Assembly (NCBI GenBank): GCA_965219415.1
Contig: CBDCNP010000002.1
Location: 608,001 to 672,000, forward strand
DNA length: 64,000 nucleotides
Reading direction: 5' to 3'
Source of the DNA: Candidatus Marinacidobacterales bacterium
GTDB taxonomy: Bacteria; Acidobacteriota; Vicinamibacteria; Marinacidobacterales; DATDRI01
Shown: piece by piece, positions 1 to 64,000 of the stretch
Layout: the number at the start of each line of letters is the position of its first letter
How positions within the stretch are numbered: the first letter of the stretch is position 1
Translations under genes and position numbers: made by a program
The notes under the pieces: generated by a model
What the model was told of the DNA's origin: nothing
Database searches by the model: none
Seen by the model: only the letters and a program-made list of their open reading frames with translations

Positions 1-546
1 CAAGACCAAACGTTCGAAGACGTAGTTCATCAAGAAGAACGTCCGCTCGCCGGTCTCGACGTTCGCCTTGTATAGATCATAGTGATTGGCATCGCGCCCG
101 TTGATCCCGATCATGATCTCCGAGGGTCGTTTAGCGCTCATTTTCTCGACGCGAGCAACACCGAGTAGCTTGCTCACTGCATTCGCCACCGGCCGACGTT
201 CCGGCGCTCTTTTTGCATTGGAGAGGTTCCGGTCCTGTTTAGTAAATACATTCACCGAATGCACTTCCCTTTTCTCGTCACCGTCATAGTCCCGCACATA
301 GATGATGTGCTCGTGGGTGTAAGCCCAGAAGTGGTACCGAATTCCGGGCTTCCTGGTGGACGTGATGGCTCGGGCGGCTTCCAGGTCCTCGGCCGGCGCC
401 ACCCATATGTTCAGGACGCCGTCGACGGGCGCCAGGAAGCTTATGTGAGCGCCGTCTCGACTGAGGTCTACATCGGCCTTTTCCGGATTCCCGAAAAACA
501 CGCTCCGAGGAATCAGGGGATCCTGTCGCCTGTGACTCACCGTCAT
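1..546 (-). CDS. S9-family (prolyl oligopeptidase/acylaminoacyl peptidase-like) protein, N-terminal part; runs off the window
   Basis: Own translation of the minus strand from ATG at 546: MTVSHRRQDPLIPRSVFFGNPEKADVDLSRDGAHISFLAPVDGVLNIWVAP, a typical S9 beta-propeller N-terminus. Absent from the ORF track because no stop falls inside the window. Confidence 0.75.
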   Translation of the reverse strand, partial: MTVSHRRQDPLIPRSVFFGNPEKADVDLSRDGAHISFLAPVDGVLNIWVAPAEDLEAARAITSTRKPGIRYHFWAYTHEHIIYVRDYDGDEKREVHSVNVFTKQDRNLSNAKRAPERRPVANAVSKLLGVARVEKMSAKRPSEIMIGINGRDANHYDLYKANVETGERTFFLMNYVFERLVL

Positions 547-776
547 TTCGTCCCTCTTCTCGATTGGGCAGAAGTCAAGGGTAAAGTGGCGCCAAATCCC
601 GGCCGGCCGATTCCAAGCTACGGGGGCTGGTCCCGCTCGGCGCTATTCAATTTTTTTGGCTGTTCATCTAACTAATGCGGAAAGTTGGGTCCTTTTGGCT
701 CAACCAGAAGGGTTTTTTGAGGGGTCCGAAGGGGTTTTTCCCAACTGTTCGCCGAGGGGGGCCAGACGCGGCACTG

Positions 777-792
777 CGTGATCCGGATCACA
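777..792. promoter_or_regulatory. CRP/FNR-family-like binding site
   Basis: CGTGA-TCCGGA-TCACA, one mismatch to TGTGA-N6-TCACA, between divergent genes. Confidence 0.45.
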
Positions 793-955
793 CTTCCTGA
801 AAATCGGATTTTCTTCCATAATGGATTATGATAGGTTTACTGCGTGCTGTGACGGGAGTCGAAGACTCCGAGTGCGCCGTTCGCAGTTTCTACGAAGATC
901 CCGTCTACCCCAGACGCGCCGCACTCGTGGCCGGCCCCTCGAAGCCCTTTAAGCC

Positions 956-1555
956 GTGAGAACTCTTCTGGACGTAATCCAGGAGTGGGCCGCACTCAAC
1001 GACGCCAAGACGGTCGCGGGCGGCACGCTACCCCCCGCAGAAGAAAAACGCTGGGAAGATTTGAGGACGTTTTACGACTTTGTCATGGCGCAGGAAGGGC
1101 TTTGCGAAAAGCCAGCCAGTCGTTTCTCCGCCGACGACATCCGCAGCACGGTGACGACGCGGGATCGCCTTCGCGTGAACACCGACATGGAAATCGTTGT
1201 CATTAAGAACGGGACCGCCGAGCGCGCCCAAGTAAGAAACCTGAGCTGCGGAGGTGTGCTTCTGCTATGCGACACACCCTTCGATAAAGGACACGGACTC
1301 ACCGTCCAACTCGCCAGCGTCGCGAGGGGCGCGGGAATCCTGCCCGCGGAGAGTGAAGTGGTGTGGCTCGTCGATCAGGGGGTCTCCGACTTGTCGTTCC
1401 GCTACAAAATGGGGGCGCGTTTCCTCGACCTTGGGCACACCGAACGAACCAGCCTGGACTACTTCGTGGTGGACAGCCTCGAGAACAAGCTACTCTCGCT
1501 GCGCCGTGACGCATTGGACCCGGAGTTCCTTCGCCGAGAGCAGATCGTCCTGTAA
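956..1555 (+). CDS. PilZ domain protein (c-di-GMP binding)
   Basis: RDRLR (RxxxR) and NLSCGG (D/NxSxGG) motifs; MGARF C-terminal strand. Confidence 0.8.
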   Translation: MRTLLDVIQEWAALNDAKTVAGGTLPPAEEKRWEDLRTFYDFVMAQEGLCEKPASRFSADDIRSTVTTRDRLRVNTDMEIVVIKNGTAERAQVRNLSCGGVLLLCDTPFDKGHGLTVQLASVARGAGILPAESEVVWLVDQGVSDLSFRYKMGARFLDLGHTERTSLDYFVVDSLENKLLSLRRDALDPEFLRREQIVL

Positions 1556-1601
1556 GAACTTCCTCCTGGACGTCGAGTCCTCACCTGCTAAACTCCTCGC
1601 G

Positions 1602-2072
1602 ATGTCGCCTTTCTTGGGTGGAAAAGGGCTCGCCTGGGCAAAGCAGAACCTGCCACGGATTCCGCTTCTCGTAAACCTCGCTTGGGGCCTCCTCCGGGAT
1701 CCGAGGGTTCCGGTGTCCCTCAAGGCAGTCCTATTGGGAGTGCTCGCCTATGTGGCGAGCCCGCTGGACCTCATCCCGGATTTCATCCCGGTCCTAGGTC
1801 GAGTCGACGATCTACTGGTCCTGCTCGCGGCCATGGAAATGTTCACTCGGTTGGCTCCGCCCGAAGTCGTTGCCGAGATCGAAGAGAAGTACCGGGAAGG
1901 TCACGGCCCCCTCCGCACCGACTTGGAAGCCGCCGAGAAACACCTGGGGCGGCTTTGGACCTGGGCGGTCCCGAAGGTCGAGCGGCTTGCCCAGAAGTAC
2001 AAGAAGCGGGTGGACAACGAGGCCTTCGTTCGCGACGTCAAAGGAAAAACCCCTCCGCCGCCCAGCGCCTAA
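1602..2072 (+). CDS. YkvA/DUF1232 family membrane protein
   Basis: LAYVASPLDLIPDFIPVLGRVDD signature; ATG at 1602 inside ORF 1254..2072. Confidence 0.85.
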   Translation: MSPFLGGKGLAWAKQNLPRIPLLVNLAWGLLRDPRVPVSLKAVLLGVLAYVASPLDLIPDFIPVLGRVDDLLVLLAAMEMFTRLAPPEVVAEIEEKYREGHGPLRTDLEAAEKHLGRLWTWAVPKVERLAQKYKKRVDNEAFVRDVKGKTPPPPSA

Positions 2073-2076
2073 TTCC

Positions 2077-2105
2077 TTGCCTCATCTCTGAGGCCGCGTT
2101 ACAAT
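2077..2105 (+). promoter_or_regulatory. sigma70-like promoter upstream of the ccoN-like gene
   Basis: TTGCCT (2077-2082), 17-nt spacer, TACAAT (2100-2105). Confidence 0.5.
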
Positions 2106-2131
2106 CCTCGCCGCTTTTGACACCTTCGAGA

Positions 2132-3508
2132 ATGTTCAGAATGGCAAGTAACGAGCCCGGAAGCGCGAGCCTTCGCTTCTGCTACGCGTCGGTCTTTTGG
2201 CTGATCGTGCCGGGCGTTTTCGGCCTGATTCTAGCCACTTTCTTGTACGTCCCAGCCCTGGCCGACCAGCTCCCTCTCTCCATCAAGCCGTACTTGAGCT
2301 TCGGCCGGCTGAGACCGGCTCACGTGAACCTCGCGATCTTCGGTTGGCTCTCGCAGGTCTATTATGCCGGCATCCTCTTCATTATCCCTCGGCTCCTCCG
2401 CACCGAGCTCTACAGCGAGCGGCTCGCCAACGTGAACTGGTGCCTCTGGAATCTCATGGTCGCCGCGACGCTTATCACTCTTCCGATGGGACACACCCAA
2501 GGCCGCGAGTACGCGGAGATGATATGGCCGCTCGATCTGCTGTTCATTCTGAACATCGTGCTGTTGGCGATCAACATCTGGGGAACCGTTTCCCGCCGGC
2601 GCGAGCCCAAGATCTACGTGAGCGTCTGGAACTTCATGGCGGCAACGATGGTCATGGTGCCCATCTACGCGGTCGGCAACAAGATTTGGGATCCCTCCGG
2701 TGCCTACTACGGCATGAACGACAACATCGTGAACTACTTCTATGTTCACAATCTATTCAACGCATGGTTTACGACCGCGGGGATCGGGCTGGCTCTTTAT
2801 CTTCTGCCGAAGCTCACCGGAAAAGCGCTCTACAGTCACCGCCTAGGACTCTGGGGACTCTGGAGCGTCTGGACCGGACAACATCACCAACTCTACAGCC
2901 CGGCGCCCGATTGGTTGGAGTACCTCACCATCGTCTTCAGCATTCTGGCAGCCGTGCCGACGACGGCGTTCATGGTCAACTTCTTCATGACCATGCGCAC
3001 ACGCTGGCACCTCGCCGCTCAAGACGTCGCGCTTCGTTTCTTTGCGACCGGAGCGATCTTCTGGGGGCTCACCTGCGTGCAAGGCATCTCTCACTCGTTT
3101 CGAACTTTTTCGATGGTCGTGCATTTTACGAACTGGGTGGTTGGACACTCGCACCTTGCCTTTATGGCGGCCTACAGTTTTTGGGCTTTCGCACTCATCT
3201 ATCTGATCGTGCCGACACTCAGCGGCCGAAACATCTACAGCAAGAAACTGATGGAGTGGCACTATTGGCTGACCACGCTCGGCATGTTGATCTTCATGAT
3301 CTCGATGTGGGTGGCGGGGCTCATCCAAGGACAAAACTGGTCTTCTTATACGATCCCGTTCCTGCAAACCGTGATATCGATGAAACCTTACTTCGGGGCT
3401 CGCCTTATTGGGGGCGCCATCGCCGGCATCGGGATCGGTTGCTTCGCGTGGAATATCTGGCGGACGGCGCGCAGCGGAACCCGTATTGCAAATGAGAGTA
3501 GACAATGA
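2132..3508 (+). CDS. ccoN: cbb3-type (C-family) heme-copper oxidoreductase subunit I-like, non-canonical active site
   Basis: FGRLRPAHVN, GREYAE, IYVSVW, YVHN, GQHH and GHSH motifs; about 12 TM segments; helix-VII Tyr absent. ATG at 2132 or 2141. Confidence 0.9.
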   Translation: MFRMASNEPGSASLRFCYASVFWLIVPGVFGLILATFLYVPALADQLPLSIKPYLSFGRLRPAHVNLAIFGWLSQVYYAGILFIIPRLLRTELYSERLANVNWCLWNLMVAATLITLPMGHTQGREYAEMIWPLDLLFILNIVLLAINIWGTVSRRREPKIYVSVWNFMAATMVMVPIYAVGNKIWDPSGAYYGMNDNIVNYFYVHNLFNAWFTTAGIGLALYLLPKLTGKALYSHRLGLWGLWSVWTGQHHQLYSPAPDWLEYLTIVFSILAAVPTTAFMVNFFMTMRTRWHLAAQDVALRFFATGAIFWGLTCVQGISHSFRTFSMVVHFTNWVVGHSHLAFMAAYSFWAFALIYLIVPTLSGRNIYSKKLMEWHYWLTTLGMLIFMISMWVAGLIQGQNWSSYTIPFLQTVISMKPYFGARLIGGAIAGIGIGCFAWNIWRTARSGTRIANESRQ

Positions 3509-3990
3509 GACCTAACCTGGTCTACCTTATCGGCGGCTCCCTGATCAGCTTGTTGCTCGGGATTATCGTCACCATTATTATCCCTGCGCAGGATCCGATC
3601 GGGCCTTCGCCGTTGGCCCAATCCTATTCCGAAGAAGAATTGAGGGGGCGTGATATCTATCTACGTGAGGGGTGCCATTACTGCCATACCCAGCAAGTCC
3701 GTGAGCCCGAGGCGGATCGTGGGATGGTGCGCCAGCGAGGCGATATCGGACCCGAGTCCGTACCGGGAGATTTCTACTATCAGTCCCCGGTTTTCTGGGG
3801 CACCCTCCGCCAGGGCATGGACTTGGCTCACGTCGCCTCCCGGAAGGGTATCGGAGACAACGTGGGCTGGCATGAGGACCACTTCAAAAACCCCCGGGCG
3901 TGGTCGCCCGGAACGGTCATGCCGTCCTATGACTATCTGTCTGCGGAAGAGATTCAGGCGCTCACCGCATATATATTGACGTTGAGGTAG
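3505..3990 (+). CDS. ccoO: cbb3-type subunit II (monoheme cytochrome c)
   Basis: GRDIYLREGCHYCHTQQVR, GMDLAHV, WHEDHFKNPR, PGTVMPSY; ATGA overlap with ccoN. Confidence 0.9.
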   Translation: MRPNLVYLIGGSLISLLLGIIVTIIIPAQDPIGPSPLAQSYSEEELRGRDIYLREGCHYCHTQQVREPEADRGMVRQRGDIGPESVPGDFYYQSPVFWGTLRQGMDLAHVASRKGIGDNVGWHEDHFKNPRAWSPGTVMPSYDYLSAEEIQALTAYILTLR

Positions 3991-3994
3991 GTCT

Positions 3995-4156
3995 ATGGTG
4001 TTCCCCGCAACTTGGCTGGTGCTGGCGACGGTAGCCATCATCTTGGTGCTCTTCGGCCTCGGGTACTACTGGGCGCGGAGCCACGGGCAGTTCGACGACA
4101 TCGAGATGGCGAAGTACTCCATGCTCGATAACGACAAGACCAACGATGAGCACTAA
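3995..4156 (+). CDS. ccoS: cbb3-type oxidase maturation protein CcoS/FixS (53 aa)
   Basis: Own translation MVFPATWLVLATVAIILVLFGLGYYWARSHGQFDDIEMAKYSMLDNDKTNDEH: TM helix followed by WAxxxGQFDD. Below the ORF-track size cutoff. Confidence 0.85.
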   Translation: MVFPATWLVLATVAIILVLFGLGYYWARSHGQFDDIEMAKYSMLDNDKTNDEH

Positions 4157-4397
4157 AGGAGCGCGGGAAGTACCGCCGGGCCACGACGATTTCGGGGGTG
4201 AGGTGCTGGTCGCCAACGGAAAACCGCCGCGTTGGGTGACCAAGGTTCCCTATCTGGCAATGGCGTTGGCGCTCGGGTACTACGCGCTGGTCCAGGCCAC
4301 CGATCCGGTAAACCTGGTCTTTGCGTCACTGTTCGTGATTTGGTTTCTCTACACACCCATTGCCCAGAAGAAGGGCTGGTTTTTCATCCCGATGTGA
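4146..4397 (+). CDS. small membrane protein resembling the CcoP/FixP N-terminal region, no heme motif
   Basis: GHDDFGGEVLVANGKPPRW resembles GHxxDGIxExxNPxPxWW; two TM helices; overlaps the ccoS stop. Confidence 0.55.
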   Translation: MSTKGAREVPPGHDDFGGEVLVANGKPPRWVTKVPYLAMALALGYYALVQATDPVNLVFASLFVIWFLYTPIAQKKGWFFIPM

Positions 4398-4493
4398 CAT
4401 GCCGAGGGGAGGTGACATCGATCAAATAGATTGAACAACTGCTTAGTGTGTCTCATCTTTTTTCAATTCACGCATTGAACTTGGAGGAAAGAA

Positions 4494-4928
4494 ATGGCCG
4501 ACAGAGCCGAACAAGCAAACAAGTATATGGAAGAGAAGATGTTCTTCACTCCCCGCATGTTCAAAGTAACCAACACGCTGGCACCGGAAGTCGGGGAGCG
4601 CTTCGCCGATTTTTACGAGTCGGTGTGGGCGGACGGCAACCTGCCCCGCAAGATCAAAGAGCTAATGTTCGTCTCCATTGGCGTGGCTTACATGTCGCCA
4701 CGCTGCATCATCCACGTTCAGCCCGCCATCAAGGCCGGTGCCACGGACGGCGAGATCTTCGAGTCAGTGTCGGTCGGTATGCTGGCGGCTGGGTTCGTGC
4801 CCGGCGGACCAGGCATCCCCTATGCCTTCGAATATGCCGCCAAGACGCTGGACATTGCAGCCAAGATCCGTAAGGGCGAAGACTTCGAGTATCTCCCTGG
4901 ACCCAAGTTCGACAAGGGCGTCGGCTAA
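4494..4928 (+). CDS. carboxymuconolactone decarboxylase/AhpD family protein
   Basis: LPRKIKELMFVSIGVAYMSPRCIIHVQPAIKAGATDGEIFE; GGAGG RBS. Confidence 0.85.
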   Translation: MADRAEQANKYMEEKMFFTPRMFKVTNTLAPEVGERFADFYESVWADGNLPRKIKELMFVSIGVAYMSPRCIIHVQPAIKAGATDGEIFESVSVGMLAAGFVPGGPGIPYAFEYAAKTLDIAAKIRKGEDFEYLPGPKFDKGVG

Positions 4929-4944
4929 GGACAACCGTCTCTGC

Positions 4945-4990
4945 GCAGACGGGGGTCGGACAAACTTAGGGCTCCCGTCTGCTTTCTCTT
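4945..4990 (+). terminator. intrinsic terminator-like hairpin after the CMD gene
   Basis: GCAGACGGG (4945-4953) pairs with CCCGTCTGC (4974-4982), followed by TTTCTCTT. Confidence 0.45.
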
Positions 4991-5007
4991 CTAAGACAGA
5001 ACAACAC

Positions 5008-5814
5008 ATGAGTGAGCAGAAATTTCCTAATGACGGTCTTCTGGTCGGCTCCGCCTGGCTGGCCGACCATTTGAACGATGCGGATTTGCGACTGGTGGAA
5101 GTGACGGCGCCCGGTGCCGGATACAAGTTCGGGCATGTCGCAGGCGCCGTCTATCTGAATCTCGACGATGTGTTGACCGGGAAAGCCACCGGCGTCGAGC
5201 GAACGGTGGGCCCCATCGAAGAAGTGGCCGCCCTCCTTGGCCGACTGGGCCTTTCCCGAGACAAGACGATCGTCGTCTACGACGAGTTCGGGGGTACCCG
5301 GGCCTCACAAGCTTTTTGGCTTCTCGAGTACTTGGGCTGTGAGCAGGTGCATTCACTGGAAGGCGGCATCGAACGCTGGCTCGCCGAAAACCGCCCGACG
5401 ACGAGCGAGGCGCCCGATGTCCGAGAGGCGACCTTTACTCCCGCGATTCGTGAAGAGCGTCTCGCAACCGCGGATTGGATCTTGGATCGCCTAGAGAATT
5501 CCGATGTATCGGTCATCGACGCTCGCTCACCCGAGGAGTACGAAGACGGCCATATCCCGGGGGCCAGGAATCGATCCTGGGACAAGACTTTAGCGCGAAA
5601 AGCCTACCAGGCCTTTCGATCGCCCGAAGACCTAAAACGTGAATTCTCCGAGCTGGGTGCAAGCGAAGACAAAGAGATCGTCGCCTACTGCATGACGGGC
5701 GCGCGCTCCTCACACATCTACCTCGCTTTGCGTCTGTTGGGTTACACTCGGGTCCGGAATTATGACGGGTCCTGGACGGAATGGGGGTCCAGACGGGACC
5801 TACCAAAGGCCTGA
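5008..5814 (+). CDS. two-domain rhodanese (thiosulfate/3-mercaptopyruvate sulfurtransferase family)
   Basis: GHVAGA and GHIPGA domain signatures, active-site YCMTGARS, C-terminal YDGSWTEW. Confidence 0.9.
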   Translation: MSEQKFPNDGLLVGSAWLADHLNDADLRLVEVTAPGAGYKFGHVAGAVYLNLDDVLTGKATGVERTVGPIEEVAALLGRLGLSRDKTIVVYDEFGGTRASQAFWLLEYLGCEQVHSLEGGIERWLAENRPTTSEAPDVREATFTPAIREERLATADWILDRLENSDVSVIDARSPEEYEDGHIPGARNRSWDKTLARKAYQAFRSPEDLKREFSELGASEDKEIVAYCMTGARSSHIYLALRLLGYTRVRNYDGSWTEWGSRRDLPKA

Positions 5815-5892
5815 CAAGCCTGAAAGGCCTGACAGAGCTGACGCGTAACCGCGTTGCAAGGCCGGTAATTTCATCTTAGGAGGATTAGGAAA

Positions 5893-7065
5893 ATGGCTAC
5901 CAGTCAACTACCGCTGTTCCCGGTTACCGTCGTGGGCAGCTGGCCGAGACCCCAGTATCTCTTGGACGCGCTCAGGAAGCGCCAAAAGGGGAAGCTGAGC
6001 TTCGAAGAGTTTCAGAAAGTCGCCGACAAGGCGGTGTTGGAGCAGCTACGCTACCAAGACGAAGCGGGCGTCGACATTGTCAGCGATGGCGAGCAACGCC
6101 GAGACAATTTCTACTCGTTCGTCGTAGAGAAGCTGGACGGCGTCGAGCTGATGACCTTGGCGGATCTCATGGACCACGTCGAGGACAAAGCGGGGTTCGA
6201 CTCCATCCTGCGCAGCATGGACGCTCCGGCCTTCGGTATCAAGAACCCGACGGTAACCGGAAAGATAAAACCCAAGATGTCGCTGTCGCTCGACGAGTAC
6301 GAGTTCCTGAAACAGCATACCGACAAGCCCATCAAAATTCCCCTCCCTGGCCCATACATCTTGATCCGATCCATGTGGGTCAAAGGCGTCTCGGACAAGA
6401 TCTACCCCACCCAGGAAGATCTGGCCGTGGATATCGTCAAAATTCTTCGTGACGAGCTCATCGCCCTTCGTGATGCCGGAGTCGACTTCGTGCAATTCGA
6501 CGAACCCGTGCTCACCGACGTCGCTTTCAACCCTGCGGTGAAGGAACGCACGTTCATGTGCGCCTCGATGGCGGCGTCCTCGGGTGATCCGACCAAAGAG
6601 CTCCTGCTGGCGACGCGCATGATGAACAGTATCGTCGACGGCGTCGATGGCATCCGCACCGGCGTCCACGTGTGCCGTGGTAACTGGAGCCGCAAGGACG
6701 AGGTGTTGCTCAAGGGAAGCTATGAGCCGCTGGTCCCGACCATGATGGGGATGCATCTCGATCAGCTCGTCCTCGAGTACGCAACACCGCGTGCCGGTGA
6801 GCTCGCGGCCTTCTCGCACCATCCCAAGGAAAAGGAGATCGGACTGGGCGTTGTCAATCCTCGAACCGACGAGATGGAGTCGCCGGACTCGGTGGTCGAG
6901 CGAGTCAACGAGGCCCTGAAGTACTTCAAGCCCGAGCAGATTTATCTCAACCCCGATTGCGGTTTCGGAACCTTCGCCGAGCGGCCGATGAATCCTGCAG
7001 GGATCGCGGGAAAGAAATTGGCCGTCATCGGTGAGGCGGCCAAGAAGCTCCGTGCAAGCCACTAG
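5893..7065 (+). CDS. cobalamin-independent methionine synthase (MetE catalytic-domain) family Zn enzyme; candidate thiol alkyl/methyl transferase
   Basis: VVGSWPRP, SDGEQRR, QFDEP, Zn ligands HVC...E...NPDCG; 390 aa, single barrel only. Confidence 0.85.
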   Translation: MATSQLPLFPVTVVGSWPRPQYLLDALRKRQKGKLSFEEFQKVADKAVLEQLRYQDEAGVDIVSDGEQRRDNFYSFVVEKLDGVELMTLADLMDHVEDKAGFDSILRSMDAPAFGIKNPTVTGKIKPKMSLSLDEYEFLKQHTDKPIKIPLPGPYILIRSMWVKGVSDKIYPTQEDLAVDIVKILRDELIALRDAGVDFVQFDEPVLTDVAFNPAVKERTFMCASMAASSGDPTKELLLATRMMNSIVDGVDGIRTGVHVCRGNWSRKDEVLLKGSYEPLVPTMMGMHLDQLVLEYATPRAGELAAFSHHPKEKEIGLGVVNPRTDEMESPDSVVERVNEALKYFKPEQIYLNPDCGFGTFAERPMNPAGIAGKKLAVIGEAAKKLRASH

Positions 7066-7315
7066 CAGGGTGCTGAAAAATTCGCGGCACACTGCGCGAG
7101 GAGCCATCAGCTGTCCCGAAGCCGCTTGCCAGAAGGAACGGGGGGGGCCCCGCCGCACTGATGAAGGAGCGAACCCGCGTGGGCCGTCAAACTAGGTCGT
7201 TGCTGAAACTGGACGTGACCAGGCGGCGGGCCGATGAAAGTTCGCCGAGCGAAGAGCGAGGCGCCAAGCGCGCGAACGAGGAGTGAGCGCGCATTGAGCA
7301 TAGGATGAAAGAGTT

Positions 7316-7843
7316 ATGGAAGAATCGACCAAAATTAACGGGTTGGACATTGAGGAGACCCGGGAAGCCATCAAGACCGTAAGCGCCGTGGAGGGGGCAC
7401 CGAAGGCCCCCAAGAAATCACGGTGCAAATGGTTGACCGGTCTCAAATTCAGGACCTACGTACGGAACCACGTCTTCCTCGTCGATGAGCCCGCACACCT
7501 CGCGGGCGAGGATGAAAGCCCTAACTCGATGGAGTATGTGCTGGGAGCCTACGCCGCGTGTTTGGCCACCGGCTTCGTTCTCAACGCCAGCCAGAAGGGT
7601 ATCGAAATCCACAACCTCGAAGTGGCCGTGGACTCGACTCAGAACAACGTATTCACGTTTCTGGGTCTGGGGGGCGAAGGACACGCCGGGTTCGACACTA
7701 TCAACGCCAAGCTCTTCGTTCAGGCCGATGCGGACGAGGCCACGCTAAAAGACGTTTGGGCCCAGACCGTGGACACCTCTCCGGTGCACAACTCTCTGGC
7801 CCGGCCGGTGACCATCAATCCTGAGGTCGAGATCATTCCGTAG
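7316..7843 (+). CDS. OsmC/Ohr family protein
   Basis: DEPAHLAGEDESPNSMEYVLGAYAACL; the second Cys position reads SPV. Confidence 0.85.
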   Translation: MEESTKINGLDIEETREAIKTVSAVEGAPKAPKKSRCKWLTGLKFRTYVRNHVFLVDEPAHLAGEDESPNSMEYVLGAYAACLATGFVLNASQKGIEIHNLEVAVDSTQNNVFTFLGLGGEGHAGFDTINAKLFVQADADEATLKDVWAQTVDTSPVHNSLARPVTINPEVEIIP

Positions 7844-7915
7844 CTCCTAGGTCAGATTTCGGATCGCCGCCTGGCCTGCCTCGGACCCCCAAGGTCTGGT
7901 CTGCCTGACCCGAAA

Positions 7916-9316
7916 CTACCCTCCGGAAGCCTGGGGAGTGAGGGTGTATCCGAGAGCTTCGGCTGCCTTTTGTAAACCGTTGATGTGGTTTTGGCGAAAA
8001 CGGTCTTCGAAGGCGCGTTCGCCGATATCGATGTAATCGTGGCCATATTTGAGCATGCGGAAGACGAGCTGGGCGAGCTTGCGTGCTGTAGCAAAGACGG
8101 CGGTTTTGCCATCTTTACGGCGAGCAGTGCGGCGATAGTAAGCGCCTAGGGCGGTCTTGGAGCGGGAGAGAGATACAGCGGCCATACGTAAGGCACCGGC
8201 GATGCGATTGGAGCCGGCGCCGTTGCGGCGTTTGGAGAGTTGTTTACCGCCGGAGATAGGGCGACGTGGGGCGAGATGTAGCCATGAGACGAAGAATTTT
8301 TCGAAAGGGAAATCAGAGAGGTCGAATCCGATCTCGGTGAGGACAATGGCGGCGGTGGTTGGACTGATTCCGTCGATCCTGGTGAGGTCGCATCCAGCAA
8401 AACGCCACAGCTCGTTGCGCAGTTCGCTCTCGCCCCGATGCTGCATGTCGTATCGTTTTTGCGGATTTGGATGAGCTGGCACGTTGTGGTGTCTGCGTTG
8501 TGGCGGCTGGAGTTCGATGAGCACTTCAAGGATACGCTGGTCGAACAGTTCGACTTCGGCTTGTAGCGCATCGTAGAGACGCAGAGCCGATGCGAGGTTG
8601 AAAAGATGCTCGTCACGCCAAGTGCCGGTAAGATGCTCGGCGATCTCCTCTTCGCTCTTCTTGCAGCGTTGGTCACGAAATGCAGCCAGCTTTGACGGGT
8701 CACGCTCACCATCAACGATGGCGCGCACGATGAGCATGCCTGTGACGCCGGTAATGTCGGTCACTGCACGATGGACCTGAACGTTCATTTGGTCCAGAGA
8801 TTTCTGTATCCATTGAATAGCTCGACTACACTGCTCGATGAGGCTGCAACGCTGTCGGTGAAGCGAGCGTAGGCGGCAGATCGACTCACCAGGACGAAAC
8901 GAGCCTCGCAACAGACCACAGCTGTGTAACAGCTGCAGCCACTGACAGTCATGCATATCGGTTTTACGCCCGGGGACGTTTTTTAACTGTCGAGCATTTA
9001 CCAGCACCACTTCAAGACCCCGCGATTCAAGCAACTCATAAATCGGAATCCAATAGACGTAGGTGCTTTCCATCGCAACCGATTCGACTCCTTGCTCGAT
9101 GAGCCAATCCCCCATTTGATTCAAAGACGGTGTCGTTGGGGAAAACACCCGCACGTTCACTTTACCGTCCGACAAGGCCGGCCCACATACCCAATGCTCA
9201 CGACTGCCAATATCGATGCCTGCTACCTTCGACCTTGTCACCGGCAGCGATTGCGGCGACAGATTCTTCGACTTCCTACCACTCTTTTTCACGCGCTTGT
9301 GCATCACTGACCTCAC
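7916..9316 (-). CDS. IS110-family transposase/recombinase (DEDD)
   Basis: AGIDIG, VAMEST, GRKTDMHDCQW, IDGIS, PISGG, ATARKLA. Confidence 0.95.
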   Translation of the reverse strand: MRSVMHKRVKKSGRKSKNLSPQSLPVTRSKVAGIDIGSREHWVCGPALSDGKVNVRVFSPTTPSLNQMGDWLIEQGVESVAMESTYVYWIPIYELLESRGLEVVLVNARQLKNVPGRKTDMHDCQWLQLLHSCGLLRGSFRPGESICRLRSLHRQRCSLIEQCSRAIQWIQKSLDQMNVQVHRAVTDITGVTGMLIVRAIVDGERDPSKLAAFRDQRCKKSEEEIAEHLTGTWRDEHLFNLASALRLYDALQAEVELFDQRILEVLIELQPPQRRHHNVPAHPNPQKRYDMQHRGESELRNELWRFAGCDLTRIDGISPTTAAIVLTEIGFDLSDFPFEKFFVSWLHLAPRRPISGGKQLSKRRNGAGSNRIAGALRMAAVSLSRSKTALGAYYRRTARRKDGKTAVFATARKLAQLVFRMLKYGHDYIDIGERAFEDRFRQNHINGLQKAAEALGYTLTPQASGG

Positions 9317-9329
9317 ATGTATTTTGTGA

Positions 9330-9490
9330 GTGAAGGCTCCGGCCCGAGATGGCGATTGTTAGGATTCTGACCCTGGGGAGTGCTTCCGTTCAAAGCCTCG
9401 CCAATGATAGGGAGCCGGATCGGACCCAAGCTCGTCCTGGGGCATTAGTGCACCAGTGGTGCTACGGGGTTTAGCTGCCGGGGCCTTCAC
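9330..9490 (-). ncRNA. putative IS110 bridge RNA
   Basis: Non-coding end upstream of the recombinase, closed by a 14-bp stem (9330-9343 with 9477-9490, one mismatch), with short matches to the flanking target and to the opposite element end. Confidence 0.6.
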
Positions 9491-9540
9491 CGACAACCCT
9501 TTTATCAGCTCAGGTAGTTTCTCGCCTGATAGGGCCGGCC

Positions 9541-10655
9541 TCACGAAGGCCGCCGAAGCTCGACTACACCCTCACTCCCCAGCACTGCGAGAGGTCGTTT
9601 CGGGTCAAGTGCTGTCCAACCGAATCCCCGGCGAACGTACCGGTCTTCGCCGGACGCAGGATCACGTGATCCAAGATTGGAAACGGTCGCACGCTGTAGG
9701 ACTCCAGAGTCTCGGGAAATCATGCCGGCGCTGGCTCGCGGTTCGGTCTGGAAGCCAGACGGTTTTCTCTGAGAACGTCTCTTTAGGGGCAAGGGCTTTT
9801 CGATGACACCCAATGGCCCTTCCCAAGTCAGCCGGTTGGGAGCCCAGCCCTTGACCTTCAATCGCCCTCCGGTGATCGCCGCGTGACAGACCGCGCAGAG
9901 CGTGTGGAGATTCCAGGTCTCATCGGGACCGCCACGAGCCCGCGGAATGATGTGATTCGCGGTTAGAGCGGTTCGATTACTGCACCCGGGCCGGGTGCAC
10001 TTCCATCCGTCCCGCTCCGCGACTTTCCGAACATAGCCACCGTCAGTTTCCGGACCGTCTCCGAATGCAGGCGTTGTTGCATACCCACAAAGCGCCTCCG
10101 CGCACATGAGGTCGAAGACTTCGATGTCGCTCAGTGTTTTCCCCGCCAATCGCTCGAGGGCTTCCCGCGCCTGCTCCCAAGCTTCGACGCGTTCGCCCTT
10201 CGAGAACAAAGAAGAGGGATTTCCTCGTCGTCGGAGGCTGTTTCCTTTTCACTTCCTGCTCGAGCTGACGATTGCTCATGCTGTTACAGCGGTCGAGCCA
10301 CTTGGCCTCGGTCTTCGGTGTCGCGACTTTCACGACTTCCCTCGCCTTGGTCCAAGGAATGTCCCCTCGCCGGAAGGCCTTCTTCAACCTAGGCAACTCT
10401 TCGAAACGCTCCGCCATGTGCAACAGCGAGCGCGTCTTTCGATCCTCGAAGCCGAGACTTTCGCGGGCGTAGTCGACGGTCGAGGCAAAGCCGTACCTGA
10501 GATAAAGCCGTCGGGTCTCGACTTCCTGAAGATAGAAGCACAAGACGGACTCCACGCGGCGATGCACGCGGGCCGCGGCGACGAGGCCCCGATCGACCTC
10601 GCTCGGGGGGAAGACCTTTCTTCATTTCGAGAGCGGCTGCAGCAGACAGGGACAT
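9541..10655 (-). pseudogene. DUF222-like/HNH endonuclease, split by two frameshifts (~10.6 kb and ~10.2 kb)
   Basis: GFASTVDYARESLGF...GDIPWTKAREVVKVATP, then RDGWKCTRPGCSNR...NHIIPRARGGPDETWNLHTLCAVCH. The frameshifts may be sequencing errors. Confidence 0.75.
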
Positions 10656-11072
10656 GACACTAACTCCTTTTAAAATGAATGGCTTAACAAGAAATCTTCA
10701 CACTTCAATATAGGAGTATGTTAGGTGAAAGTCAAGAGTATTTAAGTTGTGTAATTATCTGAAAACAAAAGGATTAGAAGAAAAATCGGATGGTGAGAGA
10801 TCTGGGCGTTACCTCTTAACTTGCTGATAAAAAGCCACTTGCCTACTGCTTCGCGTCAAGACCGGATGTGATCGAAGGTCCGAGTCCCCCGAGCCGCCCG
10901 GGGTGTTCTGCTTCCCCTCTGGTCAAGTCCTATCGGCTAGGACAAACCGAAGCTTCCGCTACACCTTCAGTCCCCTATACCTGCTGGACGGTCGTTCCGC
11001 CGCGGCTAGCCTCATGGCAACTCCCCATCTTGGCAGCAAGCCAGTTCAATCTTGTAAAATACCCAGTTGACG

Positions 11073-11966
11073 ATGAAGAACCTGGTTCCACTGCCGTATC
11101 GCCGTGTCTCCGTCCAGCCTTACCAAGGCCAGATGACGGAGCCAGCCATCCGCGCCCACCTGATGGGCCGCGAGACCTATCGGCGCACGGATTTCGTCGT
11201 CCTCAGGCAGGGGCAACAGACCGCGGTCGTCGAGGTCACTGCCCCCGACCGAGAGAGCCTCTTCAGCCCCATCGATTCCGTCCGCATCGTGGCCCTGCCC
11301 GAAACATGTGTCTTCGTCGAAGCCTCAGAGACCGACCCGGCCAACCCGTCCTCCCTCGCCGCCAAGGCGCACGAGCTCGGAATCGAAGGCGAGCAAACAC
11401 TCGTGGTACGCGGCAAGTACGAGCACGTCGGTTTCATTCATCACCCCGAACCAATGGTCATCCGTGTCGTGGAGGTCTCTCCGCCCGAGCCACCCAAATT
11501 GTTCGACCTCGCCCAACGCGTACTCGGTTACGCGGAGCTTCCACCGATCCGGTTGGAGCTCACACGGATCGACCTGATCGAGCTCGCCGAAGGCCACTCT
11601 CCTTCCTCCTTCTTAGTGCCTTGCCGCTCTGGAGGACTGGAAGCGCTCAAGGCGCCGGTGCACTTTCTGGACGAGCGCCCCGAGCGGCACGACTGGACGA
11701 TGATCGGATGCGAACGCAGTTTGCAGTTCCACCGCCATTTCTACGGCGACGAGCCGCCCCGCATAGAGCTCTGCCCTCGCCAACTGGCGGGCAACAACGA
11801 CACACCAACGCTACTCAAATGCTGCCTGCTCGAGTTCGACACCGAGCTCGACGGAAGCACGGTGGCGGCGCCGTGGGGTGCCGACTTGGCGATGGTGGAA
11901 AAGGCCATCCGCCAACTCGTGGCGGTCGCCGAGCCCGCACCCGCCGGCGCATCTAAAGTTCCCTGA
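11073..11966 (+). CDS. Cys-rich conserved hypothetical protein, probable XcbA-like component of the CoM biosynthesis cluster
   Basis: First gene of the comA operon; LVPCR, IGCERSLQFH, LCP, LLKCCLLE and PWGA motifs. The XcbA assignment rests on position and recall. Confidence 0.6.
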   Translation: MKNLVPLPYRRVSVQPYQGQMTEPAIRAHLMGRETYRRTDFVVLRQGQQTAVVEVTAPDRESLFSPIDSVRIVALPETCVFVEASETDPANPSSLAAKAHELGIEGEQTLVVRGKYEHVGFIHHPEPMVIRVVEVSPPEPPKLFDLAQRVLGYAELPPIRLELTRIDLIELAEGHSPSSFLVPCRSGGLEALKAPVHFLDERPERHDWTMIGCERSLQFHRHFYGDEPPRIELCPRQLAGNNDTPTLLKCCLLEFDTELDGSTVAAPWGADLAMVEKAIRQLVAVAEPAPAGASKVP

Positions 11967-11991
11967 CCGCAATCACCGGAGGAAAGCCTTC

Positions 11992-12828
11992 ATGACCAAA
12001 GCCTGGACTGCCATCTTTCCCGAACTGGCGGCCCGCTCGCGCAAGCCGCGCACTCGCGGGGTGACGATGCTCCTCGACAAGTGCCAGGGCCCCTCGGCCA
12101 CCGAAGATCTCTTGGCGATGTCGGGTGACTACATCGACTTCTGGAAGATGTCCTACGGGACATCGGCTCTCCTCGACGATGGTTTCCTACGTCGTAAGAT
12201 CGAAACCATCGGCCAGCACGACATCATCGTGCATCCCGGCGGTACATTGGCCGAATACGCGATCATGCAAGGTGTCTGCCGAGAATACGTCCGACACTGC
12301 CAGACCCTCGGCTTCACCGGCGTCGAGATTTCGGATGGCACCATCGAGCTCGCGCCCGGTGCCCGACGGGATGCGATTCGGTACGCACGGGATCTCGGCT
12401 TAACCGTTGTCACCGAGGTGGGCAAGAAAGACCCCAACGAACAACCTCCGGTGGAGCTACTCGCAGAGCAAGCACTGGCCGACTTCGATTCGGGAGCCTC
12501 CTGGGTGATCGTCGACGCGCGGGAGTCTGGCCGAGGAGTCGGGGTATTCGATGCGGATGGCTCCGTCCGCGAGGACGCGGTGGATGCCATGGTCGACATC
12601 CTAGAAGGCCATCTCGATAAGATGATCTGGGAGACACCGCTCAAGAAACAGCAGGAGTACTTCGTCATTCGCTTCGGGCCGCACATCGGGCTGGGCAACA
12701 TCCAACCGCGCGACGTCCTGGCGCTGGAAGCGATGCGCACCGGGATCCGCTTCGAGACGTTCCACGCTTTTGCCAAGAAGCTCCTCGAGGAAGCCCAGCA
12801 GGCTCGAGAGACGGCGGACGAGGGATAA
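11992..12828 (+). CDS. comA: phosphosulfolactate synthase (ComA/XcbB)
   Basis: RSRKPRTRGVTMLLDK, YIDFWKMSYGT, PGGTLAE, VEISDG, TEVGKK, ARESG, LEAMRTGIR; GGAGG RBS. Confidence 0.92.
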   Translation: MTKAWTAIFPELAARSRKPRTRGVTMLLDKCQGPSATEDLLAMSGDYIDFWKMSYGTSALLDDGFLRRKIETIGQHDIIVHPGGTLAEYAIMQGVCREYVRHCQTLGFTGVEISDGTIELAPGARRDAIRYARDLGLTVVTEVGKKDPNEQPPVELLAEQALADFDSGASWVIVDARESGRGVGVFDADGSVREDAVDAMVDILEGHLDKMIWETPLKKQQEYFVIRFGPHIGLGNIQPRDVLALEAMRTGIRFETFHAFAKKLLEEAQQARETADEG

Positions 12829-12837
12829 AGGATCGCG

Positions 12838-14415
12838 ATGGTGTTTGGCGAACCCCCGTCCGACGAGCTCATCCGAACCGCGTACGCACGCGAAGCGGGC
12901 GACACGGCTATCCTTTGTAAGGGGATGAGCCTGGCCGACATCGCCCACGTCGTGGGGCTGGTCGAATCCAAGATCATTCCCCGCCAAGCGGGAGGCGAGC
13001 TCCTGTGGGCATTGCTGGAAATCCATCCTTCACCGCCGATGGATTTTGCTGTCGATCCCGCCCGCGGTGATTCCTACTCCAACCGGGAGTCCTACCTGAG
13101 AATGCTTACCCCCTCGACCGGGTGGCTGTCGGTGGGCCGAGCGAGACGTGAGTCCACGACCACCGGTTATCGAATCACCGTCCGAGAGCGGCTGCTGAGC
13201 TTGGCCGGCGCACTCGGCGACTGCGCTACGGCGGCACTCGAGCAATGTGACGCGCATCGAGCGACTCTCTTCCCCGACTACACCTACCTGCAGCCGGCTC
13301 AACCGACGGTGTTCGCGCATTACCTGCTCACGTTCGTCTACCCAATGCTCCGGGACCTCGAGCGTCTCGGGGGCGCCTTCGCGCGTACCAACGTTTCGCC
13401 GGCCGGGTGTGGGAGCGTCAACGGAAGCCGACTCCCCTTGGACCGCGAAGCGCTGTCCGCCATGCTCGGCTTCGATCGCCCCATCCCGCATGCACGCGAC
13501 GCCATGTGGCAGGCGGACGGTCCGATCGAAAACGCCGCCCTCATCACTGGAGCGCTGGTCAACCTCGACCGCTTGGCCGAAGACCTGCAGATCTTTTCGA
13601 CATCGGAGTTCGGGCTCGTCGAGTTGGCCGACCGCCACGCGCGCGCGAGCGTGATCATGCCGCAGAAGAAAAACCCGTACTCGCTCGCCTATCTCCGCGG
13701 GCTCGCCGGGGCCTCCATCGGCACTCTCGCTGCGATGGCTGCGGTCGCGAAGACACCTTCCGGACAGATCGACAATCGCATGTTCGCCTATGGCGACGTA
13801 CCACGGGCGCTCGATCACGCGGCGGACGCAGCACGCTTGATGGCCGACGTGCTCCGAGGGATCACGGTGAAGACGGATGTCGCCGAGCGTCGAGCCGCTC
13901 AAGACTTTCTCGGTGCGACCGATTTAGCGGAAGTCATCATGATCGAGTGCGAGATCGACTATAAGACGGCGCACCGCATCGTGGCTCGGGCCATCCGCGA
14001 AGCGCTCGACTCGGGCGAATCGGGGTTGTCCGTGAAACGGCTGGAAGCGAGCGCCGAAGCCACCGTTGGAAAACAGCTCGGTCTCTCGAAGAACAGAATT
14101 CGCGAATCGCTCGACCCGGCGAGTATCGTCGCGACACGCAGCGGCATCGGTGGCGCAGCGAGCGAATCGGTGGGTGAGATGATCGCCGAATGCAGGAAGG
14201 GCCTGAAGGAAAATGAAACGTGGCGTCTCACCACGGGAAGGAAGCTCGTCGAGGCCGAAACTCGGCTGGGAATGAAGGCCACGGTACTGAAGATCGTGCC
14301 CGCCGAGGGGGACGGCTCATCTGGAGCCGAGCGAGCCGAATCGGATTCTTGGGAAAAGGAGTTCGAAGATCTTCCCAAGATGCCTCCGGGGCGCCGCCGG
14401 TTTCCAGCCGAATGA
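12838..14415 (+). CDS. argininosuccinate lyase-like aspartase/fumarase superfamily enzyme (XcbC-like)
   Basis: YTYLQPAQP, SVIMPQKKNP, ATDLAE; directly after comA. Confidence 0.85.
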   Translation: MVFGEPPSDELIRTAYAREAGDTAILCKGMSLADIAHVVGLVESKIIPRQAGGELLWALLEIHPSPPMDFAVDPARGDSYSNRESYLRMLTPSTGWLSVGRARRESTTTGYRITVRERLLSLAGALGDCATAALEQCDAHRATLFPDYTYLQPAQPTVFAHYLLTFVYPMLRDLERLGGAFARTNVSPAGCGSVNGSRLPLDREALSAMLGFDRPIPHARDAMWQADGPIENAALITGALVNLDRLAEDLQIFSTSEFGLVELADRHARASVIMPQKKNPYSLAYLRGLAGASIGTLAAMAAVAKTPSGQIDNRMFAYGDVPRALDHAADAARLMADVLRGITVKTDVAERRAAQDFLGATDLAEVIMIECEIDYKTAHRIVARAIREALDSGESGLSVKRLEASAEATVGKQLGLSKNRIRESLDPASIVATRSGIGGAASESVGEMIAECRKGLKENETWRLTTGRKLVEAETRLGMKATVLKIVPAEGDGSSGAERAESDSWEKEFEDLPKMPPGRRRFPAE

Positions 14416-14439
14416 CCGCTCCCGTCAGAGCCTAACGTC

Positions 14440-15819
14440 ATGCCATCTCACATTTCCGATTCGCTGATCTACCGGGGTTCATGGGGAACCGAGGAGACGC
14501 GTGCGATATTCGACGACGTGCCCCGAACCCGCGCGTGGCTCGAGATCCTGGCGGTGCTCGCGGAAAGCCAAGCGGAGGTGGGTCTCATCCCCGCCGACGA
14601 TGCCCAGAAAGTGGCGCGCGCCTGCCGAGAGATGACGCTCGACGCCGAGTTCTTCGAGGAGGTCCGCAAGGGTTTCGAGGAAACGAATCACACCACGCTC
14701 GGCCTCATTCGCGCCGTCCAGAAGCGTTGCCCGGAAGGGTCCGGCGAATGGGTCTACTACGGTGCCACCGTGCAAGACATCGCCGACACCTGGACCATGA
14801 TGGCGGTCGCGCAAGTCTGGTCCATCGCGTTCCGAGAGTCGAGAGCGCTCGAAGAGAATCTTCTTCGACTGGCGGAGACACACAAAAACACGGTCATGGC
14901 CGGTCGCACGCACGGCCAGCCGGGACTACCTATCACCTTCGGTTTCAAGGCAGCGGTTTGGGCGAGCGAAACTCGACGCCACATCGCGCGCCTCAAAGAC
15001 ATTAGACATCGCCTCGGAGTGGGGCAACTTGCGGGCGGCGTAGGCAGCATGTCCTCGTTGGGCCCGCAGGCGTTCACGCTGCAGGAAAAGTTCTGTTCTC
15101 GTCTGGGGCTTCAATCGCCGGATATCTCATGGACCACCGCGCGGGACGTTCTGGTGGAGTGGTTCCAGCTGCTCACTTTGATATCAGGTACCGCGGACAA
15201 GATGGGGCATGAGATCTACAACCTGCAGCGTCCCGAGATCGGCGAGGTCAGTGAAGGTTTCGTACCGGGAACGGTGGGGAGCATCACCATGCCACACAAG
15301 CGTAACCCCGAGATCGCGGAGCACCTGGGAACGCTGGCAAGAGTGATCCGACACAACACGGCTCTCCTGGCTGAATCTCAAGTGCACGACCACGAGCGGG
15401 ACGGACGGGCTTGGAAATCGGAGTGGGCGGTTCTCGCCGAGACCTCGATGGCGGCGGCGAAATTGCTCGAGTTAACCAACACAATGACCGAACATCTCGA
15501 CGTCCACGCCGACCGGGCGCTCGCTAATCTGGAAGCGAGCCAAGGCTTCGTGCTGTCAGAAGCCGTCATGCTGAAGCTTGCGGAGTATGTTGGCAAGCAA
15601 AGTGCCCACACGCTGGTGTACGAGACCGCGATGAAGGCACACGACGAGGGGCGTCCGCTAAAGGACGCCATTCTGAAGAATGATGCCATCTGCAAGCACC
15701 TGTCCGCGGAGGCCATCGAGGATCTGTTCGACTACCGGCGACATGCGGGTTTCTGTAGCGAGCAAGTCGATCGGGTGCTGGAGCGGGCGAGGAAGGAGAG
15801 GGAGAGCGACTCGGAATGA
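14440..15819 (+). CDS. adenylosuccinate lyase-like enzyme (XcbD-like)
   Basis: GATVQDI, MAGRTHGQPG, GSITMPHKRNPE, HERD. Confidence 0.85.
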   Translation: MPSHISDSLIYRGSWGTEETRAIFDDVPRTRAWLEILAVLAESQAEVGLIPADDAQKVARACREMTLDAEFFEEVRKGFEETNHTTLGLIRAVQKRCPEGSGEWVYYGATVQDIADTWTMMAVAQVWSIAFRESRALEENLLRLAETHKNTVMAGRTHGQPGLPITFGFKAAVWASETRRHIARLKDIRHRLGVGQLAGGVGSMSSLGPQAFTLQEKFCSRLGLQSPDISWTTARDVLVEWFQLLTLISGTADKMGHEIYNLQRPEIGEVSEGFVPGTVGSITMPHKRNPEIAEHLGTLARVIRHNTALLAESQVHDHERDGRAWKSEWAVLAETSMAAAKLLELTNTMTEHLDVHADRALANLEASQGFVLSEAVMLKLAEYVGKQSAHTLVYETAMKAHDEGRPLKDAILKNDAICKHLSAEAIEDLFDYRRHAGFCSEQVDRVLERARKERESDSE

Positions 15820-16235
15820 AAACCTATTTCTACATCGGGCTGGCACTGATTCCACTCACCTTCGGAGCGTGTGGCAACGGAGCCGGCTCCAAGAGTGCCG
15901 AAGCCAACATCAAACCCCTCCCTATCGGCAACCCGGCAGACGGAGAAAGCGTCTTCATGGGTACGTGCATCAAGTGCCACGGCAAAGATGCAACCGGAAT
16001 CGAAGGTTCAGGAACGAACCTGACCATCAGCGATTTCGTCAGAAATCATGCGGATGCCGAGTTGGTGGACTACATCAAGACCGGACGCCCGATGAACGAC
16101 CCACTCAACACGACGGGCATCGCCATGCCCCCGTACGGCGCCAATCCGATGCTAACCGATCAGGATCTCGCAGACGTCGTTTCGTACCTCAGGACCGTCC
16201 TTAGAACCTCGACCATGGAAAACAACGACAAGTGA
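15816..16235 (+). CDS. monoheme cytochrome c, probable lipoprotein
   Basis: Lipobox-like FGAC, CIKCHG heme motif, distal MPP; ATGA overlap with the upstream gene. Confidence 0.85.
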   Translation: MKTYFYIGLALIPLTFGACGNGAGSKSAEANIKPLPIGNPADGESVFMGTCIKCHGKDATGIEGSGTNLTISDFVRNHADAELVDYIKTGRPMNDPLNTTGIAMPPYGANPMLTDQDLADVVSYLRTVLRTSTMENNDK

Positions 16236-16251
16236 CGAAGAGACAACCAAT

Positions 16252-17247
16252 ATGTCGACACCCTCTCGTTTCGAGCTAGCCATTCTACCTACACCCCTCG
16301 TCGAGGCCTCGCGTTTATCGCGAGCTCTCGAGGGTCCCCGAATCCTTATCAAGCGCGACGACCTGACGGGTTTCGGTTTCGGTGGCAACAAAGTACGTGG
16401 ACTCGAGTATTCCATCGCCGACGCCACCGCCAAAGAAGCCGATGTTGTCGTCACCGGTGCGGGACCGCAATCGAATCACATCCGCGCCACCGCGGCCGCG
16501 GCGCGGGCAGCGGGGCTCGATGTGGTCGCCGTCATGCACGGCGAGCGACCCGCCGAGACGCAGGGCAATCTTCTTCTCGATCAATGGCTAGATGTCGAGA
16601 CGCGATTCACAAATGATCCCGACCGCAGCCTCTTGGATCAAAAGATCGAGGAAGTCGCGGAGGAGCTCCGGCAATCGGGGCGACGACCGTATGTCATTCC
16701 TCGGGGAGGTTCTTCGGCGATCAGTGCCTGCGGTTACGTGCAGTGTGCCCGCGAATTGGGAGACCAGCTCGTAGATCTAGGTGCTCGACCGCACTGGCTG
16801 ATCCTGGCCACCGGAGGCGGCGGCACGCATGCGGGCCTCCTCGCCGGTTCGAAGATCTACGATGCGCCGTATCGCATTCTCGGTGTCACCGTAAGCCGCC
16901 CGGCCGATGAGTGCGAGGAGCGGATCGCACACCTGGCCCGCGAGGCGGCACAGCTCTTCCGACCTCAAGGGGAAGCCATCCACATCACCCCCGACGACAT
17001 CTCGGTCCGCGACGGTTTTATCGGTGACGGGTATGGGATCCCCTCACCTGAGGGCATCGAAGCGATCCGCCTGCTGAGCCGGACAGAGGGGTTGTTCTTG
17101 GATCCGACTTACACCGGTAAGGCCATGGCGGGGCTCATCGGCGAGATCCGATCGGGGCGCATTAGAAAAGGCGAGACGGTCGTCTTCGTTCACACCGGCG
17201 GAGAGCCTGCCCTCTTTGCCCACCCGGAGATCGCGACGCGTTCATGA
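16252..17247 (+). CDS. PLP-dependent D-cysteine desulfhydrase family enzyme (XcbE-like)
   Basis: IKRDDLTGFGFGGNKVR, QSNH, LDPTYTGKAM, HTGG. Confidence 0.9.
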   Translation: MSTPSRFELAILPTPLVEASRLSRALEGPRILIKRDDLTGFGFGGNKVRGLEYSIADATAKEADVVVTGAGPQSNHIRATAAAARAAGLDVVAVMHGERPAETQGNLLLDQWLDVETRFTNDPDRSLLDQKIEEVAEELRQSGRRPYVIPRGGSSAISACGYVQCARELGDQLVDLGARPHWLILATGGGGTHAGLLAGSKIYDAPYRILGVTVSRPADECEERIAHLAREAAQLFRPQGEAIHITPDDISVRDGFIGDGYGIPSPEGIEAIRLLSRTEGLFLDPTYTGKAMAGLIGEIRSGRIRKGETVVFVHTGGEPALFAHPEIATRS

Positions 17248-18326
17248 AGAAGAGCCTGCCCGCTGCGACGTACCTGACTGCCACGCTCTTACTAGTCTTA
17301 CTCACAGGGCTCACCGGCGGCGCGCCGCGGGAAGAGCCTCACGCCATCTGGGAAGCCGACAACCCGATCCAGCCGATCCCCGCGAGTCCTCTGGGCATAG
17401 ATATACGGCTCCATCGCCTGAAGGACCCCCCCACTCCCGAAACGGTGCGACTCGGTCGATGGCTTTTTTTCGATGAACGACTCTCTGCCGATGGGACGGT
17501 CTCCTGCGGGACCTGCCATCGTCCGGAGAACGCGTTTTCCGAGCCGAAACCGGTGTCGACCGGAGTTCATGGGCAAACGGGAACCCGCAAGGCCCCGACG
17601 ATCGTAAACCTGTCGAGAAGCCTCTACCCATCTCTCTTTTGGGACGGTCGAGCCGCAACGCTCGAAGCACAGGCTCTGCTCCCGATCGTCAATCCGATCG
17701 AAATGGGAAACAGCGTGGAGGCGGCTCTCGAAACACTTCGCTCCATCGAGGGTTACCGGAAGTATTTCGAGGAAGCCTTTGGATCACGCGAGGTCACCCC
17801 ACAACGCGTAACACGTGCCATCGCCGATTACGAGAGGACACGACGGAGTGGCAACTCGCCTTGGGACCGATGGAGCGCCGGAGATGCGAGCGCGCTTTCC
17901 GATGCGGCGCAGTTGGGAAGGCAAATCTTCTTTGGAAGGGGACGCTGCACGCGTTGCCATAACGCGCCGGATTTCACCGACGACGAGTTCCACAACGAAG
18001 GCATCGGATGGGTTCCCGAGACACAATCCTTCCTCGACGAGGGTCGCTTCGCGGTGAGCAAATTGGGCACCGATCGGGGCGCGTTCAAGACTCCCACTCT
18101 ACGGGACGTCGGCCTCCACCCGCCCTTCATGCACGACGGTTCCATCGCAACCCTCCGAGAGGTCGTTGAACACTACAACCGAGGGGGAAACCCCAATCCC
18201 TACCTGGATCCCGTTATCGAACCGCTCGACCTGAAGGAGCCGCAGCTCGAAGGGCTCGTCGCGTTCCTCGAAGCGCTCGCCGGCGAAAGCTACCGGGACG
18301 AGGCGCCCGCAACTTTCCCCAAATGA
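17244..18326 (+). CDS. di-heme cytochrome c peroxidase/MauG family protein
   Basis: LGRWLFFDERLS, CGTCH, FWDGRA, CTRCH, FKTPTLR, PFMHDG; signal peptide; ATGA overlap. Confidence 0.9.
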   Translation: MKKSLPAATYLTATLLLVLLTGLTGGAPREEPHAIWEADNPIQPIPASPLGIDIRLHRLKDPPTPETVRLGRWLFFDERLSADGTVSCGTCHRPENAFSEPKPVSTGVHGQTGTRKAPTIVNLSRSLYPSLFWDGRAATLEAQALLPIVNPIEMGNSVEAALETLRSIEGYRKYFEEAFGSREVTPQRVTRAIADYERTRRSGNSPWDRWSAGDASALSDAAQLGRQIFFGRGRCTRCHNAPDFTDDEFHNEGIGWVPETQSFLDEGRFAVSKLGTDRGAFKTPTLRDVGLHPPFMHDGSIATLREVVEHYNRGGNPNPYLDPVIEPLDLKEPQLEGLVAFLEALAGESYRDEAPATFPK

Positions 18327-18434
18327 TCGACTGAACGCGCGCGCCTCGCGGTCAACCTCCTATTTGACCGATGGAAGCCCGAAAAATAGAATACGCCCGC
18401 CCAAGCAAAGGATTTAAGGAGAGGAAAACCCACG

Positions 18435-21400
18435 ATGAACAACCCCCACAATCACCGAACCGCCTTCATCGTCGCTCTGCTGCTGGTCGCGGTGTCGCTC
18501 AACGCCGCTGCCGAGTCCTATGATCCGAACGTTTACCAAAGCCTGGAGTGGCGTCTCATTGGTCCGCACCGGGGCGGCCGCGTGACAACGGCGGTAGGCG
18601 TTCCCGGACAAGAAAACGTCTACTACCAGGGGGCCACCGGTGGCGGCGTTTGGAAAACCACAGATGCCGGACTCTCCTGGAAGAACATCTCCGACGGTTT
18701 TTTCAAGACCGGCTCGGTGGGCGCGATCGCCGTAGCGCCGTCCAATCCCAATGTCCTCTACGTAGGCATGGGAGAGGTCTGCATCCGGAGCAACTTCTCG
18801 CACGGAGACGGGGTCTACAAATCGACCGACGCCGGCAAAACATGGACCCATATCGGGCTCTCCGACTCCCGCCAGATCGGCCAGATCCGCATCCATCCTG
18901 AAAACCCTGACCTGGTCTACGTCGCGGCACTGGGCCACGTCTTCGGTCCCAATGAGGAACGAGGAGTCTTTCGCTCCAAGGACGGGGGGAACAGCTGGGA
19001 GAAAATCCTTTACATAAATGACAAGACCGGCGCGGTCGACCTGAGCCTGGACGTCACGAGACCCGACGTCATCTACGCAGCCATGTGGCAAGTCATTCGA
19101 AAACCATGGGGAATCCTGCCGCAAGGGCCGGGAAGTGGTATCTACAAAACGACGAACGGCGGAGATTCCTGGGAAGAGCTCACCGGCGGATTGCCGGGGA
19201 CGGATCTCGGTAGGATTGGTGTCTCGGTCTCTCCCATCAATCCCAACCGAGTCTGGGCGCTGGTCGAAGCCGACGGCGGCGATCTTTTTCTTTCCGACGA
19301 CGCCGGCGCCAATTGGTCTATGGTGAACCACGACTTTCACCTGCAACGCCGACCCTACTATTACGGCCACATCTATGCCGACTCTCAGGAGGTCGACACG
19401 GTCTACGTCCTCACCTCTCCCTTCATGAAGTCGATCGACGCGGGAAAATCCTTCGAGCACGTCGAAGTGCCCCACGGGGACAACCACAACCTTTGGATCG
19501 CTCCCGACAACAACAAACGCATGATCAACGCCAACGACGGTGGCGCCAACGTTTCCTTCGACGGAGGCAAGAGTTGGAGCCGAGTCGATAACCAGCCTAC
19601 CGCTCAGTTCTACTGGGTCATCACCGACGACCGATTCCCCTACCGCGTCTACGGTGCCCAGCAAGACAACACCACCGTCTCCATTGCCAGCCGGACCGCA
19701 ACTCCCGGAATTGCGGCGAGCGATTGGTACGCAGTGGCGGGCGGCGAGAGTGGTTACATTGCTCCCAAACCGGGAGACCCGGACGTCACCTACGGTGGCA
19801 GCTATTGGGGATTTATGACCCGTCACGATCGCCGCAACGGTGAAAACCGCGATGTTTCCCCTTGGCCGGCGCGGCCCATGGGGCGGGTGGGAGCAGGACT
19901 CAAGTACCGTTTCAACTGGACGTATCCGATTGTGATCTCGCCGCATGACCCCAACACCGTCTACGTCGGGGCAAACGTTTTGTTCCGCTCCACGAACGAA
20001 GGGCAGACCTGGGACGCAATCAGCCCCGACCTAACTCATGACGACAAGAGCAAACAGCAGCTGGCTCGACTCTCCGACTTCTACTGCACGATCACTTCCA
20101 TCACCGAGTCGAAGCTGCAAAAGGGTTTGCTCTGGGTGGGGTCCGATGACGGGAGGGCCCACCTGACCCGGAATGGAGGGCGAGACTGGCTCGAGGTCAC
20201 ACCTCCCGAAATGGAAGCGTGGAGCCGCATCAACCTGATCGAGTCCTCGCCTCATGAGGCTGGCTCGGCGTACATGGCGGTGAACCGCTACCACCTCGAC
20301 GACTACCGACCGTACATCTACAAGACGAAGGACTTCGGGCAAAGCTGGAAATTGGTCGGGAAAGGCATCGCCGAAGATGCGTTCGTAAGAACGGTGCGCG
20401 AAGATCCCGAAAGGCGGGGGCTCCTCTACGCCGGTACTGAAACGGGGGTCTATGTCTCTTGGGACGACGGAGAGAACTGGCAATCGCTGCAACGCAACCT
20501 GCCCGTTGTGCCGATTACCGACCTCGCGGTCAAGAACGATGACCTAGTCGCCGCCACTCAAGGCCGCGCCTTCTGGATCCTGGATGATCTAACCGCACTG
20601 CATCAGCTCACCCCCGACGCCGCCGCTTCTCCCGTATTTCTTTTCGAGCCGCGCGCGGCCTACCGCGTGAGAAGGGGCCGCTCGTTTCTCCGGGACCCCA
20701 ACGTCGGCCAGAATCCCCCCGACGGCGTCATTGTGGACTTTCTGCTTCAAGAGGGTTCAGACGAAGCGAGCCTCGAATTTCTAGATGCCGATGGCACCAT
20801 CATAAAGACATTCTCGAGCTCGGACGAGGCGTCGAACGTGACCGCGGAAAAAGGGCTCAATCGTTTCGTTTGGGATCTGCGCTATCCCGATGGATCCGAT
20901 CTCACAAATGGCAGCCACCTGTTCGGCGGCAACCTCCGTGGGCCCATGGCCGTCCCGGGCATTTATCGGGTCCGCCTAACCGCGGCGGGTGAAACGAAAA
21001 GTGCTTCTTTCGAGATCAAAAAAGATCCGAGGGTAGCTGCCACCCGCGAAGATCTTCAGGCACAATTCGACTTGCTCATAGAGGTCCGCGACGGTGTGAG
21101 CGATGCCCACCAAGCCGCGAACAAGATACTCGCCGTGAAAAAACGTCTTCAGGATGTATCGCCTGGCAACGAAAATATAGACAAGCGGTTGAAGGAGGTC
21201 GACGGGAAGCTAACGGCAGTCCTCGACGAACTGGTGGAGTTTCGCTTCCGCGGCATCGACGACCAGATGCTCGTCTACCCGCTGCAGCTGAATGCAAAGA
21301 TCGCATCTTTACAGAGAGTGGTCGCGAGCGCCGAACATCGACCCACCGATCAGTCGGTGGATGTCTTTAGAGAGCTACGGTCTCAGCTCGACACGCAGCT

Positions 21401-21506
21401 CAGCAGGGTCGACGCCATCATGGCGAACGACGTCAAGGCGCTGAACCGATTGCTCAGAGACAAGGGCCTCCGCGAAGTGAGCACCGACCGGGCCGAGCCG
21501 GAGTGA
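18435..21506 (+). CDS. secreted VPS10/sortilin-like BNR-repeat protein (glycosyl hydrolase-like)
   Basis: Signal peptide, WRLIGPHRGGR, many S/T-x-DGG-x-W (Asp-box) repeats. Confidence 0.9.
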   Translation: MNNPHNHRTAFIVALLLVAVSLNAAAESYDPNVYQSLEWRLIGPHRGGRVTTAVGVPGQENVYYQGATGGGVWKTTDAGLSWKNISDGFFKTGSVGAIAVAPSNPNVLYVGMGEVCIRSNFSHGDGVYKSTDAGKTWTHIGLSDSRQIGQIRIHPENPDLVYVAALGHVFGPNEERGVFRSKDGGNSWEKILYINDKTGAVDLSLDVTRPDVIYAAMWQVIRKPWGILPQGPGSGIYKTTNGGDSWEELTGGLPGTDLGRIGVSVSPINPNRVWALVEADGGDLFLSDDAGANWSMVNHDFHLQRRPYYYGHIYADSQEVDTVYVLTSPFMKSIDAGKSFEHVEVPHGDNHNLWIAPDNNKRMINANDGGANVSFDGGKSWSRVDNQPTAQFYWVITDDRFPYRVYGAQQDNTTVSIASRTATPGIAASDWYAVAGGESGYIAPKPGDPDVTYGGSYWGFMTRHDRRNGENRDVSPWPARPMGRVGAGLKYRFNWTYPIVISPHDPNTVYVGANVLFRSTNEGQTWDAISPDLTHDDKSKQQLARLSDFYCTITSITESKLQKGLLWVGSDDGRAHLTRNGGRDWLEVTPPEMEAWSRINLIESSPHEAGSAYMAVNRYHLDDYRPYIYKTKDFGQSWKLVGKGIAEDAFVRTVREDPERRGLLYAGTETGVYVSWDDGENWQSLQRNLPVVPITDLAVKNDDLVAATQGRAFWILDDLTALHQLTPDAAASPVFLFEPRAAYRVRRGRSFLRDPNVGQNPPDGVIVDFLLQEGSDEASLEFLDADGTIIKTFSSSDEASNVTAEKGLNRFVWDLRYPDGSDLTNGSHLFGGNLRGPMAVPGIYRVRLTAAGETKSASFEIKKDPRVAATREDLQAQFDLLIEVRDGVSDAHQAANKILAVKKRLQDVSPGNENIDKRLKEVDGKLTAVLDELVEFRFRGIDDQMLVYPLQLNAKIASLQRVVASAEHRPTDQSVDVFRELRSQLDTQLSRVDAIMANDVKALNRLLRDKGLREVSTDRAEPE

Positions 21507-21560
21507 CCGACGGTCTGGCCACGCGATGAAGATCTTGATAACCTTGCCGGAATTCCCACC

Positions 21561-22034
21561 ATGACCGCGAGGCTCGATCATCTGAAGGACTCTTACCGCG
21601 TGCTGGGGGCTCGGCTAAACGCCCCCCCGGAAGAGCTCAAGCGGGTGTACCGGAGCCTGGTCAAGCAGTGGCACCCCGATCGCTACCCGGCACGCTCCGT
21701 GGAACAGGAAGAGGCTTCCCTCCGAATGAGGCAAATCAACATTGCGTACCGTGAGGTTCGTAACGCCCCTCTCCGCTACTTCGATCCTGTCGCGCCCCGG
21801 GCGGAGGCGGTGATTCCCCCTGCCGTCATGAGATCGTGGCAGCATAGGTCATCGTCGTTCGATTCCGTGATCACCGGGATGCGCTTTTTTGTAGGCGCGT
21901 TCTTCGGCGCCGCGTTCGGGGTCATGATGATGTTCCGTTCCGTCCCGGCCCCCTGGCTGTACGGACCGATCTTGGCGGCTGTGCGGCCGGTTACCTGGCG
22001 GTACGCGTGGGTGACGAGGTCTGGGAAGTCTTGA
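21561..22034 (+). CDS. J-domain membrane protein (possible frameshift near the C-terminus)
   Basis: YRVLG...QWHPDRY...INIAY followed by TM helices. Confidence 0.8.
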   Translation: MTARLDHLKDSYRVLGARLNAPPEELKRVYRSLVKQWHPDRYPARSVEQEEASLRMRQINIAYREVRNAPLRYFDPVAPRAEAVIPPAVMRSWQHRSSSFDSVITGMRFFVGAFFGAAFGVMMMFRSVPAPWLYGPILAAVRPVTWRYAWVTRSGKS

Positions 22035-22125
22035 CGACGCCTTTCGGGAAGGCATGAGACGGCGACTGCCCTTTCAATCGACCTAGAGTGAGTCTCTCGA
22101 ATTGTGCTAGCATATACCCCGCCTT

Positions 22126-22533
22126 ATGATTAAGCACAAGCCGCTCTTCACGTCGGAGGCCGTTACCCGAGGCGTTCGAGTGCACGTCGTCTGCAAGTAC
22201 TCCCCCGACCACTCTCAGCCTGAAGTGAACCGCTGGTTCTTCCTCTACACTGTCAAGATCGCCAACGAAGGGACGGAACCGGTCCAACTTGTGAGCCGTC
22301 ACTGGATCATCGAAGACGCCGACGGCAACGTGGAAGAAGTACGGGGACCGGGCGTAGTGGGGCAGCAGCCCGATCTCGCTCCCGGTGAGTCCTTTCAGTA
22401 CACGTCCGGCTGCCCGCTGACGACCCCGTTCGGCTCGATGCGCGGCACGTACCAAATGGTGTCGGAAGCAGGCGCGAGCTTCGACGCGAACATCGCCCCC
22501 TTCACCCTCAGCGAGCCTTACACGATTCACTAG
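22126..22533 (+). CDS. apaG: ApaG protein
   Basis: VQLVSRHWII, GPGVVGQQP, FQYTSGCPLTTPFGSMRG. Confidence 0.95.
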   Translation: MIKHKPLFTSEAVTRGVRVHVVCKYSPDHSQPEVNRWFFLYTVKIANEGTEPVQLVSRHWIIEDADGNVEEVRGPGVVGQQPDLAPGESFQYTSGCPLTTPFGSMRGTYQMVSEAGASFDANIAPFTLSEPYTIH

Positions 22534-22610
22534 GCACTAGCATTCCACCTTTATTTGTCGATGGACCCTATTCCCCAGGAGATCTTTTCGAGGACTTCCG
22601 CCCGTTTCGG

Positions 22611-23438
22611 ATGAGCGAAAAACCAATGGCGAAAAAGAAACACAAACTCACCGCAAGAAACGCCGACAAACACTGGTTGTATGAACAGAGTGTTCAAGCA
22701 CCCGAGGCGGACACTCGGTTTTTCGCTCGTTATTACAAGAAACTCACTGGTCGGAACGCTCGCGTCATGCGAGAAGATTTTTGCGGGACTGCCGCGCTTT
22801 CATGTCACTGGGTAAAGCTGCACCGAGAAAACCATTCCATCGGTGTGGATTTCGATGCCTCGGTACTCAAGTGGTCACGCGCGCACAATGTCAGTGAGCT
22901 GACCGAAGAACAGCGAGGGCGTCTGCACCTGATTCGAAACAACGTACTTACGGTTCGCCATCCGAAGGCCGACGTCGTAGCCGCCATGAACTTTAGCTAC
23001 TCGATTTTCAAAACCCGCGAAACGCTCGGCGCATACATCAAGAACGCCTACCGCTCTTTGAACAAGCGCGGTGTCCTCTGCATGGATGCATGGGGCGGCC
23101 CTGACACCCTCATCACAGACGTAGAAAAACGCCGACAGCACGGTTTTACCTATGTGTGGGACCAAGCCGACTTCGACCCGATCACGTTTCATATTCTTTG
23201 CAAGATCCACTTCGAGTTTCGTGACGGCTCGCGGATGCGCAACGCGTTCGTCTACGACTGGCGTCTGTGGACGCTACCGGAGATGCAGGAGCTCATGGTC
23301 GAGGCCGGTTTCAAAGATGTGCACGTCCTCTGGGAGGGCACGGAGCGTGGCACCGGAACAGGCAACGGTGTCTTTCGCCGCGCCAGCAAAGGAGGAGACG
23401 AGGCGGCGTGGATCGCCTATGTCATCGGTCGAAAGTGA
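22611..23438 (+). CDS. class I SAM-dependent methyltransferase
   Basis: LYEQSVQ, REDFCGT, GVDFD, YDWRLW. Confidence 0.8.
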   Translation: MSEKPMAKKKHKLTARNADKHWLYEQSVQAPEADTRFFARYYKKLTGRNARVMREDFCGTAALSCHWVKLHRENHSIGVDFDASVLKWSRAHNVSELTEEQRGRLHLIRNNVLTVRHPKADVVAAMNFSYSIFKTRETLGAYIKNAYRSLNKRGVLCMDAWGGPDTLITDVEKRRQHGFTYVWDQADFDPITFHILCKIHFEFRDGSRMRNAFVYDWRLWTLPEMQELMVEAGFKDVHVLWEGTERGTGTGNGVFRRASKGGDEAAWIAYVIGRK

Positions 23439-23442
23439 TGCA

Positions 23443-24348
23443 GTGGGCCTAAACCAAGGCTACTCCTATCGAAAGACATTGGGCTCGGAAGCCGCCGATC
23501 TCACCGTCCTCGAATACCTCGGCCGAAGCTTCCGACATTCTTCCCCGGATCAGTGGCGAGCTAGGATCGAAGCGGGACTCGTCCTGCTCGACGGAGAGCC
23601 CGTCGCTTCCGGTGAAGCCATCCACGCCGGTCAAACTCTGGTATGGCTTCGACCGCCCTGGCAAGAACCGAGTGCCCCCGTTTCCTTCGCAGTCCTCCAC
23701 GAGGACGAGCACCTGCTGGCTATTGCCAAACCGGCCGGGCTTCCGACACTTCCCGGTGGCGGCTTCCTGGCCAACACGCTTCTCGGTATCGTGCGCAAAC
23801 ACTATCCAGAAGCGACGCCCCTTCACCGATTGGGCCGTGCGACGTCCGGGATCATGCTCTGGGCACGAACCGGTCTGGCACGTCGCAGGTTGCGGCAAGC
23901 TTGGGAAACAGACGTGGTCAGAGTGTACCGGGCGTTGGTCCAAGGCGTGATCCTTGAGGAGGAACTAACCGTCGAAACACCCATCGGGCCGGTACCGCAC
24001 TTGCTGCTGGGTACCGTCCATGCGGCGACCCCCTCCGGCAAGCCTTCTCAGAGTCGGGTCCGCACGCTCGGGCGATCGAGCGACACGTCCTTGGTCGAGG
24101 TTCTATTGGAAACCGGGAGGCCCCATCAAATCCGTATCCACCTCGCAGCGGCCGGCTATCCACTGGTTGGAGATCCGCTTTACGAGATGGGTGGCGTGCC
24201 GAAAGCGAAGAGTCGTGCCCTGCCGGGAGACCTCGGCTACCTACTCCACTCGGAGCGGATTACTTTCCGGCATCCCAATACTGAGCGACTCATGGAGGTG
24301 GCGTGTCTTCCACCGCCGCTTCTTAGAACACCCAGAAACACCTTATAA
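23443..24348 (+). CDS. RluA-family pseudouridine synthase homolog (HRLG in place of HRLD)
   Basis: KPAGLPT, HRLGRATSG, TGRPHQIRIH, GDPLY; GTG start at 23443. Confidence 0.85.
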   Translation: MGLNQGYSYRKTLGSEAADLTVLEYLGRSFRHSSPDQWRARIEAGLVLLDGEPVASGEAIHAGQTLVWLRPPWQEPSAPVSFAVLHEDEHLLAIAKPAGLPTLPGGGFLANTLLGIVRKHYPEATPLHRLGRATSGIMLWARTGLARRRLRQAWETDVVRVYRALVQGVILEEELTVETPIGPVPHLLLGTVHAATPSGKPSQSRVRTLGRSSDTSLVEVLLETGRPHQIRIHLAAAGYPLVGDPLYEMGGVPKAKSRALPGDLGYLLHSERITFRHPNTERLMEVACLPPPLLRTPRNTL

Positions 24349-24358
24349 TATTCTTCCT

Positions 24359-25090
24359 ATGTCGCGCACCGCCGCCGCGCTCATCATCGGGAACGAGATC
24401 CTGTGCGGCAAGATCCAAGAGAAGAATCTCGGTCAGCTCGCCAAACTCTTGCGACGGCTCGGCATCCATCTAGACCGGGTCGTGATAGTGACGGACAAGG
24501 TGGAGACCATCTCCAAAGAAGTAGCGGCGCTCTCTTCATCCCATGACTTCCTCTTCACGAGCGGCGGAGTCGGCCCAACCCACGACGACGTCACGATGGA
24601 GGGGGTCGCTGCTGCTTTCGGTGTACCGGTGGTGAGCGATCCCGTCCTCGAAGGGAAACTGCGAAGCCACTTCGGGAACAGCATCAACGAGAGCCACCTC
24701 CGCTTGGCACTGGTACCGAAGGGTGCCCAGCTACTCTCCAAGGCCGAGTCGCTTTGGCCGGCGACGGTCATGGAAAACGTCTGGATCCTGCCGGGCATTC
24801 CGGAAGTGTTTCAGAAGAAACTGCCGATCGTGGAAGAGCACTTGGGCGGAGACCTTCCATTCCTTTCGCGCGCGGTTTACACCAAGCTGGATGAAGCCGA
24901 TCTCGCTCATATGCTGAACAAAGTCGTGGGCAGCCACCCGACGGTCGACATCGGCTCCTACCCGACGTGGGCCGATCAAAAATACAACACCAAGCTGACC
25001 TTCGACGGGAAGGACGAGGGCGCCATTACCCGAGCGGTGGATGAGTTCGTAGCCTTGCTGCCCGATGGCGAGCCCCAATGGATCGAATAG
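24359..25090 (+). CDS. molybdopterin-binding/CinA N-terminal domain protein
   Basis: IIGNEILCG, SGGVGPTHDDVT, LPGIP, IGSYP. Confidence 0.88.
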   Translation: MSRTAAALIIGNEILCGKIQEKNLGQLAKLLRRLGIHLDRVVIVTDKVETISKEVAALSSSHDFLFTSGGVGPTHDDVTMEGVAAAFGVPVVSDPVLEGKLRSHFGNSINESHLRLALVPKGAQLLSKAESLWPATVMENVWILPGIPEVFQKKLPIVEEHLGGDLPFLSRAVYTKLDEADLAHMLNKVVGSHPTVDIGSYPTWADQKYNTKLTFDGKDEGAITRAVDEFVALLPDGEPQWIE

Positions 25091-25116
25091 CCCTTCGGAG
25101 GGGCGAGGAGGTACCC

Positions 25117-26566
25117 ATGAGGTCGATCGTTTCCATATCTTTTTGTCTCCTCTTTTCCGCCACGGTGCACGCTCAGTTCTTCGAGCCCGATGTCTATGAG
25201 GCTCGGCGAGAGGTCGTGCTCGAAAAGCTGGGTGAGGCGATGGCTATCGTTCCTGGGTACTCCGGGGCGCTGGGCATGGGGGTCTACCGACAGTCGACTC
25301 ACCTCATTTACTTGGCAGGTGTGGAAGCTCCCAACGCCTATTTGCTCCTGGACGGTCGGTCGAAACGGACGCTGTTGTTCCTTCCCGAGCTTACTCAGTT
25401 CCTAAGGCCGCAGTTCCCTACCGAGGACAAAGAGGCACTGCTGGAAGCGCCCTGGAATCGTCCTCCAGGACGCCTTTCTCCTGGGAGTGCAGGCGGTGGC
25501 ATCGACGGGAATCGAAGAGGTCTACAGCCTGGCAGCCTTCTGGGACGAGGTCGAGCCGTTGGCCCGTCAGGCCTCGCGGATCTTCGTCGATTACGACGAC
25601 CGAACGATCTGGGCACCGTCCCCTTTGGGGCCCCTCCGAACACCGGGCCGACAAGTGGCGGACCGTCTGCAGGATCTATTGCCCACCAAGCAGCTAGAAA
25701 ACCTCGCCCCCATGATCCGCAAGATGCGGCTCGTGAAAGACCAGGCCGAGATCGACACTCTCCGACGCGGCGTAGAGATAACGTGTAACGGTATCAACGA
25801 AGTGATACGAACGGTCCGCCCCGGGATGACGGAGCTCGAAGTGGCGGGACTCCTGGACTACGAATGGAAGAAGCAAGGAGGGCAGCGCGTCGCCTTCGAT
25901 TCCATCATCCATTCCGGCCCTACCTCGATGCTCTATTTCACCATGCCCTGGGAAACTTATGACGCCTATTCCCGACGGATCGAACAGAGCGACCTCGTGT
26001 TCGTCGACGTCGGCACGGAGTACAACTTCTACGGTACCGATGTTTGCCGCACTGTTCCCGCTTCGGGACGTTTCGACCCCATACAGCGAAAGTACTACCA
26101 GATCGTCCTGGAGGCATCGAATGCTGCTTTGGCGCACATTCGCCCCGGGGCAATGATGGAAGACGTCGTCCGCGCGTCGGCGGAAGTGTTCAAGAAGCAC
26201 GGTCTCGATGAGTACGAGAACATTGCCACCGTGGGGATCGACAACATTTGGGGCCCCATGCCGTCGCCCACTCACTACGTAAACCGGGCGAAGGGTCTCC
26301 TTGCCGGGGTTCGCGATTTAGGCCACCACGTGGGCCTCCGAGCGGTGGAAGGCCGCGACTACGGCGAGCCAATGCAAGCGGGATGGATGTTCACGGTCGA
26401 GCCGAAACTCTTCGTCATCGACCAAAGATTCGGAATCATGATCGAGGATCAAGTGCTGGTGACCGAAGACGGCATGGAGAATCTCTCTCGATCGTCCCCG
26501 AGGACGGTGGAAGAGATCGAGGCGCTCATGGCAAGGGGGCCTTCGACTGACTCCGGACGCCGCTGA
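25117..26566 (+). CDS. Xaa-Pro aminopeptidase (M24B), secreted; frameshift near 25487
   Basis: Signal peptide; YLAGVE in one frame; RLVKD, DVGTE..YGTDVCRT, GHHVG, TVEP and IEDQV in the next. Confidence 0.8.
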
Positions 26567-26589
26567 ACGCCGCTATTGCCGAATCGAGG

Positions 26590-27000
26590 TTGTCGATGGC
26601 AGGAATGTCTTCTCCAAGCGAGCCCGCGAATCGGCCGGTGGAACGAAAGCACGGCGTAAGCTCCGAGCGGGAGCGTCGATGGGGAGTCATCGGCAGCATT
26701 TCGGGCAGCCTCGTCGGTGGCGGGGCCGCCCTGGTCGGCGTCTTCATCGACGGCATGCCCTGGTATGCGTCGGGCGCCTATCCTCGCGTGTTTGTAGAAC
26801 AGCGGCTCCTCGCGATCGACATCTACTTGATGGCGGTGCTTGTCGTCGGCATGGCGTTTTCGACCGCCGGGATCGTGTATTCTCGCCGCAGCCCTTACCC
26901 CAGGACCGACGCCTTCGGCGCGGGTTTGATGGGAACGATCTTGATGGCCCTGGGCGGCGTCATTCTCTTCATTCGCCTCGTGGCGCTCATCCGAGGATAG
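26590..27000 (+). CDS. hypothetical membrane protein
   Basis: Three hydrophobic segments; fills the gap before a convergent gene. Confidence 0.55.
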   Translation: MSMAGMSSPSEPANRPVERKHGVSSERERRWGVIGSISGSLVGGGAALVGVFIDGMPWYASGAYPRVFVEQRLLAIDIYLMAVLVVGMAFSTAGIVYSRRSPYPRTDAFGAGLMGTILMALGGVILFIRLVALIRG

Positions 27001-27012
27001 CCTCGCCGCTGC

Positions 27013-29047
27013 TCACTCCGACATTGGCAAAGCATCTACGCGATCGGGCGGCGCCTTCTCCCAGACATGAGCCCTTCCCAGGGCGTGCTTTTCGAACCAA
27101 TCGAGCTCGACGTTCATCTTGAACAACTCGTGGCGGAGCTCCCGCCAGCCATGAGGCTCTCGCGGCGCAATGTCCAGATGGGTGGGGACACCATTCGTCC
27201 GAAGAGCTCGGTAGAGCTCTACCGACTGCGGAGGCGGCACCCGAACGTCGTTCTCTCCAACGAGAACGATGGTCGGCGTCTTGACTTTCCAAATGTCTTT
27301 TAGGGGCGAGTGCTCCCAGTAGACTTCGATGGGCGCGTTCTTCTGCCAAGGCGTGCCGCCGAACCAGGGAGTCCGATAGATGCGAACGTCACTCTGGCCG
27401 TACATGGAAATCCAGTTCACCGCGCCGGCTCCCGAGGACGCTGCTTTGAAGCGGTCGGTGTGGGTGATGATCTTGTTGGTCATGTGTCCCCCGCCGCTCC
27501 AACCCATCTTGGCCATCCGCTCTCCGTCGGCGATGCCAAGCTCGATGACGTGATCGACACCTGCCATGACATCCAGGTGCGCGTTCTGGTAGTAATGGCC
27601 GACCATGTCACGGAGAAACGGGTCACCGTACCCCGTGCTGCCCCGGTAGTTCGGCTTGAGGACCGCATACCCTTTGGCCGCCAGCACCGGGATGTAGTCT
27701 CTCCATCGGGGGAATCCGAACTTGTCGGATGATGCGGGCCCGCCATGCGTTTGGACGACGAGGGGGTAACGCTGCCCGGGTTGGTAGTCCAGTGGATAGA
27801 ACAGGAGCCCCTCCGCGGTCACACCATCGGCACCCTTCCACTGGATCGCTTCTTGACGCGGTAGCACGAAATCTTTAGACACATAACCAAACACGTCGGT
27901 GGTACGCTTCGGCCTTCCCTCTCGGCTCGCGTCTAGCGTCCACACGTCACCTGGGTTCGTCGGCTCGCCGATGCTGAAGACGTGGCGAGACGCCTTTGGA
28001 ACATATGTCCAGCTTCTCACCGCGTGGTCGCCGTTCGTGAGTTGCGTCAGCTTCTCGGTGGTCACATCGACCGCAAACAGTTCGCGACAAACTCCGGTGT
28101 TGGCGGTGAAGTAAATCGATTTACCGTCAGCCAACCAGCTGGCGTCGTCTATCCCGTGTGGAAGGTCAGACAATAGAAGCCGCGGCTCGCCACCGGTTGC
28201 GTTGACGACAAAGAGGTTCCCGTTGTAGTACGTCTCGAAGTCTTCATTGGAGCCGGTTCGAAACAGAACCACCGCGTTGTCGGGGGAAAGCTCGGCGCCT
28301 CATTCCACCACGGCATTGTCGGTGAGCCGGGCCGCGTCTTCCCCGTTAGCATCCATGACCCATACCTCACTCTCGTCCGAGTCGTCGAAGAGTGGTGTGG
28401 GAGCGCGGTGCAACGCAATTCGCGAACCGTCCAGGGAAAACCTATAGCCCAGGATCGAGTAATCCCCCTCGGTGATCCTTTCTTCGACTCTTTCGTCAGC
28501 CGAGACTCGCCACAAGTGATGCTGCTTGTAGTCCTCGTCGAGGGCCGGGACGTCGTCCTCTTTTTCTTCTCGTGTCTTCTCTTCCTCTGTTTTGGCATCC
28601 GCAGCCAGGAAATAGAGAGACGCCCCGTCCGGAGCCCACTCGATCATCGAGACTGCCGTCTCGTGCTCGGTGACACGTTCCGCCTCGCCACCATGTGGAT
28701 CAATCACGTAAATCTGCTTTTCCTCATCGTTCCCTCGCTTGGCGATGAAGGCGACACCGCTACCGTCGGGCGACCACCGCGGGCGCGACTCTCCCTCGGT
28801 CCCGTTCGTCAACTGAATGTGGACTGAGCCATCCGTTTTCGACAGCCAAATGTGACGAATCCTTTTGTTCTCTTCCCAGTTAGCTTCCGCGAGAACGAAC
28901 ACCACTTCGTCGCCGCTCGTTAAGCACGGGCACTTCGAGGAGATCGACGAGTGTCATGGGACGCTTGGCCTCGCCGATGGCTCCAGACGCCATCATCAAG
29001 ACGAGGCCGGACGACGACAGAATGAATGAGCTCCATTGAGTCTTCAT
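27013..29047 (-). CDS. S9C family peptidase, split by frameshifts near 28.9 kb and 28.29 kb
   Basis: Signal peptide plus RPMTLVDLL, WSPDG propeller repeats, HGGP, NYRGSTGYG, catalytic GWSGGG, D-x-RVP and EPH. Confidence 0.85.
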
Positions 29048-29206
29048 GAGCTTTCCCCCTTTTACTCGGGGGAGATTGTACAACATAGCGAGGGCATGTG
29101 CCTGATAGACAAGGGGTTAGGGAACGTCGTTTTTTCTGAAACCCTTTCCATCGTTTTTCCGTCTTATGAGAAGGATGAGTTCACTAATTTCTGAAGGAGA
29201 TCCCCG

Positions 29207-29725
29207 ATGAAACAGCTCTTGAGTCGTCTTTTCCTGTTCGGATCGCTTCTGGCCAGTCCGGCATGGGCCTCACAGCAGGTGGTAGAGACCATCGACAAAA
29301 GCTTTACTGTCGATGGCACTCCCGAGATCGACGTCCAGAACGTCGACGGCCCGATCACGATTACCGCCCACCCAAGTTCTGACATCAAAGTAAGAGCCAT
29401 CAAAGAGGTCCATAGGGCCGCTAGCGATGCCGATGCAAAGCAGGCCGCCGACAAGGTGATGGTGGAGATAAATCAAGTCGGCAACCGTATCGAGATGGCG
29501 GCGGAGTACCCCAGAAGCGCTTTCTCATTCGGCCGTGGGCCGTACGTCATCGTCCGTTTCGAGATTTCGACACCTAGGAAGAGTGACGTAGACGCCCACG
29601 CCGTCGATGGTTCTATCGAGGTCGTTGGCCTCGAGGGACGCTTGCAACTCCAGACCGTCGACGGCGATCTTGGAGTGCGGTCTTGTTTGGGTGAGATTTC
29701 CGCTCAACCGTGGACGGAGATTTAG
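29207..29725 (+). CDS. DUF4097 (adhesin-like beta-strand repeat) protein, C-terminally truncated
   Basis: Signal peptide and VDG repeats (NVDGPI, AVDGSI, TVDGDL); ends abruptly. Confidence 0.65.
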   Translation: MKQLLSRLFLFGSLLASPAWASQQVVETIDKSFTVDGTPEIDVQNVDGPITITAHPSSDIKVRAIKEVHRAASDADAKQAADKVMVEINQVGNRIEMAAEYPRSAFSFGRGPYVIVRFEISTPRKSDVDAHAVDGSIEVVGLEGRLQLQTVDGDLGVRSCLGEISAQPWTEI

Positions 29726-29967
29726 GATCCGTCCCGCTTCCCGTGGAAATAAGAATGGCGTAACCTCCGGTTAAGCAAAACGAAACCGCGCCTGGAAAGG
29801 CGAGGAGGAGGATTACGCCATGAAGAAGCCTACCACCATATTGAAGGAGTCTGTAAGCGAAGAGTCTGCGCCGTGCTATTCAACTGAATCCCAGTTACGC
29901 GACCGCGCACCACTGGCTCGGAAGTCATTTCGCGAAGCTAGGGCGATTCGCCGAAGGCTTAGCAGAA

Positions 29968-30502
29968 ATGGATCGTGCCCTAAAGCTCGACCCCTTGTCG
30001 CTTATCATCAATACCGAGCGAGGACAGGCTCTCTACTTGGCACGGCGCTACGGCGAGGCGGAAACCCAACTCACCGAAGCGCTCGCCTTGGACGAGGACT
30101 TCGCGCCAGCTCACTCCGTCCTTGCGTTGGTCTACCTTCAGACCCAGATGTACGAGCATGCGCTCGCGGCCCGCCGAGGCAGTACGGGAATTGGAGAAGG
30201 ACAGTCCGACCGGCCTAGTCTTAGCTGGCTTAGCTCATGCGGCGGCCGGTAGGAGCACCGAGGCAGGAGCCATACTAGACCAGCTCGCGAGGCTTGCCGG
30301 AAGACAATACGTCTCTCCGGTGCACCTGGCGACCCTTTCTGCCTACCTCGACGACCGAGAGGAGGCGTTGCGATGGATGGAGAAAGCCTTCGACGAGAGG
30401 GCTACCGACCTTCGCTTCCTCAAAGTCGATCCCCTGTTCGATCCAATTCGCTCCCATCCCCGTTTCCCTGAACTGCTTCGCCGCATGAATTTCCCAGAGT
30501 GA
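29968..30502 (+). pseudogene. C-terminal TPR remnant of a TolB-like/TPR protein
   Basis: RALKLDPLSLII...LKVDPLFDPIRSHPRFPELLRRMN; no N-terminus; one frameshift. Confidence 0.7.
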
Positions 30503-30704
30503 GTGTGAAGCGCGGCACGCTTCGTTTCACAAACGTCTGGTCCGTTCAGAAGATGGAATCAACCGTTTTAGCAGTGTGAAAAGTTTCCGACTGCAGGCTG
30601 CGCGAACGGAGCGAGCACTAGAGAGGACGAGCAAGGCCCAAGTTCGTTGCGGGAGGTTTTGGGCGAGCACTATAATGCCGATAGCTCGAACCTGAGAGCA
30701 GGCC

Positions 30705-32603
30705 GTGCCGACGTCCCAATCGTCCACCCCCATACGCTTTGGGGACTTCGAAGTCGATCCGCGCGCCGGTGAGCTACGGAAGCACGGTCGCCTGATCAAG
30801 CTCCAAGAACAACCCATCCAACTCTTGCTCTTGCTCCTTCAGCATCCAGGCGAAGTCGTAACCCGGGAAGAGGCGCGAAACGCTCTCTGGAAAGACGATA
30901 CGTTCGTCGACTTCGACCATGGGCTCGGCGCGGCATTGAATCGTTTGCGCGCCGCCCTAGGCGACTCCGCAAGCAATCCTCGTTTCATCGAAACGCTGCC
31001 TCGCCACGGATATCGTTTCATTCTGCCAGTCGAGGACGCAGCAAACAGAAAAGACGCGGTGTCCACCGACGGCTCGCAAGAGCTCGCCGGCCGACCCGCG
31101 CAAAAAATCCTCCGGTACGCAACGGTCGGAACTCTTGCAACCGCCGTCCTCTTTGGAGCGACCTATCTCGCCCGGTGGCAGCTCTCACCCGTCCCAAACC
31201 CCGCGCAAGGGAAGGTCATGCTGGCGGTCCTGCCACTGGACAACTTCGATGGCGATCTGGAACGCGATTACTTCAGCGACGGGCTCACCGAGGAGATCAT
31301 CACTCACCTCGGCCAAGTGAATCCGAGGCGGCTGGGAGTCATCGCTCGCACATCCGTTATGGCTTACAAAGACTCGAACAAATCGATCGATCAGATCGGT
31401 CGGGAGCTGGGTGTGAGCTACGTGCTCGAGGGGAGCGTTCGGCGGGAGGGACAGCGGGTAAGGATCACCGCACAGCTCATTGAGGTCGCGGACCAGACAC
31501 ACCTCTGGGCCCAGACCTACGACCGTGATTTGCGTGAAGTCCTGGCTTTACAGAGTGACGTGTCCGGTCGCATCAGCCAAGCGCTGGCGGTCGAAGTACT
31601 CCCCGCTAACGATGGGACGCCATCTCGCCCCGCTGTGGTGCACCCTGCTGCCCACGAGGCTTACCTGAAAGGGCTCTACTTCCGGGACACCATGACCGAG
31701 GAAGGCTACAAAAAAGGCATCGAGTACTTCAAAGAGGCGGTCGAACTGGACAAGGACTTCGCCCCGGCCTACGCGGGTATGGCCGGGTGCCATTGTCTGC
31801 TGTCCGGACACGGACTCGAAGTGCTGCCCCCAAAGGAAGCCATGCCAGTAGCGAAGGTGGCGGCACAGAAAGCCCTCGAGTTAGACGATAGGCTCGCGGA
31901 AGCGCACGCGGTGATGGGAATGGTACATATGAAGTTCGACTGGGACTTTGAAGCCGCTGAGAAAGACTTCCGCCGTGCCATTGAGCTCAACTCGAGCTAC
32001 GCGCAAGGGCATTTATGGTACAGCCTTCTCTTGCAGGCGATGGGTCGGCAGAAAGACGCTGTTTCTCGGGCGAAAAGAGCACGAGAGTTGAGTCCGCTCT
32101 CCCTCGCGACCAATGTGAACTTTGGACTCCAGCTCCTCGACGCAGATCGGTACGACGAGGCGGTCGAGCAAATCGAGCAAGCCATCGAGCTGAATCCGAG
32201 ATTCTGGGGAGCACATTGGGGTCTCGGCATCTGTTATCGCCAAACAGGCAAGTACTCGGAGGCGGTCGAAGAGTTTGAAAAAGCCGTCTCGCTCTCGGAA
32301 CGGAATGCAGTCTCCGTTGCTTCGCTCGGGCACGCCTACGCCGTCTCGGGCCAGCGACTGGAAGCTCTCCAGATCCTGGACGAACTGAATACCCGGCGGG
32401 AGAAGATGTACGTCTCGCCCGCCTTTCTCGCTTATATCCACGCGGCGCTCGGCGATACCGATACCGCGTTTCGGTTGCTGGACCGAGCTTACGAGCAGCG
32501 CTCTCGCTATCTTGTTTGGCTGAAAGTCGCGCCTGAATATGAGCCGTTACGCTCCGACTCACGATACCAAGATTTGGTAACCCGCATGGGCCTTCCAATG
32601 TAG
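30705..32603 (+). CDS. winged-helix (OmpR/CadC-type) + TolB-like + TPR protein
   Basis: FGDFEVD, IETLPRHGYRF, LAVLPL, YFSDGLTEEII, LEGSVRR, TPR repeats. Confidence 0.92.
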   Translation: MPTSQSSTPIRFGDFEVDPRAGELRKHGRLIKLQEQPIQLLLLLLQHPGEVVTREEARNALWKDDTFVDFDHGLGAALNRLRAALGDSASNPRFIETLPRHGYRFILPVEDAANRKDAVSTDGSQELAGRPAQKILRYATVGTLATAVLFGATYLARWQLSPVPNPAQGKVMLAVLPLDNFDGDLERDYFSDGLTEEIITHLGQVNPRRLGVIARTSVMAYKDSNKSIDQIGRELGVSYVLEGSVRREGQRVRITAQLIEVADQTHLWAQTYDRDLREVLALQSDVSGRISQALAVEVLPANDGTPSRPAVVHPAAHEAYLKGLYFRDTMTEEGYKKGIEYFKEAVELDKDFAPAYAGMAGCHCLLSGHGLEVLPPKEAMPVAKVAAQKALELDDRLAEAHAVMGMVHMKFDWDFEAAEKDFRRAIELNSSYAQGHLWYSLLLQAMGRQKDAVSRAKRARELSPLSLATNVNFGLQLLDADRYDEAVEQIEQAIELNPRFWGAHWGLGICYRQTGKYSEAVEEFEKAVSLSERNAVSVASLGHAYAVSGQRLEALQILDELNTRREKMYVSPAFLAYIHAALGDTDTAFRLLDRAYEQRSRYLVWLKVAPEYEPLRSDSRYQDLVTRMGLPM

Positions 32604-32701
32604 GCGACACACTTTTTTCACCGTACGGCGGTGTCCCACCTGGGTTAGGGAGCGTGCTTCGGTTTCGCGGGCGCCCATTCGGCTCGCCCCAACAAGCTGG
32701 C

Positions 32702-32732
32702 CTGGGGAGCTGCCAAGGGCAGAGCTCCCCAG
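32702..32732. repeat. REP-like palindrome or hairpin between convergent genes
   Basis: CTGGGGAGCT (32702-32711) / AGCTCCCCAG (32723-32732). Confidence 0.4.
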
Positions 32733-32747
32733 ACCCCGGCAAGCAAA

Positions 32748-33275
32748 CTAGCTCTCTTCTACGATATCCGGCTTCAGGGAGCCAATGATCTCGAGAAGCT
32801 CAGATTTCTCGGCCGCCGGAACTTTGAATTTGTCCAATGTATCAACGAGATGTTGGACCACGATATTAAATTCCTTTTCAGTGATCCCGAGCCCACCATG
32901 GATGACCTTGGCTGGCCGGCTGATGATCTTACAGGGGCCTCCGGTGACGTTGCAGACTAGGTTCTTGTTTTTCTGCCTGAACTGTTGCCTTGTATCATCG
33001 CCCATGCCCCTGAAAAACTGGGCAATGCGAGGGTCTTCAAACAACTTTGCCGCGAAGTCATCGACCACGGCAGAAATCGCATCGTACCCGCCGAGGCGTT
33101 CGTATAATGATTTCTCCTCGCCTGATTCCTCTGGTGCCGACGAGCTCTCGACGGCGGACGGTAGCCCGCGTTCGACAGCTTGCAACGCCGGAGTCACAAG
33201 CAGTGCGGTTGCTAACAAGAGCCCCTTACCCAGGAGCGAACTCCTCGTTCTTCCACAATCTCCGATTGAAAACAT
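32748..33275 (-). CDS. group 1 truncated hemoglobin with signal peptide
   Basis: SLYERLGGYDAISAVVDDF, TGGPC, proximal His in KVIHGGLGIT; GGAGGA RBS. Confidence 0.88.
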   Translation of the reverse strand: MFSIGDCGRTRSSLLGKGLLLATALLVTPALQAVERGLPSAVESSSAPEESGEEKSLYERLGGYDAISAVVDDFAAKLFEDPRIAQFFRGMGDDTRQQFRQKNKNLVCNVTGGPCKIISRPAKVIHGGLGITEKEFNIVVQHLVDTLDKFKVPAAEKSELLEIIGSLKPDIVEES

Positions 33276-33425
33276 CGCAATCCTCCCGTTTCGATTCGTG
33301 CCCTTGGGCGATTGTTCACCCGGGACAACCTACGTTCATAGGCCTAGTCCATTTACGAAGCGTTTCGTTACAAGCTGAAACCTGGGATGTAACGTTTCAA
33401 CTTCCGGGAGGACTATTTCTATGCC

Positions 33426-34643
33426 ATGTCGGAAATGGAAGAGAAAGAGCTTCGACTGCTTGGCGCAAGCTACCGTACGGCGCCGGTCGAGGTTAGGGGG
33501 TCTCTCGAGCAGTTCGTTGCCGAGACCCAGGCGCGCTTGCTGCCGAACGAACCAGGAGAGTTGGAGCTCATCGTCCTTTCTACCTGCAATCGCACCGAGA
33601 TTTACGCTTCGGGGCCGATACAGGCTGACTACCTGGATCGATGGTTTCGGCACATTGCCGATAGCGTTCGGCCCGGCAGTGCCTCCTCAAACGAAACCCT
33701 TTATCACCTTCGAGGTGAGTCTGCGGCGCGGCATCTATTCCGAGTCGCTTGCGGACTGGACTCGGCGGTCCTGGGTGATGTGCAGATACTGTCGCAGATT
33801 AAACAGGCCCGGACGGCCGCGAAGGAGGCGGGAAGGCTTGGAGTCTTCCTGGAACGGCTCTTTCAGGTGGCCATCCAAGCAGGAAAGCGGGCAAGACACG
33901 AAAGCGAGATCGGGTATGGTGCGGCCAGCGTGGGCTCCGCCCTTGCCAGCATGCTCCGCCGACGATCGAAATCAGGTTCATTTCGAATCCTCCTTATCGG
34001 AGCCGGTAACGCCGCCCGCAACATTGGTCTGCACCTCGCCAAATCCGAGCTAGGCTCCATCGTGTGTATCAACCGCACCCGCCACAAAGCGAACGAGCTT
34101 GCGCGTCGGTTGGGAGGAGAGTCCCGGCCCTGGGACGAGCTCGAAGCCGCGTTGCTCGAAAGCGACCTTGTCATTGCGGCCACATCGGCCGCCGAGCCCG
34201 TTCTTCAGAAAAACGACCTTGAGGAATTGGCCCAGCGGCGTCGTGGCGAGCCCATTCTGATCGTCGACGCCGGCCTCCCCAGAAACGTGGAGCCGGGCTC
34301 TCCTTTGGACGTGATTGGTATCGATGAAGTCCGTGAGCTGCAGGAACAGGTTTTGGCAAGGCGTCGGGCTTCGGTGCCATCGGTGGAGCGAATCATTCAA
34401 GACGCGGTCGAGGAGTGGGGACGCTGGCTTGCTTCTCGGCCCATAGAGGAAATCGTTCGGTCCTTGTTTCAGGAACTACCCCACTACACCAAGCAGGCGG
34501 CAGCCCGACTCGTCGACGGCGGGGTACTGACGTCGGAAAAAGCAGAACGGATCCTCGCGAAGTCTCTTCGGGAACTGCTCCATGACCACGTCCGTCGTCT
34601 GCGCACCCTCAGTAGCGACGGCGACATCCGACTCATGAATTAG
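33426..34643 (+). CDS. hemA: glutamyl-tRNA reductase
   Basis: LSTCNRTE, HLFRVACGLDS, IGAG, NRT, LPRNVE. Confidence 0.92.
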   Translation: MSEMEEKELRLLGASYRTAPVEVRGSLEQFVAETQARLLPNEPGELELIVLSTCNRTEIYASGPIQADYLDRWFRHIADSVRPGSASSNETLYHLRGESAARHLFRVACGLDSAVLGDVQILSQIKQARTAAKEAGRLGVFLERLFQVAIQAGKRARHESEIGYGAASVGSALASMLRRRSKSGSFRILLIGAGNAARNIGLHLAKSELGSIVCINRTRHKANELARRLGGESRPWDELEAALLESDLVIAATSAAEPVLQKNDLEELAQRRRGEPILIVDAGLPRNVEPGSPLDVIGIDEVRELQEQVLARRRASVPSVERIIQDAVEEWGRWLASRPIEEIVRSLFQELPHYTKQAAARLVDGGVLTSEKAERILAKSLRELLHDHVRRLRTLSSDGDIRLMN

Positions 34644-35004
34644 CGGTTCCTACAAGACTTCCTTGACCTTCTCTACGGGCTCGTGCCAGCACGGCCCCTG
34701 CGCCCTTCTCCACGATCGGCCGCTGTATGAGCTCTGGGTGCGCAGCCATCGCATCCAAGATCTGCTTGTCGATCACCTTCGGGCCGTCGAGCTTGAGCTT
34801 CTTGTAGGCCGCTTCTTTCTTTCGCAGAAGCTCTCTGGGTGAAATCCGCATCTTGCGGATGAGGTCCTTGAGCTTCGTCTTCGGAATCGGGTCGACCCTG
34901 TAGTCGACCCTCTTGAAGTCTACGCCGCTCTCCCGGAGCAGCTTCGCCACACTGCGGCACGTGCCTCACGTCGGTTTTTCGTAAACTACTATCTGCTTTG
35001 CCAT
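34633..35004 (-). CDS. ArsC/Spx-family protein, probable selenoprotein (UxxC)
   Basis: MAKQIVVYEKPT-TGA(34966-34968)-GTCRSV continues in frame into ...HPELIQRPIV. A likely 1-nt insertion near 34680 would restore RPVEKVKEVL with a stop at 34650. Confidence 0.8.
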
Positions 35005-35017
35005 TCCCCACTCGTCT

Positions 35018-36031
35018 CTATTTGTACGAAACAATGACCGACTCGGACATTCCGGGAGCGGCATGGATTTCGTGATTCGAAAAGCCGGCTTCCCCAAGAA
35101 TCTGTTTGTACTGCGCGAAGGTGTAAGCATCCCCTCTCGGTGTGGAACACAACATCGTGAGCGAGAACATAGCCGCGTCCGGAGGCGACACGCGGTCGTC
35201 ATTGGGCACGAACTCCAGAGTCATCGCCCGCCCACCCGGTTTGAGGGCCCGGTGCACTTTCTTCGCCAACTCGGTGCAGGTAGGGATGTCGAAATGATGA
35301 AAGAAATTCGTCAGCAGGACGAGGTCGTAATCGGTGCCGTAGTCCACCTCGAACGCGCTCCCTGGCTTGAGATGATGTCGGTCACCCACGCCGGCCGCCT
35401 GAGCGTTCTCGGTTGCGACCTCTAGGACGGCAGCCCAATCGACGGCATAGGCTTCCGCCTCAGCGTTTTTTTGCGCCACCTTGATTCCGAAGAGGCCATG
35501 CCCGGCCGCGATGTCCAGCACTTTGATCGGTCCTTGAGGCGGCCCGACGAGCTCGGCGATGAACTGCGCGGACGGAGCGATGAGCGGGGCCATACTCCGC
35601 GCAAACTCGATCCATAGCGGGTTCTCCGCAGTCACCGATCCGTCTTCCTCCATGAGCGTACCGCCCTTTCGGACGGCGCCAGCCACGTCCCGAAACGCAC
35701 CCGCGAGCTCCGGTGCCAAGAGAAAACGCGTTGCCACCCCGACATAGGCGGGCGAGTTCTTATCGAGGAAGAGTGCGGTGTCGGGAGTGAGGCCATAGCT
35801 AGGATCGTCCTTCGTCAAGAACCCGGCAACCACGAGATAGTCGCAGAGAATGCGCACCCCCCGCTCGGAAACGTCGAGCCGCTTGGCCAGTGCGTCAGCG
35901 GAGGTCGCCCCCTGGGCGATCTCGGTGAATAGACCCAGATCGATCGTACCTCTCAAGGCTTCTGTACGTTGGTATGCGTTGATAGTGTTGAAGATGAGCT
36001 CCGGTGACGGAGGTGCTTGCTTGTTATTCAT
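35018..36031 (-). CDS. class I SAM-dependent O-methyltransferase (dimerisation + catalytic domains)
   Basis: VLDIAAGHG, NFFHHF, ALKPGG. Confidence 0.88.
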   Translation of the reverse strand: MNNKQAPPSPELIFNTINAYQRTEALRGTIDLGLFTEIAQGATSADALAKRLDVSERGVRILCDYLVVAGFLTKDDPSYGLTPDTALFLDKNSPAYVGVATRFLLAPELAGAFRDVAGAVRKGGTLMEEDGSVTAENPLWIEFARSMAPLIAPSAQFIAELVGPPQGPIKVLDIAAGHGLFGIKVAQKNAEAEAYAVDWAAVLEVATENAQAAGVGDRHHLKPGSAFEVDYGTDYDLVLLTNFFHHFDIPTCTELAKKVHRALKPGGRAMTLEFVPNDDRVSPPDAAMFSLTMLCSTPRGDAYTFAQYKQILGEAGFSNHEIHAAPGMSESVIVSYK

Positions 36032-36046
36032 AAAAGCCTCACGGGT

Positions 36047-37135
36047 TTATGCAGGTAGGAAGTAGAAGGCGATGGCGAGCATCACGTACACGGCGAACAT
36101 TTGCACGCCTTCCATCCAATGGGTCAGGCCGTCCTGGCTCACGACGACGATGACCGCTACTGCCATAGCGATTGCCACCACCTCCATCGTTGTAAACCTC
36201 AAATCGATGGGGCTCGGACCCACCGCGTAGCTGATGAAAACCAGCAGCGGTGCCGCGAACAAAGCGATTTGAATCGAGGAGCCCACCGCGATGTTGATGG
36301 ATAGATTCATCTTGTTCTTGAGGGCCATGAGCACCGCGGTGGAATGCTCGGCGGCGTTCCCGACCACCGCAACCAGGACGACGCCGATGAAGACTTCCGT
36401 CATGCTCAATGCATGGGCAGCCGCTTCCACCGATTCGATGAGAAGCTCGCTCATGAGGGCCACCGATGCCGCCGCCCCCAACAGGACGAGAAACGAAGTG
36501 CGCTTCGACCAAGTCTCCCCCTCGTGTGCTTTGTCCCCCGAATGCGATCCTCCGACATAGAGGTGAGAGTGGGTTTTGAATGTGAAGACGAGCGAAACGA
36601 GGTAGGTAGCCATGAGCACCACCGCGATCATCAGACTCGTCTCCTGCTCGCTCCGCTGGGCACTGTCGCCCGCGATCATGTGAAAGATCGCGGGGATGGT
36701 GAGGCCGATAGCGCTGAGGAGCAGCATGGTGGAGCCGTGCCCTGCTGCGATCGGATTGAAGGTCTGTCTCTGGTATCGGAGACCACCCAGAAATGCAGAG
36801 AGCCCGAAGACTAACAGGACGTTGCCGATGATGGAACCGGTGATCGACGCCTTGACTAGATCGTGTAGGCCGGCCCGCAAAGCCATGATCGCGATGATCA
36901 ATTCTGCCGCGTTTCCAAACGTCGCGTTCAGAAACGCCCCCAAACCCTCCCCGACCCGTTCCGCCAGGTGCTCGGTTGCTTTTCCCATGAGACCGGCTAG
37001 AGGAATGATGGCCAAGCCGGAGGTGATGAATACTGGCAGCCCGCCCCGATGAAGTACATGCTCGAGCAGAAAGGAAATGGGAACGAAGACGAGCAGTAGG
37101 AGGAGGATGTTTTCCGCAGCGAAAAGTCTTTTCAT
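36047..37135 (-). CDS. Ca2+/H+ exchanger (CAX/ChaA family)
   Basis: NATFGNAAELII and VGNAAEH alpha-repeats; GSSIQIALF. Confidence 0.93.
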   Translation of the reverse strand: MKRLFAAENILLLLLVFVPISFLLEHVLHRGGLPVFITSGLAIIPLAGLMGKATEHLAERVGEGLGAFLNATFGNAAELIIAIMALRAGLHDLVKASITGSIIGNVLLVFGLSAFLGGLRYQRQTFNPIAAGHGSTMLLLSAIGLTIPAIFHMIAGDSAQRSEQETSLMIAVVLMATYLVSLVFTFKTHSHLYVGGSHSGDKAHEGETWSKRTSFLVLLGAAASVALMSELLIESVEAAAHALSMTEVFIGVVLVAVVGNAAEHSTAVLMALKNKMNLSINIAVGSSIQIALFAAPLLVFISYAVGPSPIDLRFTTMEVVAIAMAVAVIVVVSQDGLTHWMEGVQMFAVYVMLAIAFYFLPA

Positions 37136-37196
37136 GATGTGACGGGGCTGACCCGAACGGGCCGGATATTACATCGCACCGCAACAAATTGACAAT

Positions 37197-38114
37197 CTAC
37201 TCGGTGGCTGAGCTGCGTATGGCGAGAAACCGGCCGGCGAACCCATCGATGCTCACGCCGACCCGCCCCGGCATGACCGCTTGAGCGACAGCTACCATCC
37301 GCTGCCGATAACCAATGCCGGTCGAGTCGGAGTCTAATCCCTCCATCGCACCAGGTAGACGGGTGACGCGGGTACGGGCTCCATCCGGGCTTCCATCCCC
37401 TCCAATGAAATGATCGACGATGACCCCGTCCGCAACACGCTCGATACGCTCGAAGAATCGGTGGGGCTCGGCAATCGGGAGGAGCGGAGAGACCGTGATG
37501 ACGACGCGGAGGCCGTCTGCCTTCAGCATGGCGGCTGCCTCGAACCTCTTCTCTAACGAGCTCGCGGGCGGTGGTAAGCCAGGGATCGTTTCGCGATCGG
37601 TCTCGATCGAAATGTGCAAACGCAGATCGCACTGCTTCGCCAACTCGTGATAGAGGTCGGTGTACTGGGTGACCAAATGGGTGTGGGTCTGCACGATGAG
37701 AACGTCGGGAGCCGATTCATTCATCGCCTTCAGCAGACTCTCCGTTACCCGGAAGGTCGACTCCTGAGGCACGAAAGGGTCGGTGGAGCTCGAGAGAAAA
37801 ATACTGAACCCGCCGCGGGCGCGCCCTGCCCATCGGCGCTCCCTTTGATGCTGGCTCCGGTATGCTGCCGCAGCATTCGTGCGGACCTCGAGGAAGCTCC
37901 CCCAATCCTCGCCGCGCGTCAACCAGCGGTTGTGCTGTACATAGCAGCCGACACCGCACAGCGACTTTCCGTACGTACATCCTCGATAGGGCTGCATCGA
38001 ATGAGACGTGACCGTCTTGAGGTAGCCCGAAGTGCGAGTGAGGATGCTACGGACGCGAGTTTCGGTGATGTTGACGCCCATGACTAGAACCCTAGCGTGC
38101 GGCCACGATAGCAC
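37197..38114 (-). CDS. SplB-like radical SAM protein
   Basis: PYRGCTYGKSLCGVGCYV, SSSTDPF, SIETD. The start may be the ATG near 38082. Confidence 0.75.
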   Translation of the reverse strand: MLSWPHARVLVMGVNITETRVRSILTRTSGYLKTVTSHSMQPYRGCTYGKSLCGVGCYVQHNRWLTRGEDWGSFLEVRTNAAAAYRSQHQRERRWAGRARGGFSIFLSSSTDPFVPQESTFRVTESLLKAMNESAPDVLIVQTHTHLVTQYTDLYHELAKQCDLRLHISIETDRETIPGLPPPASSLEKRFEAAAMLKADGLRVVITVSPLLPIAEPHRFFERIERVADGVIVDHFIGGDGSPDGARTRVTRLPGAMEGLDSDSTGIGYRQRMVAVAQAVMPGRVGVSIDGFAGRFLAIRSSATE

Positions 38115-38138
38115 GAAGATCGCGCCCCGAGCAGAGAT

Positions 38139-39158
38139 TCACTCTCGAGATTCTGAGGATTCCTCGTTCCTCGACTCGCCCGGTGACACGTTAGGCACGT
38201 CAGGTGCGGACGCTTCGATTCTGGTCACCCCTTCGTACAAAGACAACTGACCTCCGTAGAACGCCAGTCGAACGACTAATTTGGCAACCAAGTAGGCCTG
38301 ACCGATCGCGAAGGCAAGCACGACACCGGTCATCGTGGACTGCCCTGCTCCGGGAGCCACGAACGCGTACAGGCCGAGCAGCACGATCGCCAAGATGCCG
38401 AGCCCATAGTAAAGTCCGAATGCCTTCGCCGGGTGAGAAAGAACGAACAGAAGGCCGCGCAGCGCCGCCAGCACCATACTGCTACGGTCCTCGACGAACG
38501 TGGCGATCTTCGCGTAGTCGAACGCCATGTTGACCAGAGTGAGCAGAAACACCACGACGGCAGTTCCCAAGAGCACGTAAATCAGGACAGTTCCTTCCAC
38601 GGTGACATCCCGTGTCCAGTAGTCGATTCGTCCGAAGAGCCACTCCGCGAACCGGTAAATAAGGTAGTAGAGAACGCCGGCCAGAACGATCAAACGAACA
38701 AAACGGAAGAAGAACCGCCCGCCGTTAGAGAAAAGACGACTAAGACTGAAGAAGCCCTCCGATTTGGAGAAGCGATCCAGGATCCCACCTACGAAGAGCG
38801 CCCAAACGAGCGCGTAGAGAACCCCCAGCCCGACGACTCCTGGGAACTGTTGGAAGAGGCCACCGAACAACCAGCCTTCGACGTTATTGTAGATGGCGCC
38901 GGGGCCGACGATGGTTGGGGTGAAGGTGCGCTCTAGCCCCACCGCGCCTTCCCGAAACTCTCCATACCAACCCAAATCGAAACCGGTTGCCAACTCCTCG
39001 TGCACCTGGCTGAAACCGATCGACGAGCGGATGGACTCCGACATAACAATTCCGGCGGGAAGCGCGATCGCGAAGTTCACGAGCCACAGCCAGATGACCA
39101 GACCGGGAGATTCGATAGCACGCCACAACCCAACGAAGATGGCTCTTATTGCAGACAT
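38139..39158 (-). CDS. hypothetical polytopic membrane protein
   Basis: Several TM helices; immediately downstream of the M1 peptidase. Confidence 0.7.
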   Translation of the reverse strand: MSAIRAIFVGLWRAIESPGLVIWLWLVNFAIALPAGIVMSESIRSSIGFSQVHEELATGFDLGWYGEFREGAVGLERTFTPTIVGPGAIYNNVEGWLFGGLFQQFPGVVGLGVLYALVWALFVGGILDRFSKSEGFFSLSRLFSNGGRFFFRFVRLIVLAGVLYYLIYRFAEWLFGRIDYWTRDVTVEGTVLIYVLLGTAVVVFLLTLVNMAFDYAKIATFVEDRSSMVLAALRGLLFVLSHPAKAFGLYYGLGILAIVLLGLYAFVAPGAGQSTMTGVVLAFAIGQAYLVAKLVVRLAFYGGQLSLYEGVTRIEASAPDVPNVSPGESRNEESSESRE

Positions 39159-39173
39159 GTTCTCTCCCTTCGG

Positions 39174-41222
39174 CTATACGAAGAACGCGAACGTGGCCAA
39201 GGCGTCCTGAAGCCAAATCATCCACTTCGAGCCCCACTTGCGCGCCGGGAACTTGGACGCGGGCGTAAGGAGCCTGGAGTTGTTGGTGTAATAAAGGTCG
39301 AGCACGAGTTTCCGATCCGGATCGACGATCGCGTACTTGAGCTTCGCCGGCCGTTCTTCGACGTAAAGCTCCCAACGCGAGGTGCCGTCCCACTCCTTGC
39401 GAACTTCCGTACCATCGTCGAAGACCATCAGGACATCGACCGGAAAGATGGCACTACCATAGCGGCGAACCACAACTTCGGTGCGATAGAGCTCACCGTC
39501 GTCATCGGGTTCGGAGTAGATGAGCTTTCCGTCCCGCTCGACGAATCCTTCGACTTTTATCGGCTCGCTCGCCACCGATTGAACGGCGTAGTCGAACGTC
39601 TCCGAGCCCCCGTGCACCTGGTCGAAGAACCAAGTGAGGTCGGTCTCCGCAACCTCGTTGGCCACGTCGAAGAAATCTTGCGGGCGGGGATGGCGCAAGC
39701 GGAAACGTTCGAAGAAGGTCGACATGACCTCTTGCAGGGTGTCCCAACCGAGATACCGCTCGAGCGTGAGAAGCCAAAGCGCCGTCTTGTTGTAACTAAT
39801 CGCGCTGGACGATCCGGGAAAGTATTTGTACGTCGGGGTAGATTGAAGGTCCGCGGTCGCTACCGAGCGGTATCCGTCCAGCCGACTCCCCCCGACGCGT
39901 GAGCGTTTGATGTCCTTAAAGAGGACCGGGAGGAATCCACCGCGGATGCGCATCCCGGGAGGCCTCAGGTAACGCCGCACCAACACGTTGCCGCCGTAAG
40001 TAACTTCCATCGTGCGCGCGGTGGAGAACGTATTGAGCCCTTCGTCCAACCAGGCAAACTCGAACTCGTTGTTTCCTACCAACCCGTACCAGAACTGGTG
40101 ACCGGCCTCATGAACGGTGACTCCCTCCGGCGAGCCGGCCGCGAAGGGATTGAAGAGGCGCGTGCCGCAGGTGAAGATGGTGGGATACTCCATCCCCCCC
40201 GCCCCGGAGCCGAAGGCGGGATCGACCACGGTGATGTGATCATAAGGATAAGGACCGTACCACTTGCCGTAATTGAGAAGCGCCGCGGCAGTCGCGTCGA
40301 AATGCCGCGCCGCTTGCTCGAGGTGCTCGGGCTGGAGGAGCAATCGCATGTCCACCGAGGGCAGCCCCGGCTCCTCGAAGCGTGATTCCCGCACCAAGTA
40401 GTCAGGGCTGGTCGTCCATGTGAAATCGTGGACATCCTCCTGCCGGTATCGATGGGTTACCGTCTCGTCGGGATTGACCTCCAGATCGACTTCCTTCCCC
40501 GTCGCTCCAAGGACATACTCCTTCGGCACCGTCATGCTGACATCGTAGACTCCGTAATCGGAGTAGAACTCGGTGGCAACGTGGAATTGATGATTGTTCC
40601 AACCTTCTTCCTCGAACACACCGAGCTTCGGAAACCAGTGCGCGAGAAAGAAGAAGTCTCCCCGGAAACCGGTGCGGCGGAACGTGCGGGGAATCTTCGA
40701 TCGCCAGGCCACCTCGATCTGAATGGTCTCGCTCGGCCCCACCGGCGTGGGGAGCGGCACTACCAGGACCGTTCGGTCGTTAGGGTTTCCATCGTCCGGC
40801 GAGGCGTAGCGCATACGGCCGGTGAGGTCGTTTCCCGAGTAGCCCATCCCGGGCAACAGTTTGATGGAATTGACTTCGACGTAGCCCCAGTCGCCTTCCT
40901 CGATCCGAGGTTCGGATAGAGGCCGGCGCAATCGGCCTTCTAGAATCCACGTGCTCCGATTGTTTCGCCAGGCGTTCCAATAGAGATGGAACCGGAGCTC
41001 GTCAGTGGGCTGCTCTTGGACGTTGGTCCAGGTAATCGTCTCTCGCCCCGCTAACGTCTTGCTCTCGGGATCCAAAGTGACTTCGATCCGGTAGTTCGCG
41101 TTGCGGGGCGCCGCGGCTTCCGTCTCGACTGGCTCTTCCTGCGCGAAAAGGAATGAAACTGACGACAATCCGAGCGCTGCGACCCAGGTCGAGCATCGGA
41201 GAAGCGATCTGCAACGCTTCAT
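39174..41222 (-). CDS. M1 family metallo-aminopeptidase
   Basis: GGMEYP and HEAGH...WLDEG; signal peptide from the ATG at 41222. Confidence 0.9.
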   Translation of the reverse strand: MKRCRSLLRCSTWVAALGLSSVSFLFAQEEPVETEAAAPRNANYRIEVTLDPESKTLAGRETITWTNVQEQPTDELRFHLYWNAWRNNRSTWILEGRLRRPLSEPRIEEGDWGYVEVNSIKLLPGMGYSGNDLTGRMRYASPDDGNPNDRTVLVVPLPTPVGPSETIQIEVAWRSKIPRTFRRTGFRGDFFFLAHWFPKLGVFEEEGWNNHQFHVATEFYSDYGVYDVSMTVPKEYVLGATGKEVDLEVNPDETVTHRYRQEDVHDFTWTTSPDYLVRESRFEEPGLPSVDMRLLLQPEHLEQAARHFDATAAALLNYGKWYGPYPYDHITVVDPAFGSGAGGMEYPTIFTCGTRLFNPFAAGSPEGVTVHEAGHQFWYGLVGNNEFEFAWLDEGLNTFSTARTMEVTYGGNVLVRRYLRPPGMRIRGGFLPVLFKDIKRSRVGGSRLDGYRSVATADLQSTPTYKYFPGSSSAISYNKTALWLLTLERYLGWDTLQEVMSTFFERFRLRHPRPQDFFDVANEVAETDLTWFFDQVHGGSETFDYAVQSVASEPIKVEGFVERDGKLIYSEPDDDGELYRTEVVVRRYGSAIFPVDVLMVFDDGTEVRKEWDGTSRWELYVEERPAKLKYAIVDPDRKLVLDLYYTNNSRLLTPASKFPARKWGSKWMIWLQDALATFAFFV

Positions 41223-41342
41223 AAAGGCCTCCTGCCGAACGGCATTTCGATAAGACGAATCCGAAAAACGCGTGATTATAAAGGTCCCCTTTCGCCGTTT
41301 CAAACCGCGGTATACTCGCCGTGCCTGCCTAGGAGGACCGCA

Positions 41343-42248
41343 ATGAAGATCGCCGTTACCGGGGCCACCGGTCTCATCGGCACCGCCCTCAGCGAGAGGC
41401 TTCACAAGCAAGGAAACGAAATTATCGCGATCTCGCGACGAAAGAATCTCTCGTCACCTTATAGCGTCGTCCATTGGAATGTGGAGCGCGGGGAGCTCGA
41501 TACGTCAGCCCTCGAGGGCATCGATGCGGTCGTGCACCTGGCCGGAGAGACGATCGCGGAACGATGGAGCGCAAGAAAGAAGGCACTTATCCGTAGCAGC
41601 CGCGTCGAGGGGACCAAGCTTCTGGTCGAAGGCTTGAAGAGTCTCTCCAAGAAACCCTCGGTGCTTGTCAGCTCATCCGCTATCGGTTTCTATGGAAACC
41701 GGGGTGACGAAGAGCTAGACGAGAGTGCCGCCCCGGGCACGGGATACTTGCCGGAAGTCTGCCAGGACTGGGAAGCAGAGGCGGCCCGTGCGGACAAGCT
41801 CGGAATGAGAGTCGTGCGCATGCGAGGAGGCATCGTCTTGTCCACTAAAGGGGGGGCATTGGCGAAAATGCTGTTGCCGTTCAAGCTTGGTCTCGGCGGA
41901 CCCGTCGGAAGTGGGCGGCAGTGGATGTCTTGGATTCACATTGATGACGTCGTGGGTGGATACCATTTCGCCCTCCACCAGCCGGAGTTTCATGGTGTCG
42001 CCAACTTGAACGCGCCTAGACCGGCCCGAAACCGCGAGTTCACCAAGGCTCTGGGACGAGCCGTATCGCGCCCGGCCTTGCTCCCGGCACCCGGGTTTGC
42101 GCTGAAGCTGGTTTTCGGCGAAATGGCCCAGGATCTGCTACTCGACGGCCAAAGGGTCTTGCCTCGCCACTTGGAGCAAGCGGGTTTCAAGTTCCAATAC
42201 CCCGGTCTGGACGAGGCGCTGCGGGACATCATCTCGGCACGCAAATAG
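41343..42248 (+). CDS. TIGR01777/YfcH-type NAD-dependent epimerase family protein
   Basis: TGATGLIG, HLAGE, GSGRQWMSWIHIDD. Confidence 0.92.
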   Translation: MKIAVTGATGLIGTALSERLHKQGNEIIAISRRKNLSSPYSVVHWNVERGELDTSALEGIDAVVHLAGETIAERWSARKKALIRSSRVEGTKLLVEGLKSLSKKPSVLVSSSAIGFYGNRGDEELDESAAPGTGYLPEVCQDWEAEAARADKLGMRVVRMRGGIVLSTKGGALAKMLLPFKLGLGGPVGSGRQWMSWIHIDDVVGGYHFALHQPEFHGVANLNAPRPARNREFTKALGRAVSRPALLPAPGFALKLVFGEMAQDLLLDGQRVLPRHLEQAGFKFQYPGLDEALRDIISARK

Positions 42249-42299
42249 CCTCGCCGGCCCCCAGGGACGCCCGCAAGGAGCCTGATATAATGGCGCCAT

Positions 42300-44609
42300 A
42301 TGGAATTTGACGCTCCTCCGGGGGATTTCCCGAAAGCTCCTCAACAACCCTCCGAACCCTCGCATCGCGGCGCGCGCTTGGTGCATTGGTTGGTCCTGCT
42401 CTTTTTGTTTGTGTTGTCCGTCGCGGGTGGCTCCCTCACCGGATTACTGATTGCCTATCAAACCGACCTGCCCCAAATCGAGACCCTGGAGGACTACAAG
42501 CCGAGCATCATCTCCGAACTCTACTCCGACGAGGGTAACGTCATCGCGGAATTCGCGGTGGAACGGCGGGTGGTGATCCCCTTCGAAGAAATCCCGCCAT
42601 ACCTCAAGGACGCCCTGGTGGCGACCGAGGACAAACATTTCTACCGACACCCTGGGATCGACCCCACCGGCATCGCGCGGGCGGCATACGTGAACATGGT
42701 GCAAGGGCGCCGCGGCCAGGGTGGGAGCACGATCACGCAGCAACTCTCACGCCTGTTGTTCCTCACCAAGGCGCTTACGTACGAGAGAAAAATCAAGGAG
42801 GCGATCCTCGCTTTTCAGATCGAGAAAAACTACACCAAAGACGAAATCCTCACGCTTTATTGCAACCAGGTGCCCCTCGGAAAGGGCGTCTACGGCGTTG
42901 AGGCAGCCGCACAGTTCTATTTCGGCAAGCCGACGCGAGATTTGTCGCTCGAGGAGGCCGCTCTGATCGCTGGCTTACCCGGCCGCCCGGCGACATTCAA
43001 CCCGTTTGACAACCCGGAGCGCGCATTCGTGCGCAGGAACCACGTGCTCAACCGCATGTACGAGGAGCGGTTCATCCTCAAGGATGTTAAGAACGCCCTC
43101 CAGCAGCGGCCCATCCAGATACGTCGACGGGAGCGCAGCGACGAAATGGCCGCCTACTTCGTGGAGGAAGTCCGGCAGTACTTGGAGCACAAGTACGGAA
43201 GCCAGCGGATCTACCGCGGAGGACTTCGCGTCTACACGACGTTGAGCGAAAGCATGCAACGGTCGGCCGAAAAGGCTATGGACCAAGCTCTCCGAGATCT
43301 CGATAAACGGCAGGGGTTCCGCCCGGTTGAGTTCAACGTACACAGAGATACGGAAGGCGCCATCGACGATTTCGTGGCCGACGATTGGGGAGAGCCGCTT
43401 TCGGTCGGAGAAGTCGTGACCGGGGTGGTTACAGCCGTCGACGACCGAAAGGCGACGGTGTGCATCGATCGCTACACCGCAACGGTGGATGCCAAAGCCA
43501 TCGAGTGGACGAAAGAAAAACGGCCCGCCGCCATCCTCAAGTTGGGCGATGTCACCGATTTCAAGATCCAATCCATCGACCCTCCAACCGAAACGGTGAC
43601 CGTCACTCTTGAGCAAGAACCGGTGGCCGAAGGGGCCTTCCTGGCCCTCGAGACCAGAACCGGCCAAATCAAAGCGATGTTTGGCGGCTTCGACTTCGCG
43701 CGCAGCAAGTTCAATCGTGCTGTGCAGGCGCGCCGACAGCCCGGATCGGCGTTCAAACCCTTTGCTTACGCCGCAGCTATCGACGCCGGATTCACCGCCA
43801 CCTCCCTCATCCTCGATGCCCCGGTCCAATATCAAGATCCGATAACGGAGGAGATCTACGAGCCATCGAACTACAATGGCAAGTACGAAGGATGGGTCAC
43901 TCTTCGCCGAGCCCTCGAGGCCTCTCGCAACGTGCCGGCGGTCCGTTTGACCGAACAGATCGGACCCGAAAAAGCAGCGGAGATGGCCCGCCGATTGGGA
44001 CTGGCCGGACCCCTTCCACCTTACATGAGTTTACCGCTGGGCTCAGCGGAAGCGAGCCTCATCGAGATGGTATCGGCCTACTCCGCATTTCCCAATCAAG
44101 GGATCAGAATGCGGCCCTACTTCGTTACCAAGGTGACGGATAGGGACGGCAACCTCCTCGAGGAGGCCCACCCCAAGGCGGCCAGCGCCATCCGTGCCGA
44201 CACCGCGTACATCGTGACTAGCCTGTTGCAGGGCGTCGTGCAACGAGGCACCGGAGCGCGGGCGGCTCAACTGGGACGGCCGATGGGGGGTAAGACCGGA
44301 ACCACCAACGACTATACGGACGCGTGGTTCATCGGATTCGACCCCGGCTTAGCGGCAGGCGTTTGGGTCGGTTTCGACGAGAAACGCTCTTTGGGAGAGA
44401 AAGAAGTTGGAGCACGGACCGCGCTTCCCGCCTGGATCAGCTTCATGGGTGAAGTGAGAGCGGATTCACCGGTTGAGGACTTCTCTGTTCCCTCGAACAT
44501 CGTCTTTGTTCCGGTGGATCGGCATACCGGTTATCCGAGCCACAGTTCGGGTAAGGATGTGATCTTGGAAGCGTATATATCTGGCACCGAGCCAGCGGGG
44601 TATCCTTGA
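42300..44609 (+). CDS. penicillin-binding protein 1A (bifunctional)
   Basis: EDKHFYRHPG, GGSTITQQ, RKIKE; SAFK, SRN and KTG motifs. Confidence 0.95.
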   Translation: MEFDAPPGDFPKAPQQPSEPSHRGARLVHWLVLLFLFVLSVAGGSLTGLLIAYQTDLPQIETLEDYKPSIISELYSDEGNVIAEFAVERRVVIPFEEIPPYLKDALVATEDKHFYRHPGIDPTGIARAAYVNMVQGRRGQGGSTITQQLSRLLFLTKALTYERKIKEAILAFQIEKNYTKDEILTLYCNQVPLGKGVYGVEAAAQFYFGKPTRDLSLEEAALIAGLPGRPATFNPFDNPERAFVRRNHVLNRMYEERFILKDVKNALQQRPIQIRRRERSDEMAAYFVEEVRQYLEHKYGSQRIYRGGLRVYTTLSESMQRSAEKAMDQALRDLDKRQGFRPVEFNVHRDTEGAIDDFVADDWGEPLSVGEVVTGVVTAVDDRKATVCIDRYTATVDAKAIEWTKEKRPAAILKLGDVTDFKIQSIDPPTETVTVTLEQEPVAEGAFLALETRTGQIKAMFGGFDFARSKFNRAVQARRQPGSAFKPFAYAAAIDAGFTATSLILDAPVQYQDPITEEIYEPSNYNGKYEGWVTLRRALEASRNVPAVRLTEQIGPEKAAEMARRLGLAGPLPPYMSLPLGSAEASLIEMVSAYSAFPNQGIRMRPYFVTKVTDRDGNLLEEAHPKAASAIRADTAYIVTSLLQGVVQRGTGARAAQLGRPMGGKTGTTNDYTDAWFIGFDPGLAAGVWVGFDEKRSLGEKEVGARTALPAWISFMGEVRADSPVEDFSVPSNIVFVPVDRHTGYPSHSSGKDVILEAYISGTEPAGYP

Positions 44610-44686
44610 GGAGGCGCCGCGTGTGGGCGCCCAAACAGTGGCGTTGCCTCGGCTACATCGAGGCAGGGCGCCGGAGCTAGAAGCCA

Positions 44687-45301
44687 ATGAAGAAAGTCTT
44701 TGCTGCAGGGTGTGGCGTTCTTGTGTTGGTGGCATTGCTGGTCGCGGCGGTCGCAGTTCTGTGGGGCCTCGGGTCTTACAATCGGCTGGTTGGCCTCGAC
44801 GAGCAGGTCAGTGCCTCCTGGTCCCAGGTCGAGAACGTGTATCAGCGGCGAGCCGACTTGATTCCCAACTTGGTCAACACCGTCCAGGGCGCAGCAGATT
44901 TCGAACGAGAAACCCTCACCGCCGTCATCGAGGCCCGAGCCAAAGCCACGTCCGTCCAGCTGACGCCGGGAGAGTTGAGCGATCCCCAAGCGCTGGCTCG
45001 ATTCGAGCAAGCCCAGAGCGGACTAGGAAGCGCCCTGGGACGCCTGATGGTGGTCGTCGAGCGTTACCCCGATATCAAGGCCAATCAGAACTTCGTCCAG
45101 CTCCAGGACGAGTTGGCCGGTACGGAGAACCGAATCGCCGTCGAGCGCAAACGCTTCAATGAGTCCGCGCAAGCCTTCGATACGGCTCGGCGACGCTTCC
45201 CCACCGTCATGATCGCCGGTTGGTTGGGATTCGATGAGAAGGCCTATTTCCAGGCGACTCCAGGAGCGGACCAACCCCCGGTCGTCGATTTCGATTCCTG
45301 A
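44687..45301 (+). CDS. lemA: LemA family protein
   Basis: YQRRADLIPNLV, ERYPDIKA, GTENRIAVER. Confidence 0.93.
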   Translation: MKKVFAAGCGVLVLVALLVAAVAVLWGLGSYNRLVGLDEQVSASWSQVENVYQRRADLIPNLVNTVQGAADFERETLTAVIEARAKATSVQLTPGELSDPQALARFEQAQSGLGSALGRLMVVVERYPDIKANQNFVQLQDELAGTENRIAVERKRFNESAQAFDTARRRFPTVMIAGWLGFDEKAYFQATPGADQPPVVDFDS

Positions 45302-45445
45302 CCGACGCCTTGCCCAAGTATGGTCGTGGCAACAACCCCCGTTTAGCGTCAGAAACCAAACGACTCAAAATCTAAGCGCCACATACTCAATAGCAATATA
45401 TAAACACCTAAAATACAGCGTGTTAGCGTTGCGATAGATCCATCC

Positions 45446-45474
45446 TTGACAATTTCACACTAAATTTGTATAGT
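45446..45474 (+). promoter_or_regulatory. sigma70 promoter upstream of lon
   Basis: TTGACA (45446-45451), 17-nt spacer, TATAGT (45469-45474). Confidence 0.7.
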
Positions 45475-45574
45475 TAGTAAGCATCGACAGGTAATAACCG
45501 GCGTCCAGGCGGGCACTGAAACGTGGGATGCCCTACTTTCGAGGCAAGGCCTGCTTGATGACCGAGGAGAATAA

Positions 45575-48007
45575 ATGACAACCAAAGAGCAGAAGCAGCC
45601 GACTCCAGAGGGAATCCAAGGGGCGATTCCTATCCTCCCATTGCGAGACACATCCATTTTTCCACACTCCATCCTTCCCCTTGCCGTGGGTCGAGAGAGC
45701 ACGGTTCGATTGCTCGAAGAGAACTCGGACACCGCCGAGTTCATCGGTGTTGTAACCCAGCGTGATGCCACCATCGAGACGCCGACCGGCTCCGATCTCT
45801 ACGAAGTGGGCACCGGGGTCAAGATTCACAAATCGGTTCGAATGCCCGATCGGTCGGTTCGGTTGGTTGTTCAGGGCTTGTTCCGATTCCGGGTTCTTCG
45901 GGTAGTCCAGACTGCCCCCTACATTCGCGCCGACATCGAAGTCCTCTCGGATGTCATCTCCCCCGAAGAAGAGCTAGAGATCGATGCTCTGACCCGTAAC
46001 CTGCAGTCGGTCTTCTCCAAAGTCGTCGAGCTTTCACCCAATCTCTCCGACGAGGTCTCCTCGCTGAGCTCCGCTACCCAAGGTGGTAGCCGCCTGGCAG
46101 ACTTCATAGCGCAGAACCTTCCCAGCCTAGAGACGCCGGCCCGCCAAACCGTGCTCGAGACCTTGGAGGTCAGGCAACGGTTGACCCTAGTGCACCAGGC
46201 CCTGTTGCGGGAGCAGGAAGTCCTCGAGCTGGGGAACAAGATCGAATCCCAGGTCAAGGACGAGGTGGGAAAGACCCAGCGCGAGTATTACTTGCGCGAG
46301 CAGCTCAAGGCCATTCAGAAGGAGCTGGGCGAGACCGACGAAAACACAAAAGAAGTCGAGGAGCTCCGCCAGAAGATAGAAGACGCCGGCATGCCGGAAG
46401 AAGCGAAGAAAGAGGCCCTGCGTGAAGTCAACCGCCTCGCCAAAATTCCGCCAGCCTCTGCCGAGTACACGGTCGGACGCACCTATCTCGACTGGATCGT
46501 CCGCGTACCCTGGTCCACTCGCACCGAGGACGTCTACGATATTCCCAAGGCCAAAGAGATCCTAGAGGCGGACCATTACGACCTGGAGAAGGTTAAGGAT
46601 CGGATCTTGGAGTTCCTCGCGGTTCGAAAGATGAAGCCGGATATCAAAGGCCCCATCCTGTGCTTCATGGGACCTCCGGGCGTCGGCAAGACAAGCCTCG
46701 GCAAGTCGATCGCCAAAGCCCTGGGTAGGAAGTTCGCTCGCATTAGCCTGGGCGGGATTCGCGACGAGGCGGAGATCCGGGGTCACCGGAGAACCTACAT
46801 CGGAGCACTGCCGGGGCAGATCATTCAGAGCCTCTACCGCGCCGAGTCCAAAAATCCGGTGTTCATCTTGGACGAGATCGACAAGCTAGGAATGGATTTC
46901 CGGGGCGATCCGAGCTCCGCCTTGCTCGAGGTGCTCGATCCCGAGCAGAACAACTCGTTCCGGGATCACTATCTCGACCTGCCGTTCGATCTGTCGGAGG
47001 TGCTCTTCATCGCGACCGCCAACATCATGGATCCCGTTCCGCCGGCCCTCAAGGACCGCCTGGAAGTCATCCATCTGGCCGGTTACACCGAAGAAGAGAA
47101 GATCGAGATCGCGGAAAGGCACCTCATTCCACGCCAGCTCGAAAATCATGGGCTTAAACCGGACGTGGCCCCCCGATTCACTCGTGAGGCTTTGGCGGAA
47201 ATCATCCGCCACTACACGAAGGAAGCCGGTCTCCGAAACGTGGAGCGGGCCATTGCCTCGATTTGCCGCAAAGCGACCAGGAAATGGGCGGAGGGCGCTA
47301 CCGAACCGGTGACCGTCACCCCGGAATCCCTTCAGGAATTCCTGGGTGCACCGACGTTTCTATCTCGCGAGATTTCCGAGCGAGTCAAGGTGCCGGGAGT
47401 TGCAATCGGAATGGCGTGGACTCCGGCAGGCGGAGACATTCTCTTCGTCGAAGCCTCCAAGGTAAAAGGCGCCAAGAATCTTCAGCTGACCGGCCAGCTG
47501 GGCGACGTCATGAAAGAGTCGGCGCGCGCGGCCCTCACCTGGGTCAGGGCTCATGGTCAGGAGTTAGGACTAGACGCTGATTTCTACCGCCGGCTCGACC
47601 TCCACCTTCACGTCCCGGAAGGCTCGATTCCGAAAGATGGCCCTTCGGCAGGTGTGACCATGGTGACCGCCTTGGTATCGGTACTGACCGGAACACCGAC
47701 GCGCCATGACGTCGCCATGAGCGGGGAAATCACGCTGACCGGACACGTCCTCCCAGTAGGCGGGCTCAAGGAAAAACTCCTAGCCGCACATCGCTACGGG
47801 ATCAAGACGGTCATCATTCCCAAGCTGAACGAAAAAGCAGTGCTAGAAGATCTTAGCAAAGGGATTCGCGAGGAGCTCACCATCCATCTGGTCTCGAACC
47901 TGGACGAGGTATTAAAGATCGTATTCCCCGCCTTGGCTCCCGGCCTGCTACCGCCAGCCCCGCTTCCCGGCGGTACCGATCCTTCGCGCCACATCCCCTT
48001 GCAGTGA
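45575..48007 (+). CDS. lon: Lon protease (endopeptidase La)
   Basis: [29 protein letters not shown]. Confidence 0.97.
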
Positions 48008-48013
48008 TCGGCT

Positions 48014-49048
48014 GTGGATTACAAGAATTACTACCAGACGCTCGGCGTCTCGAAGGGTGCGAGTGAAAAGGAAATCAAGCAGGCGTATCGACGCCTGGCA
48101 CGTAAACACCATCCCGATGTGAACCCCGGTGATCGCGGGGCCGAAGTCCGCTTCAAGGAGATCAACGAGGCCCACGCAGTCCTTTCGGACTCCGACAAAC
48201 GACAGAAATACGATCAACTCGGCGCCAATTGGCAGCAGTACGAGCGGGTCGCGCAGCAAGGTGGTGGAGGTGGCTTTCCACCGGGATTCGAAGGATTCCA
48301 CGTCGAGTTCGAGGGTCAGCCCAGTGCGGAAGGGTCTGGAGCTTTCTCTGACTTTTTCAAGATTTTCTTCGGCGGTGACTTCGATGCCGATTCAGTCTTT
48401 GGAGGGGCCGGACCCGAATCGGGGCGACGCCGGGGACGGAGGGGCGCGCGCCGGGGACCCCGGGGAGGCGGATTCGGTTTCGATCCGCCCGCGTCCAAAG
48501 GCCGTGACGCTTTCGCGCCTCTGGAGATTAGCCTAGAAGATGCGTTTCGTGGAAGCCAAAGGCGACTCGCTCTACAGGGGCATCCGGGTTCGCCCCAGCA
48601 GCAGATCGAGGTCAAAGTCCCGCCGGGAGTGAAGGACGGCTCTCGAGTACGTGTGGCCGGCAAGGGTGAGCCCGGGGTCGGCGGAGCTCCTGCGGGAGAT
48701 CTTTACCTCGAAGTCAAGCTTCATCCTCATTCGCTCTATCGTCGTCAAGGCGACGATCTCTGCGTCGACGTCCCGGTAACGGTGAGCGAAGCGGCGCTCG
48801 GCGCCGAAGTAGAGGTCCCCACTTTTTCCGGCAAGACGCGCATCAAGATCCCCGCCGGCTCTCAAAGCGGAAGGCTGCTACGGCTCCGTGGAAAAGGCAT
48901 GCCGCAGCTCAAGAAGAAGGGTCACGGCGACCTGTTTGCGAGAGTGAAAGTCGTCACACCCACGGAGCTTTCCGAAAAGGAACGCGCACTTCTCGAAGAG
49001 CTGCGCGATCTAGGCTCGGCGGACCCGCGGGCGCATTTCGCGAGCTGA
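48014..49048 (+). CDS. DnaJ-class chaperone without zinc finger (CbpA-like)
   Basis: HPD J-domain, G/F-rich linker, C-terminal domain, no CxxCxGxG repeats. Confidence 0.9.
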   Translation: MDYKNYYQTLGVSKGASEKEIKQAYRRLARKHHPDVNPGDRGAEVRFKEINEAHAVLSDSDKRQKYDQLGANWQQYERVAQQGGGGGFPPGFEGFHVEFEGQPSAEGSGAFSDFFKIFFGGDFDADSVFGGAGPESGRRRGRRGARRGPRGGGFGFDPPASKGRDAFAPLEISLEDAFRGSQRRLALQGHPGSPQQQIEVKVPPGVKDGSRVRVAGKGEPGVGGAPAGDLYLEVKLHPHSLYRRQGDDLCVDVPVTVSEAALGAEVEVPTFSGKTRIKIPAGSQSGRLLRLRGKGMPQLKKKGHGDLFARVKVVTPTELSEKERALLEELRDLGSADPRAHFAS

Positions 49049-49597
49049 GCGAACCGACTAACCAGACCCTCCTACCGTTACCATGACCTTCGCGGCATAG
49101 CTTGCAGGGTCGATGCGTTTTGCCGATTCGGTCTGCGGATCGAGCTAGGTGATCGTGATGGACAGTTCCTCGAATTCCTGCGTATCGCTACCGCCCGGCG
49201 GAACCCTGAGCGTTAGATCGGTGGTACCGCCGCCTCGGGAAGCCCGGAAGATCACAACCGCCTCGCCGGCGACGACGCGATTCGCGTCCTTCGGGCAGCG
49301 AGAGTCCCAAGCGACGCAGCATCTCGAGGAGCCGAGCAGCCTGTGGACGGAGAACCCCATGCTCCTTTCGGCGTCTGAGTCGAGACCGGTGCTTTTTTCT
49401 CCACCTCTGGGCGCCTGACGGTTTTCTTTAACGGGCCTGCTGTTCGATTTGCGCGGCGAGCTCGAAGAATCTCTCGATGTATTGTCGGAGCTTCTCTCTT
49501 TCCCCTGAGCCGAGATTCACGAAGGCGACGCCTACCCCGGCGGGCCGACTCTCTGTTTGGGGTGTGACCTGGTTGTTGGACCAAACCACCTTGGCCT

Positions 49598-49790
49598 CTA
49601 CCTCGAGTTTGCCGAGATTCCACCCATGGAGCTCACCATGATGATGCGGGCCGCTCGATCTTGGGCCACGATGCCCTCCACGGCCTCGATACCTTCCATC
49701 TCCGGCATAGTGATATCCATCAACACCAGATCAGGCCGCAGCTTTACGTACTTCTTGATCGCCTCGCGCCCGTTGGCGGCGAACCCGGCG
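49598..49790 (-). pseudogene. CheY-like response-regulator receiver fragment
   Basis: Own translation GFAANGREAIKKYVKLRPDLVLMDITMPEMEGIEAV...IIMVSSMG; the 5' part is lost at the repeat starting at 49800. Confidence 0.7.
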
Positions 49791-49799
49791 GGTTTTCCA

Positions 49800-49905
49800 C
49801 CCCGTCCTGTGCCAAAACTCGGCCTTTTTGAAATAGGCCATAAATCAGCAACTTAGTGTCTGTGTTTGCGACCGGGCCAAGGGCCGTGGGCTTTACAATC
49901 GTCTT
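49800..49905 (+). repeat. ~105-bp element-end repeat, copy 1
   Basis: CCCCGTCCTGTGCCAAAACTCGGCC...TTTACAATCGTCT; near-identical inverted copy at ~51127-51232. Confidence 0.85.
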
Positions 49906-50031
49906 GGGCGGGCGGGTCGTCACCATGCAGATGACCACCTAGTCGAGAGCGAATATCGAAGCGTGTTCCTGAAGCGGTTTCCACGCTACGCCGGTCGAGC
50001 CCGCCGAGTGGCTACCGTCGCCGGCGACCAT

Positions 50032-51101
50032 CTACGCGGCACGGCAGTAGTAGTTGAGAATGCCCCCAAGTCGCTCTCGCGACACGATGGGGCCAGCGTC
50101 ATTCGCGCTTGCCGGCAGAGGTGTGATGAGCTCGTTGCCGAGACCTTGGTGGTTCCGTTCTGTGTGATAGTGCACTACGTATTCGGTTACCGCTGTGCGC
50201 AGGTATCGCTCACTGAGAGGTACGAAGCGGTCGAGACACTCTCGACGTATGGAGAGAACGAATCTTTCCGCATATGCGTTCAGATTCGGACTATTAGCGG
50301 GAAGGCGAAGGGGCTTCACGCCTGAATCTCTCAACAGCCCACGTACCGCCTCGGTGAATAGCGGGTCCCGGTCGTGGATGAGGTATCGCTTGCCAAGGAG
50401 GAAACCATCCCACAGGTCAGTGAGGTTTCTTGCCACCTGCTTCATCCACTCCCCGTTGGGGTCCGACGTTATCCACCGATGCACACGCAGCGAGTGGCGA
50501 TATCGATGACAAACAGGACATGGTAGCGGACGAGCCCGAACGGGTTCACCACCTCGACGGTGAACAGGTCTGTCGCAGCGATAGCGCCCCAATGAGCCTT
50601 GATGAAGGTGCTCCACGACATGCTCCTGCCCCGCTCCGGAGCAGGAGCGATACCGTGCTCGGCGAGGATCCTCTTGATAGTATTGCGTCCGAGTTCATGT
50701 CCGAGGTTCTTGAGTGCATCCCGCAGGCGCGTATATCCCCACGTCGGGTTCTCCTGCGCCACGCGCACAATGAGCTCACGGATGTCCTTCGCCGTCGGAG
50801 GTCGGCCTGGACTCCGGTTCTTGCTGCCATCGTACCTGGCTGCGATGAGGTGGCGGTACCAGCGCACAAGCGTAGCGGGTGTGGCAACGGACGCAATCTG
50901 GGCCAACGCCTCGCGGCCCAAAGCCTGGGCCTTGACCGCGAGCCTGCGCCGGTCGTCGTCCGAGAGACTGAGACGCTTGCCCCGAAGCCCGGCTCGGAGC
51001 ACACGGTTCTCCTCTTGCTGGTAGTCGATCACATCCTGCTGCTGGCGGTTGACCCAGCCAGCTAGAACGAGCAGTAGGAATTGCACGTGGTACGTCATCA
51101 T
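50032..51101 (-). mobile_element. rve-type (integrase core, DDE) transposase; frameshift near 50470
   Basis: [53 protein letters not shown]. Confidence 0.85.
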
Positions 51102-51126
51102 GGAGCTGAAGATAACACCCTCGGGC

Positions 51127-51232
51127 CAGACGATTGTAAAGCCTACGGCCCTTGGCCCCGGCGCAAACACAGACACTAAGCTGCTGATTTATGGCCTATT
51201 TCAAAAGGGCCGAGTTTTGGCACAGGACGGGG
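51127..51232 (-). repeat. ~105-bp element-end repeat, copy 2 (inverted)
   Basis: AGACGATTGTAAAGCC...GAGTTTTGGCACAGGACGGGG. Confidence 0.85.
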
Positions 51233-51729
51233 ACGCGAGGAACGGTCGACATCACCCGCACGAGAAAGTAGATCGACCACACGTACCCCGCGGCGAAAGG
51301 GATGTCCTTGGGATTGTTGAAACCGTGCCCCCAAAAACGTGGGGTGAGCAAGAGCAGGAGCGTGGCGAGAAACGCCGTGCGCGCCGTGCCGATCTCACGG
51401 GCGAGAAACCAGCAACCGAGCGCGCCGGCGAAAGCTACGAGCGCGTTGAGAAGATGGCGGGAGTCGTAGACGTCGAGGGGCAGGAGCCGTTTCCCTACCG
51501 CACACAGCAGATCGAAAGCCGCGCCGTAGTAGTAGAGGTCGAGGTAGCGGAACGCCTCCCGATCACGAAAGCCGGACGCGAAGTACTCGTAGACGCCGTC
51601 CCCGTACCGCACGTGGGACGCTTCATCCCACGTCACACCGTAGTCGGTGAACGTGAGCGACACGACGGCCAGTGCGATCCCGAACAAGACCACGGACCAC
51701 CGACCGTAGGAGCTCGAGCGTGAGCTCAA
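51233..51729 (-). pseudogene. GT-C (ArnT/PMT-like) glycosyltransferase, truncated by the repeat element
   Basis: DYGVTWDE, YYYGAAFD, PRFWGHGFNNPKDIPFA; the frame runs into the repeat. Confidence 0.7.
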
Positions 51730-52259
51730 GACGCGACGGCTTCGACCGTGACCTCGAACCCCGCGTCCGAAAGATCGCTTTCGGAAACCTGGAAACGTTC
51801 GGCCGAAATGCCACGCGCCGCGAGACCGTCGAGGACGGCTTTGGCGCGCTCCCCTGGCGGTGCCGGGACTTCGAGCGGGCCACGGTGGCCTCGGATCTCG
51901 GCGGGAACGTCCGGATGGGCTTCGAGCCAGTTGGCGATGGAATCGAGCACGCGCTCCGCATCGTCGTCGATGGACGCCTCGCCCCGCCCGAAGACGACCG
52001 TCGCGCTCGGTCGTAGGACGTCGTCGAAAGACATGCTCGTCGGCGGAGCCTCGTCCACAATTTCGAGCGAGTAGTTCCCGTCCGTAGCCCAGACCTGGCA
52101 CCAGGTGTCTCCACAGCCGTCGTTGTCTTGACGGTAGACGACCACCATTTGCTGATCCTCTCCACCGTGCCGCTCGGTCGTCAGTTTGGATTGAGGCACG
52201 GGCGCGATTCTGGGACACGCCTCCAACGAGAGGGCCGGCAGGACGGCCGCGACGCTCAT
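51726..52259 (-). CDS. protein with an OmpA-like C-terminal domain (possibly partial)
   Basis: VVFGRGEASI...LDSIANWLEAHP...IRGH...ERAKAVLDGLAARGISAER. Confidence 0.55.
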   Translation of the reverse strand: MSVAAVLPALSLEACPRIAPVPQSKLTTERHGGEDQQMVVVYRQDNDGCGDTWCQVWATDGNYSLEIVDEAPPTSMSFDDVLRPSATVVFGRGEASIDDDAERVLDSIANWLEAHPDVPAEIRGHRGPLEVPAPPGERAKAVLDGLAARGISAERFQVSESDLSDAGFEVTVEAVAS

Positions 52260-52320
52260 GACGACATCCTACCTCACCTTGTCATCGGCCGGGGTTATCT
52301 ATACCATCGGCGTCACTTCC

Positions 52321-53928
52321 GTGAAGCGCGTCTCGTTCGGCCTTGCGATCGTCTTGCTCCTCGCCGCGACGCTTCGGCTCTGGGGGCTCGACTACGGCCT
52401 ACCGCACCCACTCTCCCGCCCAGACGAAGAGCGCATCGTCGGCCGCGCTCAGACGATCCTTGCGACCGGAGACTGGCACCCCGGAAGCTTTTTCTATCCG
52501 AGTCTTCTCTTTTATCTGGATACCGCGGCACTCGGGGCCTACTACGGTGTGCAGAAATCACGGGGACACTACGCGCGGCCTTTCGACTTCCTGTACGATA
52601 TCGCCGTCACACGCCCGGGCTTGCACTACCTCATCGGCAGGTGGGTTGGCGCCATCGCCGGTACCCTGACCGTGCTCGTCGTTTTCTTTCTCGGGACGGC
52701 GGTCTCTCGAAGCCGGGCCGTGGGCCTCGTCGCCGCTCTCCTTCTCGCGGTGTGCCACCTGCACGTCCGCGAATCCCACTTCGCCACCGTCGATGTCGTG
52801 ATGACACTCTTCGTCACCGTCTCGCTCCTCTTCGCCGTCCATGCGAGCTCGCGACCGACGACCTTCAACTACGTCCTTGCCGGGCTTTTCGCCGGCCTCG
52901 CCGCCTCGACGAAGTACAACGCCGGCTTGGTCGTCCTTTCTTTGTTGTCCGCGAGCTACTCCGTCTATCGGGCGTCGATGCTCGACAAACGGAACGTCGC
53001 CACCCGCCTCGCCGTCGCGGCGCTCGTTTCCGCCTCCGCCTTCGCCGTCACGTCACCCTACGTCTTGCTCCGCCACGAGGGCTTCCTCGCTAACATGAGC
53101 GGACTGAGCGCACTTCTCTACGAGCGTCACGCGGGGCTCGCGCTCTGGGACCACTTGAAGACGACGCTTCCGGCAGGACTCGGTTGGCCCCTGTTCTTGG
53201 CGTCGCTCGCCGGGCTCGCCCGCGCGCTGTGGCTTCGACGTCCCGCCGACGTCGTCATGCTCGCGTTCGTCGTCCCCTACTTCGTTCTCGTTTCCGGCGT
53301 ACGCGTCACCTTTCCGCGCTACATCGTCCCGATCGTTCCCGCGCTCGTCGTCCTCGCCGGGCTCGCCGTCGATTTCGTCCATGGGACCTCGTCCCGCTAT
53401 CGCTCCGCCGTCCTCGCCGCGGCCGCGCTCGTGCTCGCGGTTCCGACGCTCGTGAGCTCCGTCCGTTACGATCGCATCGCTTCGAAAAAAGATACGCGTG
53501 TTCTCGCCGCGGACTGGATCGCGGCGAACGTCACACCCCAGAGCCAGATTCTCGTTTGCCGTGGATACGGAGCTCCGCACGTCAACGAGGATCGAAGAAA
53601 GCCCCCCGCTTTCGTGGTCCGCGAGATCGACTGCAACGCCCCCGCTGCCACGGACGACTACCTCGTCACCCACGAGCACGAGCAGCTCGCGAGCTTCTCG
53701 AAAATCTCCCCGGCGTTGTCCGGCTGGCTCGACGCGAATGCACGGCTCCTCGCAAGCTTCGATCCGTACCGGGAAGGCAGCGAGACCGAGCCCGTCTTCT
53801 ACCGCGCCGACGCGTTCTACATTCCAATCGCCGGATACGACGCCGTGGTACGGGGTGGGCCCATCGTCAAGATCTGGAGCTTTGCGCCGAGCCGAGCGAT
53901 GACGCCGGCGGTTCCGAAGAAGGAATAG
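52321..53928 (+). CDS. GT-C glycosyltransferase family 39 (ArnT/PMT-like)
   Basis: [11 protein letters not shown]...[17 protein letters not shown]; many TM helices. Confidence 0.85.
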
Positions 53929-54130
53929 GTGGTGGTGACGACTTCGTCGCCTGGGCCGATGCCGAGAGCCATGAGACTCATGAGAAGCGCGTCGGTCCCG
54001 GACGAGGCACCCACGCCAGCCCTCACGCCGCAAAGGCCCGCGCCGCTTCGTTCGATCCGCTCGATCTCCTCACCCAGGATATAGCTTCCGGTATCGAAGC
54101 ACCGCGCCAGGACTTCGTCCCGGATCGCCC
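53880..54130 (-). pseudogene. DegT/DnrJ/EryC1/StrS aminotransferase N-terminal fragment
   Basis: SYILGEE...[42 protein letters not shown], then similarity ends. Confidence 0.75.
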
Positions 54131-54256
54131 GTGCCGGGCTCCGAGATCGACGAGAGGGTTCTTCGACGTCATGGGTTCGTTTCCGGCACCATGATATCCG
54201 TTTGAAAGACGCCGGGGCCTGGAATAACATACGCACCAGCAACGCTAACCTGAGGA

Positions 54257-54281
54257 CCCCGTCCTGTGCCAGAACTCGGCT
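54257..54281 (+). repeat. short copy of the element-end repeat (copy 3)
   Basis: CCCCGTCCTGTGCCAGAACTCGGC. Confidence 0.75.
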
Positions 54282-54558
54282 GTGCCTTCTATTTATTCAT
54301 CCGCGCGCACCGAACTTGATTAATCTCTGGTCTGTCGGCACCATGCCGGCATGATTTCGTCGTTTGTTCGCGCTCTCATCTCTTGTGATCCGCAAAAAAG
54401 AAGATCGCGAATTGACGGGCAGACGGCCATGGGAGTTGAGGTCCCTGCGAACTCGTGTTCGCCTCGGTGGAGGTTCTGCACTCTGTCGCTGCCCGGGCCA
54501 CCGACGCAATAACGTGCTTCAGAAAGAACGCGTTGTTCCCCGGGAGAACCTAGCTCCG

Positions 54559-55002
54559 TCAGACGACGCGTGCCAACCGGTAATCGTGATGGAACCCACC
54601 AAGGACCGGCCTCGAGGCAACGGCGCGCTGGGCGGGTAATTGATGTCGGTGCTGGTCCGGTTTCATCGGAAGCTCGACACAGGGGGTGGGAAGGCTTGGG
54701 CCGAGCGATGAATGCGGTCTCGCCCGATTGTAGTAGTCACGCCATTCGGTCAAGAGTCGGCGGAGATGTTCCTCCGACAGCGGTATCAGAAAATCCAAGC
54801 ACTCCCGGCGTGTGGTGCCGATGAGTCTCTCACAATAGGCATTCGCCTGCGGTGCTCTGCGCGGCGTCCTCAACGGCCGAACACCCATCCCCCGGACGGA
54901 GCGGCGGAGGTCTGCTGAGAACTTCCCATCGCGGTCCACGATGACGAATCGATAGTCGTGCTCGCACCCAATCGCCTCCCGGAAACTGTTGCAGCGTCCC
55001 GT
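54559..55002 (-). pseudogene. rve-type transposase C-terminal fragment
   Basis: IVDRDGKF, PQANAYCERLIG, YNRARPHSSL, LGGFHHDY; cut by the IS5-family element. Confidence 0.8.
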
Positions 55003-56089
55003 TGCCTTGGTGCACAACTCTCGATCTCGGTCCACAATTGTCCTGTACTCGCGGATACGAGGTTCCCCATGAGCATTTTCAAACGCACTCAGCGGAAGTA
55101 TGTGAAGAAGGCCTATCGCGTGAGGAATTGGCGTGAATATGAGGCGGGTCTACGCAACCGCGGGAGCCTGACCGTCTGGATCTCGCTCACCGCCGGCAAG
55201 CTTGTGAACTGGGACGCGCCCCGGCCAAGGAGGAGGAAACCGGGCCGTCAACGCAAGTACTCGAACCACGCCATCGAGACGGCTGTCACCCTGGGCATGG
55301 TGTTTCATCTGTCATCTAGGCAGAGCGAGGGATTGCTGCGGTCGTTGTTCGCTCTGATGAAGCTAGACAATGATGTGCCCGATCACACCACGATCTCGAG
55401 GCGCAAGCCGAAGCTGGGTAAGGTCCCCTTCTACCAAGTCAAGCAGAAGACGCCGTTGCACATCTTGTTCGACAGCAGCGGTCTCGCTGTCCACGCCGGC
55501 CAGCTGCGCAGAGCACAAAAGAGCAGGGACTATCGCAAGCTCCATCTGTGTGTCGACGAGCAGAGTGGCGAAGTCGTCGCCGGCGAGCTGACGAGCAAAA
55601 GAGCCCGCGATTCATCGCGGGTTGCATCGCTTGTCGGACAGATCGACAGTCCCATCTCATCGGCCAGAGCTGACACCGCATACGACGCCGGCGGCGTCTA
55701 TGAGGCAATCGAGAATCACAGCGCTCATCGCTCGCCGAGGGTGCTGATACCGCCGCGCAAGGACGCCCTGCTCGCATCGGGGCCGGCGAGCAGCCGACAG
55801 CGCAATCGCAACATTGCAGCACAAGCTCGGCTCGGCAAACGAAAGTGGCACACAGAATCGGGCTACAGCAAACGGAGCAAAGTCGAGACAACGTTCCATC
55901 GCTACAAGGCTATCGTGGGCTCAGCGATGCGAGCGAGAGGGTTGGCGGCACAGAGAGGTGAGGCAAGGATCGGGTGCAAGATTCTCAACACCATGACGGC
56001 GCTCGGGATGCCTGATAGCGAGATGATCGGATGATGGGAGTCGGGGCCAAGCGAGCTCTCGGCCTCTATCGGAGTTGTGCACCAAGGCA
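55003..56089 (+). mobile_element. IS5-family (IS903-group-like) insertion sequence
   Basis: Perfect 18-bp terminal inverted repeats TGCCTTGGTGCACAACTC (55003-55020) / GAGTTGTGCACCAAGGCA (56072-56089); no target-site duplication. Confidence 0.9.
55069..56034 (+). CDS. IS5-family transposase
   Basis: YRVRNWREYEAGLRNRGSLTVW, PDHTTISRR, DSSG, ADTAYD, GYSKRSKVET. Confidence 0.92.
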   Translation: MSIFKRTQRKYVKKAYRVRNWREYEAGLRNRGSLTVWISLTAGKLVNWDAPRPRRRKPGRQRKYSNHAIETAVTLGMVFHLSSRQSEGLLRSLFALMKLDNDVPDHTTISRRKPKLGKVPFYQVKQKTPLHILFDSSGLAVHAGQLRRAQKSRDYRKLHLCVDEQSGEVVAGELTSKRARDSSRVASLVGQIDSPISSARADTAYDAGGVYEAIENHSAHRSPRVLIPPRKDALLASGPASSRQRNRNIAAQARLGKRKWHTESGYSKRSKVETTFHRYKAIVGSAMRARGLAAQRGEARIGCKILNTMTALGMPDSEMIG

Positions 56090-56411
56090 CCGTGACGATG
56101 GGCAGTTCCCAGACGTCCGGCACCAACTGCTGGAAGTGAAACTACAAACGTCGCCGACCATCGATCTCAGTTTGGTGTGTCCGGATAGTGGGGAAGCTTT
56201 GGACGTGCCGAGAATCAACGGCCTGCAGATTCGCCACTGCGATGTGCGCTATGCGCTGTTCTACGCGGAAACGGACGGGAGGAACGTGACGTTGACGCAT
56301 CTGTTTCTGACTACCGGCGAGAAATTCTTTACACGGTTCCCACAGTTCCAAGGCAAGGTTCTGAACAAGAAAATTCAGATACCGTTGCCTCTGAATTTTT
56401 TCAACGACTAG
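56090..56411 (+). pseudogene. type II restriction endonuclease C-terminal fragment
   Basis: GQFPDVRHQLLEVKLQTSPTIDL (PD-(D/E)xK); convergent with the methyltransferase; 5' end replaced by the IS. Confidence 0.65.
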
Positions 56412-56440
56412 CAATGAAATCACTGAAGAAGAGGGCGTGC

Positions 56441-58183
56441 TTAGTTTGATACGGGTGCACAGCCAGTAAAGGCTTTCCAGACTGTGGCGTTCAGTTCTTT
56501 CTGGAGCAGCTCAGCAATCGGCGATGGCGTACACTCGTATGTCCGCTTCGCTTTAGAAATGATGGCCCTACCAAGAGAGCTATGCGGATCGGGAAGGGAG
56601 AAATTTTCAACGTATTGCGTGATGAAACGCCGGCGGCCCGCATAGAGCTTGTTGTGAAATCGGAGGTCATAGAAGCGCTCGATGAAAGTAGAGTTAGCAA
56701 CGCCAGCCGCGAGCCATAGGAGGTCCATATCTGAAGGGTTCTGGCTGATAAGCCAATAGCAGTCCCCGTTGACAACATAACCATCCAGATCAATCCAGAA
56801 TGTCGGTTCATCCGCTATGTCCCGGAACACAAGTTTGGGTTGATCCCAAGCGTTCGGGTCTTGCGGGACCCAGATTTCATACCACTCGCGACCTGCCTGG
56901 ATGACGTATTTTCGACCTTCAAGAACCGGTCGTTGCGCCGCAAGATAGGCTCGACTGCGGGGATAGCGGGTTAGGTCAACGGCGCCGCGACGGCCCCCTA
57001 CAACCTCGTGCGGATAGAGGATGTGAATTGGCCGGTCAGAGGAGAGGGACTTGAAGCGGCGGGCAACATGGTGAGTAATGAGCGGCCTAAGAAGCTCGGG
57101 CCGGTCAATCGCGGCCATGTCCTGCCAGTCGTTGCGAATAAAAATCTTGTCTGCACAGGTCTTGACGCCGACACGTATCTTTCCGATGTCGCGGAAGGTT
57201 CCCCAACTATGGGCGTCCACGATCTTCAACCACGTGTCACTGGCCTTCGTGGCAATACGCCAAACACCGTCAGGTGTACCGTTCGTGTCGAGCTTGCCGT
57301 GCTGAACATGGAAGTGCCGTCCATCATCAATTTCGATGACGCCTTCGCCGTTGAGAGCATTGATCGGGTCGGCGGCCGACGCGGTCGCGGGTTCGGAGGT
57401 TTGGTAGATAGACGTGAACGCCGAAGTTGCCAGCTTGCAGCTGTTCTTCCCTTCAACAAGCAAGACGGCGGGCAGAACAGCAGCCTCAAAGAGCTTAGTG
57501 TCGCCCAAGTCCCAGGCGTGGCGGATGTTAAACCGGTCAAAGAGAGCCCGCCGGACAGACGCGCCGGACTTGGTAGTCATGAAGCGGTTGGAAATGATGA
57601 TTCCGGCGATTCCCTGAGGCTTGAGCACCTGGGAGATGCCGAGAACGAAAGCATAATAGAGGTCGACACGGCCGGAGAGGCCAAACTGTTCCGAGAGAAG
57701 CTGCGCCTGCGTCGCACCCATGATCTGTGTGCGTACATAGGGCGGATTCGCGATGATGAGGTCATAAGCCTCGGGAATGGCAGAGCGAAAAAGGTTGCCA
57801 TGACCGCTTGGTCCGAAGTGTTCAAGGATAAACTCAAGGAAGTTGTCGGATTCGAAGTGGAGGGAGACGCTGGGGAACCGTTGTTCGATCCGTTCCCTAG
57901 CAGTATCGAGAGCATCGGAGTCGGTCTCGAAACCATAGACTTCAATGCTTGCCTCCCATGGGCGGGGGAGGTGCTTAAGAAGGCTGACAAGAAGCTCTCC
58001 ATGGCCAATAGCAGGGTCAAGAATACGGAGTGAACGGTAGGAGGTTTGTTCCTCGAAGGCCTCTACAATCTGTTTTGACACAAAATCGGCGAGCACTTTG
58101 GGTGTGTAAACTGCACCATCGGCCTTCTCTTCGGTGACGATATCGTAGCGTTTCGTAAAGCGCGGGCGGCGCAGGGCTTCCAT
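56441..58183 (-). CDS. type II N6-adenine DNA methyltransferase (gamma class), M.BseCI/M.BanIII-like
   Basis: GAVYTP, LDPAIGHG, NPPY, then a TRD. Blocks NPPYVRTQ, GRVDLY, WYEIWVP and NKLYAGRRR match ATCGAT-specific MTases as recalled. Confidence 0.88.
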   Translation of the reverse strand: MEALRRPRFTKRYDIVTEEKADGAVYTPKVLADFVSKQIVEAFEEQTSYRSLRILDPAIGHGELLVSLLKHLPRPWEASIEVYGFETDSDALDTARERIEQRFPSVSLHFESDNFLEFILEHFGPSGHGNLFRSAIPEAYDLIIANPPYVRTQIMGATQAQLLSEQFGLSGRVDLYYAFVLGISQVLKPQGIAGIIISNRFMTTKSGASVRRALFDRFNIRHAWDLGDTKLFEAAVLPAVLLVEGKNSCKLATSAFTSIYQTSEPATASAADPINALNGEGVIEIDDGRHFHVQHGKLDTNGTPDGVWRIATKASDTWLKIVDAHSWGTFRDIGKIRVGVKTCADKIFIRNDWQDMAAIDRPELLRPLITHHVARRFKSLSSDRPIHILYPHEVVGGRRGAVDLTRYPRSRAYLAAQRPVLEGRKYVIQAGREWYEIWVPQDPNAWDQPKLVFRDIADEPTFWIDLDGYVVNGDCYWLISQNPSDMDLLWLAAGVANSTFIERFYDLRFHNKLYAGRRRFITQYVENFSLPDPHSSLGRAIISKAKRTYECTPSPIAELLQKELNATVWKAFTGCAPVSN

Positions 58184-58321
58184 TCGTTTTCGGCCTCCAT
58201 GATTTGAGAGCCGGGGGAACTTTACACTACTCATAGTCATCTGTTCGAAACAGGATGTCAATAGCACCGTGGAGGACACGGGGCCAGGATGGAGCCTCCG
58301 GCCAAGATAATGAGCCTACCG

Positions 58322-58405
58322 CGTCCTGTGCCAAAACTCGGCCCTCTTGAAATAGCCCATAAATCAACAGCTTAGAGTTTGTGTTTGTGACCGTGCCAAG
58401 GGCCG
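58322..58405 (+). repeat. diverged element-end repeat (copy 4)
   Basis: CGTCCTGTGCCAAAACTCGGCCCTCTTGAAATAGCCCATAAATCAACAGCTTAG...GCCAAGGGCCG. Confidence 0.8.
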
Positions 58406-58547
58406 AGCGCGAACAAACGACGAAATCATGTAGGCATGGTCCCGGCAGACCGGAGACCGATCAAGTTCGGGGCGCGCGGATGAAGAAATAGAAGGCACAG
58501 GGATCTCAACCTGACTCGAATGCCCCCCCATGTGCTGCTCGTGACTT

Positions 58548-58709
58548 TTCCCTGTTCTTCCAGAGCAATTCCCTGTTCAGTGATCTTAAATTCCCTGTTC
58601 TTTGGGAACAGGGAATGTCCACCTAACCATCTGAAATATAGAGCGTTACCATATGTGAAAATGGCCCCATGAGCCCCCAAAAAACTTAAATTCCCTGTTT
58701 TTCCCTGTT
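58548..58709. repeat. cluster of TTCCCTGTT motifs (5 direct, 1 inverted)
   Basis: Copies at 58548, 58569, 58591, 58691 and 58701; AACAGGGAA at 58607. Confidence 0.8.
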
Positions 58710-59371
58710 ATTCATGGTTGCCAGCTGAGACCGGATAGCTCCACACTGCCCCATCCGCCACCTAGTCTGGCCAATTGTGGCACTGCAGAGACGGGTGAGA
58801 TTTTCCGCGCGGTTTGCGGGGTTTTGCAGGATCAGGTGGCACCAGAGACGCGCTAAAAGGGCTGAACTGGCCTCATTTTCGGTTTTGGTCTCTAATCTCG
58901 ATTTTCGAGTGCCACGCTTGCGCCAAAGGGAGGAGCGGTCCGTTGACAGGGCTGTGCAGCGTCGGAAAAGAGGCCACCCGAGGCGCCCAGAGTCGAGGCC
59001 GGGATACCGCAGCGTAGCTCGCCTAGCACGTTTTGGTCTAGGTCCGCCTAGGCCTATACTGGATTTCCATCTTGCCCCAGGCCTGGATCCAAATCCTCGC
59101 CCGGGAGCATCGCATCCCATTTCTGGACGGTGTTTCCCTCGCGTACGGGGAAACCCGAATCGCCGGCCGCAACGTCACCCTCCCAGGCACGTGACCTGCA
59201 TAAAAGAAGATCGGTCAGAAGCAGCCGATCATGGCAGGTCGAAGACACGCAATCAACGCTAGATCGAATTTTTGCGGAGCACAGGTCGAGCAAGTCGCGA
59301 AACTCCGTGGTGAACTTCTGGTCGCGACTCAGGATGAGCAATAGCGCACTGGACGGAACGCGAGGCCGACC

Positions 59372-60136
59372 TCACTGCACTGGGAGTTCCAGTTGGTGCC
59401 CCTTAGGCATTCCATCCCAAGTCTTGCCGTCGAGGATCCGGCCACCCCTCTTCTTCTGAACGCCACCCCATTGCTTGAAGAAGAAGGGTACGCGCTCCCG
59501 ACGGCACTGGCCTCGGATATCCCTGACCCAGGCCGCCTTGATGGGTCGAGCGCCGGGACCGCTCTCCCCACCCACGATAACCCAGTGGATACCCGAGAGG
59601 TCGAGAGGGCCTAACCGATCCAGCAACGGCTCCAGCGAAAGGAACCGCACTATAGTCGGTACCCTTCGCAGGTGGTCCGCACGCCATAGGTACTTCGCGC
59701 TCTCAATCGACACGCCCATCCACACGTTGGCAGGCCAGTTCAGATCGGGAGCGAGTTCGGCTAACTTCTCCGACCGCTTAGCGAGTTCGGCTAACTTCTC
59801 CGACCGCTTGGTGAGAATCTGAAATGTGTGCCATGACGCCCGTTCCATTGTGTGGAACACTCTTCGGATAAACGCGAGAGGGACCTTCTCGTGAAAAAGG
59901 TCGCTCATACTGTTCACGAAGATCGTCCGAGGCTTCTTCCACGTGAGGGGGAGTTCAAGGCGATCCGGCCAGAGGCGGAGGTCGAAGCCCTGCTCAAAGT
60001 GGTGCCCTGGAATGCTGCGCCACCGTTCCGCGAAGGTTTCTGCATAACAGTGTTTGCATCCTGGACTTACCTTGGTACACCCTGTGATCGGGTTCCACGT
60101 TGAGTTGGTCCACTCAATGATCGACTTGACGCTCAT
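59372..60136 (-). CDS. DUF5131 / phage Gp37Gp68 family three-Cys-motif protein
   Basis: IEWTNSTWNPITGCTKVSPGCKHCYA, FVNSMSDLFH, FQILTKR, FLSLEPLL, WVIVGGESG, FFFKQWGG. Confidence 0.93.
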   Translation of the reverse strand: MSVKSIIEWTNSTWNPITGCTKVSPGCKHCYAETFAERWRSIPGHHFEQGFDLRLWPDRLELPLTWKKPRTIFVNSMSDLFHEKVPLAFIRRVFHTMERASWHTFQILTKRSEKLAELAKRSEKLAELAPDLNWPANVWMGVSIESAKYLWRADHLRRVPTIVRFLSLEPLLDRLGPLDLSGIHWVIVGGESGPGARPIKAAWVRDIRGQCRRERVPFFFKQWGGVQKKRGGRILDGKTWDGMPKGHQLELPVQ

Positions 60137-61341
60137 TTGCTTTCTCCTCCAGGACAGGGCCTTGTTGATAGTAGCGTCTCATCATTGAGTTGCGACTTGC
60201 GTTTCATTGTCCGACGGTCCGGGAACAGGCTCTTCTCGTCGAACGTCAGTTCGTCGATGACCGCACGGTACTCCTTCTTGCGTCGCTGCATGAGGTACTT
60301 TGGAATGACCGCCTCGAAGATCCGCGGCCGAGTCATCGGGCGTGGATCGACCGCAGCAATGATCGCCGCCTTGAGCTCCTCGATAGGACACGGCTCGTAC
60401 CGCCCAGGGGTCATGTCGAAGAGAAGGCCGTCTTTGAATTGCTGGAAATACGGTTCAAGAGCGTTGATGGCGACGTCATTCATGTAGGCAACCGCCCTTG
60501 GACTCCGCGTTCCGAAGATCAAATGATACTTCGCGAGTTCGTCGGCGGGGACTGACGTCCCGCGCTCATCGAGCTCCTTGACGGGTACAGAGTACGTATA
60601 GTCAAAGAATTCGCGCACGCGTTCCACGTACTTTCCGACGACGAGATCTTCACGTTGGATTTTGTCCAGATTGGGGTCTGTCACGATGGGTAGCCAGTAG
60701 TCACCGCCCATCACTGCGTTCACAGTTTCAACCTTCCCCGCCTTCACCTTTTTAGCGACCTTAGAGGCGGAGTCCGTGTAGGACCAATTGCCGCTCATTC
60801 GCATGAACGTCTTGAAGTTGAAGTTGATCAGAACCTCCGTACTCTGGGTCGTGTCTCTCTCGTAGATCTGCTTCACCGTTTCGAAGTCGACATCCTTGAT
60901 TCCGTATGGGTCCAGGTAGAAGAACAAGGTGGCTCCTTGTCCTAGCTCCAAGGCTCGCGACAGGGCCTCCGAGAAATCGGCAAGTGGTTTTTCCGTAACA
61001 CGATTATTGATGTGGTTCGCCAACCCGTGTTCCAGCGTATCCCGATGCGCAGGATGCGAATCTGAGAAAAGGCAACCGACAGTGACCCGACGTTTGGGAG
61101 CGCTTTGAATGGCGCCACAGATAATCAGGGGCGAACCTTCCGATCCATCGCCGAAGCGGCCAGGACCCGAAAAGGCATCAACGATAATGATCGGCCGACC
61201 GCGACCGTGAATCGTCCTTAGGTAGCAGGTGATGTAGTCTTTCAGGATCTTGTCTTTGACGTTTGACCATGTGTGCTTCGTCTTGAAAAAGGGATGAATC
61301 TCATTCGCGCGGGTGCCGTAAGCACGGTCGTCTCTGCTCAT
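60133..61341 (-). CDS. tcmP: three-Cys-motif partner protein (methyltransferase-like fold)
   Basis: HTWSNVKDKILKDY, VDAFSGPG, GSPL, FYLDPYG, TEVLINF; ATGA overlap with the DUF5131 gene. Confidence 0.85.
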   Translation of the reverse strand: MSRDDRAYGTRANEIHPFFKTKHTWSNVKDKILKDYITCYLRTIHGRGRPIIIVDAFSGPGRFGDGSEGSPLIICGAIQSAPKRRVTVGCLFSDSHPAHRDTLEHGLANHINNRVTEKPLADFSEALSRALELGQGATLFFYLDPYGIKDVDFETVKQIYERDTTQSTEVLINFNFKTFMRMSGNWSYTDSASKVAKKVKAGKVETVNAVMGGDYWLPIVTDPNLDKIQREDLVVGKYVERVREFFDYTYSVPVKELDERGTSVPADELAKYHLIFGTRSPRAVAYMNDVAINALEPYFQQFKDGLLFDMTPGRYEPCPIEELKAAIIAAVDPRPMTRPRIFEAVIPKYLMQRRKKEYRAVIDELTFDEKSLFPDRRTMKRKSQLNDETLLSTRPCPGGESK

Positions 61342-61785
61342 TCCTGCTTCCTCTCCCAAGCGGCCTCCCGAGGAGATCTTACGGTACACTGCGACGCAAG
61401 CCTCGTAGTTCGCACCGGTTCCATCACGCGTCCTGAATCTGCACCTTGTCTGCGAGTTTCCAGATTATCCAGGACCTGAAGAAGGTCCGACGTGTGGCTC
61501 CCTGCCACATCGCGGTTGACCGTTCCCGAACGGTCCACGCCAACCTGCGGGTCTGATCTGCTCCCACCAACGAAACCACCTACTAAGTTAGTCCCGGAAC
61601 CATCTGCAGTCCAATCCAGGGTCCAGACTCTGGGTCTGGGATCTCAGGAATCTGACTCTCGCGCCGGCGGCCGTTGATCGACGCCGGCAATACGTAGATG
61701 TGGCAATCGGTCAAGCATGTCCCCGCAGACCGTAGTCGAAGAATTCAGTCGGATGGTCTTGCGCATGCGCTCACGCTGTAGGTCG

Positions 61786-62570
61786 CTATCTTGTCGAAGA
61801 ATCGCGATTTCGTCGATTGTCCTTCACGAAGTGACTCGCTCGATGCCATGCAAACCGTTTCCGGTGCTTTTCTGTCAACGGAATAGGATGATGCCAGCGC
61901 AGCTCGGTCCGTGCCAGCTCGCTCAGGGCAGGCGAGAACTCTGGTCTCCCGTCGTCATCGAAGGTTATTAGTCCCCTGTCAAAGGCCGCATCCCAAAGTG
62001 CTGAGAGAAGCAGTCCATTGTGAATGTTCAGACGTTCGGTGTCGTCGGGGCAGTCCTTCCAGGGAATGATGTGCGAGGCGCGCAGCAAGTCTAGGTCCGT
62101 GATTCCGGTCAAGGGACACCGGCCCTGCCAGTAGGTCAGCAGACGGTCGCGAAAGATGTCCTGGCCGATGCGCTGAACGACGAGGCGCTCGGCCTCGGTG
62201 GTCTTGGGCAGTTTGCGGGTTGCGGCGCGGAAGTCTTCGAGCGGGCTTCGGGCAACGCTACGCCAAGGGCGTAGACCTTGGGCAGCACCGCATAAAGTTC
62301 GGTTAGCGTGGCAAAAGCATAACGGGCAAGACCGGGACCGGACATGTCGGCGCGTGGATGCTCCAGTTCCTCGACGACGCCCGTGTGGTCGAGAGCGAGG
62401 AACCAGGGACCGGAAGGCCCCGTCGCGGAGAGGTGAATGGTCCCCTTCGCAGTGGTGGAGCCGTAGCGCGCCCAGCCGGCCTCCTCTTCCATGGGGCGGC
62501 GATGGCCGTTCTGCCAAGCGGCCTTCCGGCATTCCTCAGCGACGACGAAACCTTGGGGCGTTTCGATCAC
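61786..62570 (-). CDS. HNH endonuclease (putative restriction nuclease); frameshift near 62240
   Basis: QRIGQDIFR, CPLTG, LRASHIIPW, NGLLL, FDRGLITF; the GTG start overlaps the upstream stop. Confidence 0.8.
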
Positions 62571-63255
62571 AAACCAAGTTCCGTGAATTGGCCACTCACC
62601 TCCATCTGATCCCACGCGGCGAGGACGAGGCGGCGAGTGCGGTATTCGCCGTATTGGCGGACTTCCTTTTCCTTGAGTACACGGAAGGTTTCCGAGGGAT
62701 AGTCGGGGCCCTTCACGTCGGCGGGGTCGAGTATATAGCTCAGCTCGTCGCGGGTCAGACCGTAGGCGCGAGCGTAGAAAGCGTCGAGATCGGCGCGCAA
62801 GTAGGCGCGGCGTTTTTCATCCCAGGCGAAGGGGGGGCCTTCATAGCCGAGGTCGCGGGCGAAGGAAGTCATTGCGTGTGAGGTGTAGGTGAGTTCGAGC
62901 ACCTTTGGGGTAAGAAAAGTTACACGCTCTTGCGTGTAGAAGCTAGAAGGGAGAAGCGTAATCTGACGCATAGTGAAGAACTTAAAGGAAGTGCCCCCAA
63001 CTTTCTGGCGTGCAATGAAGTCAGTCACAAGCGAGTTCAAATTCGCATAAAGAGCCGAAACTCTTGAGGTACAGTGGTCCGGAAGCATCAATAAAAACTT
63101 GTCGTTGTAGGCAACGCGCGGAACCAAACAAGCAATCACTGTCCGCTCGTCGGTCGCCCGCGCGATGTCACGCCAACCCATCAACCAGCCTCGGGACCAG
63201 CCTTTGGCGGTGAGGCGCTCGTTCACGTCCGTTTCCGGCACCCAGTAGCGAGGGG
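62567..63255 (-). pseudogene. C-terminal fragment of a large type IIG-like / N6-methyltransferase R-M protein, cut by IS3
   Basis: PRYWV, WRDIARATDERT, LNSLVTDF, LDAFYARAYGL, GEYRTRRLVL. Confidence 0.7.
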
Positions 63256-63300
63256 TGGGCTTGATCCAGTTTCGTGGACACTTTCTGAAAGGCGGATACG

Positions 63301-63618
63301 ATGTCCACAATGGCAAAGACAACGCAGCCCCGGCGACCCCGCCGGGAGTTTGATGACGAGTTTAAGGCAGGCGCGGTCCGGCTGGTGCTTGATGAGGGCC
63401 AGAGCGTGGGTCGGGTGGCCCGGGAGCTTGACCTCACCGAATCGGCGTTTCGCAACTGGGTCCGTCAGGCCCGGGCCGATCGGACGAAGGGCCGGACGGG
63501 CTTGACGGGCGTGGAACGCGAGGAGCTTCGGCGGCTCCGCAAAGAGAATCGGCGGTTGCGGGTGGAGCGCGACGTTTTAAAAAAAGCCGCGGCCTTCTTC
63601 GCGAAGGAGAGCGAGTAA
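63301..63618 (+). CDS. IS3 transposase OrfA
   Basis: RREFDDEFKAGAV (HTH), ELRRLRKENRRL...LKKAAAFFAKE. Confidence 0.9.
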   Translation: MSTMAKTTQPRRPRREFDDEFKAGAVRLVLDEGQSVGRVARELDLTESAFRNWVRQARADRTKGRTGLTGVEREELRRLRKENRRLRVERDVLKKAAAFFAKESE

Positions 63619-64000
63619 GATTCGCGTTCATCCAGGCGGAGAAGGCCACCGTACCGGTCGTTCACCTGTGTCAGATTCTCAACGTCTCTCGGAGTGGCTT
63701 TTATGCCTGGGTACGTCGGCCGCCGTCGGCCCACGCGCGCCGGGACCGCCAGTTGCGCGTGTTGATTCGTGCCTCCCATGAGGCGAGTCGCCGCACCTAT
63801 GGGAGTCCGCGGATTTATCACGACCTGCACGAGCAGGGGTATCGAGTGAGTCGGAAGCGGGTGATTCGGTTGAAACAGGCAGAAGGCCTCATTGCTCGAG
63901 TACGCAAACGCTTCAAGCGCACGACGGTAAGCGGTCATGGCCAGCCCGTCGCGGCCAATGTGCTCGGGCAAGACTTCGTCGCCGATGCGCCGAACCAACG
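63579..64000 (+). CDS. IS3 transposase OrfB, partial (-1 frameshift)
   Basis: LCQILNVSRSGFYAW...YGSPRI...RKRVIRL. Confidence 0.85.

Follow-up and report, generated by a model that had tools for sequence, protein, structure and literature searches.

Linkage of coenzyme M synthesis genes with a tyrosine-less haem-copper enzyme and thiol-handling proteins in uncultured bacteria

Background

In the respiratory haem-copper oxidases (HCOs) a tyrosine is needed for the reduction of O2, and CcoS serves as a maturation factor for the copper centre. HCO families that lack the tyrosine, as characterised NO reductases (NORs) do, have been read as non-O2 enzymes, and most of the new families of this kind are proposed NO reductases (PMC11214002). 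The bacterial pathway of coenzyme M (CoM) synthesis, in which XcbA has the role given in PMC9457059, is encoded in canonical epoxide clusters; for Methylohalobius, an etnE cluster that lacks an alkene monooxygenase and acts in detoxification has been described (PMC11507031). The locus analyzed here brings genes from both of these settings together. No description of a linkage between CoM genes and a tyrosine-less enzyme was found in the literature searched, and the recurrence of the pairing in many uncultured bacteria points to an undescribed use of CoM outside alkene metabolism.

Gene content and organization of the locus

The window, by which we mean the whole stretch of 64,000 nucleotides that was analyzed, contains 15 genes (Table 1) that a first-pass annotation had described as co-oriented, and ORF and profile evidence places all 15 on the plus strand. 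They form block 1, from the CcoN-like gene to the OsmC-like gene, and block 2, from xcbA to the gene for the MauG/CCP-type di-haem protein. As also stated earlier, the minus strand between the blocks carries only the transposase gene (7916-9316) of an IS110-family element (7904-9543) and the HNH genes, in fact two ORFs (9541-10209 and 10043-10567), of an HNH-bearing segment (9543-10785); Pfam matches within the insertion are to DEDD_Tnp_IS110, Transposase_20 and HNH. Two further long ORFs, 10868-11956 and 10106-10657, were rejected as spurious frames. At least 10 more full or partial copies of the IS element, with ~99% identity, are present in the genome, and the read depth of the insertion is 5-9 times that of its flanks in two runs. 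In three related loci with the gene order of the window (L098, L099 and L140), OsmC adjoins xcbA without IS110 or HNH genes, which bears out the proposal that removal of the insertions leaves one module; in this genome that module is split by the IS110/HNH insertion. The terminator-like hairpin noticed earlier is real, with a 13-bp stem (-28.9 kcal/mol, z = -3.06) and a U-rich tail after it, and is absent from the list returned by a simple terminator scan of the plus strand. Given the hairpin after the CMD gene and the mobile insertion, the 15 genes would not be one transcript here.

Table 1. Features of the module and their positions in the window
Feature	Position	Strand	Evidence or content
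CcoN-like catalytic subunit, tyrosine-less, of a cbb3-derived haem-copper enzyme	2132..3508	+	PF00115 8e-81
CcoO-like subunit, short, mono-haem, 161 aa, one CxxCH	3505..3990	+	FixO PF02433 1.9e-27
CcoS/FixS-type maturation protein, 53 aa	3995..4156	+	PF03597 28.4 bits
Small membrane ORF at ccoP position, without haem domain	4146..4397	+	no Pfam family
One-cysteine CMD/AhpD-like protein	4494..4928	+	PF02627 2e-08
Hairpin, terminator- or attenuator-like, between CMD and rhodanese genes	4945..4982	+	
Two-domain rhodanese (sulfurtransferase)	5008..5814	+	PF00581 2.6e-40, two stretches
Core MetE-type zinc thiol methyltransferase, without folate domain	5893..7065	+	PF01717 2e-32
OsmC-like protein	7316..7843	+	PF02566 3.1e-17
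Mobile insertion, 3.2 kb	7844..11068		IS110-family element and HNH-bearing segment
XcbA (DUF7714), Fe-S thioaldehyde reductase of bacterial CoM pathway	11067..11966	+	PF24830 1e-85
ComA/XcbB phosphosulfolactate synthase	11992..12828	+	TIGR03849 298.8 bits
XcbC, aspartase/fumarase family	12838..14415	+	NF052535 569.5 bits
XcbD, aspartase/fumarase family	14440..15819	+	NF052536 652.5 bits
Cytochrome c, lipoprotein-type, mono-haem, inside xcb operon	15816..16235	+	PF13442 1.2e-10
XcbE-like PLP enzyme	16252..17247	+	NF052537 398.6 bits
MauG/CCP-type di-haem protein	17244..18326	+	PF03150 4e-56

Judged by NCBIfam profiles and DUF7714, block 2 holds the complete xcbABCDE set for bacterial CoM synthesis, of which the first-pass annotation had recognized all but xcbA, with the A-B-C-D-E order of the canonical epoxide clusters and genes 41-62% identical to theirs. 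The first gene had been listed as a Cys-rich ORF, and six cysteines are indeed kept in 20 or more of 21 sequences; its identity as XcbA had been missed, and the ORF found where xcbA stands in the canonical clusters is 56-62% identical to it. ComA and XcbD score above their cut-offs (280 and 600), while XcbC falls just below (575) and XcbE has NF052537 as its best family (CuyA, 332 bits) but lies under the cut-off of 450, so that the product could differ from CoM. The genome has one copy of XcbD above cut-off; none of 14 control genomes has any, and among 401 sampled genomes of the same phylum the window's own is the only one, which suggests lateral acquisition. EtnE/XecA, a 2-KPCC-like enzyme and an alkene monooxygenase, for which a genome-wide search had been advised, were not found in this 96%-complete genome, where the best 2-KPCC-like match has 23% identity. 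The cytochrome c gene has homologues at the same place in five other xcb operons (L006, L009, L018, L099 and L140) and ties the CoM operon to an electron-transfer chain, as had been supposed. The di-haem ORF, which overlaps the xcbE stop, had been counted as part of the system; with no homologue in 80 genome loci or 79 metagenome loci (0/159), it is outside the conserved module.

Phylogeny places the CcoN-like protein in a monophyletic clade that derives from cbb3 enzymes (support 0.988); CcoN identity across the lineages with the linkage is 49-95%. The protein scores 288 bits with the ccoN profile TIGR00780 (cut-off 583), and 235 bits to cbb3 CcoN structures as compared to 24 bits to NorB, whose Glu following the CuB/FeB histidine it lacks. 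In an HMMER alignment with Pseudomonas stutzeri CcoN (3mk7_A), none of the six His ligands is lost and a 5-residue deletion takes out Y251, in agreement with the earlier description of a Tyr-less CcoN; further changes are S240->G, H243->G and E323->Q, and residues of the cbb3 proton path are lost, as in cNOR. The cross-linked tyrosine is absent from all 61 clade members and kept in all 11 outgroup sequences, and the enzyme probably does not reduce oxygen. A CcoO-like gene follows CcoN in all 38 clade contigs that extend 1.5 kb or more downstream, and a CcoS/FixS-type gene is kept in related loci (in the window the PF03597 match, at 4019-4135, exceeds the cut-off of 23.1 bits and is the only one in the genome). 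The small membrane ORF, which has homologues in 24 of the 42 loci that span 6 kb or more, does not bear out its earlier label as a CcoP-like stub: a profile search gave no FixP_N match for it or anywhere in the genome, and its distantly placed equivalent in L137 reaches 19.2 bits, below cut-off.

Among the thiol-handling proteins, the CMD/AhpD-like one has a single conserved cysteine (Cys71, with His74, in 34/34 sequences), and the OsmC-like one conserves Cys82 (28/28) without a second conserved Cys. The active-site Cys of the rhodanese is found in 7/7, and its gene travels with those for the MetE-like and OsmC proteins in related loci. In the MetE-like protein, whose closest solved relative is MesD (3RPD, 102 bits), His259, Cys261 and Cys356 are conserved in 11/11 sequences. 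A CoM transferase reading fares less well: EtnE-like proteins, of which one ORF matches PF01717 (MetE family), are 25-28% identical to the window protein and have Asn and Arg in place of its Ser and Glu, whereas it retains the Ser/Glu/Asp that bind homocysteine, of which Ser and Glu contact its amino-acid end. By its residues it looks like a homocysteine-type methyltransferase rather than a CoM transferase and does not connect the module directly to CoM. The protein is an additional copy, lacking the folate domain, in a genome that has MetH, and of the 22 genomes positive for the clade enzyme only 5 carry its gene. Where the rhodanese/MetE-like/OsmC trio would be, relatives have a corrinoid methyltransferase block with three MtaA/CmuA-family proteins, a corrinoid protein, RACo and an MtrH-family protein, although every score of the URO-D, corrinoid and MtrH-like proteins is below its family cut-off. 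Of the 42 loci that span 6 kb or more, 17 have a TusA-DsrE fusion gene, which the window lacks, immediately upstream of CcoN; this gene and the corrinoid block had escaped the first-pass annotation. Variant loci have as neighbours an SsuD-like monooxygenase, a homocysteine synthase, a cysteine-desulfurase-like protein and a DinB/MST-type thiol transferase. A P450 gene lies within the module in L009, L113 and L136, all with a MetE-like gene, and none is among the window ORFs scanned.

Conservation of the linkage among genomes

Within 10 kb of XcbD, the clade enzyme occurs in 8 of 80 loci; in three more XcbD genomes it is on the same strand, 11-15 kb upstream. It occurs in 22 of the 50 xcbD-bearing genomes searched and in all 14 whose XcbD is at least 68% identical to that of the window (the closest by XcbD). 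In G630, block 1 is present and XcbD was not found; here a TauA/SsuA-like ABC importer is encoded inside the module. Sixteen clade contigs extending 9 kb or more downstream served for an enzyme-anchored test on stored flanks. The CMD gene is present in 15 of them, xcb in 6, MetE-like in 5, the corrinoid methyltransferase (URO-D) block in 6 and any of these three in 12; within the stored flanks xcb was not seen in 10/16 and all three were absent in 4/16. The xcb-free contigs indicate that the enzyme does not strictly depend on xcb. Module genes were found in 0/11 ordinary cbb3 contigs, and the tyrosine-containing sister clade carries none. In L031 and L033, from genomes that lack the clade enzyme, the CMD gene still neighbours xcbA, and it is the gene most tightly linked both to the haem-copper genes and to xcb. 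The rhodanese/MetE-like/OsmC sub-block may precede xcbA, follow xcbE or precede CcoN. The neighbourhood check that had been called for found the two blocks together and syntenic in MAGs of Anaerolineae, Caldilineaceae, Dehalococcoidia, Ardenticatenaceae and Acidobacteriota (the lineage labels also include Vicinamibacteria and Marinacidobacterales), the linkage persisting despite rearranged order and block insertions of 9 kb.

Possible functions of the module

The reading that we put forward, with somewhat less than even confidence, is one laterally mobile module that would combine CoM synthesis, a tyrosine-less enzyme of cbb3 lineage and cytoplasmic thiol-handling proteins. From the gene content, CoM is likely to be made in situ, and very likely is not used for epoxide carboxylation. 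It might be the soluble thiol of low molecular weight that works with the AhpD-like and OsmC-like proteins, one-cysteine proteins that lack a resolving cysteine of their own, and might accept or carry methyl groups for the MtaA/CmuA-type corrinoid methyltransferases of relatives; we suggest these roles, taken together, only tentatively. The MetE-core enzyme would methylate a homocysteine-like amino-acid thiol in this genome. The lipoprotein cytochrome c of the operon would feed electrons by way of CcoO into the haem-copper enzyme, which would work without the cbb3 proton path and reduce a small two-electron oxidant (NO or peroxide) instead of O2.

It is unlikely, if conceivable, that the module is one for nitrosative stress, with the tyrosine-less enzyme a new C-family NO reductase, AhpD/OsmC-type proteins that use CoM to reduce peroxynitrite or hydroperoxides, and a cobalamin-independent MetE core that stands in for MetH upon its inactivation by N2O or NO. 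The loss of proton-path residues as in cNOR, the extra MetE-like copy beside MetH and the di-haem peroxidase gene after xcbE would fit. So would the view of tyrosine-less HCO families in PMC11214002 and the inactivation of MetH by N2O reported in PMC13059711. Against this stand the missing NorB-type Glu with only 24 bits to NorB, the retention of CcoS, and a qNOR already encoded in the same genome (840 bits), which would make a second NO reductase redundant; nor were nir or nos genes seen in an incidental, non-systematic look at the loci. Moreover, many relatives have in place of the MetE-like gene a corrinoid system, which is expected to be N2O-sensitive too. Less probable again is a sulfur-oxidation or persulfide relay, in which rhodanese, TusA-DsrE and the one-cysteine proteins would pass sulfane sulfur, CoM would be a persulfide carrier and the haem-copper enzyme a sulfide-tolerant terminal oxidase: the place of TusA-DsrE next to CcoN, the rhodanese in the trio, the organosulfur enzymes near variant loci and the cytochrome b and c genes downstream in G630 speak for it, but the tyrosine and proton path for O2 reduction are gone, the window lacks TusA-DsrE, Sox, Dsr, sHdr and SQR were not seen in the loci (no systematic search), and the methyltransferase blocks are left unexplained.

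Detoxification of epoxides or other electrophiles, from P450 or co-oxidation, by a MetE-family enzyme that conjugates them to CoM, like EtnE in methanotrophs without alkene monooxygenase, is highly improbable; the shared PF01717 family, the P450 genes of three related modules and the Methylohalobius etnE cluster favor it, yet the low identity to EtnE-like proteins, the homocysteine-binding Ser and Glu, the lack of P450 among the scanned window ORFs and the absence, in the neighbourhood or with useful identity elsewhere in the genome, of an SDR, 2-KPCC-like or CoA-transferase partner argue the other way. The least probable of the readings is that two functionally unrelated operons adjoin in a transferable island and are shared by common descent, as the rarity of XcbD in the phylum, the IS elements and the lone block 1 of G630 would allow; a linkage that survives rearrangement and large insertions across several lineages, with CcoN proteins as divergent as those above, runs counter to it, as do the ordinary cbb3 and sister-clade contigs without module genes, the CMD gene that bridges both blocks and the cytochrome c gene inside the xcb operon.

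Gene content of the module and identification of the coenzyme M genes

The biosynthesis of coenzyme M (CoM) is linked here to a haem-copper enzyme of cbb3 ancestry that lacks the cross-linked active-site tyrosine, together with its own cytochrome c, one-cysteine proteins of the AhpD and OsmC types, sulfur-relay proteins and methyltransferases. The window (G000:C3:608001-672000, on one contig of its own genome) comes from a genome of 8.05 Mb in 3 contigs, 96.3% complete with 8.45% contamination, and all 15 co-oriented genes listed in the first-pass annotation are found in it. They form a first block, from the CcoN-like to the OsmC-like gene, and a second block, from xcbA to the gene of a di-haem protein. 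That last gene had also been counted as a member of the module, a view that the comparison does not bear out, as it is without counterpart in any of the 159 loci compared.

Features of the window and their positions
Feature	Position	Strand	Remarks
PilZ-domain protein	956-1555		PF07238; TIGR02266 31.9 bits (cut-off 68.7)
CcoN-like	2132-3508	+	matches Pfam COX1 family
CcoO-like	3505-3990	+	161 aa, short; matches Pfam FixO family
CcoS/FixS protein	3995-4156	+	53 aa; PF03597 above cut-off; sole copy in genome
Small membrane ORF	4146-4397	+	
CMD/AhpD-like	4494-4928	+	
Two-domain rhodanese	5008-5814	+	
Single-domain MetE-type protein	5893-7065	+	
Intergenic repeat	7062-7307		between MetE-like and OsmC genes
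OsmC-like	7316-7843	+	
IS110-family element	7904-9543		1,640 bp; PF01548 (DEDD transposase domain) 1.8e-21, PF02371 (Transposase_20) 9.4e-14
HNH-bearing segment	9543-10785		1.24 kb; 83% copy at C1:1382519-1383778
HNH gene, two overlapping frames	9541-10209 and 10043-10567	-	
XcbA	11067-11966	+	PF24830 (DUF7714) 1e-85
ComA	11992-12828	+	TIGR03849
XcbC	12838-14415	+	NF052535
XcbD	14440-15819	+	NF052536
Cytochrome c	15816-16235	+	between xcbD and xcbE
XcbE	16252-17247	+	NF052537
MauG/CCP-type di-haem protein	17244-18326	+	
BNR/sortilin-repeat protein	18435-21506		secreted; 1,023 aa

Five genes of the second block can be assigned to the bacterial pathway of CoM biosynthesis. The phosphosulfolactate synthase ComA/XcbB scores 298.8 bits against a family cut-off of 280, and XcbD, the cysteine-adding type of the aspartase/fumarase family, scores 652.5 bits against 600, a cut-off that no XcbD match exceeded in any of 14 control genomes. 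XcbC, the phosphate-eliminating enzyme of the same family, falls 5.5 bits short of its cut-off (569.5 against 575), with argH far lower at 257.9 bits; for the PLP enzyme XcbE, NF052537 is the top family at 398.6 bits, under the cut-off of 450, with CuyA at 332 bits, and the protein is 44-56% identical to the ORFs in the XcbE position of canonical clusters. The gene directly 5' of comA had been noticed earlier as a cysteine-rich ORF; the gene is indeed there, and the identity that was missed is XcbA, its product being 56-62% identical to the ORF in the xcbA position of canonical clusters, with six conserved cysteines. In the excerpted text of Wu et al. (2022, PMC9457059), XcbA, a [2Fe-2S] protein containing nine cysteines, forms CoM by reducing sulfoethanethioaldehyde, and the five gene families of xcbABCDE in Xanthobacter autotrophicus Py2 recur in the window in unchanged order; the window differs from that description by the cytochrome c gene between xcbD and xcbE. 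The window genes also differ from proteobacterial loci, which have an adjoining alkene monooxygenase, EtnE/XecA, SDRs, a 2-KPCC-like enzyme and CoA transferases, all lacking beside the window's xcb genes. CoM is probably the product of the window's xcb genes, made in situ.

Among 401 sampled genomes of the phylum, XcbD exceeds its cut-off in one, the window's own, so the module was probably acquired laterally. The tyrosine-less enzyme occurs in 4 of 301 genomes sampled evenly from the class of another genome, G001. Among named relatives, a MAG with the label Vicinamibacteria is closest (XcbD 82%, CcoN 87% and MetE-like protein 90% identical).

A PilZ-domain protein is encoded upstream of the module and a secreted BNR/sortilin-repeat protein 3' of it; related loci gave no homologue of the latter. 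The 40 ORFs of 200 aa or longer that follow the BNR gene were sampled: the 10 scanned encode peptidases, HemA, a penicillin-binding protein, methyltransferases and a regulator, none of them related to the module. A promoter scan gave 5 sites against 4.9 expected from shuffles, i.e., no excess. The earlier caveat that a hairpin suggests more than one transcript holds, since the hairpin 3' of the CMD gene (encoding a one-cysteine AhpD-like protein) and the insertion both argue against a single transcript here.

Insertions between the two blocks

In the window, 3,225 bases (7844-11068) separate the OsmC gene from xcbA, whereas in three related loci (L098, L099 and L140) the OsmC stop abuts the xcbA start, and the first-pass inference that removal of the insertions leaves one module is therefore correct. 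The IS110-family element has at least 10 further full or partial copies of about 99% identity, distributed over all three contigs, and its depth is 5-9x that of its flanks in two public runs; the near-identity of the copies and the raised depth together indicate that it has been recently active. The adjoining HNH-bearing segment is a second repeated element and is possibly decaying. Its HNH gene appears to be split into two overlapping frames, and the base at 10196 is omitted by a contig in the public runs X6 and X10. In four DNA runs compared over window 1500-19000, OsmC and xcbA are never joined directly on a contig; the contigs of these runs break at the IS ends, and the empty site is seen in relatives only. 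The intergenic repeat between the MetE-like and OsmC genes has copies of 82-90% identity at three other sites in the genome; in each of the four runs the summed contig depth of its bin exceeds that of the flanks several-fold, and contigs break there.

Linkage of the two blocks across genomes

An alignment of XcbD homologues yielded 80 species-genome loci, many of them truncated, of which 59, 61, 71 and 64 carry matches to XcbA, ComA, XcbC and XcbE, respectively. The proteobacterial loci are canonical epoxide clusters, with EtnE-like proteins, SDRs, a 2-KPCC-like oxidoreductase and CoA transferases as well as acyl-CoA synthetase and aldehyde dehydrogenase. In 8 of the 80 loci (L009, L010, L013, L018, L034, L050, L066 and L082) the genes of the tyrosine-less enzyme and CMD lie directly 5' of xcbA, and in three further genomes the enzyme genes are 11-15 kb upstream on the same strand, so the predicted neighbourhood of xcb genes beside a CcoN without tyrosine does recur. 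A genome-level search covered 50 of the 80, leaving out L052-L065, L067, L069-L074, L076-L081 and L083-L085, whose XcbD is at most 56% identical to the window's; a member of the tyrosine-less clade was found in 22 of these 50 genomes and not in the other 28, and in all 14 genomes with an XcbD at least 68% identical to that of the window.

The reciprocal scan of metagenomes with a CcoN-like alignment gave 79 loci, 68 belonging to the clade and 11 to ordinary cbb3 enzymes. Of the clade contigs, 16 extend at least 9 kb downstream; 15 of these carry CMD, 6 xcb genes, 5 the MetE-like gene and 6 a block of MtaA/CmuA-type (URO-D) methyltransferase genes, with any of the last three in 12; the 11 ordinary cbb3 contigs are free of module genes. 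The window order from CcoN to XcbD plus cytochrome c recurs in L099 and L140, of which L099 continues into XcbE and L140 ends earlier. No xcb genes were found within the stored flanks of seven long contigs (L127, L137, L138, L147, L148, L154 and L155), and some contigs without xcb carry SAM methyltransferases, a DinB/MST-type thiol transferase, TPP enzymes, a cysteine-desulfurase-like protein, an SsuD-like monooxygenase or homocysteine synthase. The proposed joining of the two blocks stands in part: they are syntenic in many loci, but the first block also occurs in genome G630, one of the 4 enzyme-bearing genomes of the sampled class, where XcbD was not found (E <= 1e-100). We consider it very probable that the module is a functional unit.

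Constant and variable parts of the module

The constant core consists of CcoN, CcoO, CcoS, the small ORF and CMD. Directly 3' of this core stands either the trio of rhodanese, MetE-like and OsmC genes, as in the window, or a corrinoid block of about 9 kb, or xcbA itself. The corrinoid block contains a CxxC-type CMD, three URO-D proteins of the MtaA/CmuA family, a TrmB regulator, DUF3303, PF13769, DUF6951, a RACo activator, a corrinoid protein and a cobalamin adenosyltransferase, with an MtrH-family gene inside xcb, and it lies between CMD and xcbA (L092-L094) or 3' of xcbE (L010, L118 and L135). The trio is likewise movable, being found 3' of xcbE in L050 and L075, and its MetE-like and OsmC genes lie 5' of CcoN in L034, L141 and L137. 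CMD adjoins xcbA even in L031 and L033, whose genomes are without the tyrosine-less enzyme, and it thereby bridges both blocks. In CMD a single Cys and a single His are conserved (34 of 34 sequences), and in the OsmC protein a single Cys (28 of 28). Two cysteines are used by AhpD and OsmC proteins of the canonical type.

The relatives with the corrinoid block resemble the methylcobamide:CoM systems of methanogens (MtaA/MtbA, by NCBIfam names) in having MtaA/CmuA, a cognate-type corrinoid protein, an MtrH-family protein and RACo; they differ in being bacterial and in that all scores fall under the family cut-offs. No methyl-CoM reductase was seen in the loci with the block. A complete Anaerolineae set for corrinoid methyl transfer adjoins or lies inside xcb in L092 (6904-16201 and 17764-19001), L093, L094 and L010 (11421-20335); its RACo has a cNMP-binding domain and its adenosyltransferase is of the PduO type. 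Such a set beside xcb hints at methyl-CoM chemistry in bacteria. The block is absent from the window's own genome, where there is no RACo or MtaA-like match and where the only match to the B12-binding domain, at 31%, lies inside MetH.

Two further genes vary among the loci. A TusA-DsrE fusion gene lies directly upstream of CcoN in 17 of 42 loci (at least 6 kb), many of them from Anaerolineae; in its TusA part (L135 9110-9919 and 16 other loci) the cysteines are unusually placed, and the gene is absent from the window. A P450 gene is present between xcbC and xcbD in L009 (8696-9988) and within the first block in L113 (14502-15731) and L136 (13229-14452), and among the loci compared it was seen only alongside the MetE-like gene.

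The MetE-type protein and the search for an epoxide pathway

The single-domain MetE-type protein retains the zinc ligands H259, C261 and C356 in 11 of 11 sequences. Its best solved relative, at 102 bits, is 3RPD, which is the MesD core methionine synthase in the part of Price et al. (2021, PMC7857596) that was consulted. The homocysteine-binding Ser, Glu and Asp align with 3RPD residues 22, 73 and 188, allowing for a 3-residue numbering offset that we infer. In EtnE-like proteins of canonical CoM clusters, which are 25-28% identical, the first two substrate sites read GNYP and DGR, so that the window protein has Ser and Glu where these have Asn and Arg. An Arg would suit a sulfonate and a Glu an amino group. 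The retention of Ser and Glu makes the window protein, as far as residues can tell, more likely to be a homocysteine-type methyltransferase than a CoM transferase; as a candidate EtnE analogue it was set aside after this residue comparison.

With the MesA-D core methionine synthases, and especially MesD/MesX as treated in the excerpts of PMC7857596, the protein shares a single-domain core, zinc and the homocysteine-binding residues; it differs from MesD in that rhodanese and OsmC always accompany it and in its tie to the tyrosine-less enzyme. The threshold for MesD in those excerpts is at least 560 bits to ACIAD3523, and the 102 bits to 3RPD suggest that the window protein would fail it. MesX (DUF1852, PF08908) was not found in the window's own genome, in a search whose control was silent in all 14 genomes, and MetH is present. 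Of the 50 genomes searched, 5 encode a homologue of the MetE-type protein with at least 70% identity, and each of these 5 has the tyrosine-less enzyme.

As queries for an epoxide pathway elsewhere in the genome we used ORFs of three xcbD loci (L080, L058 and L067). With EtnE, nothing but the MetE-like gene of the window was hit, at 21% identity; the 2-KPCC-like ORF of L080 finds at best a protein of 23% identity, encoded elsewhere in the genome; a 537-aa cluster ORF has no match there. PF02332 (Phenol_Hydrox) gives a single match of 25.3 bits, to a 218-aa ORF which, being without NCBIfam or PDB relative, was rejected as a candidate alkene monooxygenase, and PF02461 gives no match in the genome, its control also being silent everywhere. 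A standard pathway in another part of the genome had been raised earlier as an alternative explanation of CoM use; EtnE/XecA, 2-KPCC and alkene monooxygenase, whether of the soluble di-iron or the copper membrane type, were not found in this 96.3% complete assembly. The EtnE detoxification cluster of Methylohalobius, as described in the portion of PMC11507031 compared, resembles the window in having a MetE-family zinc enzyme near CoM biosynthesis and no alkene monooxygenase, whereas, compared with EtnE/XecA clusters, the window is without downstream dehydrogenases or carboxylase. It is very likely that the module is something other than an epoxide pathway.

The tyrosine-less haem-copper enzyme

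The CcoN-like protein scores 233-235 bits to solved cbb3 CcoN chains as against 24 bits to NorB (3o0r_B), and its H64, H206, H251, H252, H339 and H341 align with H60, H207, H257, H258, H345 and H347 of 3mk7_A; these six His, which bind haem b, haem b3 and CuB, do not vary among 11 clade members. In the alignment to CcoN of P. stutzeri a five-residue deletion removes Y251, the cross-linked active-site Tyr, and S240 and H243 stand opposite Gly and E323 opposite Gln. We take S240, H243 and E323 to be residues of the cbb3 proton path. The residues after the active-site His are N-L-F-N, without the Glu ligand of FeB that NorB has there. P. stutzeri CcoNOP (3mk7/5djq) is the best solved relative, with the six His, a CcoO-type mono-haem subunit and CcoS in common; in the window enzyme Y251 and the di-haem CcoP are missing and the three other residues are replaced. 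FixP_N is without match anywhere in the genome, and the ccoN equivalog TIGR00780 is matched at 288.4 bits against a cut-off of 583.15. An ordinary cbb3 oxidase was not found in the genome, which has an A-type oxidase and a true qNOR. The latter (G000:C3:4499000-4504000; L178 1991-4282, minus strand) is 763 aa long and scores 840 bits to 6qq5_A.

The site of the tyrosine is Ser, Gly or Thr in all 61 sequences at least 48.7% identical to the window protein, and Tyr is present in all 11 that are at most 42% identical, including two Anaerolineae sisters (L181 and L182) at 40-42%. The tyrosine-less set is monophyletic with a support of 0.988 and a long stem (FastTree). The sister clade of Tyr-containing Anaerolineae cbb3 CcoN proteins (L181 in G689, L182 in G457; 40-45% identical, with no nearby module genes) is useful as an ancestral state.

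Absence of the cross-linked Tyr is, in the sections of Murali et al. (2024, PMC11214002) compared, a mark of a non-O2 enzyme, and the loss is shared by the tyrosine-less families treated there, namely cNOR, qNOR, NOD, 'N2O red', eNOR, sNOR, gNOR and nNOR. In those sections 'N2O red' is close to cNOR and the other four new families are close to the B family; the window enzyme lies inside the cbb3 lineage proper and has no NorB-type Glu. A tyrosine-less clade within cbb3 proper is not among the families named in those sections, though the clade of the window may overlap with a branch left unnamed there. From its residues, the haem-copper enzyme tied to the xcb genes is predicted to be one that cannot be an ordinary oxygen reductase.

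Proposed working and significance

To our knowledge, the one role described for CoM in bacteria is that of carrier in the alkene/epoxide pathway. The xcb genes recur in uncultured Chloroflexota and some Acidobacteriota without that pathway, and in open-access full text (PMC and bioRxiv) we found no paper connecting xcb with a haem-copper enzyme, with Chloroflexota/Anaerolineae or with MtaA-type systems of bacteria. The module contains two or three unrelated kinds of thiol methyltransferases. In the working that we propose, CoM would be the small thiol partner needed by the one-cysteine AhpD/OsmC-type proteins and, in relatives, would accept or carry the methyl groups moved by the corrinoid systems; the MetE-core enzyme would make methionine or a related thioether; and the membrane enzyme would dispose of electrons on a two-electron oxidant other than O2. 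That CoM serves as a thiol cofactor or methyl carrier is possible, with chances that we put a little below even.

Several other explanations compete with this one. The genes might serve a nitrosative-stress defence, which the tyrosine loss shared with the NOR families favours and the missing NorB-type Glu and the separate qNOR disfavour; they might form a persulfide relay, which the sulfur-relay proteins favour but which leaves the methyltransferases unexplained; they might detoxify electrophiles, as the Methylohalobius cluster would suggest, against which stand the residues that set the MetE-type protein apart from EtnE; or the blocks might be merely adjacent, which the first block in G630 favours and their recurrence in many loci disfavours. 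The most far-reaching form of the thiol and methyl-carrier reading is, taken as a whole, unlikely: that the clade is a new catalytic class of haem-copper enzyme whose reaction depends on CoM-linked thiol/methyl chemistry; that the module is the first bacterial CoM-based methyl/thiol-transfer system, working through methyl-CoM by MtaA/CmuA-type enzymes or through a CoM-dependent MetE-core methionine route; and that this system is connected to a respiratory-type terminal enzyme dedicated to it and occurs widely among uncultured Anaerolineae and in some Acidobacteriota.

If true, the proposal would give CoM a second role in bacteria, as thiol cofactor or methyl carrier, would extend the known non-oxidase haem-copper families by a tyrosine-less branch from within the cbb3 lineage, and would supply a candidate partner system for a folate-independent methionine-synthase-like enzyme. 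Because the clade matches the Pfam COX1 and FixO families, its members could be counted as 'cbb3 oxidase' in surveys of MAGs, and such counting would give false evidence of microaerobic respiration.

The gene order in G630 is CcoN, CcoO, CcoS, small ORF, a TauA/SsuA-like importer, CMD, rhodanese, MetE-like, OsmC and cytochrome b/c. The importer (L180 7516-10256), a binding protein, permease and ATPase lying between the haem-copper genes and CMD, was recognized by a 60-bit match, and this single case would fit an import of CoM or of a related C2 sulfonate.

Follow-up and report, generated by a model that had tools for sequence, protein, structure and literature searches.

The first gene of a conserved operon in the window (the whole 64,000-nucleotide stretch of DNA analysed here) encodes CcoN', a C-family-derived haem-copper catalytic subunit in which the helix-VII tyrosine of the His-Tyr cofactor is missing. 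The operon encodes CcoN', CcoO', CcoS, TM83 and an AhpD-like protein, and is co-inherited with the coenzyme M (CoM) biosynthesis genes xcbABCDE in two phyla. This conserved cbb3 offshoot probably does a different job from O2 reduction. We propose, with a probability of roughly 0.4, that CcoN' is the catalytic subunit of a non-pumping two-electron haem-copper reductase serving the CoM island, a reading that starts from the observed sequence features, clade, operon and co-inheritance. The features of the region are listed in Table 1.

Table 1. Annotated features of the CcoN' operon and the adjoining CoM island (positions within the window)
Feature	Coordinates	Strand	Description
CcoN'	2132..3508	+	Tyr-less C-family-derived catalytic subunit; 458 aa, six His ligands
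CcoO'	3505..3990	+	Mono-haem c subunit; 161 aa, CHYCH motif, conserved MP
CcoS/FixS-like maturation protein	3995..4156	+	53 aa; PF03597, E 6e-7, 29.5 bits (cut-off 23.1)
TM83	4146..4397	+	83 aa; two hydrophobic stretches, by eye TM helices
CMD/AhpD-like protein	4494..4928	+	144 aa; PF02627, single conserved Cys-x-x-His
Tandem rhodanese sulfurtransferase	5005..5814	+	PF00581, two stretches
MetE-like thiol methyltransferase	5893..7065	+	Catalytic domain only; 390 aa, PF01717
OsmC-like protein	7316..7843	+	PF02566
IS110-family transposase	7916..9316	-	Between the OsmC gene and xcbA; PF01548 and PF02371
HNH endonuclease ORF	9541..10209	-	In the same interruption as the IS110 transposase; PF01844
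XcbA	11067..11966	+	Last enzyme of bacterial CoM biosynthesis; NF052538, 446.5 bits vs 150; PF24830
ComA/XcbB	11878..12828	+	Phosphosulfolactate synthase; PF02679, 273 bits
XcbC-like protein	12838..14415	+	Aspartase/fumarase superfamily; NF052535, 569.5 bits, just under cut-off 575
XcbD	14440..15819	+	NF052536, 652.5 bits (cut-off 600)
Small c-type cytochrome	15816..16235	+	Between xcbD and xcbE; 139 aa, lipobox-like N-terminus, PF13442 and PF00034
XcbE-like PLP enzyme	16252..17247	+	NF052537, 398.6 bits (cut-off 450); CuyA 332
Di-haem cytochrome c peroxidase/MauG-like protein	17244..18326	+	PF03150; MauG and MbnH models below cut-offs

CcoN' retains the metal ligands and lacks the cross-link tyrosine

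Translation of the CcoN' reading frame confirmed the original prediction that all six His ligands are present, in the motifs PAHVN (H64), YVHN (H206), GQHH (H251/H252) and GHSH (H339/H341), and the six were found in all 117 aligned clade members. The spacing from H206 to H251 is 45 residues, as predicted, compared with approximately 50 in canonical CcoN, and is the same in all listed homologs. In a HMMER alignment of CcoN' to P. stutzeri CcoN (3mk7_A), a five-residue gap in the query covers the cross-link-Tyr stretch, with ...LWGLWS-----VWTGQHH aligned to ...FWALITVYIWAGPHH and HNLFN opposite HNAVG. The cross-link Tyr is Y251 in P. stutzeri CcoN, six residues ahead of the His pair. Counting back from the His pair places Ser245 at this position, so that the predicted absence of the helix-VII Tyr was borne out, and the loss of Tyr together with the five-residue shortening of helix VII was found in 121 of 121 clade proteins. 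The predicted change of HNAVG to HNLFN also stood, with Asn at His+4 (N210) in 117/117 clade members. Among 36 Tyr-bearing six-His C-family representatives (Tyr in 36/36), His+4 is Gly in 32 and Ala in 4, and the same column holds Glu, not Asn, in the qNOR of the window's own genome.

Residues typical of the clade are N210, Q250, Y202, L222, G239 and W311. Q250 directly precedes the His pair, and Tyr202 replaces the Trp that lies one helical turn before the CuB His; this position is Tyr in 115 and Phe in 2 of the 117 clade members, and Trp in 24 and Gly in 10 of the 36 Tyr-bearing relatives. The claim that the S and H positions of the K(C) channel are changed held in part. By hand count, Gly239 and Gly242 stand at S240 and H243, but the change at H243 is not diagnostic because Gly also occurs there in 24 of the 36 relatives. 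The channel residues, which we take to be T215, Y223, S240, N289 and Y317, fared differently from one another. The T215 and N289 positions are kept in the clade, whereas that of Y223 is Leu in 80, Tyr in 20 and Phe in 17 of the 117 members (Tyr in 36/36 relatives), that of S240 is Ala in 78, Gly in 38 and Ser in 1 (Ser in 30/36), and that of Y317 is Trp in 114 and Tyr in 3 (Tyr in 34/36). Conservation is also complete (117/117 clade members) at the positions that align with E122 and E125.

CcoN' scored 289.9 bits against TIGR00780, half of the cut-off of 583.15. Its best PDB matches were CcoN chains at 233-235 bits (~30% identity), compared with 24 bits for NorB, and the TM values of its modelled fold were 0.89-0.90 to CcoN and 0.78-0.82 to NorB. 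The structure model had a pLDDT of 51-61 at residues 241-260 and was also low at residues 195-198. The bit scores and fold, together with the tree described below, support the C-family origin that had been predicted.

The altered active site defines a clade in three phyla

The motif [YF]VHN[LIMV]FN with the spacing of 45 was found in the query and in all 120 homologs listed (57-95% identity). Of the 122 records scanned, the single miss (P0002) is a CcoO-like protein rather than a CcoN'. The clade occurs in Anaerolineales, Acidobacteriota and Gemmatimonadota, and public annotation names its proteins cbb3 oxidase. It was monophyletic in the tree with an SH-aLRT of 100; when the active-site columns were removed, and with qNOR serving as the outgroup, the clade retained an SH-aLRT of 99 and was placed among Tyr-bearing C-family proteins. 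In the alignment and tree with Tyr-bearing C-family proteins and qNOR, HNxxN plus the deletion defines a clade, which the original prediction had proposed to test. A literature search for the clade, or for a link between haem-copper oxidases and CoM or TusA, returned nothing relevant and no published description.

The operon encodes a reduced set of cbb3-like partners

The start of the ccoO' gene overlaps the stop of ccoN', and the gene directly follows ccoN' in 57/57 assessable distinct loci. CcoO' could be aligned only to approximately residues 28-148 of the 203-aa CcoO, the C-terminal part of which has no counterpart. Searches with CcoO' matched CcoO chains only, with no NorC match at E values up to 0.01. 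CcoS is encoded in 47 of 52 assessable loci. In the Tyr-bearing relative L025, a 60-aa ORF after ccoO is weakly FixQ-like and not FixS, so an ancestral N-O-S order is not claimed.

TM83 was found in 42 of 48 assessable loci. It probably corresponds to the N-terminal membrane anchor of a CcoP that has lost its haem domains, and is predicted to be a third subunit. PF14715 (FixP_N) was weakly matched by 7 of 14 TM83 members (best E 0.0097), and hhalign weakly placed the TM83 motif GEIxVxNGxPPRW on the canonical CcoP motif GIQELNNPLPTWW (E 0.0011, probability 20%). The predicted TM83-CcoN' complex scored 0.63 compared with 0.01 for the best control, with a run agreement of at least 91% and a partner pLDDT of at least 77. 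Among solved complexes 58 of 80 came up to this mark, as did 2 of 110 mismatched pairs, and TM83 may have passed because it resembles the CcoP part of solved CcoN-CcoP complexes. In the predicted complex TM83 docks on the VI-VII loop of CcoN', beside the rebuilt former K(C)-channel region. The operon has no dihaem CcoP, only the mono-haem CcoO-like partner and the weak anchor-like remnant; some accepted cbb3 enzymes also lack CcoP.

The operon adjoins sulfur-linked genes and is co-inherited with CoM biosynthesis

Of the non-oxidase neighbours, the AhpD-like protein accompanies CcoN' most consistently, its gene being present in 40 of 44 assessable loci; in the PDB it matched AhpD best (E 5.6e-8). 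Downstream lies the tandem rhodanese, which resembles 3-mercaptopyruvate sulfurtransferase with a score below the cut-off and in this type of island stands in for the TusA-DsrE fusion. A TusA-DsrE fusion is encoded upstream of CcoN' in 35 of 56 assessable distinct loci, its gene ending 9-11 nt ahead of ccoN' in the three loci read in detail; a search of the window's genome with the L019 query found no TusA-DsrE homolog. In the 31 loci with enough flanking sequence, TusA-DsrE alone occurred in 16, the tandem rhodanese alone in 9, both in none and neither in 6, which suggests that one sulfurtransferase replaces the other. The MetE-like protein was matched only by methionine-synthase models and structures when the question of an epoxyalkane:CoM transferase was considered, and the models scored below their cut-offs. 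Of the 24 loci that extend 5 kb or more downstream, 13 carry the OsmC gene. Summed contig depth was raised over 7908-9659, where the transposase lies.

All five xcbABCDE enzymes are encoded in one cluster of the window, predicted to carry out bacterial CoM biosynthesis. The gene order A-B-C-D-(cyt c)-E agrees with the pathway as described in passages of PMC9457059, where sulfite is given as the substrate of XcbB. The interposed small c-type cytochrome, a candidate electron partner, is lineage-specific, being present in L026 and absent in L051, where xcbE directly follows xcbD. The islands also hold RACo-type corrinoid activators, low-potential XcbA and MtaA-like methyltransferases. Among 41 relatives, XcbA and CcoN' occurred together in 5, and neither XcbA alone nor intact CcoN' alone was found. 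XcbA was present in 16 of 19 genomes with clade loci, and a sample of 101 genomes of the order gave both in 8, the clade only in 1 and XcbA only in none.

An upstream GAF histidine kinase with a LuxR-type regulator (6 loci) was considered as a DosS-type gas sensor and rejected because the PDB matches cover the kinase core only. One metatranscriptome run yielded a single 170-nt contig on 4379-4548 with 1 difference, other pieces being 90-95% alike and therefore from relatives, and in a second RNA run, chosen by guess, no contigs were placed on the region. This is weak evidence that the operon is transcribed.

A non-pumping reductase is the preferred reading

CcoN', the shortened mono-haem CcoO' and the anchor-only CcoP remnant would form a small membrane complex with CcoS as its own assembly factor. 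This complex would be the descendant of a cbb3-type O2 reductase that retained haem b, haem b3 and the three-His metal site. From the loss of the His-Tyr cofactor and of three side chains of the K(C) channel, we infer that it no longer performs proton-pumping four-electron O2 reduction. Electrons are envisaged to pass from a periplasmic c-type cytochrome through haem c and haem b to the haem b3-metal centre, the site at which some small oxidant able to cross the membrane would be reduced. Asn210, which takes the place of the Glu that binds FeB in NO reductases (NORs), could form a polar shell with Gln250 and Tyr202, and the complex might work in the manner of cNOR or of the Asn-type NORs. Inferred parts of the model are the loss of O2 reduction and pumping, the way in which electrons flow, the substrate and the role as a guard. 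Reduction of NO to N2O would be the single most likely reaction, itself a doubtful one, with peroxide the next most likely and a distinctly improbable substrate. The island with which the complex always travels encodes CoM biosynthesis, sulfur carriers, thiol methyltransferases and proteins of the AhpD and OsmC types, and the simplest role for the complex would be to guard the thiol, corrinoid and Fe-S chemistry of this island rather than to take part in denitrification.

The conserved losses of Tyr and of the three K(C) positions, which extend across the clade, argue against an ordinary proton-pumping O2 reductase and support the original prediction on this point. Haem-copper families without the Tyr are all taken as non-O2-reducing, and C-family oxidases reduce NO at a low rate, according to parts of Murali et al. 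2024 (PMC11214002). The NorCB-like make-up, with one mono-haem c subunit and no dihaem CcoP, favours a reductase, as do the defence-type neighbours, namely the AhpD-like and OsmC proteins and the di-haem peroxidase of the window.

Several observations count against NO as the substrate. No nitrogen-oxide gene was linked to the operon in any locus examined; in the window's genome, no NirK match passed the cut-off and none to NirS was convincing. This genome already has a full qNOR (840 bits to 6qq5_A). Of five clade-bearing Anaerolineales genomes, three have NirK and none has a convincing NirS, with one weak fragmentary NirS match in G041. Strict co-inheritance with CoM synthesis would not be expected of a general NO detoxifier. 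The operon encodes CcoS, a maturation factor of the Cu-oxidase type, and lacks genes of the NorD/NorQ type, on which FeB insertion depends. Because cob(I)alamin is inactivated by N2O, a NOR beside corrinoid enzymes is not obviously protective.

Alternative readings

The original prediction also raised sulfur chemistry, an alternative that gained unexpected support from the TusA-DsrE and rhodanese neighbours. The haem-copper centre may act on reduced sulfur (H2S, carrier-bound sulfane sulfur or a thiol), either passing electrons out to cytochrome c or using O2 as an oxygen donor, with sulfite for phosphosulfolactate synthase as a possible product and cytoplasmic TusA-DsrE or rhodanese and the AhpD-like protein as partners. 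We regard this as possible but rather unlikely. The frequency of TusA-DsrE upstream and its mutual exclusion with the rhodanese fit such a role, as do the co-occurrence with XcbA in all three genome sets, the use of sulfite by XcbB (stated in part of PMC9457059), and the rebuilt former K(C) region with TM83 predicted to dock beside it. However, the sulfurtransferases could just as well serve to supply CoM synthesis with sulfur, 6 of the 31 islands have neither of them nearby, and no TusA-DsrE homolog is detectable in the window's genome with the query used. The active site is buried near the outer face, the carriers have by eye no signal peptide, and the haem c subunit and three-His site are reductase features. 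We know of no member of the haem-copper oxidase family that acts on sulfur. Somewhat less likely still is a fuller version, in which H2S or sulfane sulfur, delivered by TusA-DsrE or rhodanese, would be oxidised or oxygenated at the remodelled haem b3-copper site, perhaps yielding sulfite for phosphosulfolactate synthase, as an integral step of an unrecognised CoM-based thiol/methyl metabolism. It would make CcoN' the first haem-copper oxidase relative to work on sulfur rather than on O2 or nitrogen oxides, and would place an unrecognised CoM-based metabolism in Anaerolineales, Acidobacteriota and Gemmatimonadota.

The enzyme might instead still be directed at oxygen, reducing O2 to water (via Tyr202 or with no Tyr) or to peroxide and so lowering O2 near the O2-sensitive corrinoid and Fe-S enzymes of the island, but this is improbable. 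Tyr202, found where relatives have mostly Trp, might be a substitute redox residue that keeps O2 chemistry possible; a role of this Trp is stated in a passage of PMC3578206. CcoS and the cbb3-like subunit set are retained, peroxide-handling families adjoin the operon, and the islands contain RACo-type activators and the low-potential XcbA. Against this, O2 reduction in the superfamily is considered to depend on the cross-linked Tyr (PMC11214002, in part), Y223, S240 and Y317 were lost along with it, and two members have Phe at position 202. The genome already has an A-family oxidase (480 bits to PF00115), and CcoN' reached only half of the TIGR00780 cut-off.

An ordinary ccoN that was damaged, decayed to a pseudogene or was misassembled can be set aside as an explanation: errors elsewhere in the window were mentioned in the original prediction and the relatives G002 (one TAG), G012, G016 and G026 carry gene fragments only, but the frame is open, contigs of two public runs from different studies span 900-7121 and 900-4513 with 0 differing letters, the deletion and substitutions recur in 120/120 listed homologs down to 57% identity, none of which keeps the Tyr and among which many residues are invariant, and the operon is conserved across three phyla.

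Significance

The clade adds a case in which the O2-reduction machinery (Tyr and channel) was lost independently inside the C-family, apart from the cNOR/qNOR lineage, giving a clean natural experiment on the purpose of the His-Tyr cofactor and the K(C) channel. Surveys that use ccoN as a marker of high-affinity aerobic respiration would miscount clade-bearing organisms. The strict co-inheritance of the operon with genes for CoM biosynthesis, for methyltransferases of the MtaA-like kind and for sulfur carriers is a sign of a CoM-dependent metabolism, so far undescribed, beyond methanogens and alkene oxidisers, of which the CcoN' complex would be a testable membrane component. If NO is the substrate, the clade would be a further unrecognised source of N2O; if sulfur is, it would bring new chemistry to the haem-copper superfamily.

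Comparison with known systems

By sequence and fold, CcoN' is closest to cbb3 CcoN (P. stutzeri, 3mk7_A), with which it shares the six His ligands and the E122/E125-aligned positions, and its operon has in common with cbb3 a haem c partner of the FixO type and CcoS, along with a vestige of the CcoP anchor. Unlike cbb3 CcoN, it lacks the helix-VII Tyr, has a helix VII shorter by five residues and replaces Y223, S240 and Y317; it has Asn at His+4, Gln before the His pair and Tyr for the Trp before the CuB His. CcoO' is short, the operon lacks a dihaem CcoP, and the TIGR00780 score is only half the cut-off.

The CcoN' complex resembles cNOR (NorBC) and qNOR in its two-subunit logic with a mono-haem c subunit, its lack of Tyr, its polar residue at His+4 and its apparent lack of a cytoplasmic proton channel, and parts of PMC11214002 describe these families as also descending from the C-family branch. 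In contrast, CcoN' has Asn at His+4 rather than the FeB-binding Glu, is only remotely related to NorB by bit score and fold, and has a CcoO-like haem c subunit. The clade lies among Tyr-bearing C-family proteins and therefore has an origin separate from cNOR/qNOR.

The bNOR and sNOR enzymes reportedly carry Asn at His+4, where the A and B families carry Tyr (Figure 1 of Murali et al. 2024). The His-x-x-x-Asn arrangement of CcoN' would then be the same as in these B-family-derived Asn-type enzymes, and the likeness would be convergent. They belong to the B-family branch and have cupredoxin/CuA-type second subunits, as stated in passages of Murali et al. 2024 (PMC11214002), whereas the CcoN' clade is C-family and has a haem c subunit. 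The same source describes, in part, a Tyr-less 'N2O red' family on the C-family branch, close to cNOR, tied to Flexibacter canadensis and with a proposed non-O2/non-NO function (Murali et al. 2024, PMC11214002). The CcoN' clade is likewise Tyr-less, on the C-family branch and a candidate for a non-O2 role, but it is far closer to CcoN and was found in Anaerolineales, Acidobacteriota and Gemmatimonadota, which may set it apart from the 'N2O red' family as the main text describes it.

A second Tyr-less C-family lineage was found in Bacillota (P0180 and P0202, one of them from a Brevibacillus isolate). Like CcoN', its members have six His ligands, no Tyr and Asn at His+4 (HNAVN, HNEVN), and are annotated as cbb3 subunit I. 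Unlike CcoN', they show no five-residue deletion (spacing 51-53), lose T215 and N289 and keep Y223, S240 and Y317, and they branch separately (SH-aLRT 100) and not as sisters of the CcoN' clade.

A conserved Tyr-less clade of C-family origin

CcoN′, the CcoN homolog encoded at the start of the window, was matched by Pfam COX1 at 273.9 bits and by the ccoN equivalog model TIGR00780 at 289.9 bits, half of its cut-off of 583. The closest solved structures are CcoN chains (233-235 bits) versus only 24 bits for NorB, in agreement with the C-family origin proposed in the original prediction. The four His motifs that it named were all seen in the translation, and the haem and metal ligands are retained. 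Counting along CcoN′ placed the His pair 45 residues after the helix-VI His and, by back-count from the pair, Ser245 at the Tyr position; HNLFN aligned to HNAVG of P. stutzeri CcoN, all as predicted. The same alignment has a 5-residue gap in CcoN′ at LITVY preceding IWAGPHH.

In two public runs, each from a different study, contigs spanning 900-7121 and 900-4513 matched the window at every letter. These features are neither an error nor a lone allele. Of 8000 candidates scored in a word-index search, 948 proteins matched at E <= 0.001. The best 120 of the 948 (57-95% identity, mostly from Anaerolineae/Chloroflexi MAGs) are called cbb3 subunit I wherever they are named, and 120/120 share [YF]VHN[LIMV]FN and the 45-residue spacing with the query, which answers the question of whether motif and deletion mark a clade and removes the concern that close homologs keep the Tyr and this allele is simply damaged. 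The sole miss among 122 records was P0002, a CcoO-like protein. An exhaustive search of 50%-identity representatives gave 2439 matches at E <= 0.001 (184 at 1e-30); the motif was found in one full-length representative only (P0123, 60% identity) and in some fragments, and in the next representatives, P0125 (46%), P0126 (43%) and P0127 (40%), the spacing is 50, the Tyr is present and His+4 is Gly. Many other CcoN-like representatives with 27-38% identity to the query (P0134, P0137, P0163, P0169, P0171, P0172, P0186, P0197 and others) have an incomplete set of the six His ligands or none of them, and from their sequences look like degenerate, probably cofactor-less, C-family descendants.

In a tree of 47 sequences with a complete six-His set (representatives together with clade members), the nine from the clade formed a single branch (SH-aLRT 100). 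When the active-site columns (residues 198-258) were omitted and the genome's own qNOR was used as outgroup, the clade was still a single branch (99) and lay inside the Tyr-bearing C-family set, with nesting nodes of only 83-89 and a long outgroup branch. Given this nesting, the simplest reading, though not proven, is that the Tyr was lost secondarily from an oxidase-type ancestor. A second Tyr-less C-family group with Asn at His+4 (P0180 and P0202; Bacillota) formed a separate branch. P0180, P0202 and P0273, also from Bacillota, carry HNAVN or HNEVN, keep Y223, S240 and Y317, and are annotated as cbb3 subunit I. One member of this lineage is from a Brevibacillus isolate, and because it occurs in culture the lineage is open to testing.

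Residue changes at the active site

Columns were compared between 117 clade proteins and 36 Tyr-bearing representatives. Residues H207, H257, H258 and the conserved W203 follow the P. stutzeri numbering as it appears in PMC3578206; the remaining numbers were counted by hand on the CcoN′ alignment.

Residues at selected columns in the clade and in Tyr-bearing relatives (P. stutzeri numbering)
Position	Clade	Tyr-bearing relatives
G211	Asn 117	Gly 32, Ala 4
P256	Gln 114, Glu 3	variable
W203	Tyr 115, Phe 2	Trp 24, Gly 10
Y223	Leu 80, Tyr 20, Phe 17	Tyr 36
S240	Ala 78, Gly 38, Ser 1	Ser 30
Y317	Trp 114, Tyr 3	Tyr 34

Residues Y223, S240, Y317, T215 and N289 of cbb3 oxidases form what we take to be the K(C) channel. 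Since Y223, S240 and Y317 are replaced in the clade, the sequences indicate that the cofactor Tyr was lost jointly with most of its proton-feeding path; the S240 column bears out the altered channel Ser of the original prediction. T215, N289, E122 and E125 are retained; neither Cys315 nor the change of E323 to Gln is specific to the clade. The suggestion that CcoN′ is probably not an ordinary O2 reductase thus stands as far as the lost Tyr and channel residues go, and from these losses we infer that proton pumping and four-electron O2 reduction would be lost as well. A new Tyr202 lies one helical turn ahead of the CuB His and might stand in for the lost Tyr.

Subunits encoded with CcoN′

Three genes follow that of CcoN′, with coding frames that overlap or are spaced 4 nt.

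Features of the window discussed in the text
Feature	Position	Strand	Description
PilZ-domain and DUF1232 proteins	956-2072	+	directly upstream of CcoN′
CcoN′	2132-3508	+	458 aa; PAHVN, YVHN, GQHH, GHSH
CcoO′	first gene after CcoN′		161-aa FixO-type mono-haem cytochrome c; aligns to ~28-148 only of 203-aa CcoO
CcoS	second gene after CcoN′		53 aa, FixS/CcoS-like
TM83	third gene after CcoN′		83 aa, two hydrophobic stretches; TM helices by eye
IS110-family transposase and HNH endonuclease ORF	7916-10209	-	split the island between OsmC and xcbA
XcbA, ComA/XcbB, XcbC, XcbD, XcbE	11067-17247	+	downstream of OsmC
Small lipoprotein-like cytochrome c	15816-16235	+	between xcbD and xcbE
MauG/CCP-like di-haem enzyme	17244-18326	+	after xcbE

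The CcoP N-terminal domain was weakly matched by 7/14 TM83 homologs (best E 0.0097), and hhalign placed the conserved TM83 motif on the canonical CcoP motif (E 0.0011, probability 20%). Complex prediction of CcoN′ with TM83 scored 0.63 versus 0.01 for the best control, with contact agreement between runs of at least 91% and partner pLDDT of at least 77, a mark attained by 58/80 solved complexes and 2/110 mismatched pairs. The predicted contacts lie on the VI-VII loop and helix VIII of CcoN′; this pass may echo solved CcoN-CcoP complexes. We read TM83 as a putative CcoP anchor stripped of both haem domains. A metatranscriptome run (recorded as 'sponge metagenome') contained one 170-nt contig with 1 difference at 4379-4548, running from the last part of TM83 into the gene for the AhpD-like CMD protein, a weak hint of transcription or else DNA carry-over.

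Sulfur-carrier genes beside CcoN′

The CcoN′ gene was located at 80 loci (20 loci in species-representative genomes and 60 in metagenomes, the latter retrieved via the clade's own motif peptides), reducing to 67 distinct loci. Targeted tblastn on loci with sufficient flank found CcoO′ at 57/57, CcoS at 47/52, TM83 at 42/48 and CMD at 40/44. A TusA-DsrE fusion lay immediately upstream at 35/56, its gene ending 9-11 nt ahead of CcoN′ at three loci. Where both flanks were adequate (31 loci), 16 had only TusA-DsrE, 9 only a tandem rhodanese, none both and 6 neither. The window belongs to the rhodanese group, with CMD followed by the rhodanese, a MetE-like protein and OsmC. Canonical TusA has a CPxP motif; the TusA-like domain of the fusions (e.g. 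locus L019:5167-5826) has Tyr at that cysteine position and a conserved Cys right after an Asp (LDCxGxxYPxP), and the DsrE-like half retains its conserved Cys residues. The PilZ and DUF1232 genes are found upstream of CcoN′ in the closest relatives only (loci L016, L026 and L029), other lineages having TusA-DsrE there.

Co-inheritance with coenzyme M biosynthesis

The xcb genes match the bacterial coenzyme M (CoM) pathway as presented in PMC9457059, and by sequence xcbA-B-C-D-E constitutes a predicted complete bacterial-type CoM biosynthesis cluster in an Acidobacteriota genome. The cluster also occurs in Anaerolineales and other MAGs, so that bacterial CoM synthesis reaches well past alkene oxidisers. 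In the stretch with the IS110-family transposase, summed contig depth at 7908-9659 was several-fold above the flanks, as expected of a multi-copy element. The cytochrome c between xcbD and xcbE is shared with close relative locus L026 and missing at Anaerolineales locus L051.

Of 41 genomes related to that of the window, XcbA scored above cut-off in G000, G001, G003, G006 and G018, exactly those with a long CcoN′ match, and none had XcbA alone. Genomes G002, G012, G016 and G026 lack XcbA and have CcoN′ fragments only, with an in-frame TAG in one of the four, and from sequence look like carriers of decaying island copies; at G002 locus L026, xcbD, the cytochrome c, xcbE and the peroxidase are still there. 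XcbA was found in 16/19 genomes carrying clade loci, the other three being MAGs of unknown completeness, and was absent from the genome of a Tyr-bearing 40% relative. A 101-genome sample from the order of one Anaerolineales carrier contained eight genomes with both genes (three newly drawn), one with the clade gene only and none with XcbA only. These counts are given without a statistic because related genomes are not independent.

MtaA/CmuA-family methyltransferases followed the CMD gene in 10/81 clustered records, not de-duplicated (143.6 bits, below cut-off), and an AcsV/RACo-type corrinoid activator was present in seven; two genomes with such loci have xcbA ~11 kb further along the same contig. 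At eight loci (L018, L024, L049, L050, L057, L059, L010 and L015) the module downstream of CMD comprises two of these methyltransferases (URO-D fold), a TrmB-type regulator, small ORFs (one PF13769), an extra CMD protein and the activator; a corrinoid-binding protein or MT1 was not recognised in it. Its make-up points to methyl transfer in Anaerolineales that would depend on a corrinoid and have CoM as acceptor or donor.

Possible function and relation to known enzymes

By gene context, we put at about 70% the probability that the CcoN′ complex does its job within the CoM and sulfur island, whatever its substrate. A c-type cytochrome would deliver electrons to haem c and on to haem b, supporting a two-electron reaction of a small molecule able to permeate membranes. 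NO is tentatively the likeliest single substrate, because Asn occupies the site of the NOR FeB Glu and, to our knowledge, every characterised Tyr-less haem-copper oxidase (HCO) is a NOR. It is also likeliest because C-family oxidases reduce NO, according to Murali et al. 2024 (PMC11214002). ORF clustering and targeted tblastn found no nir, nor-accessory or nos genes around the operon. The window's genome has no NirK over cut-off and no convincing NirS; NirK was found in 3/5 Anaerolineales carriers tested. The window's genome encodes an A-family oxidase and a full-length qNOR (L003, G000:C3:4499583-4503917, ORF 1408-3699 (-), 840 bits to 6qq5_A), which no NCBIfam model names.

The island role fits a reductase that guards the island together with the neighbouring AhpD-, OsmC- and peroxidase-type proteins. 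It fits equally a complex that acts on sulfur directly, a rival that we regard as less likely than not; if it were true, the clade would be categorically new. Leftover O2 chemistry via Tyr202 is a further, less probable candidate.

Full-text literature searches found no description of the clade and no HCO-CoM association, and the main text of Murali et al. (PMC11214002) mentions neither a CcoN-like Tyr-less family nor a CoM link. Judged by the descriptions in that text, the clade may overlap their Tyr-less 'N2O red' family or be silently included in their 'C-family'. The AlphaFold model of CcoN′ (pLDDT 84.6 and pTM 0.89 overall, poor at 241-260) agrees with the sequence matches, its predicted fold being nearer to CcoN (TM 0.89-0.90) than to NorB (TM 0.78-0.82).

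Follow-up and report, generated by a model that had tools for sequence, protein, structure and literature searches.

Which reaction does coenzyme M (CoM) serve in a bacterium that carries the genes for its synthesis but lacks the known CoM-dependent enzymes? This question is raised by a window of 64,000 nucleotides (contig CBDCNP010000002.1 of a Candidatus Marinacidobacterales bacterium), which is the whole stretch of DNA that was analysed and to which all coordinates below refer. According to PMC11507031 (2024), genes for CoM synthesis were previously known solely from methanogens and from bacteria that use alkenes. An earlier note, made from the sequence of this window alone, had described a complete xcbA-E pathway with an embedded cytochrome c. 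The main point beyond that note, as judged from gene content, is that the source genome (G000; other G and L labels denote comparison genomes and loci) has no known CoM-using enzyme and that a conserved cluster lies upstream of the operon, at 2132-7843; the novelty thus lies in the gene context rather than in the pathway itself.

The xcb operon as the tail of a larger cluster

The intact xcbA-E pathway described earlier at 11073-17247 is confirmed. All genes are intact and on the plus strand (Table 1), in the order xcbA-B-C-D-(cytochrome c)-E, and the five enzymes retain the catalytic motifs of XcbA-E, showing 44-62% identity to, and the same order as, the orthologs of Xanthobacter autotrophicus Py2. 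The same five orthologs make up the systems of Py2 (PMC9457059) and Nocardioides JS614. The tight spacing was borne out, with intergenic gaps of 25, 9, 24 and 16 nt, as were both 4-nt overlaps, between the cytochrome c start and the xcbD stop and between the peroxidase start and the xcbE stop. The first reading frame is indeed XcbA, and its description as Cys-rich stands in part: the cysteines are conserved, five being kept in 89-90 of 90 XcbA rows, Py2 included, as candidate [2Fe-2S] ligands, but 6 of them in 297 aa amount to a small enrichment.

The expectation that automatic annotation would miss the pathway did not hold, as NCBIfam 20.0 contains XcbA, XcbC, XcbD and XcbE models and three of the five genes are named. 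XcbA, ComA and XcbD score above the NCBIfam cut-offs, and XcbC and XcbE score below them, though these models are their top matches; because the XcbC and XcbE of Nocardioides JS614 score even lower (331.9 and 313.2), these two cut-offs appear to be narrow. Identity as housekeeping argH, purB or dcyD was rejected on the basis of the NCBIfam scores, of the genome's own argH (C1:765300) and purB (C3:2495213), which are located elsewhere in arg and pur neighbourhoods, of bit scores of 346 against 150 for XcbC and 457 against 210 for XcbD, and of a tree in which XcbC and XcbD group with their Py2 orthologs, apart from ArgH and PurB of the same genome. Housekeeping copies and phylogeny had both been proposed as checks, and both uphold the assignment. 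Read depth across 1500-18500 is close to that of the flanks, with 30/30 bins covered in 3 of 4 DNA/unknown runs, and an assembly join is therefore unlikely. A promoter scan was uninformative (5 sites vs 4.4 expected). The operon very probably makes CoM by the Xanthobacter route, which is predicted to proceed from PEP and sulfite through phosphosulfolactate, sulfoacrylate, a cysteine adduct and a thioaldehyde.

Table 1. Features of the cluster and adjoining genes (model scores given as score/cut-off; identities to Py2 proteins unless stated otherwise).
Feature	Coordinates	Strand	Evidence and remarks
CcoN*, cbb3-fold heme-copper subunit I	2132..3508	+	PF00115; best PDB matches cbb3 CcoN; start 2132 or 2141
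CcoO*, mono-heme cytochrome c subunit	3505..3990	+	PF02433; alignment of 11
FixS/CcoS-like small protein	3995..4156	+	PF03597 above cut-off
orf83, small membrane protein, possibly CcoP N-terminal anchor	4146..4397	+	conserved in 10 aligned loci
AhpD/CMD-family protein, one conserved Cys	4494..4928	+	PF02627
Tandem-domain rhodanese (sulfurtransferase)	5008..5814	+	PF00581; start inferred from homolog alignments
MetE*, putative catalytic-domain-only Zn thiol methyl/alkyl transferase	5893..7065	+	PF01717; 23% to epoxyalkane:CoM transferase
OsmC-like protein	7316..7843	+	PF02566
Inserted IS110 transposase and HNH-type element	7916..10660	-	PF01548/PF02371, PF01844; outside module
xcbA ([2Fe-2S] thioaldehyde reductase family)	11073..11966	+	NF052538 446.5/150; 62%
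xcbB/comA (phosphosulfolactate synthase)	11992..12828	+	TIGR03849 298.8/280; 48%
xcbC (phosphate-eliminating lyase)	12838..14415	+	NF052535 569.5/575; argH model 257.9; 44%
xcbD (sulfopropionylcysteine synthase)	14440..15819	+	NF052536 652.5/600; 50%
Lipoprotein mono-heme cytochrome c	15816..16235	+	PF13442/PF00034; best PDB matches CcoP
xcbE (PLP enzyme)	16252..17247	+	NF052537 398.6/450, top match; 49%
Di-heme peroxidase/MauG-like	17244..18326	+	PF03150; overlapping, not a conserved part

The operon is the downstream end of a longer, conserved gene cluster that starts at 2132 and runs ccoN*-ccoO*-fixS-orf83-AhpD-like-rhodanese-MetE-like-OsmC. In G000 the cluster is split by an insertion of IS110 and HNH-type elements, present in 9 and 2 copies in this genome, which is absent in G007, where osmC abuts xcbA. 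Compared with a same-genus copy, all 11 cluster genes examined are under purifying selection, with dN/dS of 0.02-0.12 (0.02 for MetE*, 0.046 for the AhpD-like gene) and 0.33 for the cytochrome c; the GC3 of the cluster is host-like. No other gene accompanies non-epoxide xcb clusters as consistently as the AhpD-like gene does, and its Cys is kept in 33/33 rows spanning the motif. For orf83 as a split CcoP anchor, a FixP_N match (E=0.083) was found in one of the four homologs scanned and no match in the PDB.

Distribution, linkage and probable origin

Taxonomic placement in the Vicinamibacteria agrees with the Acidobacteriota host suspected earlier. Within this phylum xcbA is patchy, occurring in 5/61 relatives and in 0/400 other genomes sampled. 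The proposed extension of the host range stands as far as an Acidobacteriota carrier is concerned, but the range already reached beyond alkene oxidisers, to methanotrophs (PMC11507031) and to 66 loci found here. Literature searches outside subscription journals, mostly at the level of titles and the opening lines of abstracts, yielded no description of xcb genes in Acidobacteriota or Anaerolineae or of a Tyr-less C-family enzyme with Asn.

An unbroken ccoN*-to-xcbE cluster is present in G007, L103, L106 and the Anaerolineae genome G785. It is broken in three of the seven order-level carriers (G006, G022, G030), where deletions fuse ccoN* to xcbD (G006) or to xcbB (G030), and these fusions indicate that the genes form one unit. 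The same genes recur in shuffled order in distant Anaerolineae (G541, G850, L107, L119). Of 401 Anaerolineae-class genomes, 9 have CcoN* with at least 58% identity and 14 have xcbA, 8 of the former being among the latter; these counts are not independent, given the relatedness of the genomes. CcoN* was found in 13/19 XecA-less Chloroflexota genomes and MetE* in 4/21 Chloroflexota; since both are absent from many Chloroflexota xcb genomes, neither is obligatory for xcb. Genome G640 carries ccoN* without xcbA, and the rhodanese-MetE*-OsmC trio also exists without xcb, in relatives of 50-60% identity. In a quick, unrooted XcbA tree, the window-type copies nest among Anaerolineae in a clade separate from Py2; the placement suggests Anaerolineae as the donor of the cluster.

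Many Anaerolineae xcb clusters additionally carry a methyltransferase module, with two or three URO-D/MtaA-like genes, RACo, a corrinoid protein, PduO and MtrH inside the cluster, mtrH even sitting between xcbB and xcbC, and corrinoid or MtrH genes occur at the loci of 11/19 XecA-less Chloroflexota genomes. These versions resemble the type 1 mlp clusters (PMC10418091) in having up to three MtaA-like proteins, a corrinoid protein and RACo, but they add an MtrH/MtgA-like protein, excluded by that definition, and CoM synthesis, which is not in that text. Unlike them, G000 lacks this module: no close homologs of the MtaA-like, RACo, MtrH or stand-alone corrinoid proteins were found in it.

The tyrosine-less heme-copper protein and the cytochrome c

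CcoN* shares with the C-family cbb3 CcoNO its fold (TM 0.90 to 3mk7 in an alignment-based model), all six His and the CcoO and FixS neighbours, but differs from it. A five-residue deletion in helix VII removes the cross-link Tyr, the segment being short in 120/120 homologs; an Asn (N210) occupies the CuB-His+4 position, likewise in 120/120; and no ccoP adjoins ccoN*O*. The single Tyr seen in the shortened segment, at position 236, lies off the cross-link site; Y202 and Y204, candidates for a substitute Tyr that might approach the CuB His from another part of the protein, are conserved but not invariant; and ordinary Anaerolineae cbb3 retains the Tyr. In ba3, Tyr237 sits at the same His+4 spacing. 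The single-sequence fold (pLDDT 45.6) was unusable, and the alignment-based model, good overall, is weak at the active-site loop (pLDDT 56-59 at residues 241-260) and gives no distances. CcoN* scores 316 bits to CcoN, 57-80 to cNOR and 289.9 on TIGR00780 (cut-off 583), and in databases this Tyr-less cbb3 relative is annotated as an oxygen reductase.

A comparable site is found in bNOR and sNOR, which, according to PMC11214002 (Dataset S1), have no active-site Tyr and an Asn at the B-family Tyr site, but are of B-family descent with a CuA subunit, whereas CcoN* has a C-family scaffold with a CcoO subunit. The putative N2Ored group is described in the same paper as near cNOR and mostly from Bacteroidota, and CcoN* may differ from it, given its higher score to CcoN than to cNOR (316 vs 57-80 bits); in Dataset S6, which has 48 Anaerolineae rows, the first 15 of these show an N2Ored count of 0. 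Judging from these residues, CcoN* would be unable to form the His-Tyr cofactor and would perform two-electron chemistry, most likely the reduction of NO to N2O. If a Tyr-less cbb3 relative does reduce NO or N2O, nitrogen-oxide reduction would have arisen independently once more, and such genomes would have to be read differently in nitrogen-cycle surveys.

The cytochrome c carries a Cys19 of lipobox type, a single CxxCH and Met104, invariant in 5/5 aligned sequences, and by sequence it is related to nos-operon cytochromes: 6/9 of its relatives at non-xcb loci follow a NosY-like permease, NosL was confirmed at 2/2 such loci scanned, and nosZ lies upstream in G003. It is the probable electron donor to CcoN*O*. 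Although missing from most Anaerolineae clusters, it is kept in the further acidobacterial copies, and its status as an incidental gene was rejected on that ground. The redox role proposed earlier for both heme proteins is thus retained for the cytochrome c, a conserved part, but not for the peroxidase, which follows xcbE only in G000 and G006 (partial), is absent in L002, L077, L103, L106 and L148, and is regarded as a later neighbour.

Candidate roles of CoM

No XecA ortholog (epoxyalkane:CoM transferase) was found in 5/5 Acidobacteriota and 19/21 Chloroflexota xcbA genomes, with 2/2 positive controls recovered. In G000 the best match, MetE*, reaches 23% identity, as against 71-79% among true XecA orthologs, and none lies at E<=1e-20; 2-KPCC matches do not exceed 27%, and EtnA/B/C of alkene monooxygenase gave no match, one marginal PF02332 hit (25.3 bits) lying in a 274-aa frame. 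The genome differs from Py2 and JS614 in lacking xecA/etnE, xecC and alkene monooxygenase, in having a cytochrome c between xcbD and xcbE, and in sharing a clade with Anaerolineae. The methanotroph CoM/epoxyethane clusters (PMC11507031) likewise combine CoM synthesis with the absence of an alkene monooxygenase, but retain etnE. Among proteobacterial xcb loci, 44/55 have XecA, and ccoN*, the AhpD-like gene, MetE* and the cytochrome occur in 0/44 of those. Searches for nirS, nirK, nosZ, gshB and mcrA covered 5 genomes each; mcrA was absent in 5/5, and G000 has no gshB and no nirK or nosZ above cut-off. CoM here is probably not used for epoxides. Strong selection on CoM genes in environmental bacteria that belong to two phyla and have no epoxide enzyme implies an undescribed CoM-dependent reaction, for which candidate enzymes can now be named.

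One of these candidates is MetE*, whose Zn and homocysteine positions (S16, E67, D203, H259, C261, E295, C356) are kept in 115-120/120 homologs. It scores below every NCBIfam methionine synthase cut-off and matches the MesD structure 3rpd at 102 bits (phmmer). Like MesA-D (PMC7857596), it consists of the catalytic domain only with conserved Zn and homocysteine residues, but has an extra invariant Cys223. A 1231-aa MetH-like frame is also encoded in G000.

Our tentative preference, which we hold at somewhat less than an even chance, is that CoM works in the cytoplasm as a low-molecular-weight thiol, within a module of about 15 genes for defence and repair in the face of oxidants and nitrogen oxides. 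OsmC, rhodanese and the one-Cys AhpD-like protein would convert CoM to disulfide or persulfide forms and back, MetE* would carry out cobalamin-free Zn-thiolate methyl or alkyl transfer, and CcoN*O* would most likely reduce NO to N2O, drawing its electrons from the lipoprotein cytochrome c in place of the absent CcoP. In Anaerolineae the module would surround a Co(I)-dependent methyltransferase system needing such protection. CoM is reported to be a redox thiol in Methanosarcina (PMC12713407), and Co(I) enzymes to be inactivated by N2O (PMC13059711). Counted for this defence role are Xcb orthology, purifying selection, conserved linkage, the Tyr-less CcoN*, the nos-type cytochrome and the absence of XecA and gshB; counted against it are the non-obligatory ccoN* and MetE*, the trio without xcb, G640, the cytochrome mostly absent in Anaerolineae, and the broken clusters. 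Moreover, since G000 already encodes a qNOR and an A-family oxidase, with neither nirK nor nosZ above cut-off, the need for an additional NO reductase is not evident. A wider formulation, possible and on balance doubtful, would see in Anaerolineae and Marinacidobacterales a third use of CoM, outside both methanogenesis and epoxide metabolism. Bacterial methyl-CoM or thiol-redox chemistry would there be linked to corrinoid methyltransferases or to a core MetE, and would be coupled with an undescribed heme-copper family that derives from cbb3, lost its Tyr, converged on the bNOR/sNOR site, reduces NO or N2O and receives its electrons from a cytochrome taken over from nos operons.

It is less probable, indeed unlikely, that CoM is primarily a methyl or alkyl carrier, with Anaerolineae MtaA-like proteins exchanging methyl groups between a corrinoid protein and CoM and MtrH/MtgA-like proteins passing them to tetrahydrofolate, the acidobacterial copy being a reduced version in which MetE* gives or takes the methyl group and the redox genes are helpers. 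In favour of this carrier role are the occurrence of the methyltransferase module within xcb clusters and the residues for binding homocysteine and Zn that MetE* shares with core methionine synthases. Against it, thioethers donate methyl groups poorly in the absence of cobalamin, MCR (5/5 genomes) and, in G000, close homologs of the methyltransferase module are absent, and the Anaerolineae MtaA-like proteins score below NCBIfam cut-offs. MtaA-family enzymes do methylate CoM in methanogens (PMC10418091), and the Anaerolineae clusters offer a direct test case for bacterial methyl-CoM chemistry. An improbable reading, that of a mobile Anaerolineae island of unrelated modules, decaying or leaving CoM without a dedicated user in G000, would suit the patchy xcbA and the deletions and IS insertions in G006, G022, G030 and G000, but is opposed by strong purifying selection on every gene, the host-like GC3 and the recurrence of the gene set in distant Anaerolineae. 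Equally improbable, if not slightly more so, is detoxification of epoxides or other electrophiles by MetE* as a non-orthologous epoxyalkane:CoM transferase: it gives the best match to XecA among G000 proteins, is located upstream of xcbA as xecA is in Py2, and like XecA is a Zn MetE-family enzyme, but beyond its low identity and the missing 2-KPCC and monooxygenase, XecA and EtnE have Asn and Arg/Lys where MetE* has the homocysteine-binding Ser16 and Glu67, and MetE* is also missing from most XecA-less xcb genomes. There is only a very slight chance that the five enzymes make or degrade another sulfonate or thiol; the sub-threshold XcbC and XcbE, the score of 332 of XcbE on the cysteate sulfo-lyase model and the clade separate from that of Py2 would fit, but the Py2 gene order, the conserved catalytic motifs and the still lower JS614 scores point to CoM.

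Identity and distribution of the xcb operon

The six genes of the coenzyme M (CoM) operon, xcbA-B(comA)-C-D-cytochrome c-E, and the di-heme peroxidase gene that follows are intact where the earlier note had placed them, and start and stop codons overlap by 4 nt at both xcbD-cytochrome c and xcbE-peroxidase. When the window proteins were scored against NCBIfam 20.0 models with curated cut-offs, the respective pathway model was the top match for XcbA (446.5; cut-off 150), ComA (298.8; 280) and XcbD (652.5; 600), as it was for XcbC (569.5; 575) and XcbE (398.6; 450), although these two fell below cut-off. Since XcbC and XcbE of Nocardioides JS614 score only 331.9 and 313.2 against the same models, lower than the window proteins, the misses reflect narrow cut-offs. 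The assignment to the CoM pathway is borne out by the comparisons that had been proposed for it: identities to XcbA-E of Xanthobacter autotrophicus Py2 are 62, 48, 44, 50 and 49%, respectively; separate housekeeping argH and purB genes are present in the same genome (G000), each in its own neighbourhood; and a FastTree phylogeny of 63 rows places XcbC and XcbD with the Py2 and JS614 proteins, outside housekeeping ArgH and PurB. All five xcb genes show dN/dS of 0.08-0.12 (window versus same-genus copy). The pathway chemistry follows excerpts of PMC9457059.

The nearest copy of the cluster (L002; 86-89% DNA identity over syntenic blocks) also belongs to Candidatus Marinacidobacterales, class Vicinamibacteria, Acidobacteriota. 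Of the 61 genomes in the relatives search, 5 carry xcbA, G000 among them; it was found in 0 of 400 other genomes sampled across Acidobacteriota. In the class to which the Anaerolineales genome G003 belongs, 14 of 401 genomes have it. In a quick IQ-TREE analysis of 90 XcbA rows, the acidobacterial proteins fall within a group of 18 rows that they share with Anaerolineae (SH-aLRT 94), and the XcbC and XcbD trees share the same 11-row group (support 99-100); transfer of xcb from Anaerolineae is suggested by these sequences. The XcbA model also gave a weak, below-cut-off match in the control genome of Methanosarcina acetivorans; a distant archaeal relative, if true, would be relevant to the final, still unassigned step by which archaea make CoM.

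A larger conserved cluster

The conserved unit is larger than the xcb operon and includes upstream genes, namely ccoN* and ccoO* (cbb3 CcoN- and CcoO-like), fixS, orf83 (a small membrane protein), an AhpD/CMD gene, and genes for a rhodanese, the MetE-like MetE* and OsmC. An IS110 and an HNH element separate them from xcbA in the window. G007, L103 and L106 carry all genes from ccoN* through xcbE without a break; the Anaerolineae genome G785 carries the same set with the cytochrome placed after xcbE. Deletions fuse ccoN* straight to xcb genes in two genomes (see the table), and in G022 (L078/L079) ccoN* is truncated by a transposase, xcbC is split and xcbE is missing. At an identity of at least 58%, ccoN* occurs in 9 of 401 Anaerolineae-sample genomes, 8 of which have xcbA. 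Against one obligate unit stand the presence of ccoN* in only 13 of 19 Chloroflexota lacking the epoxyalkane:CoM transferase XecA, that of MetE* in only 4 of 21 Chloroflexota, and a rhodanese-MetE*-OsmC trio without xcb in more distant relatives. Such trios, at 50-60% identity, were seen at L114-L117, L120, L129 and L132-L137.

Coordinates of features in the window, elsewhere in G000 (C1, C3) and at compared loci
Location	Feature	Observation
Window 2132	Start of upstream cluster	
Window 7066-7315	250-bp intergenic repeat	Between metE* and osmC; 3 copies in G000, none in L002
Window 9541-10660	HNH-domain mobile element	Two frames; intact in L002 (372 aa); 2 copies in G000
Window 11073-17247 (+)	xcb operon	
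Window 18435-21506	VPS10/glycosyl-hydrolase-like protein	Large paralog family, ~1000 aa; >10 full-length matches in G000
C1:166611-167747	MetE-like gene	
C3:811115-812242	MetE-like gene	Interrupting stop codon
L174:10410-13107	ccoN*-xcbD fusion	G006
L175:7595-12262	ccoN*-xcbB fusion	G030
L037:460-10870	xcb with MSMEG_0565-0572/sll0783-0787-type cluster	
L154:242-16761	Same context	
L157:6271-19565	Same context	Placed by ORF-start similarity only

Both heme proteins had been read as pointing to a redox role. The cytochrome gene follows xcbD in G000, G005, G006, G007, G010, G022, G030, L103 and L106, and is missing at proteobacterial xcb loci and in most Anaerolineae clusters examined. The redox reading holds for this protein because its best PDB matches are CcoP, the cluster itself has no CcoP, and its relatives outside xcb have nos-type neighbours (a preceding NosY-like permease at 6 of 9 loci, NosL in both scanned loci, an upstream nosZ-like gene in G003). 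Most simply, it is a putative electron donor to CcoN*O* and not a step in CoM synthesis. The peroxidase is not part of the module; its gene was seen only in G000 and, partially, in G006; in G007, xcbE is directly followed by the counterpart of the gene at window 22126.

MetE* and CcoN*

In MetE*, aligned to 3rpd, the positions S16, E67 and D203, whose equivalents bind homocysteine according to excerpts of PMC7857596, are kept, as are the Zn ligands H259, C261, E295 and C356; all seven are present in 115-120 of 120 homologs. XecA and the related transferase EtnE deviate at S16 and E67, and judging from these residues MetE* is nearer to a core methionine synthase than to an epoxide transferase.

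The cbb3 CcoN alignment covers CcoN* end to end, and an alignment-based model (pLDDT 87.7) reaches a TM of 0.90 to 3mk7. H64, H206, H251, H252, H339 and H341 show no variation in the homologs that cover them. Helix VII is shortened by five residues, without the Tyr of solved CcoN structures, in all 120 homologs among the matches listed (948 found), and this Tyr is kept in four conventional cbb3 genes of Anaerolineae (41-43% identity). A substitute Tyr may come from elsewhere in the fold. N210, invariant in the same 120 listed homologs, lies four residues past H206, the position of the B-family Tyr site (His+4). Excerpts of PMC11214002 take Tyr loss to exclude O2 reduction and place Asn at the B-family site in bNOR and sNOR. 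The Tyr-less families described there are B-derived or near cNOR/qNOR, whereas a profile of CcoN* gives 316 bits against CcoN and 57-80 against cNOR.

Candidate roles of CoM

Known CoM-using enzymes are not evident in G000: Py2 XecA finds 23% identity at best and 2-KPCC 25-27%, and JS614 EtnA/B/C have no match. A genome-wide search (E<=1e-20), in which MAG incompleteness limits the weight of any single absence, yielded XecA in none of 5 Acidobacteriota, 0 of 1 Myxococcota, 2 of 21 Chloroflexota and both proteobacterial controls. The two Chloroflexota, G518 (L145) and G866 (L058), have an epoxide-type system with XecA 78-79% identical to that of Py2, and in the XcbA tree they branch within a proteobacteria-rich section. 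Among 55 proteobacterial xcb loci (L011-L067; methanotrophs, Burkholderiales and other Proteobacteria), 44 have XecA within the fetched flank and only 4 an alkene monooxygenase within the locus.

Tentatively, and with doubt slightly outweighing confidence, CoM is proposed to act as a cytoplasmic thiol in a putative module for defence and repair against nitrogen oxides and oxidants, in which CcoN*O*, a candidate NO/N2O reductase, would carry out two-electron reduction of NO (or N2O) with electrons passed on by the cytochrome c. This proposal is supported by the absence of gshB from the G000 search, by the use of CoM as an antioxidant thiol in Methanosarcina (excerpts of PMC12713407), and by the damage of Co(I) enzymes by N2O, against which MetE protects (excerpts of PMC13059711). 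Against it, G000 already has qNOR and an A-family oxidase, and shows no nirK or nosZ above cut-off. The main rival, putative methyl-CoM chemistry, is rather unlikely; its strongest case is made by the Anaerolineae clusters, many of which also carry URO-D/MtaA-like, RACo, corrinoid protein, PduO, MtrH and TusA-DsrE genes and resemble mlp clusters (PMC10418091, excerpts of which mention neither CoM biosynthesis nor Chloroflexi). G000 has no close homologs of these genes, and a search of 5 genomes found MCR alpha in none.

The xcb pathway itself is already known; the new part is its epoxide-free context and its cluster partners, and literature searches found no description of the ccoN*-to-xcbE cluster. 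CoM without alkene genes had been hinted at through a different gene set, since archaeal-type com genes of unknown use are reported from a few bacteria, Acidobacteriota and Chloroflexota among them (excerpts of 10.1101/2021.03.22.436540).

Cytochrome P450 genes recur within or beside Anaerolineae xcb clusters (L005, L008, L107, L148, L159), with DUF1326/DUF2182 pairs at L005 and L008. A third xcb context, adjoining radical SAM, AIR-synthase-like, GNAT, glycosyltransferase and CoA-disulfide-reductase-like genes of the MSMEG_0565-0572/sll0783-0787 type, was observed in three genomes without XecA, one from Myxococcota and two from Anaerolineae.
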